From: Macrostomum lignano | Taxonomy: Eukaryota | DNA: 64,000 bases | NCBI GenBank assembly: GCA_002269645.1 | Contig: NIVC01001433.1 | Location: 201,438 to 265,437, forward strand | Direction of reading: 5' to 3' | Shown: one piece after another, positions 1-64,000 of the stretch | How the letters are laid out: every line of letters starts with the position of its first letter | How positions within the stretch are numbered: position 1 is the first letter of the stretch | Program-made: the position numbers and the translations under genes | Notes under the pieces: model-generated | Database searches by the model: none | Seen by the model: the letters and a program-made list of their open reading frames with translations, nothing else | What the model was told of the DNA's origin: nothing

Positions 1-3000
1 AAATAGGCTAGACAACGCTTAGCCAAAGCAATAGTAGGATCTGTAGCGCTAGCAGCCGAATTGAAATAATCAATAGCAGCCGATGTGATCAACTGTACAG
101 AGTCCATATAGGGCACGTGCGGCCTACGCGACGGCACCCTGCCGGGCTCTAATTCTAAATGCGCAATCGCGGATTTGATCAATCCAATTTGACCAGCCGA
201 CAGCATGCACTGCAGTAGGAGACGTATCGGTCGGCCAGCGGTGACCAGAGCGGCCAGAGCTCCAGTAGCTAGCGTATCTAAATCCCGCAACAGACTGGTA
301 ACCTTCTGCAGGTCAACTAGCGAACCCGACGAACTATTCGAATCTAATTTTCCAGCCGAAACAGACTCCGAGCACCACACTTGAACTTCTTGTCTAGCCA
401 CCTGCTGTAACAATAGGTCGGCTTTGGCAGCGTCGAGCGAAGCTAAAGCTGCCGGGCTCCTAGCGGCGGACACGGTGCCGACGCCGCGTCGGGAAGCCAC
501 CAGACGACAGGCGTCGACGCGTTGACGAAGTACTTTAGCCTTCTCAACAACGGCAGGAGCTACTGATGAGGTGAGCTGAGCAACTAGATCTGCCAGTCTC
601 CCAGCAGCGACTAGGTCGACCGAATCGGCATCGACATAGGCCGCTTCTAGCGCCACATCGGCTAAGAGAGCTTGATCGGCTAAGAACCCAGCCGCTGATG
701 AATTGCCATACGAACTAGCTGGTGGCCGTTCAACATAGGCTGCTACTAAGCCTAGTTGGCCTTCATTAGCCAGGCCTAGTAGGAGCCTGCGCAACAGATC
801 TCTGCCGAGGCCTTTCTGCCTGGCCTCCAGCCTAGCCAGATGCGGCGCCAATCGGTTAGTAACATCCGATAGGAAATCTTCTTTAGATTCTCGGCGGCTA
901 ATCAATAATTGGCAGCGTTCCAATTCGGTCAGGTCGCGCAGGTTGGCTAGGCGAAGATAGTCGGTGCCGCCGCTGCTGCCGCCTCCGACACTGCCGCCGC
1001 CGCCGTAGACAAAGTTGGCCAGCAAGCGGACCTCTTCTAGCAGATCGTCTAAGCCAGTGAAACCGCGTTCGACGCCCAATTCTAATAGGCAGAGTGCGTT
1101 GTCAACCTGAGAGGGTAGATTCAAATTGCAGTTTACTGAATACTAATTAGCACTAGCTGATTGGTCATACAGTGTAGTAAATTATCATAAACCATACTGG
1201 TAATGATAAAGTATCATAGATAAAGAATATCGTACATTTCAAATATTGTTCATAGAGACAAGACACTGAAGCGGACCTCTTTAATGTCTTGTTATTTTAT
1301 CTCTTCGCTTTGAAACGTTTTCCATAGTAATTGTATTTATTCATTGTTTTCCGTATGCTACTATTTCACTAGTGTAGTGTATCAATTTTCAAACCTTTAA
1401 TTAGCTCGTATATTTGCCTGATGTGCTAGCGCTAGGCCACTTACACACTTGCATATGCCTTTGTTCTTTGTCATTAAACTATGTTTTGTCAACATTGGGC
1501 CGTATGCAGAAAGCCTAGTCCAGACTAGCTAGTCCGGACTTGGGTAATTCAGTCTATGGTATTATGGTCCAGCTACCCTAGTTCTGTCTATAGTAGACTG
1601 GTCTAACTTTGCGCTTCTGCATACCAAATTTAAGTCCAGAATAGCTTTTCAAGACCGGACTACCCTAGACAGAGCTTTCTGCATACGGCCCTATAGAGCA
1701 ACTCATTCGCTGCATTAATACTTCTTCAGTTTTAGTGTTGTGTTTCCACTATTTATTTTGCTTATATTAAAGGCTTTTTAATAAACGATGTGTTACAGGT
1801 TATCTTGTTTATACCGAACAATAAAGTAACTGTATTCTATCCCGGGAATCCTTCCAGCAATGGCATCGTACAGTCAAGCTAAGCGACAGAGGCGTAGTGC
1901 TTCGTTGAGGGCTACGCTCGAGGACGTCCAAACCACACTTGAGACCAGTGCAATGGGTGATACAAACGCGAGGTGATGAAGTGACTGAGTCGGACGGACG
2001 ACGAATCCTCGGACAACCGCAGCTACTACTCCTGCGATGACGTGGAGGATGTGGAAGCTGCTGACGAGATTGTGGATGTGCCATCATTTGATTTTGCCTA
2101 TGAATTGGCCTTGTTTGTTCTGATGTTCAATCTGTCTCGTGCTGCAGTGGAGTGCTTGCTTCGACTTCTTATTCAAATGGGTGCCAATGTCCCCCCGTCT
2201 TTTTACCTATTGACGAACGGGAATAGGAAGAGTGTGGCCCCTGCATTGTCGCTTACCTGCGGTGGTACTTTTTCTTACATGTCCTTTCGAGAGAACATCA
2301 ATGTGAGCCGTCCCCGTGCGCTGCGCGCTCTTGTCAGCCCCGCTGTCCAATGTAGGTCGTACTCTCTCTCCCGCCAGCCAACTTAACCCTTCGGCCCTTG
2401 CAATATTCAAACCCCCACCCCATTCAGTTCTTCTCTCCTCTGCAGCCAATCGGCTTGAGCTTTGGCCCTTCTAGCATTATGTACATCGTATTGCATATCG
2501 ATCAACCACAATATATAATAGCACGCAAGGCTAAGTGGAAGCCTAAGCTTTTTTCCATTCGCAATTAATTGAGCCTTTACAATCAAGTTTTGGTTAGATA
2601 AATCGTTGCTTTGCCTTGACTCACTCACTGCGTGTTGAATCATCTGCCATTGGCATTGACGAGCTTATCAATATCGACGGATTGCATCTTTACAAGAGCA
2701 GCTCTGCGTCTCTTTGGCCCATTCTAATCTAGTTTGAAGGCTCTCATATAATTCTTCCTGTTGCTTTGCTCTATGGGGTTTTTTAAGCTAAGCGTCGATG
2801 AGTATCTGCACGATTTTGTCAACGAAGTCCGTCTGTTGAGGCAGACAGGGTTTGAGTATAACGGTAAGCTTTTTAAGCTCAGTTATCTAACGTTCATTTG
2901 CGATGCTCCTATGCGTGCTTTTATACAATGTATCGCTGGTCATACCTCTACTAACGGGTGTGGCTATTGCCGAGTCACTGCCAAGAAAGAAAACGACCGG

Positions 3001-6000
3001 ATGGCTTTCCCTGTGTCCGTTGCTGCCCCTAGTGAGAATTAGCTGTATGCTGAAAAAGAAAAAAATAACCACCAGCAAAGATTGTCTCTGCTTTGTAGCA
3101 CTGCATCCTTGTTGACTGAGTTCCCATTGGACTATCGTCTACGTCTAGTGTTTGTCTTGGAATTTTCAGGCGTCTGTTCAAGTTTTATTTTCAAAAGGTC
3201 AAGTCGTTTCGTCTTTTTTGTCGTCTTACCAGTGCTCAGTTAACCGCATTATCTGACAGCATCGCGTCTTGCAGAAAGTATTTTCCCTGTGAGTTCCAGC
3301 GCGCCACGAGGCAATTGGACAAAGGGCTGAGCAACTATAAGGCAAATGGATTTCGTTCTCTTATTCGTTACTGTGGCCCCTTTCTTTTCAAGTTCTACTA
3401 GCCCGCCCTGTACTTTCAGCATTTTCTCCTTCTACACTTTGCAATTTTTGTCTTTGCTTCCCATCAACTTAATCAGTTGCACGAGCAGGCAGCCAGTGCT
3501 ATTAAGCTGTTTGTTTTTCAGGCACGTGAGCTGTTTGGTTCTACGAGTAGTTCAATTTCCTACAATTTTCATATTCTTTGGCATCTTTTGACTTTGTCAA
3601 GCGTTATGGACCCTTGGGCAGTTTTTTACTTTCTGTTTTGAAAACTACCTGGGAAGACTGAAGTGATGAATCAGGTAAGTTCTAGTGGTCGTCAGTCATG
3701 TCAGTAGGCAAGCTGTGGCACTCAGAGAGTTGGATTCAGATAAGCGTGATCAGAGTGAATATTTATACAAGACCTCTGGACCAGACAACGGCGCTATTGT
3801 AAATGTCCTATACGTTTCTACTAACTTCATTAATGGAGATAAAATCGTCAGTGGATTCTCTTGTATTTCAGCGGAATTCTTAATATTAGTATGTACGCAC
3901 TGTCGCGGTCCAGAATTACGGGTGTACGACAGGGAAATGCTATCGCTTTTCCGAAGGATGTGGAGCACGCTATTTTTCCACTGTGACTGTTGCGTCTCTG
4001 TCGGGCTTGATTTTTCCTGTTTTCTTTTCTGGTAGTTTTTTTCGGTATTGTTCTGCGAATCATCAAGTTGTTTATATTGCCTTGCGTTGGAAGTTGCATT
4101 GTTAGTGATATTAAATATACTCCGCGTCGTACCGTATGGTTGCTTGGTTGATTATGGATCAAAGAGATTGATCATAGAGACACTTCCATTATTTTTTATT
4201 ATAGAGACACTCCTATTGTTGATCATAGAAACACTCCTATTATTGATCATAGAGACACTCCTATTATTGATCATAGAGACACTCCTATTATTGATCATAG
4301 AGACACTCTTATTATTGATCATAGAGACACTCCTATTGTTGATCATAGAAACACTCCTATTATTGATCATAGAGACACTCTTATTATTGATCATAGAGAC
4401 ACTCCTATTATTGATCATAGAGACACTCTTATTATTGATCATAGAGACACTCCTATTATTGATCATAGAGACACTCTTATTATTGATCATAGAGACACTC
4501 CTATTATTGATCATAGAGACACTCTTATTGTTGATCATAGAGACACTCCTATTGTTGATCATAAAGACACCCCTATTGTTGATCATAGAGACACTCCTAA
4601 TATTGATCATATAGACTCCTATAATTGATCAATGACACACCTATTATCGATTATAAGTACTTCTATTACTGATCATATAATAGTTTTAAAATGAGTACTA
4701 TTCATAGCACACATACCTGCAGCGACTCAGCCTCGATAAACCTAGCTCTGTCGGCAAGCCAAGCGGCAACCTGAGCAGAAGTCAGCGGATTGGCAGCGGC
4801 CGCCGATTCCGGAGCCTCAGCGTAGAGCGACGCCATCTCGGCAGCGGCTTCATCAGTGGGCGGAGACGCCGGCACGGCAAGCACGGCCTGATCGCGCCAA
4901 GCCCAGTCGGCCAGAGCCGATGACGTCACTCTTCGAGGCCAATCCAACAGATCGGAATCATGCAGTCGACGCCCGGCGCTAGGCAGTAGAAACTCGTACT
5001 GCCTAGGACTGTCGCATTCGGCTGCGTTGCTTAATATTAATAGCCGATGTGGCAGCAACTCGTCCGTATAGTGACTAATCACGTGATCAACGGCGTCGTA
5101 GTTGCCAAGCCGGGCGTAGGATACGGCTAAGCCTAGAGGAGTTTGCCGACGAAAATCGGCGAATTCTTCGGCAGTGTACCGTTCGGGAGCTCTGTGTCGA
5201 CCGCCGAGTACCTGCGAGTGAAAAATCGGGCTGGAAAAATAAGAATTCGTATTAAAGAGAAAAACGGCCATTTTCGGGGCCACCATAAGGCCGCACTATT
5301 CAGTAATGTATTGCATGTACTTGTAGCAAAGTAGTTATCGTGTCGGACTCAAGACTTGAAGATCGGGGGTTCGATTCCCGATCCCAATGGGACAATTGGT
5401 GTCCCCCCCCCCAGTCTATGGACGGAACAGCCGAATGCAGCCTTCAGATGCGCCGCGCAATAGCTACGGCTGAGCTGTCATTAGCACATCAGGCCCAATC
5501 AGGGCAGGCGAAATCGATTGTTATTAACATAGCCATTTAAATTATTTCGCAATTGAAACTAAAACGGCCCTCTTTGGGGCACAAGTATATGTAACTTCGA
5601 GTTATTATATACTATTTGTTCAAACAAAAAATTCTATACCTGTTCATAACAGTCCAATCTATGCAGGTGGGCCAACAGTTGCCTTCTAGTGCGCATCAGT
5701 TCTCGCTGTTCCGGTCGCAATTTTTGCCAATCTAAATTGGCCAAACGATTAGAACGGTATTCCTGCGGATTGGGAATTGTCAGGTTGGTGTTCAGGTAAG
5801 ATGGCACAGCGGCAACCAACTGAGGGATCAGGGAGGGTTGGGGTGGAGGAGCAAAGTGAAGGATGAGGGAGGGTGTGGAGGGGCACAGCGACAACCAACT
5901 GAAGGATCGGGGAGGGTGGGAAGGGGCAAAGTGGCAACCAACTAAAGGATCAGGGAGGGTGGGAAGGGGCAAAGTGGCAACCAACTAAAGGGTCGGGGAG

Positions 6001-9000
6001 GGTCGGGATGGAGCGCAAAGTGGCAACCAACTGAAGGATCAGGGAGGGTGGGAAGGGGCAAAGTGGCAACCAACTGAAGGATCAGGGAGGGTGGGAAGGG
6101 GCAAAGTGGCAACCAAGTAAAGGATCGGGGAGGGTCGGGATGGAGCGCAAAGTGGCAACCAACTGAAGGATCAGGGAGGGTGGGAAGGGGCAAAGTGGCA
6201 ACCAACTGAAGGATCAGGGAGGGTGGGAAGGGGCAAAGTGGCAACCAACTAAAGGATCGGGGAGGGTCGGGATGGAGCGCAAAGTGGCAACCAACTGAAG
6301 GATCAGGGAGGGTGGGAAGGGGCAAAGTGGCAACCAACTGAAGGATCAGGGAGGGTGGGAAGGGGCAAAGTGGCAACCAACTAAAGGATCGGGGAGGGTC
6401 GGGATGGAGCGCAAAGTGGCAACCAACTGAAGGATCAGGGAGGGTGGGAAGGGGCAAAGTGGCAACCAACTGAAGGATCAGGGAGGGTGGGAAGGGGCAA
6501 AGTGGTAACCAACTGAAGGATCGGGGAGGGTGGGAAGGGGCAAAGTGGCAACCAGCTGAAGGATCAGGGAGGGTGGGAAGGGGCAAAGTGGCAACCAACT
6601 GAAGGATCAGGGAGGGTGGGAAGGGGCAAAGTGGCAACCAACTGAAGGATCAAAGAGGGTGGGAAGGGGCAAAGTGGCAACCAACTGAAGGATCAGGGAG
6701 GTACAAAGCGGCCTAAAAACACCCGAATGACCTAAAAAGGCAGTGAAAAACAGCTCTCCCGACAATCCAAATCACCTCTTCATTTCGCTTCAATCTGTCG
6801 CGCTCCTCCTGAGCAGTCAGCCTCTCCCCAGTATAGTTCATCTCAGCATAGATATTGGCATCCGTGAGCACTAGCCGGCCCTGATCCTCGCCCTCGCCAA
6901 TAGCCGTGAAGCAGTCGACATCAGTAGCCCTTAGGCCGAACTCTAACAGATCCCTAGCCGAGTCCAAATCTTTCGGCACCCGATGCAGGCACTCGTGCAG
7001 CACCCAGTGCCGCTTGTTAATCCGAACTAGAAAATCGTCAATAGCCGACCGAGTCATCAGAGACATTTGCCACTGCCGCTGATACACTAAATCGGTATCC
7101 AAGCCGTAGTTTCTGGCTAGCAACAGGGCTTCTCCGTATTCGTCCGAGTCCAGTTTCCACTGGAACAGCTCGGCGGGTGAGGTCCGTTTAAAGCACACGA
7201 TTCGATAGTCTCTCGACGCCGTGTACCGACTGCGCTTCGACGACGACGGGCTGTCGAAATCGCCGTTGTCGCCGCCGCCGCCGCCTCCGTCAACGGTGAA
7301 TAGGCGCTTCAAGCCCACTCCGGTTGCCCATAGCAACCCGTGAGCCGCTCGGTAAGCCGCCCAGCTAGCCGAACCGACAAGGCCGCCGTCTCTGCCTTCT
7401 TCGTCTCGGTCATCGTCGTCGTCGTCGTCATCGTAGTCGGCGGCATCGTCGGCTTGTCGATCGTCGGCGGAGTCAGTCTGGATTTGTCGATAGGATTGAC
7501 TAAGTCTAATTATATATTTTACTTAATCTGGCCACTACAATCTTGTTATACTCAAGCTTTGGGTGTTCTGAATCTGGTCACACAGATTTAGTCACTCCAT
7601 GACCTGATCACTCCCTGAGTTTATCACTCCCGGACCCTATCACTCTCTGACCTTATCACTCTCTAACCTGATCACTCTCTAACTTGATCACTCTCTAACC
7701 TGATCACTCTCTGACCTGATCACTCTCTGACCTGATCACTCTCTGACCTGATCACTCTCTAACCTGATCACTCTCTGACCTGATCACTCGGATCTTATTA
7801 GTCTGACCCTATCACTCGCTGACCTTATCACTCTCTGACCTTATCACTTTCTGACCTTATCACTCTCTGACCTGATCACTCTCTAACCTGATCACTCTCT
7901 GACCTGATCACTCTCTGACCTTATCACTTTCTGACCTGATCACTCTCTGACCTGATCACTCTCTGACCTGATCACTCTCTGACCTGATCACTCTCTGACC
8001 TGATCACTCTCTAACCTGATCACTCTCTGACCTGATCACTCGGATCTTATTAGTCTGACCCTATCACTCGCTGACCTTATCACTCTCTGACCTTATCACT
8101 TTCTGACCTGATCACTCTCTGACCTGATCACTCTCTGACCTTATCACTTTCTGACCTGATCACTCTCTGACCTTATCACTCTCTGACCTGATCACTCTCT
8201 GACCTGATCACTCTCTGACCTGATCACTCTCTGACCTGATCACTTTCTGACCTGATCACTCTCTGACATTATCACTCTCTGACATTATCACTCTCTGACC
8301 TGATCACTCTCTGACCTGATCACTCTCTGACCTGATCACTCTCTGGCCTTATCACTCTCTAACCTGATCACTCTCTGACCTGATCACTCTCTGACCTTAT
8401 CACTCTCTGACCTTATCACTCTCTAACCTGATTACTCTCTGACCTGATCACTCTCTGACCTTATCACTCTCTAACCTGATCACTCTCTGACCTGATCACT
8501 CTCTGACCTGATCACTCTCTGACCTGATCACTCTCTGACCTTATCACTCTCTGACCTGATCACTCTCTGACCTTATCACTCTCTGACCTAATCACTTTCT
8601 GACCTTATCACTTGCTGACCTGATTACTCTCTGACCTTATCACTCTCTGACCTGATCACTTTCTGACCTGATCACTCTCTGACCTGATCACTCTCTGACC
8701 TGATCACTCTCTGACCTGATCACTCTCTAACCTGATCACTCTCTGACCTGATCACTCGGATCTTATTAGTCTGACCCTATCACTCGCTGACCTTATCACT
8801 CTCTAACCTGATCACTCTCTGACCTGATCACTCTCTGACCTGATCACTCTCTGACCTGATCACTCTCTGACCTTATCACTCTCTAACCTGATCACTCTCT
8901 GACCTGATCACTCTCTGACCTTATCACTTTCTGACCTGATCACTCTCTGACATTATCACTCTCTGACCTTATCACTTTCTGACCTGATCACTCTCTGACC

Positions 9001-11643
9001 TGATCACTCTCTGACCTTATCACTTTCTGACCTGATCACTCTCTGACATTATCACTCTCGGATCTTATCACTCTAATCGTTCGCTAATCTTATCAGTTTC
9101 TCATTTCGTCACTCTCTCAACTTTTCGTATACAATCAATGTGAATTCTCAAAACGTATAAATACCCCCCACCAAAAAGACAGACACCCACCTGTCCACCC
9201 GACGTCAATCTTCGTCGCCTCGCTCGCCGCTTTCTGACTTCGCATTCCAATATGAGAAACTGGCCAGCCTGCGGCGGCGTCACCGCCGGATACGGCTCGA
9301 ACCATTCAGGCGAAGATCCCATTATTGATTGACAGGTGGCCGCGTCCAACAGGCTGACCGAGCCGTTAGTTCGGACAATAATTAGCACAGCCTCTGACCA
9401 CCATTCAACTCCGGAGGGCCGGTCACCGGGCTTGCCCGGATACAACCGCCTGGGCACGCCAAGCACTCTGGTGCGAGACAGATGCGGACTCCGAACACTC
9501 GACAGGCACTGTTCGGCTAGGGAAAATGTTGCTATCAAATTCCCAGCCGGAAATGTCCAAACAGACACGCAGCCGTAGGCGTAACTAGCGGCTAATTTGA
9601 AACCGTCCGGCGATAGGGCCATAGAGGTGACGCAATCGGTTCGACTGCGATTGCGCAATAGTACAGAGGCTAGTAAACGGCGGGATCGGCCAAGCTCAAT
9701 CATGTCCTCCTCTAGGGCTAGGGAGGCCTACGAAATGATAGTTATAATTAAGCAAATAAATAAATATTCCAGGTGCTTTTGGTTTTTGGCCGCGGCTTAG
9801 GGCTCCCACATAGAATGTACATAGTCCTTAAACAACAACCCTAGAATGTACACAGCTTAACAAACCTCTACCCCACAATGTACAGTCCCTAACCAACCTT
9901 TACCCCAAAATGTACAGTCCCTAACCAACCTCTACCCTTCAATGTACACAGTCCCTAACCAACCTCTACCCTTCAATGTACACAGTCCCTAACCAACCTC
10001 TACCCTTCAATGTACACAGTCCCTAACCAACCTTTACCCTTCAATGTACACAGTCCCTAACCAACCTTTACCCTTCAATGTACACAGTCCCTAACTAATC
10101 AACTTCTAGAGCACAATGTGCACAGCCATTAGCCAATTGATTAAATTTTACATTCAATTCGCTATCTCACCTTAATAAATGGAAACTCGCTGATCCTACG
10201 CCACAACTGAATACCGTGCTGTAGCGGAGCAGACAGGGTAGGACTATGCCGCATAGTACAAGTGCCAAGAGCCAGAGTGCCTGACACAGAATCGTAGCAG
10301 CCGCAAAACACCGGTTGGCCAGCAACTCGGTCGCGTATATTATAAGCGCTTAAACACTGCGGCGATTCAGTTTGAGGAAACTGTTGCTGTTGTTGCTGCT
10401 GCTGCTGCGGCGGCTGTTGCAGATCCAATAGAAACTGCTTTAACATGCCGGATATGGACACTGTGAAAAGTACAATCACTCCGCCGCTGGTAGAGCCGTC
10501 GTCTCCGCCGCCGCCAGATTCTAGCATTAAGAAGGCCAGAGGACAGCCCGACGGATTGTCGGTCACCTGCGCGGGCGGGGTACCAAATGAATAGTTACGA
10601 GTAGTGTATTTCAATCGAACAATTTCAATTTAGGAATAACAACACTTGAAACTCAGAATCCAGAAATTTCAAACTAAGAATCCCACGACTAATCAGATCA
10701 GCTTTCTAAGACTCCATCTCAGCAACTCAGGACTCCCAACTCAGCATCATACGGCTCCATTATAGAATCTTGGAATTCCAACTCAGCATCCCAAGACTCC
10801 TAACTCAGCATTCCAAGACTTACAACTCAGCATCCCAAGACTCCCATCTCAGCATCCTAAGACTCCCAACTCAGCATCCCAAGACTACAACTCAGCATCC
10901 CAAGACTACAACTCAGCATCCCAAGACTACAACTCAGCATCCCAAGACTACAACTCAGCATTCCAAGACTCCCAACTCAACATCATACGGACGGCTTTAT
11001 CATAGAATCCTGGAATTCCAACTCCGCATCTGATTAAGTCTCAATTTAGAAAAGCCTGTAGAAATCCCCTCACCTGTTCAGGCGCCAGTTCGCATAATTT
11101 CTGTCCTCGAATGTTAAACACAAGGACGCCACCGTTGCTATTAGCAACGGCAATGCATTGGGAATCGGCCGACCAGCTCATCAGTCGCCATTGACAAAAC
11201 TGATCTGGCGGCGTTGCTATGACAACTAAAGCTTCATCTAGGCCTCTCTTTAAACTATACAGCTCTAATTGGCGACGTTTTAACAAAGCTAATCGTCGAC
11301 CGTTCGGCGACACGGCGATAATCCATGGCAGTCTGGTAGCTCTGTGCTCCTCAATCTCCGGCGGAACTAATTGAGGCGACACGCTCAACCAGAGTTTGTT
11401 CATCAACTGGCCGGACAGACTGTCAGCCACTGGCCGAAGCGGCGATTGTTGTCCGAGGCCAGTGTCGGCCAAATATTCGTCGTAGTCTTCGTCTACTCGA
11501 CATTCTTTGAGCAGTTTTCTGAAGTAATGCAACGTATCGTCATCGTTGCTAGCGCAGGCGCTTGAAGAATCAGCAGCTGCTGCAGCAGCGGCCGGAGATA
11601 CTGGAGAAGACGGCATCAATTCTTCTCGACGCGATGTCTGCAT
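1..11643 (-). CDS. NBAS: NBAS (neuroblastoma-amplified sequence / Sec39 family, NRZ tethering complex and NMD factor), 5' part; gene continues beyond the left edge
   Basis: Seven exons with GT-AG boundaries that join in frame: 11074-11643, 10171-10566, 9191-9727, 6776-7477 (acceptor least certain), 5640-5762, 4717-5211, 1-1106 (open to the edge); ~1309 codons in the window. N-terminal beta-propeller-like segments (PDQFCQWRLMSWSADS, GVEWWSEAVLIIVRTNGSV). NBAS-typical blocks: YGEALLLARNYGLDTDLVYQRQW, IDDFLVRINKRHWVLHECLHRVP, RQLLAHLHRLDCYE, VDNALCLLELGVERG, DYFNSAASATDPTIALAKRCL. The start Met (11643 or the next in-frame Met) is uncertain. Confidence 0.9.
1497..1691. mobile_element. ~195-bp MITE (Tourist/Harbinger-like TIR)
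   Basis: Perfect 18-bp terminal inverted repeat GGGCCGTATGCAGAAAGC (1497-1514) / GCTTTCTGCATACGGCCC (1674-1691); no coding capacity; no clean TSD. Confidence 0.65.
1850..4100 (+). mobile_element. Degenerate CACTA/EnSpm (CMC)-type transposase in NBAS intron 6, antisense to the host gene
   Basis: Ordered motifs across frameshifts and stops: NIDGLHLYKSSSASLWPIL (~2670-2730), FICDAPMRAFIQCIAGHTSTNGCGYC (ORF 2761-3042), FPLDY..LV.CLGIFRRL (~3121-3180), FPCEFQRATRQL...YKA (~3280-3350), YNFHIL.HL...GPL...FCFENYLGRLK (~3560-3665). Element ends not identified. Confidence 0.75.
4166..4615. repeat. 24-bp minisatellite (TGATCATAGAGACACTCCTATTAT)n, ~18 units
   Basis: Direct tandem repeat; produces the spurious (LLIIETLL)n ORF. 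Confidence 0.95.
5325..5535 (+). mobile_element. tRNA-derived SINE relic in NBAS intron 5
   Basis: A-box-like TAGCAAAGTAGTTA and B-box GGTTCGATTCC (~5368-5378) without a full cloverleaf, followed by a ~150-bp body. Confidence 0.5.
5808..6701. repeat. 43/45-bp G-rich minisatellite with higher-order pattern in NBAS intron 4
   Basis: Unit GGGAGGGTGGGAAGGGGCAAAGTGGCAACCAACTGAAGGATCA, interspersed with a variant containing GGGTCGGGATGGAGCGC. Confidence 0.95.
7598..9075. repeat. 16-bp minisatellite (GACCTGATCACTCTCT)n, ~90 units, NBAS intron 3
   Basis: Period 16 (e.g. GACC at 7713 and 7729); a variant block CGGATCTTATTAGTCTGACCCTATC recurs at ~7790, 8041 and 8757. Confidence 0.95.
9845..10100. 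repeat. 34-bp minisatellite, NBAS intron 2
   Basis: Unit AATGTACACAGTCCCTAACCAACCTCTACCCTTC. Confidence 0.9.
10725..10985. repeat. 21-bp minisatellite, NBAS intron 1
   Basis: Unit CAACTCAGCATCCCAAGACTA (reads as TTQHPKT in the ORF track). Confidence 0.9.
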
Positions 11644-11654
11644 GTAGCCAGTGG

Positions 11655-11917
11655 GCCGATATGTATCGAAAATGTTTAACTAGACTAAGGAAAAATCGCA
11701 CATACTTATTGAATACGTGTTTAGCTACCCTTAATAAAAATTGCACATCTGCATTAAAAAGTTTCACTTAGCGAAACTGCCGATATGTATCGAAGCTACA
11801 TTTCACCTACTTAAAGAAAAAGCCGATATGTATCGAAACTACGTTTTACTTACTTAAAGAAAAAGCGTCGAAAATATGTCTAATTTTTTTAGGAAGAAGC
11901 CGACCGATATGTATCAA
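11655..11917. promoter_or_regulatory. Cluster of four palindromic CGATA-TG-TATCG motifs just upstream of NBAS
   Basis: GCCGATATGTATCGAA at 11655, 11779 and 11822; CCGATATGTATCAA at 11904. Function is inferred only. Confidence 0.35.
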
Positions 11918-12648
11918 TAATATGTTCTTCTGGCCAAAGGAAAAGATGGATGTTTCTTTTGTACAGGTCTATATTTATTTAAATTACTATTTTTATCCTA
12001 ATTTAAACTTGAAAGCATAGAATCTAAGGATAGAAAGGGAAGCTACTTCTTAAGGATAGAAGGTGGTGGTGAATGTTTTTGGTCAATTGCCTGAACAATG
12101 AGTTTTCCAATACTATCCTTACTAAACTGCTCAAAATAAATAAAATTAACCAGATACTTGTTGCACCATAAAAACAGTGATAAAGAAACTTAATTACAGT
12201 AAGCACAGACAAACACAAGCATGTTTTATTGTTTTGCCTGTCGGACAATTTGCTGCAGATTGAACCGGTTCATTTGAATGCAAAAAGTTACCTATATTCC
12301 GGACAGGACTTGTCAAATTATCATTAATTAATAATTAGCAGTACATACAACAGGGCTTCAACAAAAACTTTACCAACACGAATAGTTGTTAAAATGTTAA
12401 TAAAACGCGATGACAGGCCTATAAGTTATTGCAAACCAACTACCTAGTAAAAACGCACGCGTTTTTTTAAAAATGCCTCAAAAAAGATGCTTTTACTACT
12501 TATTAAACTACTTTTATTACTAACAGTGTAAGTAGTGCGTTGCGGCAATGAAATTTGTCCACTTTAATTTCTGTTAAAAAACGAGATTTAAAAAGATTTT
12601 ATTAACTGGTTGGTCAAAGTTCATGCACAGAGACACGGGCTCGTGCGT

Positions 12649-15562
12649 TCAGATAAGATCGGCAACGTTCATTGGCATCTCGTCAATCTGGGTTGAGTAG
12701 TACTGCTCAATATCTCGCAGAATTTTGATGTCGTCAGTTTTCACAAAGCTAATAGCGACTCCACGGCGGCCGAATCGACCAGATCGACCAATTCGATGAA
12801 TGTAGAGCTCGCGATTATTAGGCAGATCGTAATTAATGACCAGAGACACCTGCTTGACATCGATGCCGCGAGCCCACACGTCGGTGGTAATTAACAGGCG
12901 GGTAACTGTGGCGCGAAAGTCTTTCATAATTGCTTCGCGCTCCTTCTGCGGCATGTCGCCGTGCATCATGGAGACTGTGAAGTTCGCCTCCTGCGGGTTG
13001 GTGCGTTGCGGTTCGGATTGAGAGGAATTAGCACGCCGATGGGCTAGAGATGGAGTGACAGACGACTGATGGACAAAGAGAGACGAAAGTGACAGGCAAC
13101 TGATGGACAAAAAGATACGGAAGTGACAGGCAACTGATGGACAAAAAGAAACGGAAGTGACAGACAACTGATGGACAAAAAGAAACGGAAGTGACAGGCA
13201 ACTGATGGACAAAAAGAAACGGAAGTGACAGGCAACTGATGGACAAAAAGAAACGGAAGTGACAGGCAACTGATGGACAAAAAGAAACGGAAGTGACAGG
13301 CAACTGATGGACAAAAAGAAACGGAAGTGACAGGCAATTGATGGACAAAAAGAAACGGAAGTGACAGGCAACTGATGGACAAAAAGAAACGGAAGTGACA
13401 GGCAACTGATGGACAAAAAGAAACGGAAGTGACAGGCAACTGATGGACAAAAAGAAACGGAAGTGACAGGCAACTGATGGACAAGAAGAAACGGAAGTGA
13501 CAGGCAACTGATGGAGGAACATGTGGAAGACAGACAATTGAAGGACAAAGCGTACGAAGTTTCGGCAGGGCCCAAAGCCCTTTGCAAACTAACTGAGCAA
13601 AGCAAAATTAGCAGCCATTCACTTTAACAGCTTACCAACATCTTCTCGGCAAGCCATTCAACCTTGCGCTTCGTATTGCAAAAGATCACGGCCTGCGAGA
13701 TAGTCATGGTGCCGTACAGGTCAATAAGCGTGTCGTATTTCCACTCTTCGCGTTCGACGGCAACAAAGAATTGTCGAATACCCTCCAGGGTAAGCTCGTC
13801 GCGTTTCACCAGGATGCGAACTGGATTGCTCATGAATTTTGATGTCATCTCAAGGATCTCGTGCGGCAGAGTGGCACTTACGAGGACAACCTAAGCATTG
13901 GGGTTAGAGTAAAGTTAAGAATAACAATAAGAATGTACTATTATCTGATTAAAATGGAATTTTGAGGTGCGAGTGTACATTGACGCTAGACGGAATATGG
14001 GGGTTGGGAGGTGTGCATACATTGGGGCTAGACGGAATGGGGTTGGGAGGCGTGTGTACACTGGGGGTAGACGGAATGGGGTTGGGAGGCGTGTGTACAC
14101 TGGGGGTAGACGGAATGGGGTTGGGAGGCGTGTGTACATTGGGGCTAGACGGAATGGGGTTGGGAGGCGTGTGTACACTGGGGGTAGACGGAATGGGGTT
14201 GGGAGGCGTGTGTACACTGGGGGTAGACGGAATGGGGTTGGGAGGCGTGTGTACTCGTATGTGTACATCGGGACTAGGCAAAAGTGTACATATTTTAGCC
14301 ATATTTCTGTGCACATTTAACCAAAAATTTTCACCTGAGTCCCAGGTGGCAAATAGCGATAGACATCGTAAATTTGCTCCTTAAATCCTTTATCAAGCAT
14401 TTCGTCGGCCTCGTCCAAGATTAGCATTCGAATAGCCCGTGTTCGGAGGTTCCGCCGGCGAATCATGTCCAACACGCGACCGGGAGTGCCGGCAACAATG
14501 TGCTGGCCGTAGTCCAACTTGCGCATATCCTCGCCAACGTTTGTACCGCCGTAGGAGGCGTGGCATTGAACGTTCATGTAGTCGCCGATGGCTAGCACCA
14601 CCTTAACAGGGTTTGAATTTGTTTTGAAAGGCAGTTTTGTGAGCCGCAGAAACTACTTATAGTCTCTATAAATATCCGCTCCGATACGCATCTTCTAAAA
14701 CCATAATACGGCTTTATAACCCCACAGATCTCGATTAGTAATCCCACTAAGCATCATTCTCCTAATCTACAATCCACTCTAAGCCTCATGCTCCTAATCT
14801 ACAATCCACTCTAAGCCTCGAGCTCCTAATCTACAATCCACTCTAAGCCTCATGCTCCTAATCTACAATCCACTCTAAGCCTCATGCTCCTAATCTACAA
14901 TCCACTCTAAGCCTCATGCTCCTAATCTACAATCCACTCTAAGCCTCATGCTCCTAATCTACAATCCACTTTAAGCCTCGAGCTCCTAATCTACAATCCA
15001 CTCCTAATCTACAAGCCTCATTCTGGTAATATATAATCCACTCTAATCCCCCATTCTCTTAATCTATAATCCGCTCTAAGACCTATTCCCTTAATCTATA
15101 GTACCTATCTCTATTCTCATCTTGTAGATTCACTGACTAATCGTATATATTTTAATAACAGACTTGCATATTCAGTACTATGAGCAGCAACCAACAGCAT
15201 TTGCAATTTACCTTCTGAATCTGCGAGGCCAGCTCTCTAGTAGGCGCCATTATGAGCACCTGAGTCTCCCTAGTCTGCGTATCGATCACCTGCAGAGCCG
15301 AAATGGAGAAAGTAGCCGTTTTACCGGTGCCACTCTGAGCCTGAGCGATAACATCACGGCCGCTAACAATCTGTTTAATAGCTCTCTGCTGTATAGCCGA
15401 TGGCCGTTCGAAGCCGTACGCGTAGATACCGCGCAACAGTTCCGGTTTCAGCTTCATATCCTCGAAGCTAACAGCAATGGTGACATCTTCGGACGTTTCA
15501 AATTCGATGTTTTTCATGTCCTCGTCTAAGCCTCCTTCGTCGCTTCGGTGAGCTCGCGCCAT
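12649..15562 (-). CDS. EIF4A3: Eukaryotic initiation factor 4A-III (DEAD-box helicase, exon junction complex core), 404 aa
   Basis: Exons 15212-15562, 14335-14601, 13636-13890, 12649-12990, all GT-AG and phase 0. Motifs: [52 protein letters not shown]. eIF4AIII-diagnostic stretches: [45 protein letters not shown]. Confidence 0.97.
13055..13515. repeat. 34-bp minisatellite, eIF4A3 intron 3
   Basis: Unit GATGGACAAAAAGAAACGGAAGTGACAGGCAACT. Confidence 0.95.
13975..14255. repeat. 39-bp G-rich minisatellite, eIF4A3 intron 2
   Basis: Unit GGGGGTAGACGGAATGGGGTTGGGAGGCGTGTGTACACT. Confidence 0.95.
14745..15020. repeat. 32-bp minisatellite, eIF4A3 intron 1
   Basis: Unit CTCTAAGCCTCATGCTCCTAATCTACAATCCA. 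Confidence 0.95.
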
Positions 15563-15639
15563 TTTTTCTCTTGCAATAAACACATGCAACAAATAGATAG
15601 ATACATGTTGATAACATGTCAATAAATGGATTTACTATC

Positions 15640-16152
15640 CAAGGAGGGCAGGGAAAACCAAGACGACAACCACCGTCTGGTGAGGCTATTCATGCCTAGG
15701 TCGCAAATCACAACCCATTTTAACAGGTGGCTCCACCAGCAACACCAGCTCCACTGGAGCAGTTGCACTGACTATAGGCAAACCTGAACCGGGAAGTCTC
15801 CGAATATCTGATCTCATTTAACAGAACCAATCTCAGGGAGATGCGCATGGTCCTAACCGGCCATGGATTCTTTCAGAGACATATCTCGTCGCAAACTGGT
15901 TGCCCTCCCACCGATCCTTTCTGTGGTATAGAAGAGAGGAGACTGCAGAGCATGACGTCACCTTCAGTACTTTAGAGGATGGACGACCTGACTACCCCAC
16001 CCCGGACAACATCCGTGACCTTCGTCCGAAATAACGGCCAGATGAGGGTCACCGATGCCTCCTCTGCAAAGCTCCCGACTACAATCCCGCAATGGGGACT
16101 TCGCGGCTTAATCGCGACGCCTGCGCCCCCCCCATTAGTAAGTAAGTAATAA
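15640..16152 (+). mobile_element. 5'-truncated non-LTR retrotransposon (LINE; I/R1/LOA-like) 3' fragment
   Basis: Decayed reading [18 protein letters not shown]...C..E.ETAEH (C-terminal cysteine-knuckle region after RT/RNase H), ending in a TAGTAAGTAAGTAA tail at ~16137-16150. Confidence 0.6.
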
Positions 16153-16517
16153 AATGTCGCATCTATAATCATACTACTAAGCTGGGTAACCTCAAGTATA
16201 CTACGAAAACTACATGTAACTAAAATGTGGCAAAACAAACACAAACAATGATTTGAAATTAACTCAAGGTGGTGAAATTTTTCCAACATTTATTTACTGT
16301 TTTAAGCAGGCAATACAAGCAATATAGTAAACAGAATATGTAGTTGTAATAGTAATTCTACCATTGATAGGACGCCGGAAAAAGAACACCCGGAAAAGCT
16401 ACAAAAACTCTACAATTTCTAGTTGCTAAATTTTTTAAAAGGATTCCTATCCTAAAACAAAGGTGTCCACAGTTTAAAGTGTAATTCTATCTAATCGATT
16501 ACGAAGTTGTCAATAAA

Positions 16518-16733
16518 TCAATAGTGCCAGGGATCTTCTCCTTCTGGCACCTTTCGATTCCTGTACAGTGCCGTTTGACCTTTAATGTAAGCGAAATGCT
16601 GCCTATAGGGCTTGTGCACTACATAATAGTAAAACACTGAGACTCCCACAGATAGCAGCAAAGGCTTATAAATGCCAGGAATCCGACGCAGAATCATCCT
16701 AGGCAGACTGTACTTGCCACCATACTGCACCAT
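16518..16733 (-). CDS. 71-aa single-pass membrane protein, possibly NDUFB1-like (complex I accessory subunit)
   Basis: ATG-initiated ORF with one hydrophobic segment (PLLLSVGVSVFYYYVV) followed by FAYIKGQTALYRNRKVPEGEDPW, which resembles the NDUFB1 C-terminal pattern (F+.KSAL+...E.P.W). AATAAA lies downstream on the minus strand at ~16290. Family call is by eye. Confidence 0.55.
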   Translation of the reverse strand: MVQYGGKYSLPRMILRRIPGIYKPLLLSVGVSVFYYYVVHKPYRQHFAYIKGQTALYRNRKVPEGEDPWHY

Positions 16734-16914
16734 GCTTGCTTGATGTTGGACTTCAGTCTTCTTATTGCTTGCAAGATTGTTTCACTCACTGACTGATGTC
16801 AGCATGCAATTAAATGATTTCTTAATTACTTTCAATGCACTTTTATTGGTTCATTTTTCAAGTTTTTCATTTTTCATTTGTGACCTTAAAAAGAAAACAA
16901 TAAACCAAAATAAA

Positions 16915-17065
16915 CTGCTAGGAGTTTTAGATTAGTAGTTAGAGTATCTGACTCATGACTGGAAAGTCAGGGGTTCAATTCTCAACCCACTTAGAATGAT
17001 TTGTGTTCTTAAGCAAGACACTTAACTCTGCATTGCTTTAGTGTAATAAGTTGTAAAATATGTAT
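16915..17065 (+). mobile_element. Degenerate tRNA-head CORE-type SINE
   Basis: B-box-like GGTTCAATTC (~16971-16980), then TGTGTTCTTAAGCAAGACACTTAACTC, similar to the CORE-SINE central domain. Confidence 0.55.
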
Positions 17066-20000
17066 CAAAATTTGTTTTTTTTGGTAGGTCACAAAACTTG
17101 GCCAGTGTAATTTTAGAGACTGCACATGTATATCAATGTAACTTGGGTTTTAAGAAAATATATTCCAATGTGTGCAGAACAATCTTTCTAACTAATGACT
17201 GGCACCAAATTATAGATTGTCACACAATAGGAAATTCTAGCAAAGCCAGGTTGGATTTGGGATTGGAATTATCATTAAGTGCTAATATAAATTTATTGCA
17301 AAATAGCCAAGGGCCTTTAAAACTTAAATATTTAAATAGATATTCTATATAGCACCTTAGCCAACAAGATCAATACTTGAATCAAATCTTATTTAACAAA
17401 AATTTATTCCATTTTTAAACTTTAATTCTAACAATTTCTGTTTCAGTATAAGGATGACTTTAAATTTATTTTTTTGCAAAAATAGGTCCAGAGATTAGAA
17501 TTAATTGGGTTCATAATCTATGGATTTCAATAGCTTGTTTGATATTAAATACTAATAATAAACTAGATATTATTGTTACTATGGAGACAAATAGTTACTT
17601 ATTTATTTATATAGTATATTCATATGCTAGAAGCCTATACAAGTATTGCCAATGTAATATAACATAGGGCCTATTTAATAATATAGTAGCCTATTACGGC
17701 TATTATTTCACAATTAGTAATACTTGTATTATATATACCTAATCTACAGTCTAAAAAGTGGCCTTTATATTAGAAAATTATATAATTTTTTTTAATAATA
17801 TTCTTGGCATATACTTGGCAAAAATTTAAAATCATGCATTTGTTTATATATAGACAAAGTTGATATATAAAAAATAGCACAAGTTTAGGTTTGGCATTTA
17901 TAAAATAAAGTTACATTTTGATAAAAAATGAAAGAAAACTTTTTTTAAATAAATGGAGAATTAAATGATAATAATATGCAACTTACTAAAGAAAAAAAAA
18001 GTAGGACATAAAATAGAAAATTAAAACTTATAGAAAGAGTAGACTTTATAGTTTAACAAAATATATATCATAAAATTGGAAACAAATACAATGTTTTTAA
18101 ATAAATATCTCTCCAAAAAATATAAGCTATAGTCTAGACTATAATATTTAATATTTTACTATGTTATTATCTATTCTAATCCATAGTTAGAAAGATAGCT
18201 GGCTTTTAAATAGAAAATGTAAGAAAAAATTAGCCTTGGTTTTTGGAATTAGATAGAAAAAAATAGGGCAGAATTCAAAGGCTAGGCAAGGTAGGCCCTA
18301 AAGCAAGGCAAAGGCAGGTTAGAGCAAGGTAAGGTGTGGATAAGGAGCAAGGTGAGACAAGGCAAGTAGCTATATAGTCTGGGTTCTTGGGCCATGTAGG
18401 ATTTTTTAGATTTTTGGCATTAGAGGCTTAAGGCTTAAGTAGGGCCTAGGCCCTATTAAATAGCAAAAATTGACAATGTTAGGTCCTAATAATAAGTCCT
18501 AGACAGTCTTATTCCCACAATAATATAGGGGCTTAGTTTATTGCATACATGTTTAATGTCAATGAGCCTTGGAAATATCTATCCTTGAGAATTTGGCTAG
18601 TTGCCAATAGGCCTAGCCTACAACCAAAAATAGGCCTAGCCATTGGCAACTGGATTTCTAACTTTAAAAAACACAGATTTTATTTATAACAAATTAATAT
18701 TGTACTAGATTAAAATTGCATTAGGCCATACTTGGATTTGGAATGCTATATGCCTAACTCCAATACTGTAGACATTGTCATTAGCTTAGCATGAATTGAA
18801 AATCTGAAAATTTTTATGGCAGACAAAGTGACCAAATTGCCTAGCAGATAAAATGATTAATACTAACGAATATTAGTAGACAATAATATGGCAAACAAAA
18901 TGTAGTAGGCAAAAATCACTATCAACCCTAGCATAGCACAAGTACTAGGTAGGCCCCCTAAGCCTAAGGCAACACTGCAAGCTGCAACAGCAAGAGGGTA
19001 CCAATGTATCATACAATACAACTAAGGGGCAGGACAGAATAAGCAAGGAAGTTTAGATAGGTTGACATTTCCATATAGGCCAATCTAAAAAAATCTCTAA
19101 ATAATTTTAATTTATAACTAAAAAATATTTATTTTACCTATGCCAGTAGGTAGGGCCTACACAATCAATTTCAGAAAATTTAGGCTGATAGATAATTTAC
19201 ATATATGAATACCAATGTGTGATGTGAGAATTTCTGTCAACAAATTGCTCACTAAGATTTGTTTACAAGAAATTTTCCTGTCAATATTTGCCTGACAAGC
19301 TTTTCCCTGTAATTTTTCATAAAGACAAAATGACACATGTTAGATTAAATTGTTACGGTAGACGAAATCGCCACCGGAGATGGCTCTGCTCCCCATAATA
19401 TTAGCAGACGAAAGTGCGGTGCGGCAGGCAGTGGCACATAAAAAACGTGTAGGCCTAAACAGTAACAGTAATAAGTATTCGGCGCCTCAGCCATTGATTA
19501 GGCTCTTACGTAGGCCTAAACGTCGCCTGCCTGTTGTATAAAAATTGGCCTATTTCTTTTTCTAAGATTCTTTAAAATTTTAAATGTATAGTTTAACAAA
19601 CTTAATTTGTAATAACTTTACTAAAAGGTAAATTTATAAAAAAAACTAATAAAAAATTCCTAAGTGTACATATTTAGCTTAGAAACACATAGATATCCTG
19701 ATATTCATATTACAAGGAACTTGAAGCGTACATTTAAATTTTTCGATTTAAGAAAAGTTCAGAAAAAGGTAGAAACAAAATGACGTCCTTTAGTTAGATG
19801 TTGCTCAGACCGTTTTTTTATGATGTAAAGCTAACTATTAAATACAAAGCTAACTGTTCGTCATATAACTGCACAATAACCTAGACAGTCTTGTTTCCTT
19901 AAATTAACGTGTTTTTTGGGACATAATAAATGTAGGACTAAGGCCTAGCGCGCCTAAGGGCTAAGGTGTAGTGTAGTGTATGCCTAGCCTATCCAGGCTA

Positions 20001-20170
20001 GCCCTAGCCTTTCAGTTTAAGCCTTATTAAAAACACAGCCGGGCCAGCCTTACTTTGTAGGCCCTAACCTTATAGTTTAGTTGACTTACATAAAGAAGTA
20101 ATTTGACGATGCAGCTTTACATTTCAATTAGGCCTAGGGATTAGAAGCTATCTTGTCTTGTTGATCTAAA

Positions 20171-20895
20171 TAGGCAGTGACTATTCGTCTGGTATTGGAT
20201 GAATAATGTAACTATTATTCGTCTGGTACTGGATAAATAAAACTGAAGTTATTTGTCTGCTACTGGCTGAGCAGCCTGAGCTGCGTGAATTTATATGCCA
20301 CTCTGCGTATCTTTTCTAGCAAGGTATACTAGTTTGATTTTAGAATGTCTTCCTGAAATTCAGTCAGTACTGAGTTCGAATGTATAGTTATGACTCCACT
20401 TTTTTATTGTAACAACTCCAAGTGTTATTGTAATAACTCTTAAGTCCTTACTTTGGCATTTGTTTATATAGCAGCAAATGTTCCTATTATTTTTTTTGAC
20501 TATACCATGTATCATGACTAGGTCTACTGTTTACTGTGAAACCAAAACAAACTGATATGTATAGAAAGAAATATAATAAAGGTAAAAATTATTTAAAACT
20601 TTTGGTATTTTGCCTTTGCCTTTGGCCTTAGAAGGGTTTCACCAACTATGATCTGATCTGAGAAACAGCACTATCTAATCATAATAAATATTTTCTGCTT
20701 CTAGCCTAAAAGTGGACTATATAGGCCCCTAGTACTTTTTAGTATTCCCTATATTTTACAAGTTTTTATTATATAGGCCTATCTACTTCTATACTATGCC
20801 AGACAAATAACTTCATTTTTATTTATCTGGTACTAGACAAATAACTTCACTTTTATTTATCTGGTAGGCCTACTAGGCCTAGATAAATAGTCATT
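20171..20895. mobile_element. Decayed foldback/MITE-like element with ~90-bp inverted arms built of ~34-bp subrepeats
   Basis: The reverse complement of 20171-20260 aligns to 20798-20895 (CAGACAAATAACTTCA...TTTATTTATC..GTAC.AGAC.AATAA...AGA..AATAGTCA.TG). Confidence 0.55.
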
Positions 20896-23471
20896 GTCAT
20901 CTAAATAAGTAAAAAGATATTGCTTCATTTTCTCAAATTTAAATGTAAGCCCATCTAGATTGTCTTATCTATTTTTCTACTGCCTACTGTCTCTACTGAC
21001 TATTTATTTAATTCTAGATCTAGAATTAGAATAGATAACCATTTAATAAAGCTTAGGCTAGGGTTAGCCAAGCCAAGGTTAAGTTAAGTTGTTAAAATAA
21101 GATCAGATTGGATGATCTGATCAAAAGTTTGGATACATCATTAATAATTTATTATATTTCAAATTTATATATAATTATTGCCTAGGTCAAATGGGTATAG
21201 GCCCCCTATCCTTGAACCTAGGCCTAACAATTTTTAATTTGAGATAAATATCTAACAATATTGGCCTAGTTGTATAGGGGGCCTGGATAGGGATTAATAT
21301 AGTTTTTATTTTAATTATATTATATTAGGAAATTAGAGTCTATTTGGGTCAATTATTTTGACTTTAGCAAGTTAGACTATAAGCTATTTCAAGTAAAAAA
21401 TGACTAAAGCCTAAAGGCTGTAGGCTAAAGGTTTCAACCTACTTTGACAAAAGAATTTTTGGCAAAGTTAATAATGGCAAAAAATACTTTCTTAATTACC
21501 ATTTTGTCTAAACGTAGCCATTTTTGCATAAAAATTTATTGATTGATCTAAGCTTTAGCAAAGAGTTTTGAATTTTTTTATTTTAGAAAAAGTCAAAGTC
21601 AAAACAGATAAGCTTTATGAAAACTATTTTATTGTCATATATATTTTTATTTTGTAGCAATTTTATTAGGGGGCCTATTTTATTTTCACAAACTACAAAA
21701 TATGCTTAGGTAGTCAATGAATAATTTATTAAAAGCTACAATGCCCAAAGCATTATGTTTGCAATTATAAGTTGCCTATATCCTGCCAAACTAGTCACTG
21801 TTTTCATTGAAATTTATATCTATTTAAACTACATATTCACTTTTATTAAAGCATTCTTTTGTTAAAAATTCCTTTGCTATAATGGGCTATACCCAGGCTG
21901 AATGAATAAACATTAGTAGTAAAACTAGAAATTAGTTAAAAAGGCAGATTCTAGAAGTTAAATATCCAAGAAGGATAAAAAGGGTAGTTCTATATTTTAG
22001 CATATATATTTTTTTTGGTCCTCTGAAGCCTTATTGTAGCCAATGGCCATTATTATAGATAGTGTCTAATATAGATTAATTTGGTGGTATAGGTGGGGTT
22101 TAGCACATTGGTGTGATCTAATATTAGTCTATGATCTAGTCTGGAGGATATCTAATATAGTTTAGACCTTGGCTATAATAGGTTGTCTACTAAGAGGATA
22201 AGGCAATTACCCCTTACATCCCCTTTGGTTATGTCATCAGTAAGTACTATTTATATATTTTAAACATGTTATAATAATGTATTCTAATGCTAAAAAGCTA
22301 CTAATAGTCTAAGATATGGCTAGAATATTTCATTTATTATTTGAATCAGTATAGTGTTACAATGTGCTTATATTGTAATAAGTATATATTTTGACTTGTT
22401 ATTCTATATAATGTATATAGATAATAAATATACTTATTTAGGCAAATGGGTTTAATTATTACAAATAATATTCTAACTTAATAATATGACTTTTTAATAG
22501 TGAAATATCAACAATTGTTTATTAATATATCACTTTTTTTCTAAAAATTCATAATGTTCATTTGACAAAAAAGAATTGCTTTTTTAAAATTGTTTTTTAT
22601 ATTAAAATATTTTTAATCCAAGACTTTAATCACTTAAACAATGAACTAGCAGATATTTAGTGCTAGTCTTTAGATAGCTTAAACATATTATTATATTTCT
22701 ATTTTAATATGGTTATATTTCATATTGAGAACTGATCAAACTGCTTTTCTAGCTAGCCTTAACTGAGAATCTTGCCTTAAAAAATTTTAGCTAGTTTGGA
22801 TTCTTATATTTATGAATTTTAGGATGTAAAAATATTTTTGTAGCTCATAGCTGCTTATTTACTTGATATTGTTTTTTTAATATACTTTTTATACCACTAT
22901 TATTTAGTAATTGTATAACAAAGACAATAATTAGCATTTATAAGATAGAGATGATTGAAATTAGAAAAAAACATGCTAGACAACAAACTTTGTTAAGCAA
23001 TGGTTAACCTATGATACAAAAAGCCTGTGCTTCTTCATTGTGCTGTTTCTTTGCTGTTGAGTAGGTGTAATAAATGCTGGTGTAAATACTAGACTCATTT
23101 TATGGTTGCACAATTTATGGTTGTTCAATTAAAAATAGCAATTTGCTTATGCTTCTGGTCAGGCAATATGATTATTAGTGCCCATGCACCCACCCTGACA
23201 ACTTTTCAGCATTCGAGTTGAAAAAAAGACTACTAAAATCTGGTGTTTGCTCAAAACACCCAAACACCCTTTCCTTTGTCTGTGTAGTCTTGTGCATTGA
23301 TTCCCTGACACTTTCAGCTCATTGTTGCTTTCTATATTTGTCTTGGTTACTGACGTTCTGTCAATTTTTTATAGTATTTTATTTACCAGTCTGAGTTGCT
23401 TACTGTAATCTGTATCAAAATTTCATAGCTGTGATATCGCCCTATACACACTACTCAGTTGTCAGTAAGCC

Positions 23472-24482
23472 ATGTCGGATGATTACTACGCAGTATTGGA
23501 ATTGACTCGCTCAGCCACCGAGGGCGATATTCGCAAGGCTTACAGGCGCATGGCCTTGCGCTGGCATCCAGATAAGAATCAGGACAACAAAGAGGAGGCC
23601 CATCTCAAGTTTAAAGAGATTAGCGAAGCCTACGAAGTCCTGTCCGATCCGAATAAGCGCCAAATCTACGATGTCTATGGCAAAGCCGGTCTGGAGACTG
23701 ACAATGGTAGCGGCGGCGGCGGCCGGAGTCACAGTCGGCATCACGCGGGCTTTCATCACGATTTTCATAGCTTTGTATTCCGCGATCCTCAGGAAGTGTT
23801 TCGCGAATTCTTTGGCAACAGGGATCCGTTCTCCGACTTCATGTTTATCGATCCGTTTGCCGCTTTTGGTAGGCAGCAACATTACCAACAACAGCATCAG
23901 CAGCAGCAACAGCAACAAGTTGGCAATCTATTTCAAAGCAATTTTATCGGATTCCCAACAATGCAGATGCACGATCCGTTTTTTTCGTTTGGCCAATTCG
24001 GCGGCTTGGGCAGCCACGCGGCTGTCGGCGGCGGCGGCGCCGCTCAGTTCATGAGTTTCAGCTCGTCAGGCCTGGGGCCCAGCACTCAGTTTCGGTCATC
24101 GTCCACATCTACTAGGGTAGTTAATGGCCGGCAGATTGTCACTAAGAAAGTTGTAGAGAATGGCGTGGAAACTGTCACAGTGACTGAGAATGGTCGAGTA
24201 GTGTCGAAGACTGTCAACGGTCAGGCTCAGTCTATTGAAGGCCCGTCTGGCGCCAACGCCGCTGCATCGTCTTCGTCGTCTTACGGCGCCGGTCACCATG
24301 GCTACGGTTCTCGAGCTGGCGGCGCGGCCCCGGCGCCAAGGATTTCGTCGGCTCATTCGCTGAGCGGCGGCGGCGGCCGTCCTGGCAGCAGCGGCAGCGG
24401 TGGCGGCGTCAACAAGCGCTACAGCCACCAGCCGACTGCGGATCAACAGAAACGCCAGAAGAGACGCGAAGATCGTAAATGA
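23472..24482 (+). CDS. DNAJB6: DnaJ homolog subfamily B member 6-like (MRJ; DNAJB6/2/8 class) co-chaperone, 336 aa, intronless CDS
   Basis: J-domain (DYYAVL...KAYRRMALRWHPDKN...FKEISEAYEVLSD), G/F region with FRDPQEVFREFFG, S/T-rich stretch SSSTSTRVVNGRQIVTKKVVENGVETVTVTENG typical of DNAJB6/8, and a basic C-terminal tail. Confidence 0.92.
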   Translation: MSDDYYAVLELTRSATEGDIRKAYRRMALRWHPDKNQDNKEEAHLKFKEISEAYEVLSDPNKRQIYDVYGKAGLETDNGSGGGGRSHSRHHAGFHHDFHSFVFRDPQEVFREFFGNRDPFSDFMFIDPFAAFGRQQHYQQQHQQQQQQQVGNLFQSNFIGFPTMQMHDPFFSFGQFGGLGSHAAVGGGGAAQFMSFSSSGLGPSTQFRSSSTSTRVVNGRQIVTKKVVENGVETVTVTENGRVVSKTVNGQAQSIEGPSGANAAASSSSSYGAGHHGYGSRAGGAAPAPRISSAHSLSGGGGRPGSSGSGGGVNKRYSHQPTADQQKRQKRREDRK

Positions 24483-24669
24483 AAAATAAATAAATAAAAA
24501 CCTCGTGTATTAATAGATATTCGACTTAAATGACTTGTAGCTTGAATTTTACTGATGTAAATGCGCTAATTTTGTTTGTTTTGCTTTCTAAAATTTTAAT
24601 AATAAACAAAAATTTAGTAACAAAGTGTAACCGCTTTAGTACCTAGCCGGGTCATTGTGAAGCTATCCG

Positions 24670-24960
24670 GCCCGCTCAGGGCTTGTGTCTCTTCTCAGCT
24701 ATCTTCTCTTCTCTCTCTTCTTTCCCCTCTCCCCTCTCCTCTTCTCTCCCCTCTCCCCTCTTATTCTCTCCTCTCTGTGCCCTCTACCCTCTTTTCTCTT
24801 TCCTCTCTTCTCCCTCTCCCTTCTCTCCCTCTCTTCTCTATCTGTTTTCCTCTTCCCTCTGCCCTGTCTACCCTCTTCTCTTTTTTATCTTTTCTCTAAT
24901 CCCATTCCCCGCCTCTCCTCTCTTCTCTCATTTTTCGTCTTCCATTCCCTTTCATTTCCA
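24670..24960. repeat. CT-rich low-complexity tract
   Basis: Polypyrimidine (CTCT/CTT) runs; similar tracts at ~34030-34180, ~45775-45925 and ~57740-57885. Confidence 0.85.
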
Positions 24961-25984
24961 CTCTCATCTGGCCCTTGAGGTAATAAAGGTTTCCGACCCC
25001 TGCTATAAGATCTTGTATTAATAAAAAATCTGTTTGTAGTTATAAAGATTATACTACTAACTTGAGCAGTAGCATAACAGCACAATGGGCCTATTTTAGT
25101 AATTCTACTACTGTAGTGTCCGTTCATCGGGGACTAATTTCGAACAATATAATTTTATTTGTTTTGGTATCCTCGGAGACTTATTTGTGTTATTTAATTG
25201 TCGAAAAAATCTCCCGTCCCTACTTGTTTGTTTATTTATTAGTTTCCCGTCTTTAACTAAATGGATGTAGCTTTAGGCACACAAATTTGTAACTGATAAT
25301 TAATTGGTAAATGCGGTACATGTATGATGAGCCATCTGTTAGATTTATCCAGTGGCTTGAACAGGATAAGTAGGCATCTAAATGCCACTTTTGTTATATT
25401 TTAGTTTTGCCTGCTCATTTGCTTCATTTTATGATTGGAAACTGTGTTAAAATTGTGGCAGAGAAGGCCCTGCCGTTTATATTATATTTAATATTTAGCT
25501 TTCTCCAAAGGTGCGAATTTGCGAAAGCCTCTGGCCCCCTCCCTCTTCTGCTTATATCTGACTCAAGTCATTTGTGTTTGCTAATCGATGTCTTTGTCAG
25601 AAGAATTTCTCTTTTTTGGCCTTCTCTCTGCACCATTATTAAGCAAAATTTTCCTGTCCTGTTTTTTCTCCAATGCCTATGCTGTCTTCTCCGAGCTGAC
25701 TTCTGTCCTAAATGTGCAAGCCTGCTATACACACACGAAATATTGAATTTATTCTGTTGCTTTTTGTATTTGAATTTGTCAGTTCAACTACCAACAAAAT
25801 TTAATTTTTAGCTGACAATGGCGAGAGGTGCGAGATCTGACTGTGGGTCTCTGGCAAACTTGCTTGTTAGCTAAACTCCGAATTTCATGCCCTTGATGCT
25901 AATTATGAACCGTTTTTGCCTTGTTAATTTATTTACTCTTGGTTTAGATAGGAAACATGATCCCCCCATCTCCCGGTGCCTCCT

Positions 25985-26320
25985 GCAGCCCTCATTCCCA
26001 CAGCTCCCCAGATTCGCATCCCACAGATTCCCATCCCACAGCTCCCCATCCCACAGATTTCAATCACACAGATTCGCATCCCACAGATTCCCATCCTACA
26101 GATTTCCATCCCACAGATTTCAATACCACAGCTCCCAATCACACAGATTCCCATCCCACAGCTCCCCATCTCACTGCTCCCCATCATACAGATTTTAATC
26201 CCACAGATTTCTATCCCACAGCTCCCCATCCCAAAGATGCAGATCCCCATCCCACAGCTCCCCATCCCACATCTCCCCATCAGCTCCCCATCCCACAGAT
26301 CCCCATCCCACAGCTCCACA
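25985..26320. repeat. (CCCCATCCCACAG-AT/CT)n ~15-bp C-rich satellite upstream of CYLD copy 1
   Basis: Strand-asymmetric tandem repeat; the minus strand is (GGGATGGGG)-rich. Confidence 0.9.
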
Positions 26321-26454
26321 ACACCAGCAACTAAACAAATTCCTGACCAACAACGAATGCATTTTTATTTTTTTAAGTATTTTAAAACCCTATGTTTAAA
26401 TTTCAAGCGTAAACCAATGCATGCGAAGATTGCTATTTTAACAAGCAATTGGTG

Positions 26455-29400
26455 ATGGAAAGTTTGGTAAAAGTGCGTCAGATTGAGCTGCCTAGCGACA
26501 CGGCAAACGCTGGCAGTTTCAAGTTTTTCATGAATCGGTACAAAACGCCTGTCGCCGGAAAAAATGGAAACAAAGATCAGCTGGATTCTGGCTTATTTTG
26601 GGTTAATGCACCTGACAGTGGAGGTGCAAATCAACTTGCACCATTGTATCGCTCATTGGAGTTCGAATCCTTGTTTTGCCAGATGTATAAAGGCGAAAAA
26701 ATGCCCTTAACAGTTGAACAAGCCCGGATTTTGCTAGCTGTGCCAATACACAAGCGATACGATTTTTGTGTTTCGAGTAATTTTCAATTGGCCCAACGCT
26801 TCCAAGTTGGTAGCATCGTGTCTGTTCGCGATCCCAGTTTTGTTGAGAAGCTAGGTTTGTACTCTCTTTTTGAGTCTCTGCAAGTACTTAAGGTTTCCTT
26901 TGCAATAGGAAAACCGGGTAATTTTTCGCTCAGAGTTTGAGTCATTCATTTCGAGGCACGAAATATTGGCCTTGGAGTTGTCTTATGATTCACAGCCATT
27001 ATGGCCGACCTCCAAGCTACAGACTACATGCCTGACGATTTAGAAAGTCAAAGAACCGCTGTACAGCCTGTGTGAGCGTGTGTTTGATTGCGTGCTTGCG
27101 TTAAGGATTGGTACGCTAGGTTGTGTGTGCTCATGAGTCAGCGGAGTGCTCGTCTACAATATAGCGTTCTTTTTACTCCAAATCATTTTGGTTGCCCTTG
27201 AAAAATCCGAATTTTTAACTGGCTTACATTAATTTGATTTTTTAGAGCCGATAAAATCGTTAAAGTGTCAAGTTCGGTTCAAAGGTGTTCTGCCTAGCAG
27301 GACAAAACCGAAAGACCCAGACGGTCTCTATTTTGGTTTTGTCAGCTGCGATCCAAAAGTAGATGACGGCCAGCCATTGATAATATCCGTGTTGGCTCTT
27401 TCTGACACTCAAAACCTGTTGAAAGTGCGCCCAGAGGAAGCTCGCGATCGCCGATTGATTCTAGCGGACGCTCGCTGGTTGGATCCGGTTCAAGATTGCC
27501 CAGCTGACCAGCTGTTTAACATTAACGATCGGGTAGTGCTGCAGTTGGACGCCAGACAGAATGAGTACAGGCGCGGCCTGATCAAATGGCTGGGTAGACT
27601 GGATGCAAACGGACCAAAACATCTGGCTGGCGTGGAGTTTGACCATCGAGTTCCCAATTCGTCATGTTGGTTGGGCAATCGTTGTCTGTTTGAAGGCAAA
27701 CCCGAGTGTTGTCTCATTGTTGAAGAGGCCCATTTGCAGCGAGAGGAAGACTTTGATCGTAAAATGGCAGGTTGGTTGAGTTGCCCTCGATTTTGCCTAG
27801 GATTGAATGACTTTGATGAATTTAGTATTTCGTAAGTTAAATCTATAGAATTGAGTTTCTGCTAGTATTTGTAGGATTAGTAGTGCTGTTTGTTAATGCT
27901 TTTTTGACAGACCAAAGCTGTACTGTATAAATGCTGTATTTGAGAATACAATGCTGTAGTTGATAATACAGAGCTGTACAAATGCTTTACTTAAGAATGA
28001 AATGCTGTAAAAATGCTGTACTTGATAATGCAAGGCTGTACAACTGCTGTACTGCTCATATTTTGTAGAGAGCCGCGCCAATGCTGGCCGAATTTATCAG
28101 CCGCCTGCTCAGCCTCCCAACTCATCTGATCCACGTCGCGACGAGGCGCAGGCACTGATGGAGAGTAAAGGCATTCGAATCGACTTGCATGTCAATTTAA
28201 CATTCCTGGACAAGGTCGGCATGGTTATGTGGTTCGGTTTCATTCCAAACCAAACAGATCTGGTTGTTGGCGTTGCTCTTGATGACAACGAAGGAGTTGA
28301 ACGCGGAGGCCACGGGTTCGTGCCTTCTAGCCAAGTGCGAGCCGTGCATCCAGATGTTCAGCCTGATCTGTGGTTCACCTTTCTGGATGCCATTGAGCCA
28401 GCGCAAAATGCCAATAGTCAGGCCGATCGTCCCAGAGGAGCCGAGGCTCTGCCTCACCAATTTGGCAGTGGCGACTTCGAAACCATTGCGGGTCCAACTG
28501 AGCCTCGAATTCGCCTAGAAGACTTGGACAATTTGGTCGGTCGCAATCGCGGTGTCCAGGGACATCACAACTCTTGTTATCTTGACTCAACGCTGTTCGC
28601 CATGTTTGCCACCGTTGACGCATTCGATGGCGTCCTAGAGCGGCCTGGTCAGGCTAAAGACATCGATAATTATGAAGAAATCAAGAATACTTTGCGCGAA
28701 GGTATTGTAAACTGTTTGAGAAGGTGAGCGACACTCCTACCCTGACCTACAGTTGTATATTGTATTTGTGTTTTCATATATTTCTACCACTGTCAAATGC
28801 TTTTAGAAACAAGTTTGTCAGCGCTGGACAAGTTCTGAAGCTGCGAAAATGTCTTAACGATCTCGACATCATTCCAGGAATGATGGGCGAAGAAAAAGGT
28901 GATTTAATATAAGACTAGTCTACTTTAATCCTCAAACTGGGTCTCTACTCTCCCAGATCCCTAGTCTGGGTCCCTACTGTTTACCAGATCTCTATAGGCT
29001 GGGTCCCTACTCCTTCTCAGATCCCTAGGCTGAGTCCCTACTCTCCCATATCCCCAGACTAAGTCCCTACTCTCCCAGATCCCTAGGCTGGGTCCCTACT
29101 CTCTCATCCATAGGGACTCAGGATTGAGGCTGAGTTCCTACTCTCCCAGATCCCTACGCTGGGTCCCTACTCCTCAGGATTGAGGCTGAGTTCCTACTCT
29201 CCCAGATCCCTAGGCTGAGTTCCTACGCTCCCAGATCCCTAGGCTGAGTCCCTACTCTCCCTGATCTCCTGGCTAAGTCCCTACTCTCCCAGATCCTCAG
29301 GCTAAGTCCCTACTCTCCCAGATCCCCAGTAAACATAAGATACCTTTTTATCCTCATTTCGTTTTCAACCCAACCCGCAGATCCCGAGGAGTTCATCAAC

Positions 29401-32073
29401 CTGCTGCTGGACCACGCGCTCCGTCATGAGCCGTTCATCAAACTGAGCACTGGGCAGAGCTCCCATGTGCTGCAGCTGTTTCTTGATCGGGCCGATTTGC
29501 CTTTCGAACAGCAGAAGCAGCAACAGCAGGTGTGTGATCTTTGAACGATAAGAAGATTATAAAAATCTCAGCGAATTCATTATTTTATGTGTATACCGGA
29601 TATGCAGCAAAAAACTTTCATATAAGTTTTTATTAATAATCTATTGGCTAAAGGACTAGCAATCACACTGATATTAAATAAGCCTTCTATATAATTGTTT
29701 TTTGACATAAGAAATTTGTGAAGCTAAAATAGCTGTCGCATTCCCTGATATCATCGCCTAGGGATCAGCTTTCCGGCTTTTGAGCAACTCCCTCATCAGC
29801 CATGGCATCTCAGCAACTCCCCATTGAGCCAATTGGCATCTCAGCAACTCCCCATTGAGCCATGGCATCTCAGCAACTCCCCATTGAGCCATGGCATCTC
29901 AGAAACTCCTCCTTGAGCCATGACATGACAGCAACGCTTGTATAATTTGCGTTCCCACAGCAGCAGCAGCAGCCGCATTCCACTGGTGCACGCGAGCACA
30001 TCGCGGACACTGAGACCCTGCTGCACCTGTCGCTAATCCAGAGCAACATCCAGTTTAGCGAGCCGCCGCAGTGCCTGATTCTGCAGATGCCTCGATCTGG
30101 GAAGTCATATAAGATGTTCCACCGCATCCTGCCAGTGCTGCAGTTGAACATCACCAACCTGCTGCCAGACACCGCCAGGGCCTGCAACATCTGCGGCAAC
30201 TTTGCCACTATCGAGTGCCATCAGTGCTTTCTCAAGCACGACTCCGGTCGCGATTACACCTATTGCGAACCTTGCTACAATACGTTTGCGGATCACAGAA
30301 AAGGGAAAACGCATGAGCCAATCAAGATTAAATATCCTAAGCATATCCTGGAGCAATATCAGAATCCTGGACAGGTGGTTGAAAGTCAGACTGTCATGGA
30401 TCTGCTGGCTGTTGTCTGTATTTGCACCAGTCACTACGTCTGCTTCTTGCGGGCCGAGCCCAACCACTGGCTGTTCTTCGATAGCATGGCCGATAGGGAG
30501 GGCGGTGAGTTCAGACTAGCTACTCGCCTCAGCATCCTCTCTCTCTCTCATCGTCTTGCATTCCATCCCCAATTCCCATTTCATCCCAATCCCCTTGCCA
30601 TCCCCATTCCATCCCAGTAGTAGGGGTAAGCAGGGCGACAGGGCGGAGATACGAGTAAGAGGCGGGGTAGTGCATTGGGATAGGAGGAGGCCGCCTATCT
30701 CTCAACATAAAGATGGTTAACACTGCAGAGATAGGCGGAGAGGCGGCCTATCTCTTTGTACTTGGGACGGTTAACACTGCAGAGATAGGAGGAGAGGCGG
30801 CCTATCTCTTTGTACTTGGGACGGTTAACACTGTAGAGATAGGAGGAGAGGCGGCCTATCTCTTTGTACTTGGAATGGTTAACACTGCATAGATAGGAGG
30901 AGAGGCGGCCTATCTCTTTGTACTTGGAATGGTTAACACTGTAGAGATAGGAGGAGAGGCGGCCTATCTCTTTGTACTTGGAATGGTTAACACTGCATAG
31001 ATAGGAGGAGAGGCGGCCTATCTCTTTGTACTTGGAATGGTTAACACTGTAGAGATAGGAGGAGAGGCGGCCTATCTCTTTGTACTTGGGACGGTTAACA
31101 CTGCATAGATAGGAGGGGAGGCGGCCTATCTCTTTGTACTGGGGACGGTTAACACTGTAGAGATAGGAGGAGAGGCGGCCTATCTCTTTGTACTTGGGAC
31201 GGTTAACACTGCATAGATAGGAGGAGAGGCGGCCTATCTCTTTGTACTTGGGACGGTTAACACTGCATAGATAGGAGGGGAGGCGGCCTATCTCTTTGTA
31301 CTTGGGACGGTTAACACTGCAGAGATAGGAGGAGAGGCAGCCTATCTCTTTGTACTTGGGACGGTTAACACTGCAGAGATAAGATGGAGTGGGTTAGTTG
31401 AATGAATGCTTAATGTTTCCAGGTACAATATATGGCGTCCAGTAATTGACCCAATAGACTTATCTATTATCAGTAAGTACACTTAGTAAAGCAACAAAGA
31501 CCAGCCAGTAAACACTGTACAGTGCATGCAAGAAAAAACAGCTAAATCCAGGCCAATCCAGGCCCCAGACAGTTACTCTGCAGCAGCCACCCTTTCTAAT
31601 TTGTCCAGGTAGTAAAATTGTTTTTTTGTGTGCAAAAGTTAGCCGCCTCCCCTATCTCTACAGTGTTGAGCATCCCCAGTACAAAGAGATAGGCCGCCTC
31701 TCCTCCTATCTCTGCAATGTTAACTGTCTCTATGTTGAGAGATAGGCCGCCTCCTCCTATCCCAATGCACTACCCCGCCTCCTATCTCCGCCGTGTTGGC
31801 CGTGTTCTGCTAACCCCTACTACTCATCCCCATCCCCATCCCTATGCCACCCCCATTTTAACCAGTTCATAAATGATTGAATTTCCAGGCTGCAACGATG
31901 GCTACAACATCCCGGAGGTGACCCGCGTCGATGGCCTTGAAGAGTGGCTTCGCGATCTTCAAGGCAAGACAGGCAACGCACCGCCTCCAGAACAGGGCAA
32001 CCGCCTGCTAGAGGATTGCTATCTGTGTTTCTACGGCAATCCAAGATCTGTGCCCTTCCCTAGCAGCTCCTGA
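26455..32073 (+). CDS. CYLD: CYLD K63/M1 deubiquitinase, copy 1 (intact, 849 aa)
   Basis: Exons 26455-26854, 27246-27770, 28069-28723, 28807-28898, 29381-29529, 29961-30504, 31889-32073 (2550 nt, no internal stops). Three CAP-Gly-like segments (best: GLIKWLGRL...LAGVEFD), Cys-box QGHHNSCYLDSTLFAMF, EEKDPEEFINLL, QMPRSGK, B-box cysteines, His/Asp boxes TSHYV and FFDSMADREG, GYNIPEV, LLEDCYLCFY. Confidence 0.95.
28925..29330. repeat. 29-bp minisatellite in CYLD intron 4
   Basis: Unit GACTAAGTCCCTACTCTCCCAGATCCCCA; homologous arrays at 38915-39556, 50660-51302 and 61715-61775. Confidence 0.9.
30616..31824. mobile_element. Non-autonomous Polinton/Maverick-like element (mini-Maverick) in CYLD copy 1 intron 6, 1209 bp
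   Basis: Begins AGTAGTAGGGGTAAGCAG and ends CTGCTAACCCCTACTACT; ~180-bp imperfect TIRs; 6-bp TSD CATCCC (30610-30615 and 31825-31830); internal 54-bp minisatellite (30713-31380) plus a ~260-bp unique core. Confidence 0.7.
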
Positions 32074-32602
32074 AGTAATATTGAAAACCATATACTTCGT
32101 TTTAAACGTTTTCGTCTTCTTTGAGATTCAACATCGTTTTTATTTATCAAATTTGCGATTCTCTCTTTTCTCAGTAAATAATATAATTTGTAAATATTTT
32201 TAATAAGAGGAATGCGAAAGCTATTAAAACCAATAACGGAGGATTAAACTCGGAGAAAAACGGTTCAACTTTCAAAACAAATAAGAGTCTACAATACGAG
32301 ACAGACGCTTGTATAGAACTTAACTTTAATAATAATTTTAAGTCTGTTGTTACTCCAGAATCGGCATAAAATACTTTTATATACTACTTGCAGTAGTAAA
32401 AAAAGTGGTAGCTTAAGCGCCGGAAGCATATAATGTATACACATACAACGTTTGTATTGGACCAAATTGATTAATTTTTAATTAAATGAGTTTTCTTTTC
32501 ATATATTTCTGGTTGGTGATCTGATGTGTACCATTTATTCCACTGTAATTGCATATTTCTACGCCGTCTCACCCAGTGATTAAACGATTTAATGCCATCA
32601 TC

Positions 32603-33540
32603 CAGGGGCGTCGCCACCGGGGGGACATGCTAATGCTTTGTCATGCCAATGCTCCACCCCATCTTGTGACCCGTTATGGAAATCAATAATTTTGCTTACG
32701 GGCTCCAAAGCATAGCGCCTGCGGCACCAAAATGAGTGCCTTCGGCGCCAAAATGAATGTCTGTGGCGCCAAAATGAATGTCTGTGGTGCCAAAATAAGT
32801 GACTGTGGCGCCAAAATGAGTGACTGTGGCGCCAAAATGAGTGACTGTGGTGCCAAAATAAGTGACTGTGGCGCCAAAATGAGTGACTGTGGCACCAAAA
32901 TGAGTGACTGTGGCACCATAATGAGTGACTGTGGCGCCAAAATGAGTGACTGTGGCACCAAAATGAGTGACTGTGGCGCCAAAATGAGTGACTGTGGCAC
33001 CAAAATGAGTGACTGTGGCGCCAAAATAAGTGACTGTGGCACCAAAATGAGTGACTGTGGCACCAAAATGAGTGACTGTGGCGCCAAAATGAGTGACTGT
33101 GGCGCCAAAATGAGTGACTGTGGCGCCAAAATGAGTGACTGTGGCGCAAAATAAGTGACTGTGGCGCAAAAATGAGTGACTGTGGCACCAAAATGAGTGA
33201 CTGTGGCGCCAAAATAAGTGACTGTGGCGCCAAAATGAGTGACTGTGGCACCAAAATGAGTGACTGTGGCGCCAAAATAAGTGACTGTGGCACCAAAATG
33301 AGTGACTGTGGCACCAAAATGAGTGACTGTGGCGCCAAAATAAGTGACTGTGGCACCAAAATGAGTGACTGTGGCGCCAAAATGAGTGACTACTGCGCCA
33401 GAATGAGTGACTGTGGCATCAAAATGAGCGCTGACAACACCAATTCTCAAAATAATGTACATGTAGTTATTTAGTCATGTACATGCAGAATTCTTGGCTT
33501 TGTCCCCTTCCCCACCATAAAATCCATGGCGACGCCTCCG
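32603..33540. mobile_element. hAT-like MITE carrying a 21-bp minisatellite (AAAATGAGTGACTGTGGCGCC)n
   Basis: TIR CAGGGGCGTCGCCA / TGGCGACGCCTCCG (12/14 match); 8-bp TSD CCATCATC / TCATCATC (7/8); subterminal GGGGGACA / TGTCCCC; array at 32725-33430. Confidence 0.7.
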
Positions 33541-34244
33541 TCATCATCAATCAATAAAAAATTATTCAATCGAATGTGATTCTCAATGAAAGTTTTAATT
33601 GTTTTGTCTCGATGTTTATTTTTTTCTTAATCCCTATTTATTATCATCATCACACCTGTAAATGTGTAGAATGTGTAAAATGCTTATCCAGATCGACCCC
33701 TGCTGTGCTGATGCAGAGGGTTTTCTTGCTTTTTTGCAAAAAAAATTAATTCATTCTGTACTAAAAACAAAACAAAGTGAAATCAACTTTTTAGACAAGC
33801 CTGTTATATTTTAAACGAGAAATGTACTCGTATCAGCAAACATTATGACTAAATATTATTGAAAACTGAATCGTAGCTTGACTTGTCTTGGCATGTTTTT
33901 ATTTATCCAGATTAGTACAAGCTGAACCTGGCGACCCACAACAGATGCAATTTTGTATTTTAAATGTTGGTAATTACTGTATTTCACTTCTAAATCCTTT
34001 CAAACTTCACAATGGCAATCCGGCCCGCTCAGCTCTCTTCTCCACAATCTCTCATCTCTGCTCTCGTCTTCTATTTCTCTCCTCTCCACTTTTTTATCTT
34101 TTTTCTCTTCTCTCCTTCTCTCTCTTGTCCTTCTTCTCCTCTCTTCTCCTTATATTCCCTTGCTTCTTCTTTCTCCCTCTGGCCCACAATCATGCGCTAA
34201 GTTATCTTGCATTGCATTCCCAATGAGTCTATTTTATTAATTCC

Positions 34245-35135
34245 CATCCTACTGATTCCCACCTCACAGCTCCCCATCCCACAGATTCCCATCCCAAAGA
34301 TTCCCATCCCACATCTCCCATCCCACAGCTCCCCATCCCACAGATTCCCATCCCAAAGATTCCCATCCCACATCTCCCATCCCACAGCTCCCTATCCCAC
34401 AGATTCCCATCCCACAGATCCCCATCCCACATCTCCCATCCCACAGATCCCCATCCCACATCTCCCATCCCACAGATCCCCATCCCCACAGCTCCCCATC
34501 CCACAGATTCCCATCCCACAGCCCCCCATCCCACAGATCCCCATCCCAACAGATTCCCATCCCACAGCCCCCCATCCCACAGATCCCCATCCCACAGATT
34601 CCCATCCCACAGCTCCCCATCCCACAGATTCCCATCCCACAGATTCCCATCTCACATCTCCCATCCCACAGCTCCCATCCCACAGATCCCCATCCCACAG
34701 ATTCCCATCCCACAGATCCCCATCCCACAGATTCCCATCCCACAGATCCCCATCTCACATCTCCCATCCCACAGCTCCCATCCCACAGATCCCCATCCCA
34801 CAGATTCCCATCCCACAGATCCCCATCCCACAGCTCCTATCCTACAGATCCCCATTCCACAGATTCCCATCCCACAGATCCCCATCCCACAGCTCCCATC
34901 CCACAGCTCCCATCCCACAGCTCCCAATCCACACAGCTCCCTATCCCACAGCTCCCCATCCCACAGATTCCCATCCCACAGATCCCCATCCCACAGATCC
35001 CCATCCCACAGCTCCCATCCCACAGCTCCCATCCCACAGCTCCCATCCCACAGCTCCCAATCCCCACAGCTCCCCATCCCACAGATCCCCACCCCACAGC
35101 TCCCATGCCACAGCTCCCCATTCCACAGCTCCCAC
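34245..35135. repeat. C-rich CCCCATCCCACAG satellite upstream of CYLD copy 2
   Basis: ~890-bp tandem array; source of the many spurious PIPQ/MGICG ORFs. Confidence 0.92.
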
Positions 35136-35804
35136 AATGCCAGTAGCTCAACTACTTCCTGTCCAACAAAAGTTGCATTTATTTTTCAAGTGAATTCAGT
35201 ACCTATAGATTCAACTTCAAGCGCAAACCAATGCATGCGAAGATTGCTTTTTTATCAAGCAATTGATGATGGAAAGTTTGGTAAAAAAGCGCCAGATTGA
35301 GCTGCCTAGCGACACAGAAAATCCCGGCAGTTTTAAGTGTTTCATAAATCGGTACAAAACGTCTGTCACCGTAAAAATTGGAAACAAAGATCAGATAGAA
35401 ACAAGGAAGCATCAGATGGATTCTGGCCTATTGTGGCTTATTGCACCTGACAGTGGAGGTGCAAATCAACTTGCACCATTGTATCGCTCATTGGAGTTCG
35501 AATCCTTGTATTGCCAGATGCATCCAGACGATAGAGTGGCTTTAACAGTTGAACAGGCCCGGATTTTGCTACCTGTGCCAGTACACAAGCGATTAAATTT
35601 TTGTCTTTCGAATAGTTTCCAAGTGGCCCAACGCTGCCAAGTTGGTAGCATCGTGTCTGTTCGCGATCCGAGTTGTTTTGAGAAGCAAGGTTTGTTTTTT
35701 ATCTCTGAGTCTGATCAAAGTTTCTTTTTTAATAGGCATACTGGTTCATTTTTTCGCTCAATTAGATTTCAAGTCAAAAGCATTCTAACTTCATTTAAGT
35801 CTGA

Positions 35805-36125
35805 GACAGCGCAGCTCAGCGGTAAACGCGTCGTACTAAATCGTACCACGACCCCTGGTTCGACTCCTTGCACGGGCACATTCAGAGCTTGTGTTCACTA
35901 AAATAGGACAGGGGTTTGTGCGATTTACAGCCATGGAGGCCAGCCCCAAAGGCACAGGGAGTGTACATGCCTGACGACTAGAAAGTCAGGGCCACTGTAC
36001 ACCCTGTGTGAGCGTGTGCCTGCCTGCGTAATGTATTGGCGTGCTTGTATGTGCTCAGGAGTGATCGGAATAGGCAGAATTGCCTCAGTGCTCGTCTACC
36101 ATAGAGGATAGTCTACTACTATTCT
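35805..36125 (+). mobile_element. tRNA-derived SINE in CYLD copy 2 intron 1
   Basis: A-box AGCTCAGCGGTAAA, B-box GGTTCGACTCC, body with a CCTGAC/GTCAGG hairpin, (CTA)n-like tail; head-less older relics at ~26985-27160 and ~59905-60080. Confidence 0.65.
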
Positions 36126-36162
36126 AGGCTACGATATCGGCTTCTTTTTAATTCTACATGTA

Positions 36163-37315
36163 CGAGGTGTATCCCAAAAGTAAGTTTCCCTCATATGTAA
36201 CTCGGCACCCAAGAGGCTCAGCTAAGTGCCACGTACGTTGTTGCTTTCTTTTTTGTCTATGGCCCAACCGCCCTAAACAAGTCGCTAAGTCCTAGCTTGT
36301 TCTCGAGCTGCATGGCTGCAACCCAAGCACACAACCTTTGCAACGATGGCCGCGTCCAGCTCGTTCTCTCGCTATGACGTTCGAAGCATCATCAAGTTTT
36401 CTGTGCTGTCTGGAAAATCGACACCAGAGATTCATCAAGAACTCGTGAGAGTCCTAGGAGAAGCTGCACCAACCATTCAAACGGTCTGGAAGTGGGTGCG
36501 AGAAATTCAAGAAGGACAGGACTGCATGGAGGACAAAGAGCGTTCTGGACGACCAAGGACTGCGACAACGGATTCCAATGCTGATCGCGTGATGGCTTCT
36601 GTGAGTGAAGACAACAGAAGGACATGCAGTGAGCTGGAGGAACTCCTCGGCATTCCCCATGGGACCCAGAGCTGAAGCGGCAGTCAGCGCAGTGGCTTCC
36701 GATAGGATCGGCGAGTCCCGAGAAGGTGCGACGCAAGCAAGGCTCATTGAAGGTGATGCACATCATTTTTTGACATTGACGGGATCATTCTGGACTGGCC
36801 CCTGTGCCTGTGGGTACCAAAGTAAATGCTGAGTACTATCGATGGGTGCTTCAAGAGAAACTGCGACCAGCGATAAGGAAAAAGCGGCCGGGCCTTCTGG
36901 AGAGAGGCGTCATATTCCATCACGAAAACGCCCCGGTGCATCGGGCCAGACGGGTTGAAGAGCTGCTCGGCTCATGGAGCTGGGAAATTCTCCGCCACCC
37001 GTGCTACTCGCCTGATTTGGCTCCGGCGGACTTCTATCTGTTCCCGAAGATGAAAGAGAGCCTTCGTGGCCAGCGTTTCGGATCTGAGGAGCAGGTGAAC
37101 AACAGCGCTTCATCAGCTCTCCGACATCTGGCGATCGCCGGCTGCAGGCCCGCCTTTGAAGCGTGGGTGCGTCGCTGGGAAAAGTGCGTTGAGCTTGGCG
37201 GCCGATTTGTGGAGTGACAAATACTTTAAGTTGTGGTTTGACAAAGTTTACGTTTTTTAAAACTAATTGCTCACTGTTGGCAGCTGACCGAAACTTACTT
37301 TTGGGATACACCTCT
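36163..37315 (+). mobile_element. mariner (Tc1/mariner, D34D) transposon, internally deleted, 1153 bp
   Basis: 26-bp TIR CGAGGTGTATCCCAAAAGTAAGTTTC / GAAACTTACTTTTGGGATACACCTCT with TA on both sides. Transposase has the HTH N-terminus (36346-36675, RSGRPR) and the C-terminus with HHENAPVH and YSPDLAPADFYLF; WVPHEL and TGDE motifs are deleted; frameshift near 36768. Confidence 0.93.
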
Positions 37316-40019
37316 TAATTAATTTGGCTTACCCTTTAAAAATCTGAGTTTAAAGTCTGGGCGCACTTATTCAAAATATTTGATTTTTAGAGCCACCTCT
37401 CTCGGTTAATTGTGAAGTTCGGTTTAAAGGTGTTCTGCCTCGTTTGACAAATCCGAAAGACCCAGACGGTCTCTATTTTGGTTTTGTCAGCTGCGATCCA
37501 AAATTAGATGATGGCCAGCCATTATTAACATCCGTGTTGGCTGACGACACTCGACAACTTTTGAATGTGCGCGCAGACGAAGCTCGCGATCGCTGATTGA
37601 TTCTAGCGGACGCTCGCTGGTTGGAACCGGTTCAAGATTGCCCAGCTGACCAGCTGTTTAACATTAACGATTGCGTAGTGCTGCAGTTGGACGCCAGACA
37701 GAATGAGTACAGGCGGGGCCTGTCATTTTGGTTGGGCAATCGTCATATGTTTGAAGGCAAACCAGAGTGTTGTCTCATTGTTGAAGAGGCCCATTTGCAG
37801 CGAGAGCAAGACTTTGATCGTAAATTGGCAGGTTGGTTGAGTTGCCCTCGATTTTGCTTAGGATTGAATGACTTAGATAAACCTAGTATCTCGTAAGTTA
37901 AATATGTAGAATTGAGTTTCTGCTAGTATTTGTAGGATTAATGCTTTACTTGACAGGCCAAAGCTGTACAAATGCTGTATTTGATAATGCAAGGCTGTAC
38001 AACTGCTGTACTTGATCATGCAAAACTCTACAACTTCGCACCGCTCTTTTTAGAGAGCCGCGCCAATGCTGGCCAAATTTATCAGCCACCTGCTCAGCCT
38101 CTCAACTCATCTGATCCACGTCGCGACGAGGCTCAGGCACTGATGGAGAGTAAAGGCATTCGAATCGACTCGCATGTCAATTTAACATTCCTGGACAAGG
38201 TCGGCATGGTTATGTGGTTCGATTTCATTCCAAACCAAACAGATCTTGTTGTTGGCGTTGCTCTTGATGACAACGAAGGAGTTGAACGCGAAGGCTACGG
38301 GTTCGTGCCTTCTAGTCAAGTGCGAGCCGCGCATCCCAATGTTCAGCCTGATCTGTGGTTCACCTTTCTGAGCCTGATTGAGCCAGTGCAAAATGCCAAT
38401 AACCTGGAAGATCGGTCCAGAGGAGCTGAGGCTCTGCCTCACCAATTTGGCAGTGGCGACTTTGAAACCATTGCGGGTCCAACTGAGCCTCGAATTCGGC
38501 TAGGAGACATGGACAGATTGGTCGGTCGCAATCGCGGTGTCCAGGGACATCACAACTCTTGTTATCTGGACTCAACGCTATTCGCCATGTTTGCCACCGT
38601 TGACGCATTCGATGGCGTCCTAGAGCGGCCTGGTCAGGCTAAAGACATCGATAATTATGAAGAAATCAAGAATACTTTGCGCGAAGGTATTGTAAACTGT
38701 TTGAGAAGGTGAGCGACACTCCTACCCTGACCTACAGTTGTATATTGTATTTGTGTTCTCATATTTCTACTACTGTTAACTATTTTTAGAAACAAGTTTG
38801 TCAGCGCTAGGCAAGTTCTGAAGCTGCGAAAATGTCTTAACGATCTCGACATCATTCCAGGAATGATGGGCGAGGAAAAAGGTGATTTAATATAAGACTA
38901 GTCTGCTTTAATCCTCAGACTGGGTCTCTACTCTCCCAGATCCTTAGTCTGGGTTCCTACTGTTTATCAGATCCCTAGGCTGGGTCCCTACTCCTTCTCA
39001 GATCCCTAGGCTGAGTCCCTACTCTCCCATATCCCCAGACTAAGTCCCTACTCTCCCAGATCCCTAGGCTGGGTCCGTACTCTCTCATCCTTAGTCTGGG
39101 TCCCTACTCCTCAGGATTGAGGCTGAGTTCCTACTCTCCCAGATCCCTAGGCTGAGTCCCTACTCTCCCGGATCTCCTGGCTAAGTCCCTACTCTCCCCG
39201 ATCTCCAGGCTAAGTCCCTACTCTCCCAGATTTTCACGCTAAGTCCCTACTCTTCCCGATCTCCAGGCTGAGTCCCTACTCTCCCAGATCTCCAGGCTGA
39301 GTCCCTACTCTCCCCGATCTCCAGGCTGAGTCCCTACTCTCCCAGATCCCCAGACTAAGTCCCTACTCTCCCAGATCCCCAGACTAAGTCCCTACTCTCC
39401 CAGATCCCCAGACTAAGTCCCTACTCTCCCAGATCCCCAGACTAAGTCCCTACTCTCCCCGATCTCCAGACTAAGTCCCTACTCTCCCAGATCCCCAGAC
39501 TAAGTCCCTACTCTCCCAGATCCCCAGACTAAGTCCCTTCTCTCCCAGATCCCCAGTAAACATAAGATACCTTTTTATCCTCATGTCGTTTCAACCCAAC
39601 CCGCAGACCCCGAGGAGTTCATCAACCTGCTGCTGGACCACGCGCTCCGTCACGAGCCGTTCATCAAACTGAGCACTGGGCAGAGCTCCCATGTGCTGCA
39701 GCTGTTTCTTGATCGGGCCGATTTGCCTTTCGAACAGCAGAAGCAGCAACAGCAGGTATGTGATCTTTGAACGATAAGAAGATTATAAAAATCTCAGCGA
39801 ATTCATTATTTTATGTGTATACCGGATATGCAGCAAAAAACTTTCATATAAGTTTTTATTAATAATCTATTGGCTAAAGGACTAGCAATCACACCGATAT
39901 TAAACAAGCCTTCTATATAATTGTTTTTTTGACATAAGAAATTTGTGAAACTAAAATAGCTGTCGCATTCCCTGATATCATCGCTTAGGGATCAGCTTCC
40001 CGGCTTTTGAGCAACTCCC

Positions 40020-41175
40020 TCATCAGCCATGGCATCTCAGCAACTCCTCCATTGAGCCAATTGGCATCTCAGCAACTCCCCATTGAGCCAATTGGCATCT
40101 CACCAACTCCCCATTGAGCCAATCGGCATCTCAGCAACTCCCCATTGAGCCAATTAGCATCTCAGCAACTCCCCATTGAGCCAATTGGCATCTCAGCAAC
40201 TCCCCATTGAGCCAATTGGCATCTTAGCAACTCCCCATTGAGCCAATTGGTATCTCAGCAACTCCCCATTGAGCCAATTGGCATCTCAGCAACTCCCCAT
40301 TGAGCCAATTGGCATCTCAGCAACTCCCCATTGAGCCAATTGGCATCTCAGCAACTCCCCATTGAGCCAATTGGCATCTCAGCAACTCCCCATTGAGCCA
40401 ATTGGCATCTCAGCAACTCCCCATTGAGCCAATTGGCATCTCAGCAACTCCCCATTGAGCCAATTGGCATCTCAGCAACTCCCCATTAAGCCAATTGGCA
40501 TCTCAGCAACTCCCCATTGAGCCAATTGGCATCTCAGCAACTCCCCATTGAGCCAATTGGCATCTCAGCAACTCCCCATTGAGCCAATCGGCATCTCAGC
40601 AACTCCCCATTGAGCCAATTGGCATCTCAGCAACTCCTCCATTGAGCCAATTGGCATCTCACCAACTCCCCATTGAGCCAATCGGCATCTCAGCAACTCC
40701 CCATTGAGCCAATTAGCATCTCAGCAACTCCCCATTGAGCCAATTGGCATCTCAGCAACTCCCCATTGAGCCAATTGGCATCTTAGCAACTCCCCATTGA
40801 GCCAATTGGCATCTCAGCAACTCCCCATTGAGCCAATTGGCATCTCAGCAACTCCCCATTGAGCCAATTGGCATCTCAGCAACTCCCCATTGAGCCAATT
40901 GGCATCTCAGCAACTCCCCATTGAGCCAATTGGCATCTCAGCAACTCCCCATTGAGCCAATTAGCATCTCAGCAACTCCCCATTGAGCCAATTGGCATCT
41001 CAGCAACTCCCCATTGAGCCAATTGGCATCTCAGCAACTCCCCATTGAGCCAATTGGCATCTCAGCAACTCCCCATTGAGCCAATTGGCATCTCAGCAAC
41101 TCCCCATTGAGCCAATTGGCATCTCAGCAACTCCCCATTGAGCCAATTGGCATCTCAGCAACTCCTCTTTGAGCC
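40020..41175. repeat. 31-bp minisatellite (GAGCCAATTGGCATCTCAGCAACTCCCCATT)n, ~37 units, CYLD copy 2 intron 5
   Basis: Period 31 (GAGCC at 40271 and 40302); only ~4 degenerate units in copy 1 (29790-29920). Confidence 0.95.
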
Positions 41176-41869
41176 ATGACATGACAGCAACGCTTGTATC
41201 ATTTGCGTTCCCACAGCAGCAGCAGCAGCCGCATTCCACTGGTGCACTCGAGCACATCGCGGACACTGAGACCCTGCTGCACCTGTCGCTAATCCAGAGC
41301 AACATCCAGTTTAGCGAGCCGCCGCAGTGCCTGATTCTGCAGATGCCTCGATCTGGGAAGTCATATAAGATGTTCCACCGCATCCTGCCAGTGCTGCAGT
41401 TGAACATCACCAACCTGCTGCCGGACACCGCCAGGGCCTGCAACATCTGCGGCAACTTTGCCACTATCGAGTGCCATCAGTGCTTTCTCAAGCACGACTC
41501 CGGCCGAGACTACACCTATTGCGAACCTTGCTACAATACGTTTGCGGATCACAGAAAAGGGAAAACGCATGAGCCAATCAAGATTAAATATCCTAAGCAT
41601 ATCCTGGAGCAATATCAGAATCCTGGACAGGTGGTTGAAAGTCAGACTGTCATGGATCTGCTGGCTGTTGTCTGTATTTGCACCAGTCACTACGTCTGCT
41701 TCTTGCGGGCCGAGCCCAACCACTGGCTGTTCTTCGATAGCATGGCCGATAGGGAGGGCGGTGAGTTCAGACTAGCTACTCGCCTCAGCATCCTCTCTCT
41801 CTCATCGTCTTGCATTCCATCCCCAATTCCCATTTCATCCCCATCCCCTTGCCATCCCCATTCCATCCC

Positions 41870-43568
41870 AGTAGTAGGGGTAAGCAGGGCGACAGGGCGG
41901 AGATACGAGTAAGAGGCGGGGTAGTAGTGCATTGGGATAGGAGGAGGCCGCCTATCTCTCAACATAAAGATGGTTAACACTGCAGAGATAGGCGGAGAGG
42001 CGGCCTATCTCTTTGTACTTGGAATGGTTAACACTGCAGAGATAGGAGGAGAGGCAGCCTATCTCTTTGTACTTGGGACGGTTAACACTGTAGAGATAGG
42101 AGGAGAGGCAGCCTATCTCTTTGTACTTGGGACGGTTAACACTGTAGAGATAGGAGGAGAGGCAGCCTATCTCTTTGTACTTGGGACGGTTAACACTGCA
42201 GAGATAGGAGGAGAGGCAGCCTATCTCTTTGTACTTGGGACGGTTAACACTGCAGAGATAGGAGGAGAGGCGGCCTATCTCTTTGTACTTGGGACGGTTA
42301 ACACTGTAGAGATAGGAGGAGAGGCGGCCTATCTCTTTGTACTTAATGGGACGGTTAACACTGCAGAGATAGGAGGAGAGGCAGCCTATCTCTTTGTACT
42401 TGGGACGGTTAACACTGCAGAGATAGGAGGAGAGGCGGCCTATCTCTTTGTACTTGGGACGGTTAACACTGCAGAGATAGGAGGAGAGGCGGCCTATCTC
42501 TTTGTACTTGGAATGGTTAACACTGCATAGATAGGAGGAGAGGCGGCCTATCTCTTTGTACTTGGAATGGTTAACACTGTAGAGATAGGAGGAGAGGCGG
42601 CCTATCTCTTTGTACTTGGGACGGTTAACACTGCAGAGATAGGAGGAGAGGCGGCCTATCTCTTTGTACTTGGAATGGTTAACACTGCAGAGATAGGAGG
42701 AGAGGCAGCCTATCTCTTTGTACTTGGGACGGTTAACACTGCAGAGATAGGAGGAGAGGCGGCCTATCTCTTTGTACTTGGAATGGTTAACACTGTAGAG
42801 ATAGGAGGAGAGGCGGCCTATCTCTTTGTACTTGGGACGGTTAACACTGCATAGATAGGAGGGGGCGGCCTATCTCTTTGTACTGGGGACGGTTAACACT
42901 GTAGAGATAGGAGGAGAGGCGGCCTATCTCTTTGTACTTGGGACGGTTAACACTGCATAGATAGGAGGAGAGGCGGCCTATCTCTTTGTACTTGGGACGG
43001 TTAACACTGCATAGATAGGAGGGGAGGCGGCCTATCTCTTTGTACTTGGGACGGTTAACACTGCAGAGATAGGAGGAGAGGCAGCCTATCTCTTTGTACT
43101 TGGGACGGTTAACACTGCAGAGATAAGATGGAGTGGGTTAGTTGAATGAATGCTTAATGTTTCCAGGTACAATATATGGCGTCCAGTAATTGACCCAATA
43201 GACTTATCTATTATCAGTAAGTACACTTAGTAAAGCAACAAAGACCAGCCAGTAAACACTGTACAGTGCATGCAAGAAAAAACAGCTAAATCCAGGCCAA
43301 TCCAGGCCCCAGACAGTTACTCTGCAGCAGCCACCCTTTCTAATTTGTCCAGGTAGTAAAATTGTTTTTTTGTGTGCAAAAGTTAGCCGCCTCCCCTATC
43401 TCTACAGTGTTGAGCATCCCCAGTACAAAGAGATAGGCCGCCTCTCCTCCTATCTCTGCAATGTTAACTGTCTCTATGTTGAGAGATAGGCCGCCTCCTC
43501 CTATCCCAATGCACTACCCCGCCTCCTATCTCCGCCGTGTTGGCCGTGTTCTGCTAACCCCTACTACT
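41870..43568. mobile_element. Mini-Maverick-like element in CYLD copy 2 intron 6, 1699 bp
   Basis: Same AGTAGTAG...CTACTACT termini and CATCCC flanks as in copy 1; longer 54-bp array (41970-43125). Confidence 0.7.
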
Positions 43569-44346
43569 CATCCCCATCCCCATCCCTATGCCACCCCCAT
43601 TTTAACCAGTTCATAAATGATTGAATTTCCAGGCTGCAACGATGGCTACAACATCCCGGAGGTGACCCGCGTCGATGGCCTTGAAGAGTGGCTTCGCGAT
43701 CTTCAAGGCAAGACAGGCAACGCACCGCCTCCAGAACAGGGCAACCGCCTGCTAGAGGATTGCTATCTGTGTTTCTACGGCAATCCAAGATCTGTGCCCT
43801 TCCCTAGCAGCTCCTGAAGTAATATTGAAAACCATATACTTCATTTTAAACGTTTTCGTCTTCTTTGAGATTCAACATCGTTTTTATTTATCAAATTTGC
43901 GATTCTCTCTTTTCTCAGTAAATAATATAATTTGTAAATATTTTTAATAAGAGGAATGCGAAAGCTATTAAAACCAATAACGGAGGATTAAACTCGGAGA
44001 AAAACGGTTCAACTTTCAAAACAAATAAGAGTCTACAATACGAGACAGACGCTTGTATAGAACTTAACTTTAATAATAATTTTAAGTCTGTTGTTACTCC
44101 AGAATCGGCATAAAATACTTTTATATACTACTTGCAGTAGTAAAAAAAGTGGTAGCTTAAGCGCCGGAAGCATATAATGTATACACATACAACGTTTGTA
44201 TTGGACCAAATTGATTAATTTTTAATTAAATGAGTTTTCTTTTCATATATTTCTGGTTGGTGATCTGATGTGTACCATTTATTCCACTGTAATTGCATAT
44301 TTCTACGCCGTCTCACCCAGTGATTAAACGATTTAATGCCATCATC

Positions 44347-45284
44347 CAGGGGCGTCGCCACCGGGGGGACATGCTAATGCTTTGTCATGCCAATGCTCCA
44401 CCCCATCTTGTGACCCGTTATGGAAATCAATAATTTTGCTTACGGGCTCCAAAGCATAGCGCCTGCGGCACCAAAATGAGTGCCTTCGGCGCCAAAATGA
44501 ATGTCTGTGGCGCCAAAATGAATGTCTGTGGTGCCAAAATAAGTGACTGTGGCGCCAAAATGAGTGACTGTGGCGCCAAAATGAGTGACTGTGGTGCCAA
44601 AATAAGTGACTGTGGCGCCAAAATGAGTGACTGTGGCACCAAAATGAGTGACTGTGGCACCATAATGAGTGACTGTGGCGCCAAAATGAGTGACTGTGGC
44701 ACCAAAATGAGTGACTGTGGCGCCAAAATGAGTGACTGTGGCACCAAAATGAGTGACTGTGGCGCCAAAATAAGTGACTGTGGCACCAAAATGAGTGACT
44801 GTGGCACCAAAATGAGTGACTGTGGCGCCAAAATGAGTGACTGTGGCGCCAAAATGAGTGACTGTGGCGCCAAAATGAGTGACTGTGGCGCAAAATAAGT
44901 GACTGTGGCGCAAAAATGAGTGACTGTGGCACCAAAATGAGTGACTGTGGCGCCAAAATAAGTGACTGTGGCGCCAAAATGAGTGACTGTGGCACCAAAA
45001 TGAGTGACTGTGGCGCCAAAATAAGTGACTGTGGCACCAAAATGAGTGACTGTGGCACCAAAATGAGTGACTGTGGCGCCAAAATAAGTGACTGTGGCAC
45101 CAAAATGAGTGACTGTGGCGCCAAAATGAGTGACTACTGCGCCAGAATGAGTGACTGTGGCATCAAAATGAGCGCTGACAACACCAATTCTCAAAATAAT
45201 GTACATGTAGTTATTTAGTCATGTACATGCAGAATTCTTGGCTTTGTCCCCTTCCCCACCATAAAATCCATGGCGACGCCTCCG
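44347..45284. mobile_element. hAT-like MITE with 21-bp minisatellite (duplicate of 32603-33540)
   Basis: Essentially identical at offset 11744. Confidence 0.7.
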
Positions 45285-45989
45285 TCATCATCAATCAATA
45301 AAAAATTATTCAATCGAATGTGATTCTCAATGAAAGTTTTAATTGTTTTGTCTCGATGTTTATTTTTTTCTTAATCCCTATTTATTATCATCATCACACC
45401 TGTAAATGTGTAGAATGTGTAAAATGCTTATCCAGATCGACCCCCTGCTGTGCTGATGCAGAGGGTTTTCTTGCTTTTTTGCAAAAAAAATTAATTCATT
45501 CTGTACTAAAAACAAAACAAAGTGAAATCAACTTTTTAGACAAGCCTGTTATATTTTAAACGAGAAATGTACTCGTATCAGCAAACATTATGACTAAATA
45601 TTATTGAAAACTGAATCGTAGCTTGACTTGTCTTGGCATGTTTTTATTTATCCAGATTAGTACAAGCTGAACCTGGCGACCCACAACAGATGCAATTTTG
45701 TATTTTAAATGTTGGTAATTACTGTATTTCACTTCTAAATCCTTTCAAACTTCACAATGGCAATCCGGCCCGCTCAGCTCTCTTCTCCACAATCTCTCAT
45801 CTCTGCTCTCGTCTTCTATTTCTCTCCTCTCCACTTTTTTATCTTTTTTCTCTTCTCTCCTTCTCTCTCTTGTCCTTCTTCTCCTCTCTTCTCCTTATAT
45901 TCCCTTGCTTCTTCTTTCTCCCTCTGGCCCACAATCATGCGCTAAGTTATCTTGCATTGCATTCCCAATGAGTCTATTTTATTAATTCC

Positions 45990-46880
45990 CATCCCACTGA
46001 TTCCCACCTCACAGCTCCCCATCCCACAGATTCCCATCCCAAAGATTCCCATCCCACATCTCCCATCCCACAGCTCCCCATCCCACAGATTCCCATCCCA
46101 AAGATTCCCATCCCACATCTCCCATCCCACAGCTCCCTATCCCACAGATTCCCATCCCACAGATCCCCATCCCACATCTCCCATCCCACAGATCCCCATC
46201 CCACATCTCCCATCCCACAGATCCCCATCCCCACAGCTCCCCATCCCACAGATTCCCATCCCACAGCCCCCCATCCCACAGATCCCCATCCCAACAGATT
46301 CCCATCCCACAGCCCCCCATCCCACAGATCCCCATCCCACAGATTCCCATCCCACAGCTCCCCATCCCACAGATTCCCATCCCACAGATTCCCATCTCAC
46401 ATCTCCCATCCCACAGCTCCCATCCCACAGATCCCCATCCCACAGATTCCCATCCCACAGATCCCCATCCCACAGATTCCCATCCCACAGATCCCCATCT
46501 CACATCTCCCATCCCACAGCTCCCATCCCACAGATCCCCATCCCACAGATTCCCATCCCACAGATCCCCATCCCACAGCTCCTATCCTACAGATCCCCAT
46601 TCCACAGATTCCCATCCCACAGATCCCCATCCCACAGCTCCCATCCCACAGCTCCCATCCCACAGCTCCCAATCCACACAGCTCCCTATCCCACAGCTCC
46701 CCATCCCACAGATTCCCATCCCACAGATCCCCATCCCACAGATCCCCATCCCACAGATTCCCATCCCACAGCTCCCATCCCACAGCTCCCATCCCACAGC
46801 TCCCAATCCCCACAGCTCCCCATCCCACAGATCCCCACCCCACAGCTCCCATGCCACAGCTCCCCATTCCACAGCTCCCA
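45990..46880. repeat. C-rich CCCCATCCCACAG satellite upstream of CYLD copy 3
   Basis: Near-identical to 34245-35135 with small unit indels. Confidence 0.92.
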
Positions 46881-47550
46881 CAATGCCAGTAGCTCAACTA
46901 CTTCCTGTCCAACAAAAGTTGCATTTATTTTTCAAGTGAATTCAGTACCTATAGATTCAACTTCAAGCGCAAACCAATGCATGCGAAGATTGCTTTTTTA
47001 TCAAGCAATTGATGATGGAAAGTTTGGTAAAAAAGCGCCAGATTGAGCTGCCTAGCGACACAGAAAATCCCGGCAGTTTTAAGTGTTTCATAAATCGGTA
47101 CAAAACGTCTGTCACCGTAAAAATTGGAAACAAAGATCAGATAGAAACAAGGAAGCATCAGATGGATTCTGGCCTATTGTGGCTTATTGCACCTGACAGT
47201 GGAGGTGCAAATCAACTTGCACCATTGTATCGCTCATTGGAGTTCGAATCCTTGTATTGCCAGATGCATCCAGACGATAGAGTGCCTTTAACAGTTGAAC
47301 AGGCCCGGATTTTGCTACCTGTGCCAGTACACAAGCGATTGGATTCTTGTCTTTCGAATAGTTTCCAAGTGGCCCAACGCTGCCAAGTTGGTAGCATCGT
47401 GTCTGTTCGCGATCCGAGTTGTTTTGAGAAGCAAGGTTTGTTTTTTATCTCTGAGTCTGATCAAAGTTTCTTTTTTAATAGGCATACTGGTTCATTTTTT
47501 CGCTCAATTAGATTTCAAGTCAAAAGCATTCTAACTTCATTTAAGTCTGA

Positions 47551-47870
47551 GACAGCGCAGCTCAGCGGTAAACGCGTCGTACTAAATCGTACCACGACCC
47601 CTGGTTCGACTCCTTGCACGGGCACATTCAGAGCTTGTGTTCACTAAAATAGGACAGGGGTTTGTGCGATTTACAGCCATGGAGGCCAGCCCCAAAGGCA
47701 CAGGGAGTGTACATGCCTGACGACTAGAAAGTCAGGGCCACTGTACACCCTGTGTGAGCGTGTGCCTGCCTGCGTAATGTATTGGCGTGCTTGTATGTGC
47801 TCAGGAGTGATCGGAATAGGCAGAATTGCCTCAGTGCTCGTCTACCATAGAGGATAGTCTACTACTATTC
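47551..47870 (+). mobile_element. tRNA-derived SINE (duplicate of 35805-36125)
   Basis: Identical at offset 11746. Confidence 0.65.
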
Positions 47871-47908
47871 TAGGCTACGATATCGGCTTCTTTTTAATTC
47901 TACATGTA

Positions 47909-49061
47909 CGAGGTGTATCCCAAAAGTAAGTTTCCCTCATATGTAACTCGGCACCCAAGAGGCTCAGCTAAGTGCCACGTACGTTGTTGCTTTCTTTTTT
48001 GTCTATGGCCCAACCGCCCTAAACAAGTCGCTAAGTCCTAGCTTGTTCTCGAGCTGCATGGCTGCAACCCAAGCACACAACCTTTGCAACGATGGCCGCG
48101 TCCAGCTCGTTCTCTCGCTATGACGTTCGAAGCATCATCAAGTTTTCTGTGCTGTCTGGAAAATCGACACCAGAGATTCATCAAGAACTCGTGAGAGTCC
48201 TAGGAGAAGCTGCACCAACCATTCAAACGGTCTGGAAGTGGGTGCGAGAAATTCAAGAAGGACAGGACTGCATGGAGGACAAAGAGCGTTCTGGACGACC
48301 AAGGACTGCGACAACGGATTCCAATGCTGATCGCGTGATGGCTTCTGTGAGTGAAGACAACAGAAGGACATGCAGTGAGCTGGAGGAACTCCTCGGCATT
48401 CCCCATGGGACCCAGAGCTGAAGCGGCAGTCAGCGCAGTGGCTTCCGATAGGATCGGCGAGTCCCGAGAAGGTGCGACGCAAGCAAGGCTCATTGAAGGT
48501 GATGCACATCATTTTTTGACATTGACGGGATCATTCTGGACTGGCCCCTGTGCCTGTGGGTACCAAAGTAAATGCTGAGTACTATCGATGGGTGCTTCAA
48601 GAGAAACTGCGACCAGCGATAAGGAAAAAGCGGCCGGGCCTTCTGGAGAGAGGCGTCATATTCCATCACGAAAACGCCCCGGTGCATCGGGCCAGACGGG
48701 TTGAAGAGCTGCTCGGCTCATGGAGCTGGGAAATTCTCCGCCACCCGTGCTACTCGCCTGATTTGGCTCCGGCGGACTTCTATCTGTTCCCGAAGATGAA
48801 AGAGAGCCTTCGTGGCCAGCGTTTCGGATCTGAGGAGCAGGTGAACAACAGCGCTTCATCAGCTCTCCGACATCTGGCGATCGCCGGCTGCAGGCCCGCC
48901 TTTGAAGCGTGGGTGCGTCGCTGGGAAAAGTGCGTTGAGCTTGGCGGCCGATTTGTGGAGTGACAAATACTTTAAGTTGTGGTTTGACAAAGTTTACGTT
49001 TTTTAAAACTAATTGCTCACTGTTGGCAGCTGACCGAAACTTACTTTTGGGATACACCTCT
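47909..49061 (+). mobile_element. mariner transposon, internally deleted (duplicate of 36163-37315)
   Basis: Identical TIRs, TA flanks, deletion and frameshift at offset 11746. Confidence 0.93.
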
Positions 49062-51764
49062 TAATTAATTTGGCTTACCCTTTAAAAATCTGAGTTTAAA
49101 GTCTGGGCGCACTTATTCAAAATATTTGATTTTTAGAGCCACCTCTCTCGGTTAATTGTGAAGTTCGGTTTAAAGGTGTTCTGCCTCGTTTGACAAATCC
49201 GAAAGACCCAGACGGTCTCTATTTTGGTTTTGTCAGCTGCGATCCAAAATTAGATGATGGCCAGCCATTATTAACATCCGTGTTGGCTGACGACACTCGA
49301 CAACTTTTGAATGTGCGCGCAGACGAAGCTCGCGATCGCTGATTGATTCTAGCGGACGCTCGCTGGTTGGAACCGGTTCAAGATTGCCCAGCTGACCAGC
49401 TGTTTAACATTAACGATTGCGTAGTGCTGCAGTTGGACGCCAGACAGAATGAGTACAGGCGGGGCCTGTCATTTTGGTTGGGCAATCGTCATATGTTTGA
49501 AGGCAAACCAGAGTGTTGTCTCATTGTTGAAGAGGCCCATTTGCAGCGAGAGCAAGACTTTGATCGTAAATTGGCAGGTTGGTTGAGTTGCCCTCGATTT
49601 TGCTTAGGATTGAATGACTTAGATAAACCTAGTATCTCGTAAGTTAAATATGTAGAATTGAGTTTCTGCTAGTATTTGTAGGATTAATGCTTTACTTGAC
49701 AGGCCAAAGCTGTACAAATGCTGTATTTGATAATGCAAGGCTGTACAACTGCTGTACTTGATCATGCAAAACTCTACAACTTCGCACCGCTCTTTTTAGA
49801 GAGCCGCGCCAATGCTGGCCAAATTTATCAGCCACCTGCTCAGCCTCTCAACTCATCTGATCCACGTCGCGACGAGGCTCAGGCACTGATGGAGAGTAAA
49901 GGCATTCGAATCGACTCGCATGTCAATTTAACATTCCTGGACAAGGTCGGCATGGTTATGTGGTTCGATTTCATTCCAAACCAAACAGATCTTGTTGTTG
50001 GCGTTGCTCTTGATGACAACGAAGGAGTTGAACGCGAAGGCTACGGGTTCGTGCCTTCTAGTCAAGTGCGAGCCGCGCATCCCAATGTTCAGCCTGATCT
50101 GTGGTTCACCTTTCTGAGCCTGATTGAGCCAGTGCAAAATGCCAATAACCTGGAAGATCGGTCCAGAGGAGCTGAGGCTCTGCCTCACCAATTTGGCAGT
50201 GGCGACTTTGAAACCATTGCGGGTCCAACTGAGCCTCGAATTCGGCTAGGAGACATGGACAGATTGGTCGGTCGCAATCGCGGTGTCCAGGGACATCACA
50301 ACTCTTGTTATCTGGACTCAACGCTATTCGCCATGTTTGCCACCGTTGACGCATTCGATGGCGTCCTAGAGCGGCCTGGTCAGGCTAAAGACATCGATAA
50401 TTATGAAGAAATCAAGAATACTTTGCGCGAAGGTATTGTAAACTGTTTGAGAAGGTGAGCGACACTCCTACCCTGACCTACAGTTGTATATTGTATTTGT
50501 GTTCTCATATTTCTACTACTGTTAACTATTTTTAGAAACAAGTTTGTCAGCGCTAGGCAAGTTCTGAAGCTGCGAAAATGTCTTAACGATCTCGACATCA
50601 TTCCAGGAATGATGGGCGAGGAAAAAGGTGATTTAATATAAGACTAGTCTGCTTTAATCCTCAGACTGGGTCTCTACTCTCCCAGATCCTTAGTCTGGGT
50701 TCCTACTGTTTATCAGATCCCTAGGCTGGGTCCCTACTCCTTCTCAGATCCCTAGGCTGAGTCCCTACTCTCCCATATCCCCAGACTAAGTCCCTACTCT
50801 CCCAGATCCCTAGGCTGGGTCCGTACTCTCTCATCCTTAGTCTGGGTCCCTACTCCTCAGGATTGAGGCTGAGTTCCTACTCTCCCAGATCCCTAGGCTG
50901 AGTCCCTACTCTCCCGGATCTCCTGGCTAAGTCCCTACTCTCCCCGATCTCCAGGCTAAGTCCCTACTCTCCCAGATTTTCACGCTAAGTCCCTACTCTT
51001 CCCGATCTCCAGGCTGAGTCCCTACTCTCCCAGATCTCCAGGCTGAGTCCCTACTCTCCCCGATCTCCAGGCTGAGTCCCTACTCTCCCAGATCCCCAGA
51101 CTAAGTCCCTACTCTCCCAGATCCCCAGACTAAGTCCCTACTCTCCCAGATCCCCAGACTAAGTCCCTACTCTCCCAGATCCCCAGACTAAGTCCCTACT
51201 CTCCCCGATCTCCAGACTAAGTCCCTACTCTCCCAGATCCCCAGACTAAGTCCCTACTCTCCCAGATCCCCAGACTAAGTCCCTTCTCTCCCAGATCCCC
51301 AGTAAACATAAGATACCTTTTTATCCTCATGTCGTTTCAACCCAACCCGCAGACCCCGAGGAGTTCATCAACCTGCTGCTGGACCACGCGCTCCGTCACG
51401 AGCCGTTCATCAAACTGAGCACTGGGCAGAGCTCCCATGTGCTGCAGCTGTTTCTTGATCGGGCCGATTTGCCTTTCGAACAGCAGAAGCAGCAACAGCA
51501 GGTATGTGATCTTTGAACGATAAGAAGATTATAAAAATCTCAGCGAATTCATTATTTTATGTGTATACCGGATATGCAGCAAAAAACTTTCATATAAGTT
51601 TTTATTAATAATCTATTGGCTAAAGGACTAGCAATCACACCGATATTAAACAAGCCTTCTATATAATTGTTTTTTTGACATAAGAAATTTGTGAAACTAA
51701 AATAGCTGTCGCATTCCCTGATATCATCGCTTAGGGATCAGCTTCCCGGCTTTTGAGCAACTCC

Positions 51765-52920
51765 CTCATCAGCCATGGCATCTCAGCAACTCCTCCATTG
51801 AGCCAATTGGCATCTCAGCAACTCCCCATTGAGCCAATTGGCATCTCACCAACTCCCCATTGAGCCAATCGGCATCTCAGCAACTCCCCATTGAGCCAAT
51901 TAGCATCTCAGCAACTCCCCATTGAGCCAATTGGCATCTCAGCAACTCCCCATTGAGCCAATTGGCATCTTAGCAACTCCCATTGAGCCAATTGGTATCT
52001 CAGCAACTCCCCATTGAGCCAATTGGCATCTCAGCAACTCCCCATTGAGCCAATTGGCATCTCAGCAACTCCCCATTGAGCCAATTGGCATCTCAGCAAC
52101 TCCCCATTGAGCCAATTGGCATCTCAGCAACTCCCCATTGAGCCAATTGGCATCTCAGCAACTCCCCATTGAGCCAATTGGCATCTCAGCAACTCCCCAT
52201 TGAGCCAATTGGCATCTCAGCAACTCCCCATTGAGCCAATTGGCATCTCAGCAACTCCCCATTGAGCCAATTGGCATCTCAGCAACTCCCCATTGAGCCA
52301 ATTGGCATCTCAGCAACTCCCCATTGAGCCAATCGGCATCTCAGCAACTCCCCATTGAGCCAATTGGCATCTCAGCAACTCCTCCATTGAGCCAATTGGC
52401 ATCTCACCAACTCCCCATTGAGCCAATCGGCATCTCAGCAACTCCCCATTGAGCCAATTAGCATCTCAGCAACTCCCCATTGAGCCAATTGGCATCTCAG
52501 CAACTCCCCATTGAGCCAATTGGCATCTTAGCAACTCCCCATTGAGCCAATTGGCATCTCAGCAACTCCCCATTGAGCCAATTGGCATCTCAGCAACTCC
52601 CCATTGAGCCAATTGGCATCTCAGCAACTCCCCATTGAGCCAATTGGCATCTCAGCAACTCCCCATTGAGCCAATTGGCATCTCAGCAACTCCCCATTGA
52701 GCCAATTGGCATCTCAGCAACTCCCCATTGAGCCAATTGGCATCTCAGCAACTCCCCATTGAGCCAATTGGCATCTCAGCAACTCCCCATTGAGCCAATT
52801 GGCATCTCAGCAACTCCCCATTGAGCCAATTGGCATCTCAGCAACTCCCCATTGAGCCAATTGGCATCTCAGCAACTCCCCATTGAGCCAATTGACATCT
52901 CAGCAACTCCTCTTTGAGCC
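51765..52920. repeat. 31-bp minisatellite, CYLD copy 3 intron 5
   Basis: Same unit and similar length as 40020-41175. Confidence 0.95.
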
Positions 52921-53614
52921 ATGACATGACAGCAACGCTTGTATCATTTGCGTTCCCACAGCAGCAGCAGCAGCCGCATTCCACTGGTGCACTCGAGCAC
53001 ATCGCGGACACTGAGACCCTGCTGCACCTGTCGCTAATCCAGAGCAACATCCAGTTTAGCGAGCCGCCGCAGTGCCTGATTCTGCAGATGCCTCGATCTG
53101 GGAAGTCATATAAGATGTTCCACCGCATCCTGCCAGTGCTGCAGTTGAACATCACCAACCTGCTGCCGGACACCGCCAGGGCCTGCAACATCTGCGGCAA
53201 CTTTGCCACTATCGAGTGCCATCAGTGCTTTCTCAAGCACGACTCCGGCCGAGACTACACCTATTGCGAACCTTGCTACAATACGTTTGCGGATCACAGA
53301 AAAGGGAAAACGCATGAGCCAATCAAGATTAAATATCCTAAGCATATCCTGGAGCAATATCAGAATCCTGGACAGGTGGTTGAAAGTCAGACTGTCATGG
53401 ATCTGCTGGCTGTTGTCTGTATTTGCACCAGTCACTACGTCTGCTTCTTGCGGGCCGAGCCCAACCACTGGCTGTTCTTCGATAGCATGGCCGATAGGGA
53501 GGGCGGTGAGTTCAGACTAGCTACTCGCCTCAGCATCCTCTCTCTCTCATCGTCTTGCATTCCATCCCCAATTCCCATTTCATCCCCATCCCCTTGCCAT
53601 CCCCATTCCATCCC

Positions 53615-55207
53615 AGTAGTAGGGGTAAGCAGGGCGACAGGGCGGAGATACGAGTAAGAGGCGGGGTAGTAGTGCATTGGGATAGGAGGAGGCCGCCTAT
53701 CTCTCAACATAAAGATGGTTAACACTGCAGAGATAGGCGGAGAGGCGGCCTATCTCTTTGTACTTGGAATGGTTAACACTGCAGAGATAGGAGGAGAGGC
53801 AGCCTATCTCTTTGTACTTGGGACGGTTAACACTGTAGAGATAGGAGGAGAGGCAGCCTATCTCTTTGTACTTGGGACGGTTAACACTGTAGAGATAGGA
53901 GGAGAGGCGGCCTATCTCTTTGTACTTGGGACGGTTAACACTGTAGAGATAGGAGGAGAGGCGGCCTATCTCTTTGTACTTAATGGGACGGTTAACACTG
54001 CAGAGATAGGAGGAGAGGCAGCCTATCTCTTTGTACTTGGGACGGTTAACACTGTAGAGATAGGAGGAGAGGCGGCCTATCTCTTTGTACTTGGGACGGT
54101 TAACACTGCAGAGATAGGAGGAGAGGCGGCCTATCTCTTTGTACTTGGAATGGTTAACACTGCATAGATAGGAGGAGAGGCGGCCTATCTCTTTGTACTT
54201 GGAATGGTTAACACTGTAGAGATAGGAGGAGAGGCGGCCTATCTCTTTGTACTTGGGACGGTTAACACTGCAGAGATAGGAGGAGAGGCGGCCTATCTCT
54301 TTGTACTTGGAATGGTTAACACTGCAGAGATAGGAGGAGAGGCAGCCTATCTCTTTGTACTTGGGACGGTTAACACTGCAGAGATAGGAGGAGAGGCGGC
54401 CTATCTCTTTGTACTTGGAATGGTTAACACTGTAGAGATAGGAGGAGAGGCGGCCTATCTCTTTGTACTTGGGACGGTTAACACTGCATAGATAGGAGGG
54501 GAGGCGGCCTATCTCTTTGTACTGGGGACGGTTAACACTGTAGAGATAGGAGGAGAGGCGGCCTATCTCTTTGTACTTGGACGGTTAACACTGCATAGAT
54601 AGGAGGAGAGGCGGCCTATCTCTTTGTACTTGGGACGGTTAACACTGCATAGATAGGAGGGGAGGCGGCCTATCTCTTTGTACTTGGGACGGTTAACACT
54701 GCAGAGATAGGAGGAGAGGCAGCCTATCTCTTTGTACTTGGGACGGTTAACACTGCAGAGATAAGATGGAGTGGGTTAGTTGAATGAATGCTTAATGTTT
54801 CCAGGTACAATATATGGCGTCCAGTAATTGACCCAATAGACTTATCTATTATCAGTAAGTACACTTAGTAAAGCAACAAAGACCAGCCAGTAAACACTGT
54901 ACAGTGCATGCAAGAAAAAACAGCTAAATCCAGGCCAATCCAGGCCCCAGACAGTTACTCTGCAGCAGCCACCCTTTCTAATTTGTCCAGGTAGTAAAAT
55001 TGTTTTTTTGTGTGCAAAAGTTAGCCGCCTCCCCTATCTCTACAGTGTTGAGCATCCCCAGTACAAAGAGATAGGCCGCCTCTCCTCCTATCTCTGCAAT
55101 GTTAACTGTCTCTATGTTGAGAGATAGGCCGCCTCCTCCTATCCCAATGCACTACCCCGCCTCCTATCTCCGCCGTGTTGGCCTGTGTTCTGCTAACCCC
55201 TACTACT
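53615..55207. mobile_element. Mini-Maverick-like element in CYLD copy 3 intron 6, 1593 bp
   Basis: Same termini and CATCCC flanks; 54-bp array at 53715-54765. Confidence 0.7.
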
Positions 55208-55980
55208 CATCCCCATCCCCATCCCTATGCCACCCCCATTTTAACCAGTTCATAAATGATTGAATTTCCAGGCTGCAACGATGGCTACAACATCCCGGAG
55301 GTGACCGCGTCGATGGCCTTGAAGAGTGGCTTCGCGATCTTCAAGGCAAGACAGGCAACGCACCGCCTCCAGAACAGGGCAACCGCCTGCTAGAGGATTG
55401 CTATCTGTGTTTCTACGGCAATCCAAGATCTGTGCCCTTCCCTAGCAGCTCCTGAAGTAATATTGAAAACCATATACTTCATTTTAAACGTTTTCGTCTT
55501 CTTTGAGATTCAACATCGTTTTTATTTATCAAATTTGCGATTCTCTTTTCTCAGTAAATAATATAATTTGTAAATATTTTTAATAAGAGGAATGCGAAAG
55601 CTATTTAAACCAATAACGGAGGATTAAACTCGGAGAAAAACGGTTCAACTTTCAAAACAAATAAGAGTCTACAATACGAGACAGACGCTTGTATAGAACT
55701 TAACTTTAATAATAATTTTAAGTCTGTTGTTACTCCAGAATCGGCATAAAATACTTTTATATACTACTGCAGTAGTAAAAAAAGTGGTAGCTTAAGCGCC
55801 GGAAGCATATAATGTATACACATACAACGTTTGTATTGGACAAATTGATTTATTTTTAATTAAATGAGTTTTCTTTTCATATATTTCTGGTTGGTGATCT
55901 GATGTGTACCATTTATTCCACTGTAATTGCATATTTCTACGCCGTCTCACCCAGTGATTAAACGATTTAATGCCATCATC

Positions 55981-57168
55981 CAGGGGCGTCGCCACCGGGG
56001 GGACATGCTAATGCTTTGTCATGCCAATGCTCCACCCCATCTTGTGACCCGTTATGGAAATCAATAATTTTGCTTACGGGCTCCAAAGCATAGCGCCTGC
56101 GGCACCAAAATGAGTGCCTTCGGCGCCAAAATGAATGTCTGTGGCGCCAAAATGAATGTCTGTGGTGCCAAAATAAGTGACTGTGGCGCCAAAATGAGTG
56201 ACTGTGGCGCCAAAATGAGTGACTGTGGTGCCAAAATAAGTGACTGTGGCGCCAAAATGAGTGACTGCGGCACCAAAATGAGTGCCTTCGGCGCCAAAAT
56301 GAATGTCTGTGGCGCCAAAATGAGTGACTGTGGCGACAAAATGAGTGACTGTGGTGCCAAAATAAGTGACTGTGGCACCAAAATAAGTGACTGTGGCACC
56401 AAAATAAGTGACTGTGGCGCCAAAATGAATGACTGTGGCACCAAAATAAGTGACTGTGGCACCAAAATAAATGACTGTGGCGCCAAAATAAGTGACTGTG
56501 GCACCAAAATAAGTGACTGTGGCGCCAAATGAATGACTGTGGCACCAAAATAAGTGACTGTGGCACCAAAATAAATGACTGTGGCGCCAAAATAAGTGAC
56601 TGTGGCACCAAAATAAGTGACTGTGGCGCCAAAATGAATGACTGTGGCACCAAAATAAATGACTGTGCACCAAAATAAATGACTGTGGCGCCAAAATGAA
56701 TGACTGTGGCACCAAAATAAATGACTGTGGCGCCAAAATAAGTGACTGTGGCGCCAAAATGAATGACTGTGGCACCAAAATAAATGACTGTGGCGCCAAA
56801 ATAAGTGACTGTGGCGCCAAAATGAATGACTGTGGCACCAAAATAAATGACTGTGGCGCCAAAATAAGTGACTGTGGCACCAAAATAAGTGACTGTGGCG
56901 CCAAAATGAGCGACTGTGGCCACCAAAAATGAGTGACTGTGGCACAAAATGAGTGACTGTGGCACCAAAATGAGTGACTGTGGCACCAAAATGAGTGACG
57001 TGGTTGGCACCAAAATAAGTGACTACTGCGCCAGAATGAGTGACTGTGGCATCAAAATGAGCGCTGACAACACCAATTCTCAAAATAATGTACATGTAGG
57101 TATTTAGTTATGTACATGCAGAATTCTTGGCTTTGTCCCCCACCGTAAAATCCATGGCGACACCTCCG
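55981..57168. mobile_element. hAT-like MITE with a longer, chimeric 21-bp minisatellite
   Basis: CAGGGGCGTCGCC start and TGGCGACACCTCCG end; the array begins like the other copies and becomes divergent after ~56270. Confidence 0.65.
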
Positions 57169-57944
57169 TCATCGTCAATCAATAAAAAATTATTCAATCG
57201 AGTGTGATCCTTAATGAAAGTTTTAACTGTTTTGTCTCGATGTTTATTATTTTTTTAATCCCTATTTATCATCATCATCACACCTGTAAATGTGTAGAAC
57301 GGTTTCGCGTTTCCAAATGCTTATCCAGATCGACCCCCCGCTGTGCTGATGCAGAGGCTTTTCTTGCTTTTTTGCAAAAAAAATTCATTCTGTACTAAAA
57401 ACAAAACAAAGTGAAATCAACTTTTTAGAGAAGCCTGTTATATTTTAAACGAGAAATATACTCGTATCAGCAAACATTATGACAAAATATTATTGAAAAC
57501 TGAATCGTATCTTGACTTGTCTTGGCATGTTTTTATTTATCCAGATTAGTACAAGCTGAACCTGGCGACCCACAACTGATGCAATTTTGTATTTTAAATG
57601 TTGGTAATTACTGTATTTCACTTCTAAATCAAGTGTCATGTCCCATCTGTAGCTTGACCAGAGGGGTCGCTCCGGCCTGCAGAGCCTCTCTAACCGGCCC
57701 TCGGCTCCTTTCAAACTTCACAATGGCAATCCGGTCCGCTCAGCTCTCTTCTCTATAATCTCTCATCTCTGCTCTCGTCTCCCATTTCTTTCCTCTCCAC
57801 TTTTTAATATATTTTCTCTTCTCTCCTTCTCTCGTCCTTCTTCTCCTCTCTTCTCCTTTATTCCCTTGCTTCTTCTCTTTCCCTCTGGCCCGCAGTCATG
57901 CGCTAAGTTCTCTTGAATTGCAGTCCCAATGGGCCTATTTTAGT

Positions 57945-59297
57945 TATTCCCATCCCACAGCTCCCCTTTCCACAGCTCTCCAATCCCACAGCTCCCCATC
58001 TCACAGATCCCCACCCCACAGCTCTCCATCCCACAGCTCCCCATCCCACAGCTCTCTATCCTACAGCTCCCCATCTCACAGATCCCTTTCCACAGCTCTC
58101 CAATCCCACAGCTCCCCAACTCACAGATCCCCATCCCACAGCTCTCCATCCCACATCTCCCCATCTCACAGCTCCCCATCCCACAGCTCTCCATCCCACA
58201 GCTCCCCATCCCACAGCTCCCCTTTCCACAGCTCTCCAATCCCACAGCTCCCCAACTCACAGATCCCCATCCCACAGCTCCCCATCCCACATCTCCCCAT
58301 CCCACAGCTCCCCAACTCACAGATCCCCATCCCACAGCTCTCCATCCCACATCTCCCCATCTCACAGCTCCCCATCCCACAGCTCTCCATCCCACAGCTC
58401 CCCATCCCACAGCTCCCCTTTCCACAGCTCTCCAATCCCACAGCTCCCCAACTCACAGCTCCCCAACTCACAGATCCCCATCCCACATCTCCCCATCTCA
58501 CAGCTCCCCATCCCACAGCTCTCCATCCCACAGCTCCCCATTCCACTGATCCCCATCCCACAGCTCCCCTTTCCACAGCTCCCCATCCCACATCTCCCCA
58601 TGCCACAGATCCCCATCCCACATCTCCCCATGCCACAGATCCCCATGCCACAGCTCCCCATCCCACAGCTCCCCATCCCACAGATCCCCATCCCACACAG
58701 CTCCCATCCCACAGCTCTCCATTCCACAGATCCCCATCCCACATCTCCCCATGCCACAGATCCCCATCCCACATCTCCCCATCCCACAGCTCCCATCCCA
58801 CATCTCCCCATCCCACATCTCCCCATCCCACAGATCCCCATCCCACAGCTCCCCATCCCACAGCTCTCCATCCCACATCTCCCCATCCCACATCTCCCCA
58901 TGCCACAGATCCCCATCCCACATCTCCCCATCCCACAGCTCCCCATCCCACAGATCCCCATCCCACATCTCCCCATCCCACAGATCCCCATCCCACAGCT
59001 CCCCATCCCACAGCTCTCCATCCCACATCTCCCCATCCCACATCTCCCCATGCCACAGATCCCCATCCCACAGCTCCCCATCCGCTCCCCATCCCACAGC
59101 TCCCCATCCCACAGATCCCCATCCCACAGCTCCACATCCCACAGATCCCCATCCCACAGCTCCCCATCCCACAGCTCTCCATCCCACATCTCCCCATCCC
59201 ACATCTCCCCATGCCACAGATCCCCATCCCACAGATCCCCATCCCACAGCTCCACATCCCACAGCTCCCCATCCCACAGATCCCCATCCCACAGATT
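57945..59297. repeat. C-rich CCCCATCCCACAG satellite upstream of CYLD copy 4, ~1.35 kb
   Basis: Longest array; followed by an inverted unit GGGATGGGGATCTGTGGGAT (~59303-59322). Confidence 0.92.
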
Positions 59298-59354
59298 TCT
59301 ATGGGATGGGGATCTGTGGGATTTCTAGATTTCTATTTGAACAAGCAATTGGTG

Positions 59355-61683
59355 ATGGAAAGTTTGGTAAAAGTGCGCCAGATTGAGCTGCCTAGCGACA
59401 CAGAAAATCCCGGCAGTTTTAAGTGTTTCATGAATCGGTACAAAACGTCTGTCACCGTAAAAATTGGAAACAAAGATCCGATAGAAGCAAGGACACATCA
59501 GATGGATTCTGGCTTATTGTGGCTTATTGCACCTGACAGAGGAGGTGCAAATCAACTTGCACCATTGTGTCGCTCATTGGAGTTCGAATCCTTGTTTTGC
59601 CAGATGTATAAAGGCGAAAAAATACCTTTAACAGCTGAAGAAGCCCGGATTTTGCTAGCTGTGCCAATACACAAGCGATACGATTTTTGTGTTTCGAGTA
59701 ATTTTCAATTGGCCCAACGCTTCCAAGTTGGTAGCATCGTGTCTGTTCGCGATCCCAGTTTTGTTGAGAATCTAGGTTAGTTGGTGTCTCTGAGTCTCAA
59801 GTGCTTAAGGTTTCCTTTGCAATAGGAAAACCGGGTAATTTTTCGCTCAGAGTTTGAGTCATTCATTTCGAGGCACGAAATATTGGCTTTGGGGGTTGTC
59901 GTGTGATTCACAGCCATTATGGCCGACCTCCAAGCCACAGACTGTACATGCCTGACGATTTAGAAAGTCAAAGAACCGCTGTACAGCCTGTGTGAGCGTG
60001 TGTATGAGTGCGTGCTTGCGTTAAGGATTGGTACGCTAGTTTGTGTCTGCTCAGGAGTCAGCGGAGTGCTCGTCTACAATATAGCGTTCTTTTTTATTCG
60101 AAATCATTTTGGTTGCCCTTGAAAAATCCGATTTTTTAACTGGCTTACATTATTTGATTTTTTAGAGCCGATAAACTCGTTAAAGTGTGAAGTTCGGTTC
60201 AAAGGTGTTCTGCCTAGCTGGACAAAACCGAAAGACCCAGACGGTCTCTATTTTGGTTTTGTCAGCTGCGATCGCAAAGTAGACGATGGCCAGCCATTGA
60301 TAATATCCGTGTTGCCTGATGACAACACTCGACAACTGTTGAAGGTGCGCCCAGAAGAAGCTCGCGATCGCCGATTGATTCTAGCGGACGCTCGCTGGTT
60401 GGATCAGGTTCAAGATTGCCCAGCTGACCAGCTGTTTAACATTGACGATCGGGTAGTGCTGCAGTTGGACGCCAGACAGAATGAGTACAGGCGGGGCCTG
60501 ATCAAATGGCTGGGTAGACTGGATGCAAACGGACCAAAACATCTGGCTGGCGTGGAGTTTGACCATCGAGTTCCCAATTCGTCATGTTGGTTGGGCAATC
60601 GTCATATGTTTGAAGGCAAACCCGAGTGTTGTCTCATTGTTGAAGAGGCCCATTTGCAGCGAGAGAAAGACTTTGATCGTAGATTGGCAGGTTGGTTGAG
60701 TTGCCCTCGATTTTGCTTAGGATTGAATTACTTAGATTAATAAACCTAGTATCTCGTAAGTTGAATCTATAAAATTGAATTCTGCTAGTATTTAAAGGAT
60801 TAATGCTCTACTTGACAGGCCAAGGCTGTAAAAATGCTGCAATGTTCATATTTTGTAGAGAGCCGCCAAATGCTGGTCAGAGTTATCAGCCGCCTGCGCA
60901 GCCTCTCAACTCGTTTGATCCACGTCGCGACGAGGCGCAGGCACTGATGGAGAGTAAAGGCATTCGAATCGACTCGCATGTCAATTTAACATTCCTGGAC
61001 AAGGTCGGCATGGTTATGTGGTTCGGTTTCATTCCAAACCAAACAGATCTGGTTGTTGGCGTTGCTCTTGATGACAACGAAGGAGTTGAACGCGGAGGCC
61101 ACGGGTTCGTGCCTTCTAGCCAAGTGCGAGCCGTGCATCCAGATGTTCAGCCTGATCTGTGGTTCACCTTTCTGAGCCTGATTGAGCCAGTGCGAAATGC
61201 CAATAACCAGGCCGATCGTCCCAGAGGAGCCGAGGCTCTGCCTCACCAATTTGGCAGTGGTGACTTTGCAACCATTGCGGGTCCAACTGAGCCTCGAATT
61301 CGCCTAGAAGACTTGGACAATTGTCGGTCGCAATCGCGGTGTCCAGGGACATCACAACTCTTGTTATCTGGACTCAACGCTATTCGCCATGTTTGCCACC
61401 GTGGACGCATTCGATGGCGTCCTAGAGCGGCCTGGTCAGGCTAAAGACATCGATAATTATGAGGAAATCAAGAATACTTTGCGCGAAGGTATTGTAAACT
61501 GTTTGAGAAGGTGAGCGACACCTACCCTGACCTACAATTTTATATTGAATTTGTGTTCTCATATATTTCTACCACTGTCAAATGCTTTTAGAAATAAGTT
61601 TGTCAGCGCTAGGCAAGTTCTGAAGCTGCGAAAATGTCTTAACGATCTCGACATCATTCCAGGAATGATGGGCGAAGAAAAAG
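59355..61683 (+). pseudogene. CYLD: CYLD copy 4 (exons 1-4), frameshifted in exon 3 and interrupted by a Maverick in intron 4
   Basis: Exons 59355-59775, 60166-60690 (CAP-Gly intact), 60859-61510, 61592-61683. A 1-nt loss at ~60866 and a 2-nt loss at ~61320 (before the Cys-box) relative to copy 1. Intron 4 homology stops at 61801. Confidence 0.8.
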
Positions 61684-62268
61684 GTGATTTAATATTTAAC
61701 GCCTTGTTTCCAATACTAGGCTAGGTCCCTACTCCCCCAGATCCCCAGACTAAGTCCCTACTCTCCCAGATCCCCAGAAAACATGACATACCTTTTTATC
61801 CAGTAGAAGGCATGAGGGGGCTTTTGGGACAAAATTTTTCACGTCCTCCATAATCCCATTAAATCCATCCATATTATCCCCGACAGAATCAGAAAAAAGG
61901 GGGGTCGCACTTACTCCAAAAACTTCGAACATAATCCCATTAAATCCATCCATATTATCCCTGACAGAATCAGAAAAAAAGAGGGAGTCGCACTCGCTCA
62001 CAAAACGTCCTCCATAATCCCATTAAATCCATCCGTATTATCCCCGACAGAATCAGAGCATAACAGGTGTCCTACTTGTTCCGAAAACTTCGAACATAAT
62101 CCCATTATAATCCACTGACATCCACCCATAGCATCTTCGAAACAATCAGAAAATAATCTGAATTCTTCTCCCCACATTCAATCCGCAACGTGCTACCACA
62201 TCCCTAAAACTTTAAATCCCCTAACCCAGGGTCCTTACCCTTTGAAAAAAAATTAAATTTTCTCTAAA

Positions 62269-62505
62269 ATGTTTCCAGTTGTCTCTCCAGGTTCTTATTA
62301 CAAAGCGCACGAGCCTAATTACAAGAGTAAGTACCGATGCAAACTTGAATGCAGCGAGTACATGAGAAAATATTGGCCCGGCGTTGATATCAATGTCCCT
62401 AATATTAATCTAGCTCTCCAAAGACACTGGTTTCATAAGTATGGAGTAGTCATTAACGATTACGACAGCTACTATAACTTTGCAGAAATCATTAGGCAAT
62501 TGTAA
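62269..62505 (+). CDS. 78-aa hypothetical protein inside the Maverick terminus
   Basis: ATG-initiated, non-repetitive Tyr/Lys-rich ORF, convergent with the minor capsid gene; no recognisable family. Confidence 0.35.
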   Translation: MFPVVSPGSYYKAHEPNYKSKYRCKLECSEYMRKYWPGVDINVPNINLALQRHWFHKYGVVINDYDSYYNFAEIIRQL

Positions 62506-62511
62506 TTTTTC

Positions 62512-63380
62512 TCACATTCTCTCAATGATTAACGTCAATACAAACTCTTCACCGTTGAAATCAACACCCACCCCATCTTCAGTCTCAAACTGTAGCACAA
62601 TCTCGTGAATCTCCTTATTACTCAATACAACTCTTTTCACTGGATTTGGTTTCTCTACCAGCATCTGTCCTCCAGCAACAGAGTTAGAGATGTTGTACAA
62701 AATATTCGTTCGCTTTCCCTTAAATACCCAATCAAGACTGATATTACTTTTGATTAGAATATCAAACCCTTTACAATGTCTGCAATATTGGGTGCTAAGA
62801 ACAAACCGCTTACGTTTTCCCGGGCCATGCTAACGGCCCCTGACGCTTGAGTGGCGGTCCGCGCCGCGGATTCTGCCTTATAAACTTTCTTCTCGAATCC
62901 AATTCCCTATACCAAGTGTCATCTATAAACTCAACCTCCGCATCTTTGTGAACTTGCATGACCACTCTCATTACAGTGAGATCATAGGCTAGTTTGACAG
63001 GGAACAGTTTTTTATCTGGCTTTCATATCAGGTGTCTCAAAATGGTCTTTTAGTAAAGACGTTTTCTAGAAAGTAATTGTGGGTATCCACACTTTGCGTG
63101 CTCACAGGGAATACCACAGGTTCTGCTGCTGCACCTTTCCATTTGTAATAAAACTTATTATTTGCTGCCGTCACATTGGGAACGTTTGACCAACCAGTGA
63201 AGTCGTTAAGATAGACATGGTAATTAGCACCTGGATCCAGGCTAATCGCTGCTCTAATTTTTGAACAAATATCCCGTTTGAGTCATTTATTCGCCCAGTT
63301 ATTGTAATAGGAATGCTCTCCTTGGAGTGAGAAACAATATTATTTAGTCTTTCAGCATCGCTTCCATTTTTTTCACCCAA
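62512..63380 (-). pseudogene. Polinton/Maverick minor capsid protein (penton), frameshifted
   Basis: N-terminal reading ISLDPGANYHVYLNDFTGWSNVPNVTAANNKFYY and C-terminal NILYNISNSVAGGQMLVEKPNPVKRVVLSNKEIHEIVLQFETEDGVGVDFNGEEFVLTLII match the Polinton mCP pattern as I recall it. Confidence 0.7.
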
Positions 63381-63393
63381 AAAAAATTTAAAC

Positions 63394-64000
63394 TTTACTG
63401 GATGAATTGTTGATCATGTTAAGCTTCACCTTCCTCTCAAATGCATAGATAATGTACAGGTCCACGGGTGTTGCGGCAGTCCTCTCAATGTTAGTCACGA
63501 TATTCACAGGGTGTTATCAGTAGGGCATTTGTCTGGCAACACATCAGCGCCAAACATCGGATATAGAGTTCCATATTGAAGAGCAGTGATAGCCAATTCC
63601 ATTGTTCTCTTTCACAGCCAAGTCGACCAACTCGCTGTAAAATTTGCTAATCTTGTTCTGACTGAAAATCTCCATTTTGTGGCAGTGCAGGGTAAAGATT
63701 ATCACTGATTTCATGCTGAATGGACGCACGTCTCCATGCATGTAGCGTATAATGCTATTTGGTTTCTCATGTTAATAATAATATACTTGGATTGCTGCAT
63801 GATACCTCTTTAATGCGGATGTTTGTTCTAGTTTCGTTTCGCTCATCTCGACACATGTAGGCCGTGTATGCAACATCAATGTCCTTCTCTATTGCCTTAA
63901 GATAGTCTGCTTTTAGTGCAGTCTTTGGCTCAATGACTTCCAAATACAGCTCGATTCCGGTTAGCTTCACCTCCATCCTTGTGTGATCCGCCCCAGTCCA
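63394..64000 (-). pseudogene. Polinton/Maverick major capsid protein (double jelly-roll), C-terminal part, disrupted
   Basis: Fragments EVKLTGIELYLEVIEP, FSQNKISKFYSELVDL..IGYHCSSIW and the terminal VNIVTNIERTAATPVDLYIIYAFERKVKLNMINNSSSKV*; lies immediately upstream of the mCP gene on the same strand, the usual Polinton arrangement. Confidence 0.6.

Follow-up and report, generated by a model that had tools for sequence, protein, structure and literature searches.

The window analysed here is a stretch of 64,000 nucleotides from the flatworm Macrostomum lignano (public assembly GCA_002269645.1). It is identical to positions 201438-265437 of contig NIVC01001433.1 and constitutes the last 64 kb of that contig, which stops within a repeated, virus-like element. 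Using exon models obtained by tblastn with the M. lignano protein PAA55907.1 (which, together with PAA92486.1, was the best protein match) and by reading of splice sites, we found four CYLD-like copies (A-D) lying head to tail on the plus strand, directly downstream of a DnaJ gene. This bears out the arrangement proposed in an initial annotation of the locus, whose coordinates proved exact: copy A begins with its ATG at 26455, and exon 4 of copy D ends at 61683. The two peptides that it had quoted to illustrate differences between copies are also present, that of A in the frame at 28029-28724 and that of B in the frame at 37954-38709. The copies and the domains of copy A are as follows.

26455..32073, plus strand: CYLD-like copy A, seven exons (26455-26854, 27246-27770, 28069-28723, 28807-28898, 29381-29529, 29961-30504, 31889-32073), all junctions GT/AG; the sole open frame, 849 codons plus stop
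27524..27727, plus strand: CAP-Gly domain of copy A, residues 227-294 in exon 2, the best Pfam CAP_GLY stretch
28524..32046, plus strand: USP catalytic domain of copy A, residues 461-841, exons 3-7 with introns, aligned to 2VHF
35269..43817, plus strand: CYLD-like copy B, a pseudogene with a premature stop and exon 2 loss (exons 35269-35689, 37391-37831, 38054-38708, 38790-38881, 39607-39755, 41217-41760, 43633-43817)
47015..55455, plus strand: CYLD-like copy C, a near-identical duplicate of B with B's stop and B's 84-nt loss (exons 47015-47435, 49137-49577, 49800-50454, 50536-50627, 51353-51501, 52962-53505, 55272-55455)
59355..61683, plus strand: CYLD-like copy D, exons 1-4 only (59355-59775, 60166-60690, 60859-61510, 61592-61683)

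The spliced coding sequence of copy A is 2550 nt long, with a single, terminal stop. Its protein aligned with the human CYLD USP domain (PDB 2VHF) over residues 461-841, that is, the whole domain (E 1.8e-79), and every PDB match was a CYLD. The USP region includes a Cys box, a B-box-like zinc insertion and a His box, and the motifs NSCYLDS, TSHYV and FFDSMAD are identical or near-identical to those of 2VHF; from established knowledge of human CYLD, we take their Cys, His and Asp residues to be catalytic. Within the B-box-like insertion (residues ~680-735), paired Cys-x2-Cys motifs and His residues align with those of 2VHF. The Pfam UCH model scored 30.7 bits against a cut-off of 23.9, and CAP_GLY reached 36.4 bits, over its cut-off, in two stretches. 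Human CYLD has three CAP-Gly domains; Pfam did not detect a third stretch in copy A. The nearest non-flatworm matches are named CYLD-like (Liolophura sinensis) and CYLD (Pycnogonum litorale), and matches from other species cover 23-59% of the query, much of the N-terminal part being unmatched outside Macrostomum. Judged from its sequence, copy A appears to keep everything a working CYLD needs (CAP-Gly, the USP Cys, His and Asp, and the B-box-like insertion) and is probably functional.

Lesions were found in three of the four copies of the array. In copy B, codon 209 (exon 2) is the only premature stop, and the frame is otherwise open; exon 2 of B is shorter than that of A by 84 nt (3 + 81 nt), with the CAP-Gly core gone, and the deletion maps to the stretch matching A 27580-27660, which is absent in both B and C. 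Copy C has in addition a 1-nt deletion in exon 7 that is not found in B. The two copies form 99.9% identical 11.7-kb units with a period of 11,746 nt; exon 1 is 99.0% and exons 2-6 are 100% identical, and outside a 21-nt minisatellite the units differ by 12 substitutions in ~11 kb, four of them clustered in exon 1, by 11 small indels and by one 108-nt minisatellite step. The label of diverging paralogues given to the four copies does not hold for B and C, and A alone has an open frame. The exon structure that they were said to share is preserved in that the retained splice sites are all GT/AG, but D comprises exons 1-4 only, because its intron 4 runs into the virus-like element where the contig ends, and its B-box and His-box exons are therefore outside the comparison. 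Exon 3 of D has two small deletions (1 and 2 nt) with the frame shifted between them. The D orthologue in contig NIVC01000051.1 is 98.5% identical, has neither deletion and is open through exons 1-4, so that the deletions may be assembly errors; uncorrected long-read errors may likewise account for the small frameshifts both in exon 3 of D and in exon 7 of C.

Copy B is either a young pseudogene or one kept open by conversion. It is very improbable, in our judgement, that B and C are alive and yield shortened products, for example a 208-residue N-terminal fragment or a USP-only protein made through a downstream start or alternative splicing. Such products would agree with the frame of B being open through exons 3-7, ~620 codons past its stop, with the twelve splice sites intact in both copies and with an A-B omega of 0.05 in exons 5-7. 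However, over the 3' half, identity to A is 99-100%, introns too, so openness needs no selection; moreover, C has its further frameshift in exon 7, and a B-type protein was absent from a collection of 5.8 billion sequences.

Minisatellites (identified with TRF) occupy ~36% of 26455-61683, and insertions lie in introns of B, C and D.

34240..35133, unstranded: 15-nt minisatellite directly 5' of B exon 1; the same array stands before the other copies at 26005-26317, 45985-46879 and 57949-59294
32719..33428, 44463-45172 and 56097-57058, unstranded: 21-nt minisatellite, in each inter-copy spacer
30715..31389, 41972-43133 and 53717-54771, unstranded: 54-nt minisatellite in intron 6
36161..37317, plus strand: mariner-like DNA transposon remnant in intron 1 of B, 1157 nt, with terminal inverted repeats (TIRs) and Pfam domains
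47907..49063, plus strand: second mariner-like remnant, in intron 1 of C, an exact string match to 36161-37317
61802..64000, minus strand: end of the virus-like element in intron 4 of D, running to the contig end
61849-62114: 83-nt subterminal tandem repeat of the virus-like element (TRF)
62545..63376, minus strand: element gene beside the capsid-like gene; its homologue on the sister contig is an ORF of 279 aa
63388..64000, minus strand: double-jelly-roll (DJR) capsid-like gene, C-terminal part, cut by the contig end

Further arrays are present in intron 4 (29 nt) and intron 5 (29/31 nt). The 108-nt step between B and C corresponds to two units of the 54-nt array, the near-identity of successive units stops inside the last 21-nt array (56097-57058), and identity to the sister locus L001 falls from 97% to 92% across the 15-nt array at 26005-26317. 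These 15-nt arrays are likely substrates for unequal exchange.

The array had been described as hit by two kinds of Maverick-type element, and neither was found: one insertion is mariner-like, and the visible part of the other contains a DJR capsid-like gene but neither a polymerase nor an integrase. The mariner-like remnant has 33-nt TIRs (91% complementary) and matches Pfam HTH_48 (E 3.2e-7, over cut-off) and DDE_3 (E 8.8e-6, just under cut-off) in two separate frame segments, its transposase frame being broken by at least one frameshift. It thus resembles Mariner/Tc1 (Mos1-type) elements in its domains and TIRs but differs in being a 1157-nt remnant with a broken transposase. Neither A nor D nor the sister contigs, whose intron 1 is ~390 nt long, have this insertion, which may be what was earlier mistaken for a second Maverick-type element.

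Homology of D to intron 4 of A and B ends at 61801, and the virus-like element sits 27 nt upstream of the would-be exon 5. The same insertion is present in a sister locus (61930-64000 corresponds to L002 24999-27078, 98.5% identical). The sister capsid-like ORF (L002:26464-27582) matched the Pfam DJR-like_dom, PF21738, at E 5.8e-6 and 26.2 bits, just under the cut-off of 27, and eight homologues carry the PF21738 domain in precomputed annotations; the AlphaFold model of the protein (pLDDT 48) was too poor for fold comparison. The gene at 62545..63376 neighbours a capsid-like gene in related contigs too (tblastn with the neighbours from L003 and L004) and had no match in Pfam, PHROGs or PDB; it might have a minor capsid role. 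No relatives were found in PDB, PHROGs, IMG/VR or metagenomes. PMC5499653 gives a protein-primed DNA polymerase B and a retrovirus-like integrase as the defining genes of Polintons/Mavericks. The element is like these in pairing a DJR-like domain protein with an adjoining conserved gene of ~280 aa in a compact, virus-like order, and unlike them in that, with one end in view, neither polymerase B nor an rve integrase was found in the visible 2.2 kb here or in 3.8 kb at the sister locus.

Two sister loci in the same assembly have the same DnaJ neighbour. L001 has one CYLD copy and L002 has at least two, the first A-like and the second the D orthologue, which carries the same virus-like element, giving a copy number of 1, at least 2 and 4 across homologous loci. 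This difference fits the M. lignano genome, in which ~85% of the sequence is reported to occur in three paralogous versions that diverge by ~2.2% in SNPs and also by large indels (PMC10733133). At least four 5' sequence types can be distinguished over the three loci (A, B/C, D/L2b and L1/L2a), separated by dS of 0.06-0.13, which is several-fold deeper than the 1-2% between genome copies. The tandem expansion proposed initially stands to the extent that at least three distinct 5' types (A, B/C, D) adjoin one another in the window and that L002 independently carries an A-like and then a D-like copy.

We consider it unlikely that the array, or its B/C pair, was mis-joined or over-expanded during assembly from a true locus of one or two copies. 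These 64 kb run to the end of the contig, which falls inside a repeated element, and erroneous collapse or expansion of many blocks has been reported for this assembly (PMC10733133). About half of the B-C differences are small indels, and differences from the sister contig turn indel-dominated towards the contig end: the last 2 kb show 16 small indels vs 12 substitutions, and the two element genes together 14 frameshifting indels vs 2 substitutions (six and two, with no stop by substitution, in 62545..63376 relative to the open sister copy; eight and none in 63388..64000). However, A, B and D are 6-12% different in their 5' halves and are further distinguished by a 21-nt indel in exon 1, the 84-nt loss and the mariner-like and virus-like insertions, so they cannot be copies of one locus, and the second contig independently has two tandem copies in the same order. 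As for B and C, they differ by the four clustered exon 1 substitutions and two minisatellite units, and at 0.1% apart they are far below the ~2% expected of mis-joined genome copies.

Along the gene, A-B identity rises from 79% upstream through 88.5% (exon 1), 90.0% (exon 2), 94.5% (exon 3) and 96.7% (exon 4) to 98.7% (exon 5), 99.1% (exon 6), 99.3% (intron 6), 100% (exon 7) and 99.8% in the 600 nt past the stop, while dS shows a fourfold fall, from ~0.13 (0.129) in exons 1-2 to ~0.03 (0.032) in exons 5-7. Self-alignment of 30679-45172 with 42422-56805 gave 98.1% identity. The invariance of the 3' exons is shared by intron 6 and the downstream 600 nt and comes with low dS, which points to recent homogenization and not only to purifying selection; the catalytic exons look invariant because of it. 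In 200-nt windows, identity is mosaic: A and D are 98% identical in one window and 91% and 93% in the adjoining ones, and A and the L001 copy are 98-100% identical over 27825-28393, yet 90% in exon 1. Such mosaicism points to gene conversion.

The 5' clustering of amino-acid changes reported earlier is real, but it is not a signature of selection within the array. The non-synonymous differences between A and B number 36 (exon 1), 31.5 (exon 2), 21.5 (exon 3), 1 (exon 4) and 1 (exons 5-7). Differences pile up in the 5' third because this part is nearly unconstrained and a patchwork of conversion tracts. Omega in exons 1-2 was 0.60-1.07 in all pairs, those between intact copies included, and thus indistinguishable from neutral; binomial tests of all pairs revealed no excess of replacement changes in exons 1-2, and no one-sided test gave p below 0.2. 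The initial annotation had named a neutral N-terminal dN/dS in dead copies as evidence against its own interpretation, and this is essentially what we obtained. Exons 3-4 and exons 5-7 are significantly constrained. For A against the sister-contig copies, exons 5-7 have dS of 0.10 and omega of 0.04-0.09, with flanking introns 93-95% identical between contigs, and these sequence comparisons indicate that purifying selection on the USP part does exist; exons 3-4 of B (omega 0.39, p 0.01) appear to have been under constraint for most of their history. These estimates are pairwise Nei-Gojobori values from conversion-mosaic sequences with a few dozen differences and have little power, with which positive selection at a few sites may be compatible.

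The locus had been read as a birth-and-death cluster of the immune type, that is, several functional paralogues with positively selected N-terminal halves and a purified catalytic core. This fits the four or more 5' types, an omega that is higher in exons 1-2 (0.6-1.1) than in the USP exons (0.04-0.09), the 30.5 replacement vs 4.5 silent changes between B and D in exon 1, the open sister orthologue of D and the long constraint on exons 3-4 of B. We nevertheless find it rather improbable. Neutrality was exceeded in no comparison (one-sided p 0.20 for B-D exon 1), the 3' invariance within the array reaches introns, spacer and silent sites, and with B and C dead and D interrupted, one of the four copies is open. 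Nor are the paralogues independent, their identity being mosaic and their 3' half homogenized; public annotation has no gene over copy A on NIVC01001433.1 and at most one called CYLD gene on each sister contig, and a literature search gave no link between CYLD and immunity in flatworms. Birth and death applies only in the trivial sense of duplicates alongside decaying copies. A related idea, to which we give still less credence, is that this is a copy-number-variable array in which four or more N-terminal (CAP-Gly/targeting) types are shuffled by conversion onto one catalytic module, several being expressed and selected for different partners; if true, this would make the array an invertebrate counterpart to a diversifying cluster of innate immunity or regeneration signalling.

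Overall, we read the locus as an ordinary case of tandem duplicates that decay, in a genome that is neopolyploid and rich in repeats. It is probably a tandem CYLD array shaped by unequal exchange and gene conversion, homogenized at its 3' side, weakly constrained at its 5' side and mostly decayed. The array would have been built, and would still be reshaped, by exchange and conversion, probably between the flanking spacers and introns of each copy, which are rich in minisatellites. The order of events suggested by the features is that the virus-like element entered intron 4 of D before the three genome copies of the species separated, and that B was inactivated by its nonsense codon and the loss of the CAP-Gly core before duplication of the 11.7-kb unit produced C. 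Recent homogenization within the array would have affected the 3' half, namely exons 5-7, the introns and the spacer; the 5' third would be nearly free of constraint and patched together from conversion tracts.

Compared with human (2VHF) and zebrafish (3WXE-G) CYLD, copy A is alike in its USP domain from end to end, with the Cys box, His box and Asp motif kept, in the Cys/His ligands of the B-box-like insertion and in having CAP-Gly domains upstream of the USP; it differs in showing two CAP-Gly stretches by Pfam and in its near-neutral N-terminal region. The description of CYLD as usually single-copy needs qualification, since vertebrates other than mammals have a second copy, CYLDL, which mammals have lost (PMC5381560); CYLD is thus not strictly single-copy in animals. 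The vertebrate pair is dispersed and ancient, whereas the M. lignano copies stand in tandem, are young (dS 0.002-0.13) and mostly damaged, and convert one another. In many multigene families, tandem arrays evolve by unequal crossing-over and gene conversion (concerted evolution). The CYLD array is small and has one intact member in this block, which sets it apart from such families, but it resembles them in its head-to-tail units, repeat-rich spacers, variable copy number and mosaic identity, and in having one segment homogenized while another stays diverged.

Four CYLD-like exon sets lie head to tail in stop-to-stop frames on the plus strand (copies A to D), and the array is real as assembled. 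The limits proposed in the initial annotation were accurate, position 26455 being the ATG of copy A and 61683 the last base of exon 4 of copy D, and both peptides that it quoted are present in plus-strand frames. The top protein matches to these exons were two M. lignano proteins of 852 aa each (PAA55907.1 and PAA92486.1), with 90% identity over the full length. Exon placement in copy A, guided by M. lignano proteins, gave seven exons, with GT/AG at all junctions:

26455-26854, plus strand, exon 1
27246-27770, plus strand, exon 2
28069-28723, plus strand, exon 3
28807-28898, plus strand, exon 4
29381-29529, plus strand, exon 5
29961-30504, plus strand, exon 6
31889-32073, plus strand, exon 7

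Splicing gives a frame of 849 codons whose only stop is terminal. The USP domain of human CYLD (2VHF, E 1.8e-79) aligns with residues 461-841 across the Cys box, His box, Asp motif and B-box-like zinc insertion, and the other PDB matches were to zebrafish CYLD only. Two Pfam families scored above their cut-offs, CAP_GLY (36.4 bits, two stretches, with the best match at 27524-27727) and UCH (30.7 bits). Judged by its sequence, the copy A protein is a CYLD. No public gene call covers copy A (26455-32073) despite its intact reading, and a literature search for CYLD in Macrostomum or in flatworms found nothing relevant.

The other three copies were placed as follows:

35269-43817, plus strand, copy B, every splice site kept
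47015-55455, plus strand, copy C, every splice site kept
59355-61683, plus strand, copy D, exons 1-4

In both B and C, codon 209 has changed from CGA to the stop TGA and exon 2 has lost 84 nt, an 81-nt part of the loss corresponding to 27580-27660 of copy A, within the best CAP-Gly match. Copy C also misses one base in exon 7. Intron 1 of both contains the same 1157-nt mariner-like remnant, identical base for base; its frame is broken, it matches HTH_48 and DDE_3, and 33-nt inverted repeats lie at its ends. Copy D has 1-nt and 2-nt deletions in exon 3, the frame being shifted between them, and its intron 4 tracks those of A and B to 61801, 27 nt before the expected start of exon 5, past which the sequence is foreign up to the contig end. 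Two kinds of Maverick-type element had been reported in the array; the insertions inside 26455-61683 are instead the mariner-like remnants, in B and C only, and a single candidate virus-like element follows 61801. A UniRef entry from an older M. lignano assembly (A0A1I8JFU5, 424 aa) is 96-100% identical per exon to copy D and ends in exon 3; its source name, 'HNHc domain-containing protein', finds no support in the sequence, which is a CYLD N-terminal fragment.

The D orthologue on the sister contig NIVC01000051.1, 98.5% identical, has the insertion too; its exon 3 is full-length, and exons 1-4 read open. The last 2 kb of the window (61930-64000) differ from positions 24999-27078 of the sister locus on that contig by 16 small indels versus 12 substitutions, and the two genes of the inserted element by 14 frameshifting indels versus 2 substitutions. 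So indel-heavy a ratio near a contig end resembles uncorrected long-read errors and does not suggest decay. Because of these indel-dominated differences and the open D orthologue, the deletions of 1-2 nt in copies D and C are doubtful. In B and C, the premature stop is due to a substitution and exon 2 lacks a large 84-nt piece; each lesion occurs in two copies, and both were treated as real. The array is one intact gene, two copies of one pseudogene and one interrupted copy.

Around 85% of the M. lignano genome exists in three paralogous copies that differ by ~2.2% at the SNP level and very strongly in indels; the assembly has blocks that are wrongly collapsed or expanded (PMC10733133). The same DnaJ gene lies just upstream of each of the two annotated M. 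lignano CYLD genes, and the upstream flank of the window is 97% identical to those of both sister loci. On NIVC01002689.1, one CYLD copy (L1) is followed by unrelated genes; intron 4 of this copy (12483-30862 in the numbering of the sister locus) contains four tandem ~4.4-kb Ty3/gypsy-like retroelement units, which stretch the public gene model to 25.6 kb. Three of the units still have an open reading frame of 1411 aa that covers gag, aspartyl protease, RT, RNase H and integrase domains. On NIVC01000051.1, the D orthologue comes after an A-like copy (L2a) and carries the virus-like insertion as well. Public annotation has a single CYLD gene per sister contig and none over the D-type copy (22502-24833 in the numbering of that locus). 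The window and the two sister loci are evidently the three genome copies, with four CYLD units in the window, one on NIVC01002689.1 and at least two on NIVC01000051.1. Copies A and D duplicated, and the element inserted into D, before the separation of the genome copies. B and C diverge by 0.1%, and their duplication is much younger than that separation, or possibly an expansion in the assembly.

The window spans positions 201438-265437 of the 265,437-bp contig NIVC01001433.1 (M. lignano assembly GCA_002269645.1), its right edge being the contig end; the contig breaks off within the virus-like element, as assemblies typically do in repeats. Window positions 13472-34482 are base-for-base identical to the 21-kb NIVC01001433.1 locus containing the DnaJ gene. 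Three host genes precede the array:

3-11679, minus strand, NBAS-like gene (Nbas_N), upstream of the array
12652-15631, minus strand, DEAD-box helicase gene of the eIF4A type with minisatellites in its introns, upstream of the array
23472-24482, plus strand, DnaJ gene, left neighbour of the CYLD locus and conserved in all three genome copies

Within the region of the NBAS-like gene, a plus-strand run of frames at 1985-3638 with a Cys/His-rich motif looked transposase-like by eye, and these frames had no Pfam match at E up to 0.1. Between the helicase and DnaJ genes (16000-23400), GC content is 30-34% versus 45-50% elsewhere and long frames are almost absent; a (recent) inserted element was considered for this low-GC stretch and rejected, as it is 97% conserved on NIVC01002689.1 from 17717 onward. 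Rfam and tRNA scans of the window were both empty.

Self-comparison of the window revealed a minisatellite-dense repeat with a period of ~11.7 kb, minisatellites making up ~36% of 26455-61683 and coding sequence ~26%. The same 15-nt minisatellite precedes all CYLD copies and the same 21-nt array occurs in each spacer. The near-identity of successive units stops within the last 21-nt array, and identity between the window and NIVC01002689.1 drops from 97% to 92% across the first 15-nt array; the minisatellite arrays may thus have been exchange points between units. Long ORFs on both strands at 34201-35297, 45946-47043 and 57913-59780 were rejected as genes, being read-throughs of the 15-nt minisatellite. 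Such frames upstream of the CYLD copies reach at most 620 aa, are rich in Pro, Ser and His, and would fool an ORF caller.

The array had been proposed to be an immune-type cluster with a diversifying N-terminus and almost invariant catalytic exons. As a pattern, this description holds for copies A and B:

Nucleotide identity between copies A and B along the gene
300 nt upstream, 79%
Exon 1, 88.5%
Exon 2, 90.0%
Exon 3, 94.5%
Exon 4, 96.7%
Exon 5, 98.7%
Exon 6, 99.1%
Intron 6, 99.3%
Exon 7, 100%
600 nt past the stop, 99.8%

As a signature of selection it does not: non-coding sequence in the 3' half is conserved equally to the exons, so the invariance of the catalytic exons within the array reflects recent common ancestry or conversion, and dS between A and B falls from 0.129 (exons 1-2) to 0.032 (exons 5-7). 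The USP domain is indeed under purifying selection, which is visible between contigs rather than within the array. Across exons 5-7, copy A and the intact sister-contig copies differ with dS 0.10 and dN/dS (pairwise Nei-Gojobori estimates) of 0.04-0.09, the surrounding introns being 93-95% identical between contigs. Constraint was significant in these exons and in exons 3-4 (dN/dS 0.2-0.5). In exons 1-2, dN/dS was 0.60-1.07 over all pairs, including the intact pairs A-L1 (0.63) and A-L2a (0.67), and binomial tests on all pairs never rejected neutrality and never showed an excess of replacements; the most extreme pair, B-D in exon 1, had 30.5 replacement versus 4.5 silent changes (one-sided p 0.20). 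An adaptive immune-cluster reading is therefore not supported by these few data.

Identity in 200-nt windows was patchy. A and D are 98% identical over 26634-26833, flanked by 91% and 93%; A and L1 are 98-100% identical over 27825-28393 and 90% in exon 1; B and D fall from 96% in the first window to 88% in the next. We read this patchwork as the footprint of gene conversion among CYLD paralogues, and per-exon dN/dS therefore needs caution. The observed pattern of differences is accounted for by duplication and conversion, with the N-terminal third under weak constraint. In a neopolyploid genome rich in repeats such an array is nothing unusual, and the initial annotation described it largely accurately. 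It raises no new question on CYLD biology or virus-like elements and is useful for annotation, not a discovery: the three genome copies carry 1, at least 2 and 4 CYLD units, most of the extra ones damaged, and knockdown or quantification of CYLD in this widely used regeneration model needs knowledge of the existing copies. The locus further illustrates, cleanly and on a small scale, how gene conversion can mimic the selection signature of a conserved catalytic core with a diversifying N-terminus.

Pfam searches of the window's own fragments of the virus-like element gave nothing usable. The NIVC01000051.1 version has two open minus-strand ORFs. Their counterparts in the window are:

62545-63376, homologue of the 279-aa ORF, six frameshifting indels, no stop made by substitution
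63388-64000, visible part of the capsid-like gene, eight frameshifting indels, no stop made by substitution

The frameshifts in both are probably assembly errors. The 372-aa ORF matched DJR-like_dom (PF21738, E 5.8e-6) at 26.2 bits, under the cut-off of 27, and its eight homologues (253-438 aa, on short metagenomic contigs) all have a PF21738 domain. On their contigs, the capsid-like gene sits in tightly packed gene sets and adjoins a conserved ~280-aa gene. Two short environmental or run-assembly contigs (ERZ27299534 k119_392657 and SRR8670882_414355) carry relatives of the capsid-like gene, 44-79% identical, in compact gene sets, one neighbour gene having a very weak Adeno_PX match (E 0.04). 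The capsid-like family had no match in PDB (profile search, E up to 1) or in PHROGs, no related locus was confirmed in IMG/VR and JGI metagenome contigs, and an AlphaFold2 model of a homologue, built from eight aligned sequences, was too poor for a fold search (pLDDT 48, pTM 0.43). A query with downstream-gene exons for the far side of the NIVC01000051.1 insertion found nothing. Polymerase and integrase, named in PMC5499653 as the defining genes of Polintons/Mavericks, are absent from the 2.2 kb of element in the window and the 3.8 kb on NIVC01000051.1. There is thus one candidate virus-like element, not two, its candidate DJR-like gene and the ~280-aa neighbour being consistent with the capsid module of a Polinton/Maverick or polinton-like element.

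Follow-up and report, generated by a model that had tools for sequence, protein, structure and literature searches.

Results

The window analysed here, a stretch of 64,000 nt from Macrostomum lignano (contig NIVC01001433.1), carries on its minus strand what we take, by ORF resemblance, to be a multi-exon NBAS-like gene (about 1-11700) and an eIF4A3-like helicase gene (about 13600-15630). An ORF at 23469-24482 presumably encodes a DnaJ-domain protein, likewise judged by ORF resemblance. Many introns of these three genes (window 1-25000) each hold a different minisatellite, and AT-rich inverted repeats (45 nt, 89%) of 34-bp tandem units, lying about 540 nt apart at 20215-20866, are possibly a further foldback-type element. 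Positions 26400-61800 are occupied by four tandem CYLD-like genes with a unit length of 11-12 kb. The first and fourth are about 92% alike, and hardly any difference separates the second from the third; the third copy has frameshifts in its last exon, as does the fourth copy, reflecting either decay or assembly error. Tandem repeats make up 29% of the window, and simple and tandem repeats were reported to account for 15% of the M. lignano genome in the accessible part of PMC5730564.

A short element with AGTAGT and ACTACT ends, called the mini element below, is found in the final intron of the first three CYLD-like genes. The exon near it is 96% identical to the M. lignano protein BOX15_Mlig027790g3, the other relatives of which are CYLD deubiquitinases, and tblastn mapped this protein to four tandem gene copies in the window. 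In the first gene copy the protein alignment joins residue 792 across 30505..31888 (plus strand), the host intron, with GT and AG seen at its ends. Copy A of the mini element occupies 30616..31824 (1209 bp), copy B 41870..43568 (plus strand, 1699 bp, second CYLD copy) and copy C 53615..55207 (plus strand, 1593 bp, third CYLD copy). The coordinates of copy A, the ends and the three lengths had been given in a first-pass annotation, and they held.

Core and right terminal inverted repeat (TIR) are identical between A and B at 462 of 462 positions, and the flanks are common as well. Three independent insertions are therefore rejected; a single insertion was later duplicated along with the gene. 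BLAST of the core and ends and a motif search revealed no further copies of tips or core within the window, and all six matches to the mini element's tip (6/6) belong to the three copies of this one insertion. An empty site is not visible in the window, the fourth CYLD copy being cut before the relevant intron.

Ends, TIRs and core were confirmed as real features of the sequence. Copy A runs from AGTAGT to ACTACT between CATCCC hexamers and combines these ends and the flanking CATCCC duplication with imperfect TIRs of about 195-200 bp and a 260-bp core. The left TIR (30616..30815, plus strand) starts with an (AGT)2 tip and a unique end of about 30 bp, followed by a half unit, a 51-bp hairpin unit and then 54-bp units; the 54-bp array (30715..31380, plus strand) contains 12 full units and a partial unit. 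The unique non-coding core (31381..31629, no strand assigned, about 40% GC) occurs within the window in the three copies only. In the right TIR (31630..31824, minus strand) a half unit, a 51-bp unit, a 54-bp unit and a degenerate inner unit accompany the (ACT)2 tip. Both TIRs are thus built alike from half unit, 51-bp unit and 54-bp unit, and only the left one is expanded. Inside the core, acceptor-like and donor-like signals flank 50 nt at 31422-31473, possibly an exon, either cryptic or captured, the use of which would put CYLD out of frame.

Local alignment of the two TIRs (200 x 195 nt) gave 173 identities, 16 mismatches and 17 gap columns (173 of 206 columns identical), with a score of 240 compared to a best score of 30 among 200 shuffles. 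Identity is highest at the tip (12/12 and 17/18), indels are found at positions 19-42, and 121 of 134 positions are identical over 43-176; the inner segments match at 53/58 and 68/76. TIRs of about 180 bp had been proposed earlier; they are present, but they are imperfect and the alignment spans 195-200 nt. As a single strand, the mini element could form a panhandle, with 135 of its first 200 nt base-paired to the right end. Among 157 AGTAGT..ACTACT pairs spaced 0.2-25 kb apart in the window, a 6-bp flank match was detected in six, all of which join ends of the three mini element copies.

The putative 6-bp target-site duplication (TSD) CATCCC (30610..30615 on the left and 31825..31830 on the right, both plus strand) sits inside a period-6 CATCCC run, with two further CATCCC hexamers after the right one. 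When flank-match lengths of 1-20 were tested, only 1 and 6 matched, while 2-5 and 7-20 failed; in the CATCCC run a duplication of 6, 1 or 0 bp fits equally well, and this is one site only. Because the insertion site is a CATCCC run, a 6-bp duplication is not proven. Self-matching junctions of period 6 amount to 7 of 54 in the right flank versus 114 of 63,989 window-wide, which justifies the caution with which the first-pass annotation had treated the TSD in this CATCCC-rich flank. TSDs of most cut-and-paste superfamilies fall into the lengths 2-5 or 7-10 bp, and as all flank lengths other than 1 and 6 mismatched, these are excluded. A duplication of 2-5 or 7-10 bp, as expected for a MITE of the hAT, MuDR, P, Tc1, PIF, piggyBac, CACTA or Transib type, was accordingly not found.

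Owing to the 54-bp period, copy B contains an ATG frame of 186 codons, and copy A can be read in reverse through 232 codons without a stop. The previous statement that the element has no ORF is therefore not literally correct, but, the period being divisible by three, these frames look artefactual, since the plus frame through the array holds 5 stops in copy A. A coding function of the array was considered and rejected, as the plus frame is broken in copy A and the first Atlas match (0.89) came with low recognition. A phmmer search with the open frame of the array returned 55 matches at 9-49% identity and no near-identical copy. ORF check and BLAST revealed no coding remnant in the core, Rfam gave 0 matches for the mini element and the phage and plasmid collections contained no match to it.

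Full 54-bp units number 12 in copy A, 21 in copy B and 19 in copy C, in agreement with the earlier counts. Each unit contains an inverted pair with 9-bp arms around an 11-nt spacer. The pair had been described for every unit and is indeed there, but only 39 of 52 units have both 8-mers in perfect form. A single unit folds into a 9-bp stem with an 11-nt loop at about -6.5 kcal/mol (z -1.8 on the plus strand and -3.3 on the minus strand), and 12 of 200 shuffles (plus) and 1 of 200 (minus) were as good. The longest perfect stem among the 32 array rows of the window belongs to the 54-bp unit (7-9 bp), all others reaching at most 6 bp.

The units of the left array differ from the right-TIR unit at 4-6 of 54 bases, and comparison of these sequences supports a derivation of the unit from the TIR. 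Its amplification from the left TIR, as originally suggested, was borne out, with both TIRs built of the unit and only the left one expanded. Written as strings of unit variants, the arrays read ABCDCDEFEGHI (A), JIKKIBLIBMDEMIMENEGHI (B) and JIKELIEMDEMIMEFOGHI (C), having the core-proximal end in common and differing in blocks near the TIR. Such a block pattern is what would be expected of slippage or unequal crossing over in place. WGATAR sites, which occur in the hairpin arms and which we take to be a GATA-type consensus, number 33, 51 and 47 in the mini element copies versus 90 in the first 25 kb of the window; the array is a possible candidate for an intronic binding-site cluster.

Other arrays in introns near the 54-bp array vary as much or more between the gene copies: a 15-bp array is present in 20/60/60/90 copies, a 31-bp array in 5/38/38 and a 21-bp array in 34/34/46 copies across the CYLD genes. 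A second TIR element (32603..33540, plus strand), presumably hAT-like as judged by its TSD length, lies 0.8 kb downstream of the mini element; its TIRs match at 12/14 positions and its 8-bp flanks at 7/8, and it carries a 21-bp array. Copies of it were observed near 44347 and 55981, the third copy being devoid of the exact right-end motif. A scan for TIR and TSD around 17 arrays recovered a TSD-flanked TIR pair only at the mini element; it passed over the hAT-like element, which has 2 TIR mismatches and was identified by hand.

The fourth CYLD copy is homologous to the other three up to 61801; at 61802 foreign DNA sets in with AGTAGAAGG. This tip marks the end of a Maverick/Polinton-like element (61802..64000, minus strand) that interrupts the fourth CYLD copy. 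Comparison with the empty CYLD copies places the insertion 27 nt before a splice-acceptor-like site, and TTATCC is the predicted TSD. Subterminal repeats (83 bp x 3.2, 61849-62114) are followed by a penton-like gene (about 62515-63356, minus strand) and a major capsid gene (about 63391 to the window edge, minus strand), both split into several frames by either decay or assembly error. Between repeats and penton-like gene, an 82-codon frame at 62257-62505 (plus strand) had no Pfam match. The capsid fragment is 63-67% identical to two proteins bearing the double-jelly-roll domain PF21738.

The penton-like fragment is 60-77% identical to nine unnamed proteins of about 280 aa, the Atlas neighbours of which are largely viral. 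A structural model of these relatives most resembled virophage and adenovirus pentons, the likeness being weak (Foldseek best E 2.5e-3 to the mavirus penton at a model pLDDT of 57), and the top 5 VIA rows were all capsid or penton chains with Z scores of 5.8-7.9, below the level that the tool calls 'clear'. At an E value of 0.001, Pfam assigned no family to 8 Maverick fragments or the 9 penton relatives. We therefore call the gene penton-like only tentatively, from its modelled fold. As far as the call goes, the element at 61802 appears Maverick-like only, and its integrase and polymerase (pPolB) region would lie beyond the window.

At their tips, the Maverick-like neighbour and the mini element are identical at 5/5, 8/9, 11/15 and 13/20 terminal bases, and nothing further is alike. 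On both strands together, and leaving aside the six mini element tips, 18 of about 128,000 positions match the mini element's tip at 8/9, that at 61802 among them. All eight local alignments of the neighbour with TIR, unit and core (8/8) scored at shuffle level, no fewer than 144 of 200 shuffles doing equally well in each. The neighbouring Maverick was considered as a TIR-matched helper and this proposal was unsupported, the likeness being limited to the first 9-20 nt of the tip. The neighbour shows that AGTAG-ended capsid elements integrate in the M. lignano genome and have repeat-built ends. The hexamers before both AGTAG-ended insertions contain ATCC (CATCCC at 30610-30615 and TTATCC at 61796-61801), and a common ATCC target preference is possible, with two sites only to judge from.

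Discussion

The mini element shows the Maverick end motifs, (AGT)2//(ACT)2 or alternatively (AG)3//(CT)3 in this group, in their first form, and its TIRs of about 195-200 bp are long as in Mavericks/Polintons. An autonomous Maverick would carry pPolB and integrase in 13-25 kb, in contrast to 1.2-1.7 kb with only repeat-frame ORFs here. Being short, non-coding, TIR-bounded and variable in its array, the mini element also has the features of a MITE with an internal array. On balance we lean towards a MITE-sized, TIR-only non-autonomous Maverick/Polinton derivative that was inserted in trans. Such a derivative could have arisen from a Maverick that lost its coding interior, or from two Maverick ends that captured a 260-bp spacer. 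Maverick integrases are of the retroviral-like DDE type; that of a helper would have read the terminal 12-18 bp and produced one insertion in the last CYLD intron by a 6-bp staggered cut. The insertion was then copied when the 11-12 kb CYLD unit was duplicated in tandem, as the window shows, and the 54-bp unit of the left TIR gained and lost copies in place, probably by slippage or unequal crossing over, a mechanism suggested by the observed pattern. The hairpin of the unit perhaps aided this change in copy number, which the other intron minisatellites here undergo as well.

Several observations support the TIR-only derivative. Ends and putative 6-bp TSD match the Maverick signature described in the accessible part of PMC8097293, where (AGT)2//(ACT)2 with a 6-bp TSD is the commonest vertebrate form; the Maverick-type ends named in the first-pass annotation are thereby upheld. 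A capsid-encoding Maverick-like element with an 8/9 match to the mini element's tip is present in the same gene array. Perfect tips next to the divergent stretch at 19-42 would fit recognition of the ends only. The TIRs of the mini element consist of about three hairpin units, and the Maverick-like neighbour also has about three subterminal tandem repeats behind its tip. Against it stand the single insertion site, the location of the TSD in a CATCCC run and a neighbour without the TIR, unit or core. On these sequence comparisons, family membership is unproven.

The TIR divergence of about 8-10% could instead reflect an old fossil. In this main alternative, a full-length Maverick would have been inserted here and later reduced by internal deletion to its two TIRs and 260 bp, and the short form would never have moved; we regard such an origin as rather unlikely. 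The single site and the 16 mismatches and 17 gap columns between the TIRs agree with it, a Maverick-like element did enter the same CYLD gene array, 96% of vertebrate Maverick loci are degraded according to the accessible text of PMC8097293, and a C. elegans locus with Polinton remnants of several sizes is described in what could be accessed of 10.1101/2024.01.15.575659. However, the core is without coding remnant, the two termini and the flanking duplication show no damage, and the TIR differences cluster at 19-42 instead of being evenly spread. The last two CYLD copies with a mini element raise the separate question of whether part of the copy-number or array-length variation (B vs C) is an assembly artefact, the element itself being real. 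B and C are identical in the preceding exon (517/517) and left intron (109/109), single-base indels as in a noisy consensus occur in C and beyond, and the accessible part of PMC5730564 describes the M. lignano genome as hard to assemble. Yet what distinguishes B from C is a clean block of about two units, flanked by units that look recombinant, and substitutions separate A from both; we regard an artefact as quite improbable.

Imperfect TIRs are typical of MITEs, and the TSD is not diagnostic in a CATCCC flank, as would be expected if the mini element were a MITE of another cut-and-paste or unclassified superfamily with a TSD of 0, 1 or 6 bp and an AGTAGT tip that is Maverick-like by chance. 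TIR elements with internal arrays are common (accessible parts of PMC12628747 and PMC6947457), one of them lying 0.8 kb downstream. The exclusion of flank lengths 2-5 and 7-20, together with a capsid-bearing element in the same window that starts with the same 5/5 and 8/9 bases, renders such a chance resemblance improbable in our view. We consider it highly unlikely that the mini element is a replicating Maverick satellite, copied via the panhandle by the protein-primed polymerase of a helper, with hairpins that confer an advantage by adding origin or integrase sites. In favour of it, (AGT)2 has been proposed as the motif for jumping back in protein priming (PMC8097293, accessible part), a single-strand panhandle is possible, and the unit has the longest perfect stem of the arrays in the window; but a panhandle can be formed by any TIR element, homogenisation of the TIRs is not seen, the expansion is one-sided, internal and away from the tips, and the arrays of different length all go back to one insertion and vary no more than neighbouring arrays.

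For these last reasons, one-sided expansion and lengths that diverged after a single insertion next to arrays varying at least as much, the role originally given to the array as a multiplier of origin or integrase sites was not sustained. As variation in the neighbour arrays is equal or greater, and a hAT-like MITE 0.8 kb off likewise contains an array, an adaptive reading of multiplied origins is unsupported. Most likely, the 54-bp array is a passenger that grew in place like the surrounding arrays. Its inverted half-sites probably served as protein-binding sites of the parental TIR. An active gene-less mini-Maverick family in M. lignano, excised, copied and re-inserted by resident Mavericks, seems distinctly unlikely; in that case mobilisation might work across families via the common AGTAG tip, and the hairpin units might be parental origin or integrase-binding sites.

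To our knowledge, Mavericks are known almost solely from sequence and their cis requirements have never been tested. The role of their end motifs was inferred from adenoviruses (PMC8097293, accessible part), and transgenesis is established in M. lignano, as stated in the accessible part of PMC5730564. If mobile, a form of 1.2 kb devoid of genes would provide a naturally occurring minimal substrate for Maverick mobility. If an active family were true, the minimal cis sequences of this mobility would be defined in a laboratory-tractable animal, and Maverick ends would be shown to seed minisatellites. If the element is a lone fossil whose array drifts, it would represent ordinary repeat biology of a repeat-rich genome.

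The literature covered here, with Repbase and Dfam entries and subscription papers outside its scope, contained no MITE-sized Maverick derivative with a TIR-derived hairpin array and no report of Mavericks in Macrostomum, both weak absences. In Polinton element names 'N' denotes non-autonomous, and Kapitonov and Jurka (2006) reportedly described non-autonomous Polintons. The accessible parts of PMC6431247, PMC8504770 and 10.1101/2025.02.07.637071 hold nothing specific bearing on the mini element, none of six repeat terms is present in PMC10733133, and three supplement files of PMC5730564 mention no Maverick or Polinton, the repeat table being absent from those files. Anole Polintons appear to be without non-autonomous copies (PMC3014272, accessible part). 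Polinton-1N1_DR is the name of a non-autonomous Polinton in the accessible part of PMC9341505, and Polinton-N1A_NV (PMC11296320, accessible part) encodes a capsid protein, unlike the mini element. The category of Polinton-derived non-autonomous elements is therefore, going by these texts, already in the repeat nomenclature; for neither of the two named elements do the accessible texts contain a description of a TIR-derived hairpin array.

The comparisons that follow draw on the accessible parts of the works cited. The mini element resembles Mavericks/Polintons (PMC8097293; 10.1101/2023.08.22.554363) in its tips, its putative 6-bp flank duplication, with 5-8 given as the Maverick TSD range in the latter work, and a TIR length within the reported 46-1447 bp. 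It differs in size, 1.2-1.7 kb versus 12.7-24.6 kb, in its imperfect TIRs and in being without integrase, pPolB, ATPase, protease and capsid genes. Transpovirons and Tlr1 (PMC5499653), the latter having been termed a non-autonomous polinton, are likewise reduced elements of the Polinton lineage with inverted terminal repeats, but they reach about 7 kb or more and carry a helicase gene, whereas the mini element encodes nothing recognisable. In being a short non-coding TIR element with an internal array of variable copy number, it is similar to miDNA4, Xstir-MITE and Donax MITEs (PMC12628747, PMC6947457), and Tetris (PMC4079207) is grouped with MITE/foldback elements having such variable internal arrays. 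In contrast to miDNA4, a Tc1/mariner-type element with a repeat proposed to be captured, the mini element has Maverick-type ends and a unit from its own TIR.

What the first reader, a model, noticed from the sequence alone, without database searches (positions are those of the whole stretch)
61796..64000. Virus-like Maverick integrated into the branch/polypyrimidine region of a CYLD intron
Intron 4 homology ends exactly at TTTTTATCC, about 30 bp before the exon-5 acceptor in the other copies, and AGTAG begins. Minor and major capsid genes follow. An endogenous dsDNA virus-like element has split an innate-immunity regulator gene. Prediction from the 6-bp TSD rule: the far end reads ...CTACT followed by TTATCC, then the rest of intron 4 and CYLD exons 5-7.
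Basis: partly seen in the sequence, partly recalled or inferred. Interest (0 to 1): 0.7.

Follow-up and report, generated by a model that had tools for sequence, protein, structure and literature searches.

The report
Decayed Maverick end in CYLD intron
One end of a mutationally dead Maverick/Polinton-type virus-like element, carrying broken major-capsid and penton genes, sits in an intron of one of four tandem CYLD-like gene copies of what is probably the flatworm Macrostomum lignano; this is an ordinary mobile-element insertion, and its far end lies outside the window.

Summary
Copy D of a tandemly repeated CYLD-like gene matches its three paralogues up to ...TTTTTATCC (61801). That point is 26-27 nt upstream of the next exon's acceptor in the paralogues. 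Unrelated DNA starts at 61802 with AGTAGA.

That DNA contains:
- about 470 bp of non-coding sequence, mostly ~82-bp tandem repeats;
- an intact 78-codon ORF;
- on the minus strand, a broken 280-aa-class gene (62512-63367);
- the broken C-terminal half of a 422-aa-class gene (63388-64000, cut by the window end).

An AlphaFold model of the closest intact relative of the first gene matches the mavirus penton best (Foldseek E 1.7e-10), then adenovirus and PBCV-1 pentons. Intact relatives of the second gene pass Pfam's cut-off for the double-jelly-roll-like domain and sit directly upstream of the penton gene on five contigs. One relative contig also carries a partial rve integrase and a parvovirus-type PLA2 gene.

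The Maverick/adintovirus reading is therefore supported for the capsid module and the terminus motif. DNA polymerase, integrase, the inverted terminus, the TTATCC duplication and CYLD exons 5 onward all lie beyond base 64000 and could not be checked.

The copy is a fossil, with about 10 frameshifts in 1.45 kb. The host copy is one of four and carries its own frameshift. Interest is low to moderate.

The parts
60859..61510 (+). CYLD-like gene, copy D, large exon (CAP-Gly-like region plus USP Cys box). Carries a 2-bp deletion relative to copies A, B and C.
   Evidence: Alignment of the four copies. The copy C equivalent hits PDB 2vhf CYLD at E 1.8e-14. Weak CAP_GLY hit, E 0.0011. Splice-site strings located.
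61592..61683 (+). CYLD-like copy D, small exon ending ...MMGEEK. This is the last host exon before the junction.
   Evidence: The exon junction is confirmed by the UniRef M. lignano model P0005.
61684..61801 (+). 5' part of the interrupted intron. It includes two units of a 29-bp minisatellite (61718-61778) that is about 20 units long in the paralogues.
61796..61801 (.). TTATCC, the last six host bases. This is the candidate target-site duplication; its second copy cannot be seen in the window.
   Evidence: Sequence read directly. The 6-bp TSD rule is from PMC8097293. Status is inferred only.
61802..62268 (+). Terminal non-coding region of the element. It starts AGTAGA. About four copies of an 81-83-bp tandem repeat fill 61812-62156.
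   Evidence: Unique in the window. No comparator copy was found for 61802-62352.
62269..62505 (+). Intact 78-codon ORF of unknown function, convergent with the penton gene.
   Evidence: Partly present in the 90%-identical contig L001. No Pfam or PHROG hit.
62512..63367 (-). Penton (minor capsid, single jelly-roll) gene, broken: 4-5 frameshifts and 0-1 in-frame stop, depending on which intact relative is used as guide.
   Evidence: Frame-aware alignment to P0006 and P0150: 60-69% identity over residues 6-280. tblastn. The AlphaFold model of P0006 (pLDDT 80) matches the mavirus penton 6g41/6g42 at E 1.7e-10 and viral minor capsid/penton models.
63388..64000 (-). C-terminal ~200 codons of a double-jelly-roll-like major capsid gene, broken by 5-6 frameshifts with no stops. 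The N-terminal half lies beyond the window end.
   Evidence: Frame-aware alignment to residues 219-422 of the 422-aa protein of L003 and to L005: 67-69% identity. Those proteins score 29.3 and 32.3 bits on PF21738 DJR-like_dom, cut-off 27.

Best explanation
This is the left end of an integrated, mutationally dead Maverick/Polinton-type (adintovirus-like) dsDNA element.

Inferred history: an rve-family integrase joined the linear element to a staggered cut at TTATCC in the polypyrimidine tract of an intron of CYLD-like copy D. The insertion point is 26 nt upstream of the acceptor. The element end consists of an AGT-type terminal motif and a few hundred bp of repeats. Then come a small ORF and, reading outward towards the terminus, the virion module: the double-jelly-roll major capsid gene followed 20 bp later by the penton gene.

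Since insertion, the copy has accumulated about ten frameshifts in the 1.45 kb of capsid coding sequence that is visible. It can no longer make capsid proteins.

For the host, the insertion should separate the likely branch site from the acceptor and disable splicing of this copy. Three paralogues remain and this copy carries its own frameshift, so the effect on the animal is probably nil.

Shown here: the junction, the terminal motif, capsid and penton homology, the decay, and the paralogy. Inferred: integrase-mediated insertion, the TSD, the rest of the element and the splicing effect.
For: - Junction exact against three paralogous uninterrupted sites.
- The element starts AGTAGA. Vertebrate Mavericks have 5'-(AGT)2 or (AG)3 end motifs, 6-bp TSDs and TIRs of about 400 bp (PMC8097293). 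The non-coding terminal region here is 467 bp.
- The penton gene's family of 245-280-aa proteins has 135 members at E<=1e-3. The model of the closest intact relative hits the mavirus penton first, then adenovirus penton base and the PBCV-1 penton. In BFVD it hits polinton-like virus, mavirus, MELD-virus, adomavirus and adintovirus proteins.
- Upstream-gene relatives pass the Pfam DJR-like_dom cut-off. The major-capsid-then-penton order is kept in L003, L005, L006, L009 and L010.
- Relative L007 has a partial rve integrase (E 4e-5) and a PLA2 gene (34.1 bits, cut-off 23.9) next to the penton gene. PLA2 genes are typical of alpha-adintovirus virion modules (PMC8502044).
- Intact relatives evolve under purifying selection: pN 0.12-0.27 against pS 0.57-0.91, and dN/dS 0.13 for the one pair whose synonymous sites are not saturated.
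- Orthopolintovirales insertions have been reported in rhabditophoran flatworms (bioRxiv 10.1101/2025.04.19.649669).
Against: - No pPolB, integrase, ATPase, protease, second terminus or TSD is visible, because the window ends 2.2 kb into the element.
- No second copy covering 61802-62352 was found, so the claim that 61802 is the true terminus rests on the junction and the end motif alone.
- The rve hit in L007 is below Pfam's cut-off (24.3 against 32.6 bits) because the gene is cut by the contig end. L007 also has PLA2, not the major capsid gene, upstream of the penton gene.
- The capsid genes read towards the terminus, unlike vertebrate Mavericks, whose modules point inward.
- The major capsid protein family gave no PDB sequence hit, and its structure could not be predicted here.
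- Foldseek TM-scores for the penton model are modest (0.36-0.48).
Confidence: 0.7

Rival explanations
1. Truncated fragment or rearrangement breakpoint. Copy D is the partial last unit of the tandem CYLD array. At 61801 it abuts, by deletion or segmental-duplication breakage, a piece of a virus-like element. The rest of the intron and exons 5 onward would not follow the element.
For: Only one junction is visible. The array is highly dynamic: B and C are 99.35% identical over 12.35 kb, and satellites vary between copies. Copy D already differs by indels. No comparator exists for 61802-62352.
Against: A random breakpoint would have to coincide with an AGT-type end motif and with the start of a 467-bp non-coding repeat block downstream of the last capsid gene. 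Host homology ends to the base in all three comparisons.
Confidence: 0.15
2. An integrated relative of another double-jelly-roll virus group (polinton-like virus or other Preplasmiviricota) that lacks pPolB and/or rve integrase. It would be an endogenous viral element but not a Maverick in the strict sense.
For: The best BFVD fold match is a protein of Tetraselmis viridis virus S1, a polinton-like virus, and many matches are giant-virus minor capsid proteins. The major capsid protein is short (422 aa). Most relatives come from metagenomes on short contigs without hallmark genes.
Against: The host is an animal. There is an rve fragment plus PLA2 next to a 65%-identical penton gene in L007, and PLA2 is described for alpha-adintoviruses. 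The AGT-type terminus fits. The best solved-structure match is the penton of mavirus, the virophage closest to Mavericks.
Confidence: 0.1
3. Assembly misjoin. The junction at 61801/61802 is an artefact of assembling a repeat-rich, polyploid genome, and the element is not physically in this intron.
For: If the source is M. lignano, published assemblies are PacBio-based, and the genome is described as hard to assemble and repeat-rich (PMC5730564). The junction lies 23 nt after a minisatellite.
Against: The junction lies in unique intron sequence, not in the satellite. It coincides with a plausible element terminus. Indels between this copy and the independent contig L001 are mostly outside homopolymers (2 of 7), so the sequence does not look error-dominated.
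Confidence: 0.05

Closest known systems
Mavericks/Polintons (Orthopolintovirales) of animals, including the proposed adintoviruses
   Same: Integrated in an animal genome. AGT-type terminal motif with a few hundred bp of non-coding terminal repeats. A double-jelly-roll-like major capsid gene next to a single-jelly-roll penton gene. Close relatives carry an rve integrase fragment and a parvovirus-type PLA2 gene, as in alpha-adintoviruses. Most genomic copies of this group are degraded fossils, like this one (PMC8097293).
   Different: The hallmark pPolB, integrase, ATPase, protease, TIR pair and TSD are unseen here. The capsid genes read towards the terminus instead of towards the centre as in vertebrate Mavericks. 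The major capsid protein is short (422 aa). The penton family has no Pfam model or PDB sequence match.
Mavirus (virophage, Lavidaviridae) penton protein, PDB 6g41/6g42
   Same: Best solved-structure match of the modelled penton relative (Foldseek E 1.7e-10, probability 1.00), with similar length (278 against about 300 aa).
   Different: Only 13% sequence identity and TM about 0.4. Mavirus is a virophage of a protist and its giant virus, not an animal genomic element.
Polinton-like viruses (e.g. Tetraselmis viridis virus S1)
   Same: Best BFVD fold match for the penton (E 4e-13). Small capsid module.
   Different: They have protist or algal hosts and usually lack pPolB and rve integrase. A relative of the present element has an rve fragment.
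Orthopolintovirales-related insertions in Rhabditophora reported in bioRxiv 10.1101/2025.04.19.649669
   Same: Same host class (Macrostomum is a rhabditophoran flatworm) and same viral order by inference.
   Different: I could not compare sequences, and that paper does not mention Macrostomum (0 occurrences).

Membership tests
Maverick/Polinton (Orthopolintovirales) | [quoted passage not shown] | not testable with these tools
   Would lie beyond base 64000. Not present on any related contig fetched (L001-L010).
Maverick/Polinton (Orthopolintovirales) | Retrovirus-like (rve) integrase | tested here: inconclusive
   Not in the window. A 117-aa contig-truncated ORF next to a 65%-identical penton gene in L007 hits PF00665 rve at E 4e-5, 24.3 bits, below the 32.6-bit cut-off.
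Maverick/Polinton (Orthopolintovirales) | Double jelly-roll major capsid protein | tested here: met
   Met indirectly. Window 63388-64000(-) is 67-69% identical, frame-aware, to proteins that pass PF21738 DJR-like_dom (29.3 and 32.3 bits, cut-off 27). The window fragments alone give no Pfam hit. No structure was predicted.
Maverick/Polinton (Orthopolintovirales) | Single jelly-roll penton (minor capsid) protein | tested here: met
   The model of P0006, 69% identical to the window gene, has pLDDT 80. The top PDB matches are all pentons: mavirus at E 1.7e-10, then adenovirus and PBCV-1.
Maverick/Polinton (Orthopolintovirales) | FtsK/A32-type packaging ATPase and adenain-like cysteine protease | not testable with these tools
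   Outside the window and not on the related contigs.
Maverick/Polinton (Orthopolintovirales) | Terminal inverted repeats of some hundred bp | not testable with these tools
   Only one end is in the window. The 467-bp non-coding, repeat-filled terminal region is compatible. No inverted copy exists in the window.
Maverick/Polinton (Orthopolintovirales) | 6-bp target-site duplication | not testable with these tools
   Candidate TTATCC at 61796-61801. The second copy would be at the far end.
Maverick/Polinton (Orthopolintovirales) | 5'-AG / (AGT)2-type end motif | tested here: met
   The element starts AGTAGA. The motif is described in PMC8097293. This matches five of the six bases of (AGT)2 and is weak evidence on its own.
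Alpha-type adintovirus virion module | Parvovirus VP1-like PLA2 gene in the virion module | tested here: inconclusive
   Absent from the visible 2.2 kb. Present in relative L007 (PF08398, 34.1 bits, cut-off 23.9). The feature is described in PMC8502044.
CYLD (host gene) | USP-type catalytic domain most similar to CYLD | tested here: met
   Copy C exons hit 2vhf_A (human CYLD USP domain) at E 1.8e-14 (chain residues 3-67) and 7.1e-40 (148-316). The Cys-box string is conserved in all four copies.
CYLD (host gene) | N-terminal CAP-Gly domains | tested here: inconclusive
   PF01302 CAP_GLY at E 0.0011, 19.2 bits, below the 26.5-bit cut-off, in the copy D exon.

The most novel reading that the evidence does not exclude
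The fossil belongs to a flatworm-associated adintovirus/Maverick lineage that is still alive. Its relatives have intact major-capsid and penton genes that are deeply diverged (65-70% amino-acid identity, synonymous sites saturated) and under purifying selection. They turn up in several independent sequencing data sets. The lineage has an unusually small major capsid protein (422 aa) and a penton family without any curated model. It would be a distinct, unnamed clade of animal dsDNA viruses with both exogenous and endogenous forms.
Probability: 0.3. Interest if true: 0.5.

Novelty: new member of a known kind. Interest (0 to 1): 0.3.

Why it matters
The finding adds a concrete, base-resolved junction of a Maverick/adintovirus-type element in a macrostomid flatworm. 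This host group has barely been surveyed for such elements: I found no paper linking Macrostomum with Mavericks, and only a 2025-26 preprint reports the order in Rhabditophora.

It also points to a penton family of about 135 detectable members that has no Pfam model. That family could serve as a marker for surveying these elements.

The biological consequence for the host is probably small, because the insertion affects one redundant, already damaged paralogue. The finding does not bear on CYLD function or immunity.

Tried and rejected
1. Direct Pfam and PHROGs scans of eight unbroken ORF pieces from the window found nothing.
2. Sequence-profile searches against PDB chains found no meaningful hit for the penton family (A4) or the major capsid family (A7).
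3. A Pfam scan of 40 penton-family members gave no shared family; one member hit DUF5901.
4. Attempts to reach the continuation of the scaffold all failed:
   - exact look-up of the 78-aa ORF and of the M. lignano UniRef protein P0005: not on record;
   - the terminal 29-mer in JGI metagenome contigs: no match.
5. Attempts to find longer relatives also failed:
   - IMG/VR scans with P0001, A6, P0007, P0018 and P0009 and a JGI metagenome scan with A6 gave no confirmed relative;
   - alignments A3, A4 and A8 were too divergent for the locus finder.
7. I asked whether the 201-aa gene convergent with the penton gene in L008 is the intact form of the window's 78-aa ORF. There is no similarity.
8. 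I asked whether the frameshifts are long-read homopolymer errors. Only 2 of 7 indels against the 90%-identical contig L001 lie in homopolymer runs, so this is not supported as the main cause. It cannot be excluded without reads.

Full report
**What is in the sequence.**
The window is eukaryotic and satellite-rich. It holds four tandem copies of one gene: A at about 26.0-33 kb, B at 34.2-45 kb, C at 46.0-57 kb and D from 57.9 kb. B and C are 99.35% identical over 12.35 kb.
- Copy D matches the others at 87-93% identity up to base 61801 (...CCTTTTTATCC) and no further.
- In B and C the next 26 nt, and in A the next 27 nt, end in ...CCCGCAG and are followed by an exon beginning ACCCCGAGGAG.
- From 61802 copy D continues with AGTAGAAGG..., which has no counterpart elsewhere in the window.

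The distance to the acceptor is 26-27 nt, not about 30.

**The host gene.**
- The large exon of copy C (49718-50458) hits the solved USP domain of human CYLD (2vhf_A, residues 3-67) at E 1.8e-14.
- A downstream exon region (52914-53657) hits residues 148-316 of the same chain at E 7.1e-40.
- A CAP-Gly hit is present but sub-threshold.
- The only named relative found is a UniRef 'USP domain-containing protein' of Macrostomum lignano, 100% identical over the part it shares with the copy D exon. The window is therefore probably from that flatworm or a very close relative.
- That gene model joins ...MMGEEK directly to DPEEFINLL....
- Copy D also carries a 2-bp deletion just before the catalytic Cys box that A, B and C lack. 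Unless this is an assembly error, the hit copy is a damaged paralogue in its own right.

**Anatomy of the inserted DNA (61802-64000).**
- The first 467 bp are non-coding. After a 10-nt leader they consist of about four copies of an 81-83-bp tandem repeat.
- An intact 78-codon ORF follows on the plus strand (62269-62505).
- On the minus strand, convergent with that ORF, lies a gene of the 280-aa class (62512-63367).
- Twenty bases upstream of it lies the end of a second gene (63388-64000) that runs off the window.
- Both minus-strand genes are broken. A frame-aware protein-to-DNA alignment against intact relatives counts 4-5 frameshifts and 0-1 stop in the first gene, and 5-6 frameshifts and no stop in the visible part of the second.
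- Against an independent, 90.5%-identical metagenomic contig (L001), the window copy differs by 57 substitutions and 7 indels. Only 2 of the indels lie in homopolymer runs. The breaks therefore look like real decay and not read error, although reads would be needed to be sure.

**What the two genes are.**
None of the unbroken pieces hits Pfam or PHROGs, and a word-based protein search found only four short metagenomic fragments. A full HMMER profile search of 1.84 billion representatives then found a family of 135 proteins, mostly 245-280 aa long, with the match in their C-terminal half. The closest intact member is P0006 (278 aa), 69% identical to the window gene when aligned frame-aware.
- The family has no Pfam model and no sequence match in the PDB.
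- An AlphaFold2 model of P0006 built on 18 relatives (mean pLDDT 80) matches the crystal structure of the mavirus penton protein best (6g41/6g42, E 1.7e-10, probability 1.00). About 30 adenovirus penton-base chains and the PBCV-1 penton follow.
- Among predicted viral structures, the best matches are a protein of the polinton-like virus TsV-S1, giant-virus 'minor capsid' proteins, a MELD-virus 'penton capsid protein', the mavirus minor capsid protein, adomavirus LO5 and adintovirus proteins.
- TM-scores are modest (0.36-0.48), but the list is uniform, so I accept the penton assignment.

For the upstream gene:
- The window fragments are 67-69% identical to the C-terminal 200 residues of a 422-aa protein on contig L003 and of its homologue on L005.
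- Both proteins pass Pfam's gathering score for PF21738, the double-jelly-roll-like domain (29.3 and 32.3 bits against 27).
- In five related contigs this gene sits immediately upstream of the penton gene, as it does in the window.

**What kind of element.**
- Contig L007 has a penton gene 65% identical to P0006. Next to it are a parvovirus-VP1-type PLA2 gene (PF08398, 34.1 bits, cut-off 23.9) and, divergently, the first 117 codons of an rve integrase (E 4e-5; below cut-off because the contig ends).
- PLA2 genes are described as characteristic of the alpha-type virion module of adintoviruses, the animal-infecting Maverick-like viruses, which also carry hexon, penton and rve integrase genes (PMC8502044).
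[quoted passage not shown] The present element begins AGTAGA and has a 467-bp non-coding terminal block.
- A recent preprint reports Orthopolintovirales-related insertions in rhabditophoran flatworms. I found no paper linking Macrostomum with Mavericks or Polintons.

Taken together, the best reading is the left end of an integrated Maverick/adintovirus-type element.

**What could not be shown.**
- The window ends 2.2 kb into the element. DNA polymerase, integrase, ATPase, protease, the second terminus, the TTATCC duplication and the remaining CYLD exons are all out of reach.
- Every route I had to the continuation, or to longer relatives, failed or was exhausted.
- One more distant family member, P0007, sits on a 10.4-kb contig that I could not fetch.
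- No other copy covers 61802-62352. That 61802 is the true terminus, and not a truncation point, therefore rests on the clean junction and the end motif.
- The capsid genes read outward towards the terminus. This differs from the inward-facing modules of vertebrate Mavericks.

**How it most likely works or worked.**
- Inferred from the family: a linear dsDNA element was integrated by its rve integrase with a 6-bp staggered cut at TTATCC. In intact members, protein-primed replication starts from the terminal repeats, and the capsid module builds an icosahedral shell of double-jelly-roll capsomers with pentons at the vertices.
- Shown for relatives: the penton genes of seven contigs are all intact. 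They differ at 12-27% of non-synonymous sites against 57-91% of synonymous sites, and dN/dS is 0.13 for the one pair whose synonymous sites are not saturated. The lineage has therefore been maintained by selection for a working protein.
- Shown for this copy: it is a fossil.
- Inferred for the host: the insertion lies inside the pyrimidine-rich stretch 26 nt from the acceptor. It should separate the probable branch site from the acceptor and abolish normal splicing of copy D. With three other copies present and a separate frameshift in copy D, little phenotypic effect is expected.

**Rivals.**
- A rearrangement or truncation breakpoint instead of a simple insertion (0.15).
- An integrated double-jelly-roll virus of another group without polymerase or integrase (0.10).
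- An assembly misjoin (0.05).

Each is decided by reading the downstream scaffold and by reads spanning the junction.

**Verdict.**
The framing as an element that 'split an innate-immunity regulator' is overstated. This is a new member of a known kind. Interest is low to moderate. What goes beyond a routine insertion is an uncurated penton family and the hint of a living flatworm-associated adintovirus-like lineage.

Noticed in passing
window 26000-61800: At least four tandem CYLD-like gene copies with a unit of about 11.7 kb. B and C are 99.35% identical over 12.35 kb (30679-43017 against 42422-54763), which points to very recent duplication or gene conversion.
   Followed up: partly
window 61300-61340 (copy D, large exon): Copy D has a 2-bp deletion just upstream of the USP Cys box relative to A, B and C, plus a 1-bp difference near the exon's acceptor. 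Copy D is probably a pseudogene independently of the insertion, unless these are assembly errors.
   Followed up: partly
window 48092-48963 (copy C) and the equivalent in copy B (about 36346-37217): A Mos1/mariner-type transposase remnant lies in an intron of copies B and C but not D: HTH_48 at E 2.3e-7 and DDE_3 at E 2.8e-5, split over two ORFs.
   Followed up: partly
window 50650-51300, 39000-39560, 29000-29330, 61718-61778: A 29-bp minisatellite in the interrupted intron has about 20 units in B and C, about 12 in A, and only 2 in copy D.
   Followed up: no
window 34240-35134, 45985-46880, 57946-59296; 41936-43133, 53681-54771; 32719-33428, 44463-45172, 56097-57061; 51756-52936: Several long, strongly strand-skewed minisatellite arrays lie inside and between the gene copies and give long spurious ORFs. 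They account for the GC-skew spikes in the composition profile.
   Followed up: no
window 16000-23400: An AT-rich (30-34% GC), ORF-poor block lies between a DEAD-box helicase-like gene (12649-15622, minus strand) and a J-domain gene (23472-24482). It contains a MITE-like pair of 45-nt inverted repeats at 20215-20259 and 20800-20844.
   Followed up: no
L007 1-1892: This relative has a different gene order from the window: rve integrase fragment (minus), PLA2 gene (plus), penton (plus), with no major capsid gene directly upstream of the penton gene. The family therefore has at least two architectures.
   Followed up: partly
L008 949-1554 (minus); L003 2915-3571: Genes downstream of the penton gene differ between relatives. 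L008 has a Cys-rich 201-aa protein (convergent) and L003 has a 218-aa coiled-coil protein (same strand). Neither resembles the window's 78-aa ORF.
   Followed up: partly
   Followed up: no
protein P0121: A 5954-aa protein contains three short stretches matching the C-terminal part of the penton profile (E 4.2e-4). It may be a chance hit or a captured jelly-roll repeat.
   Followed up: no
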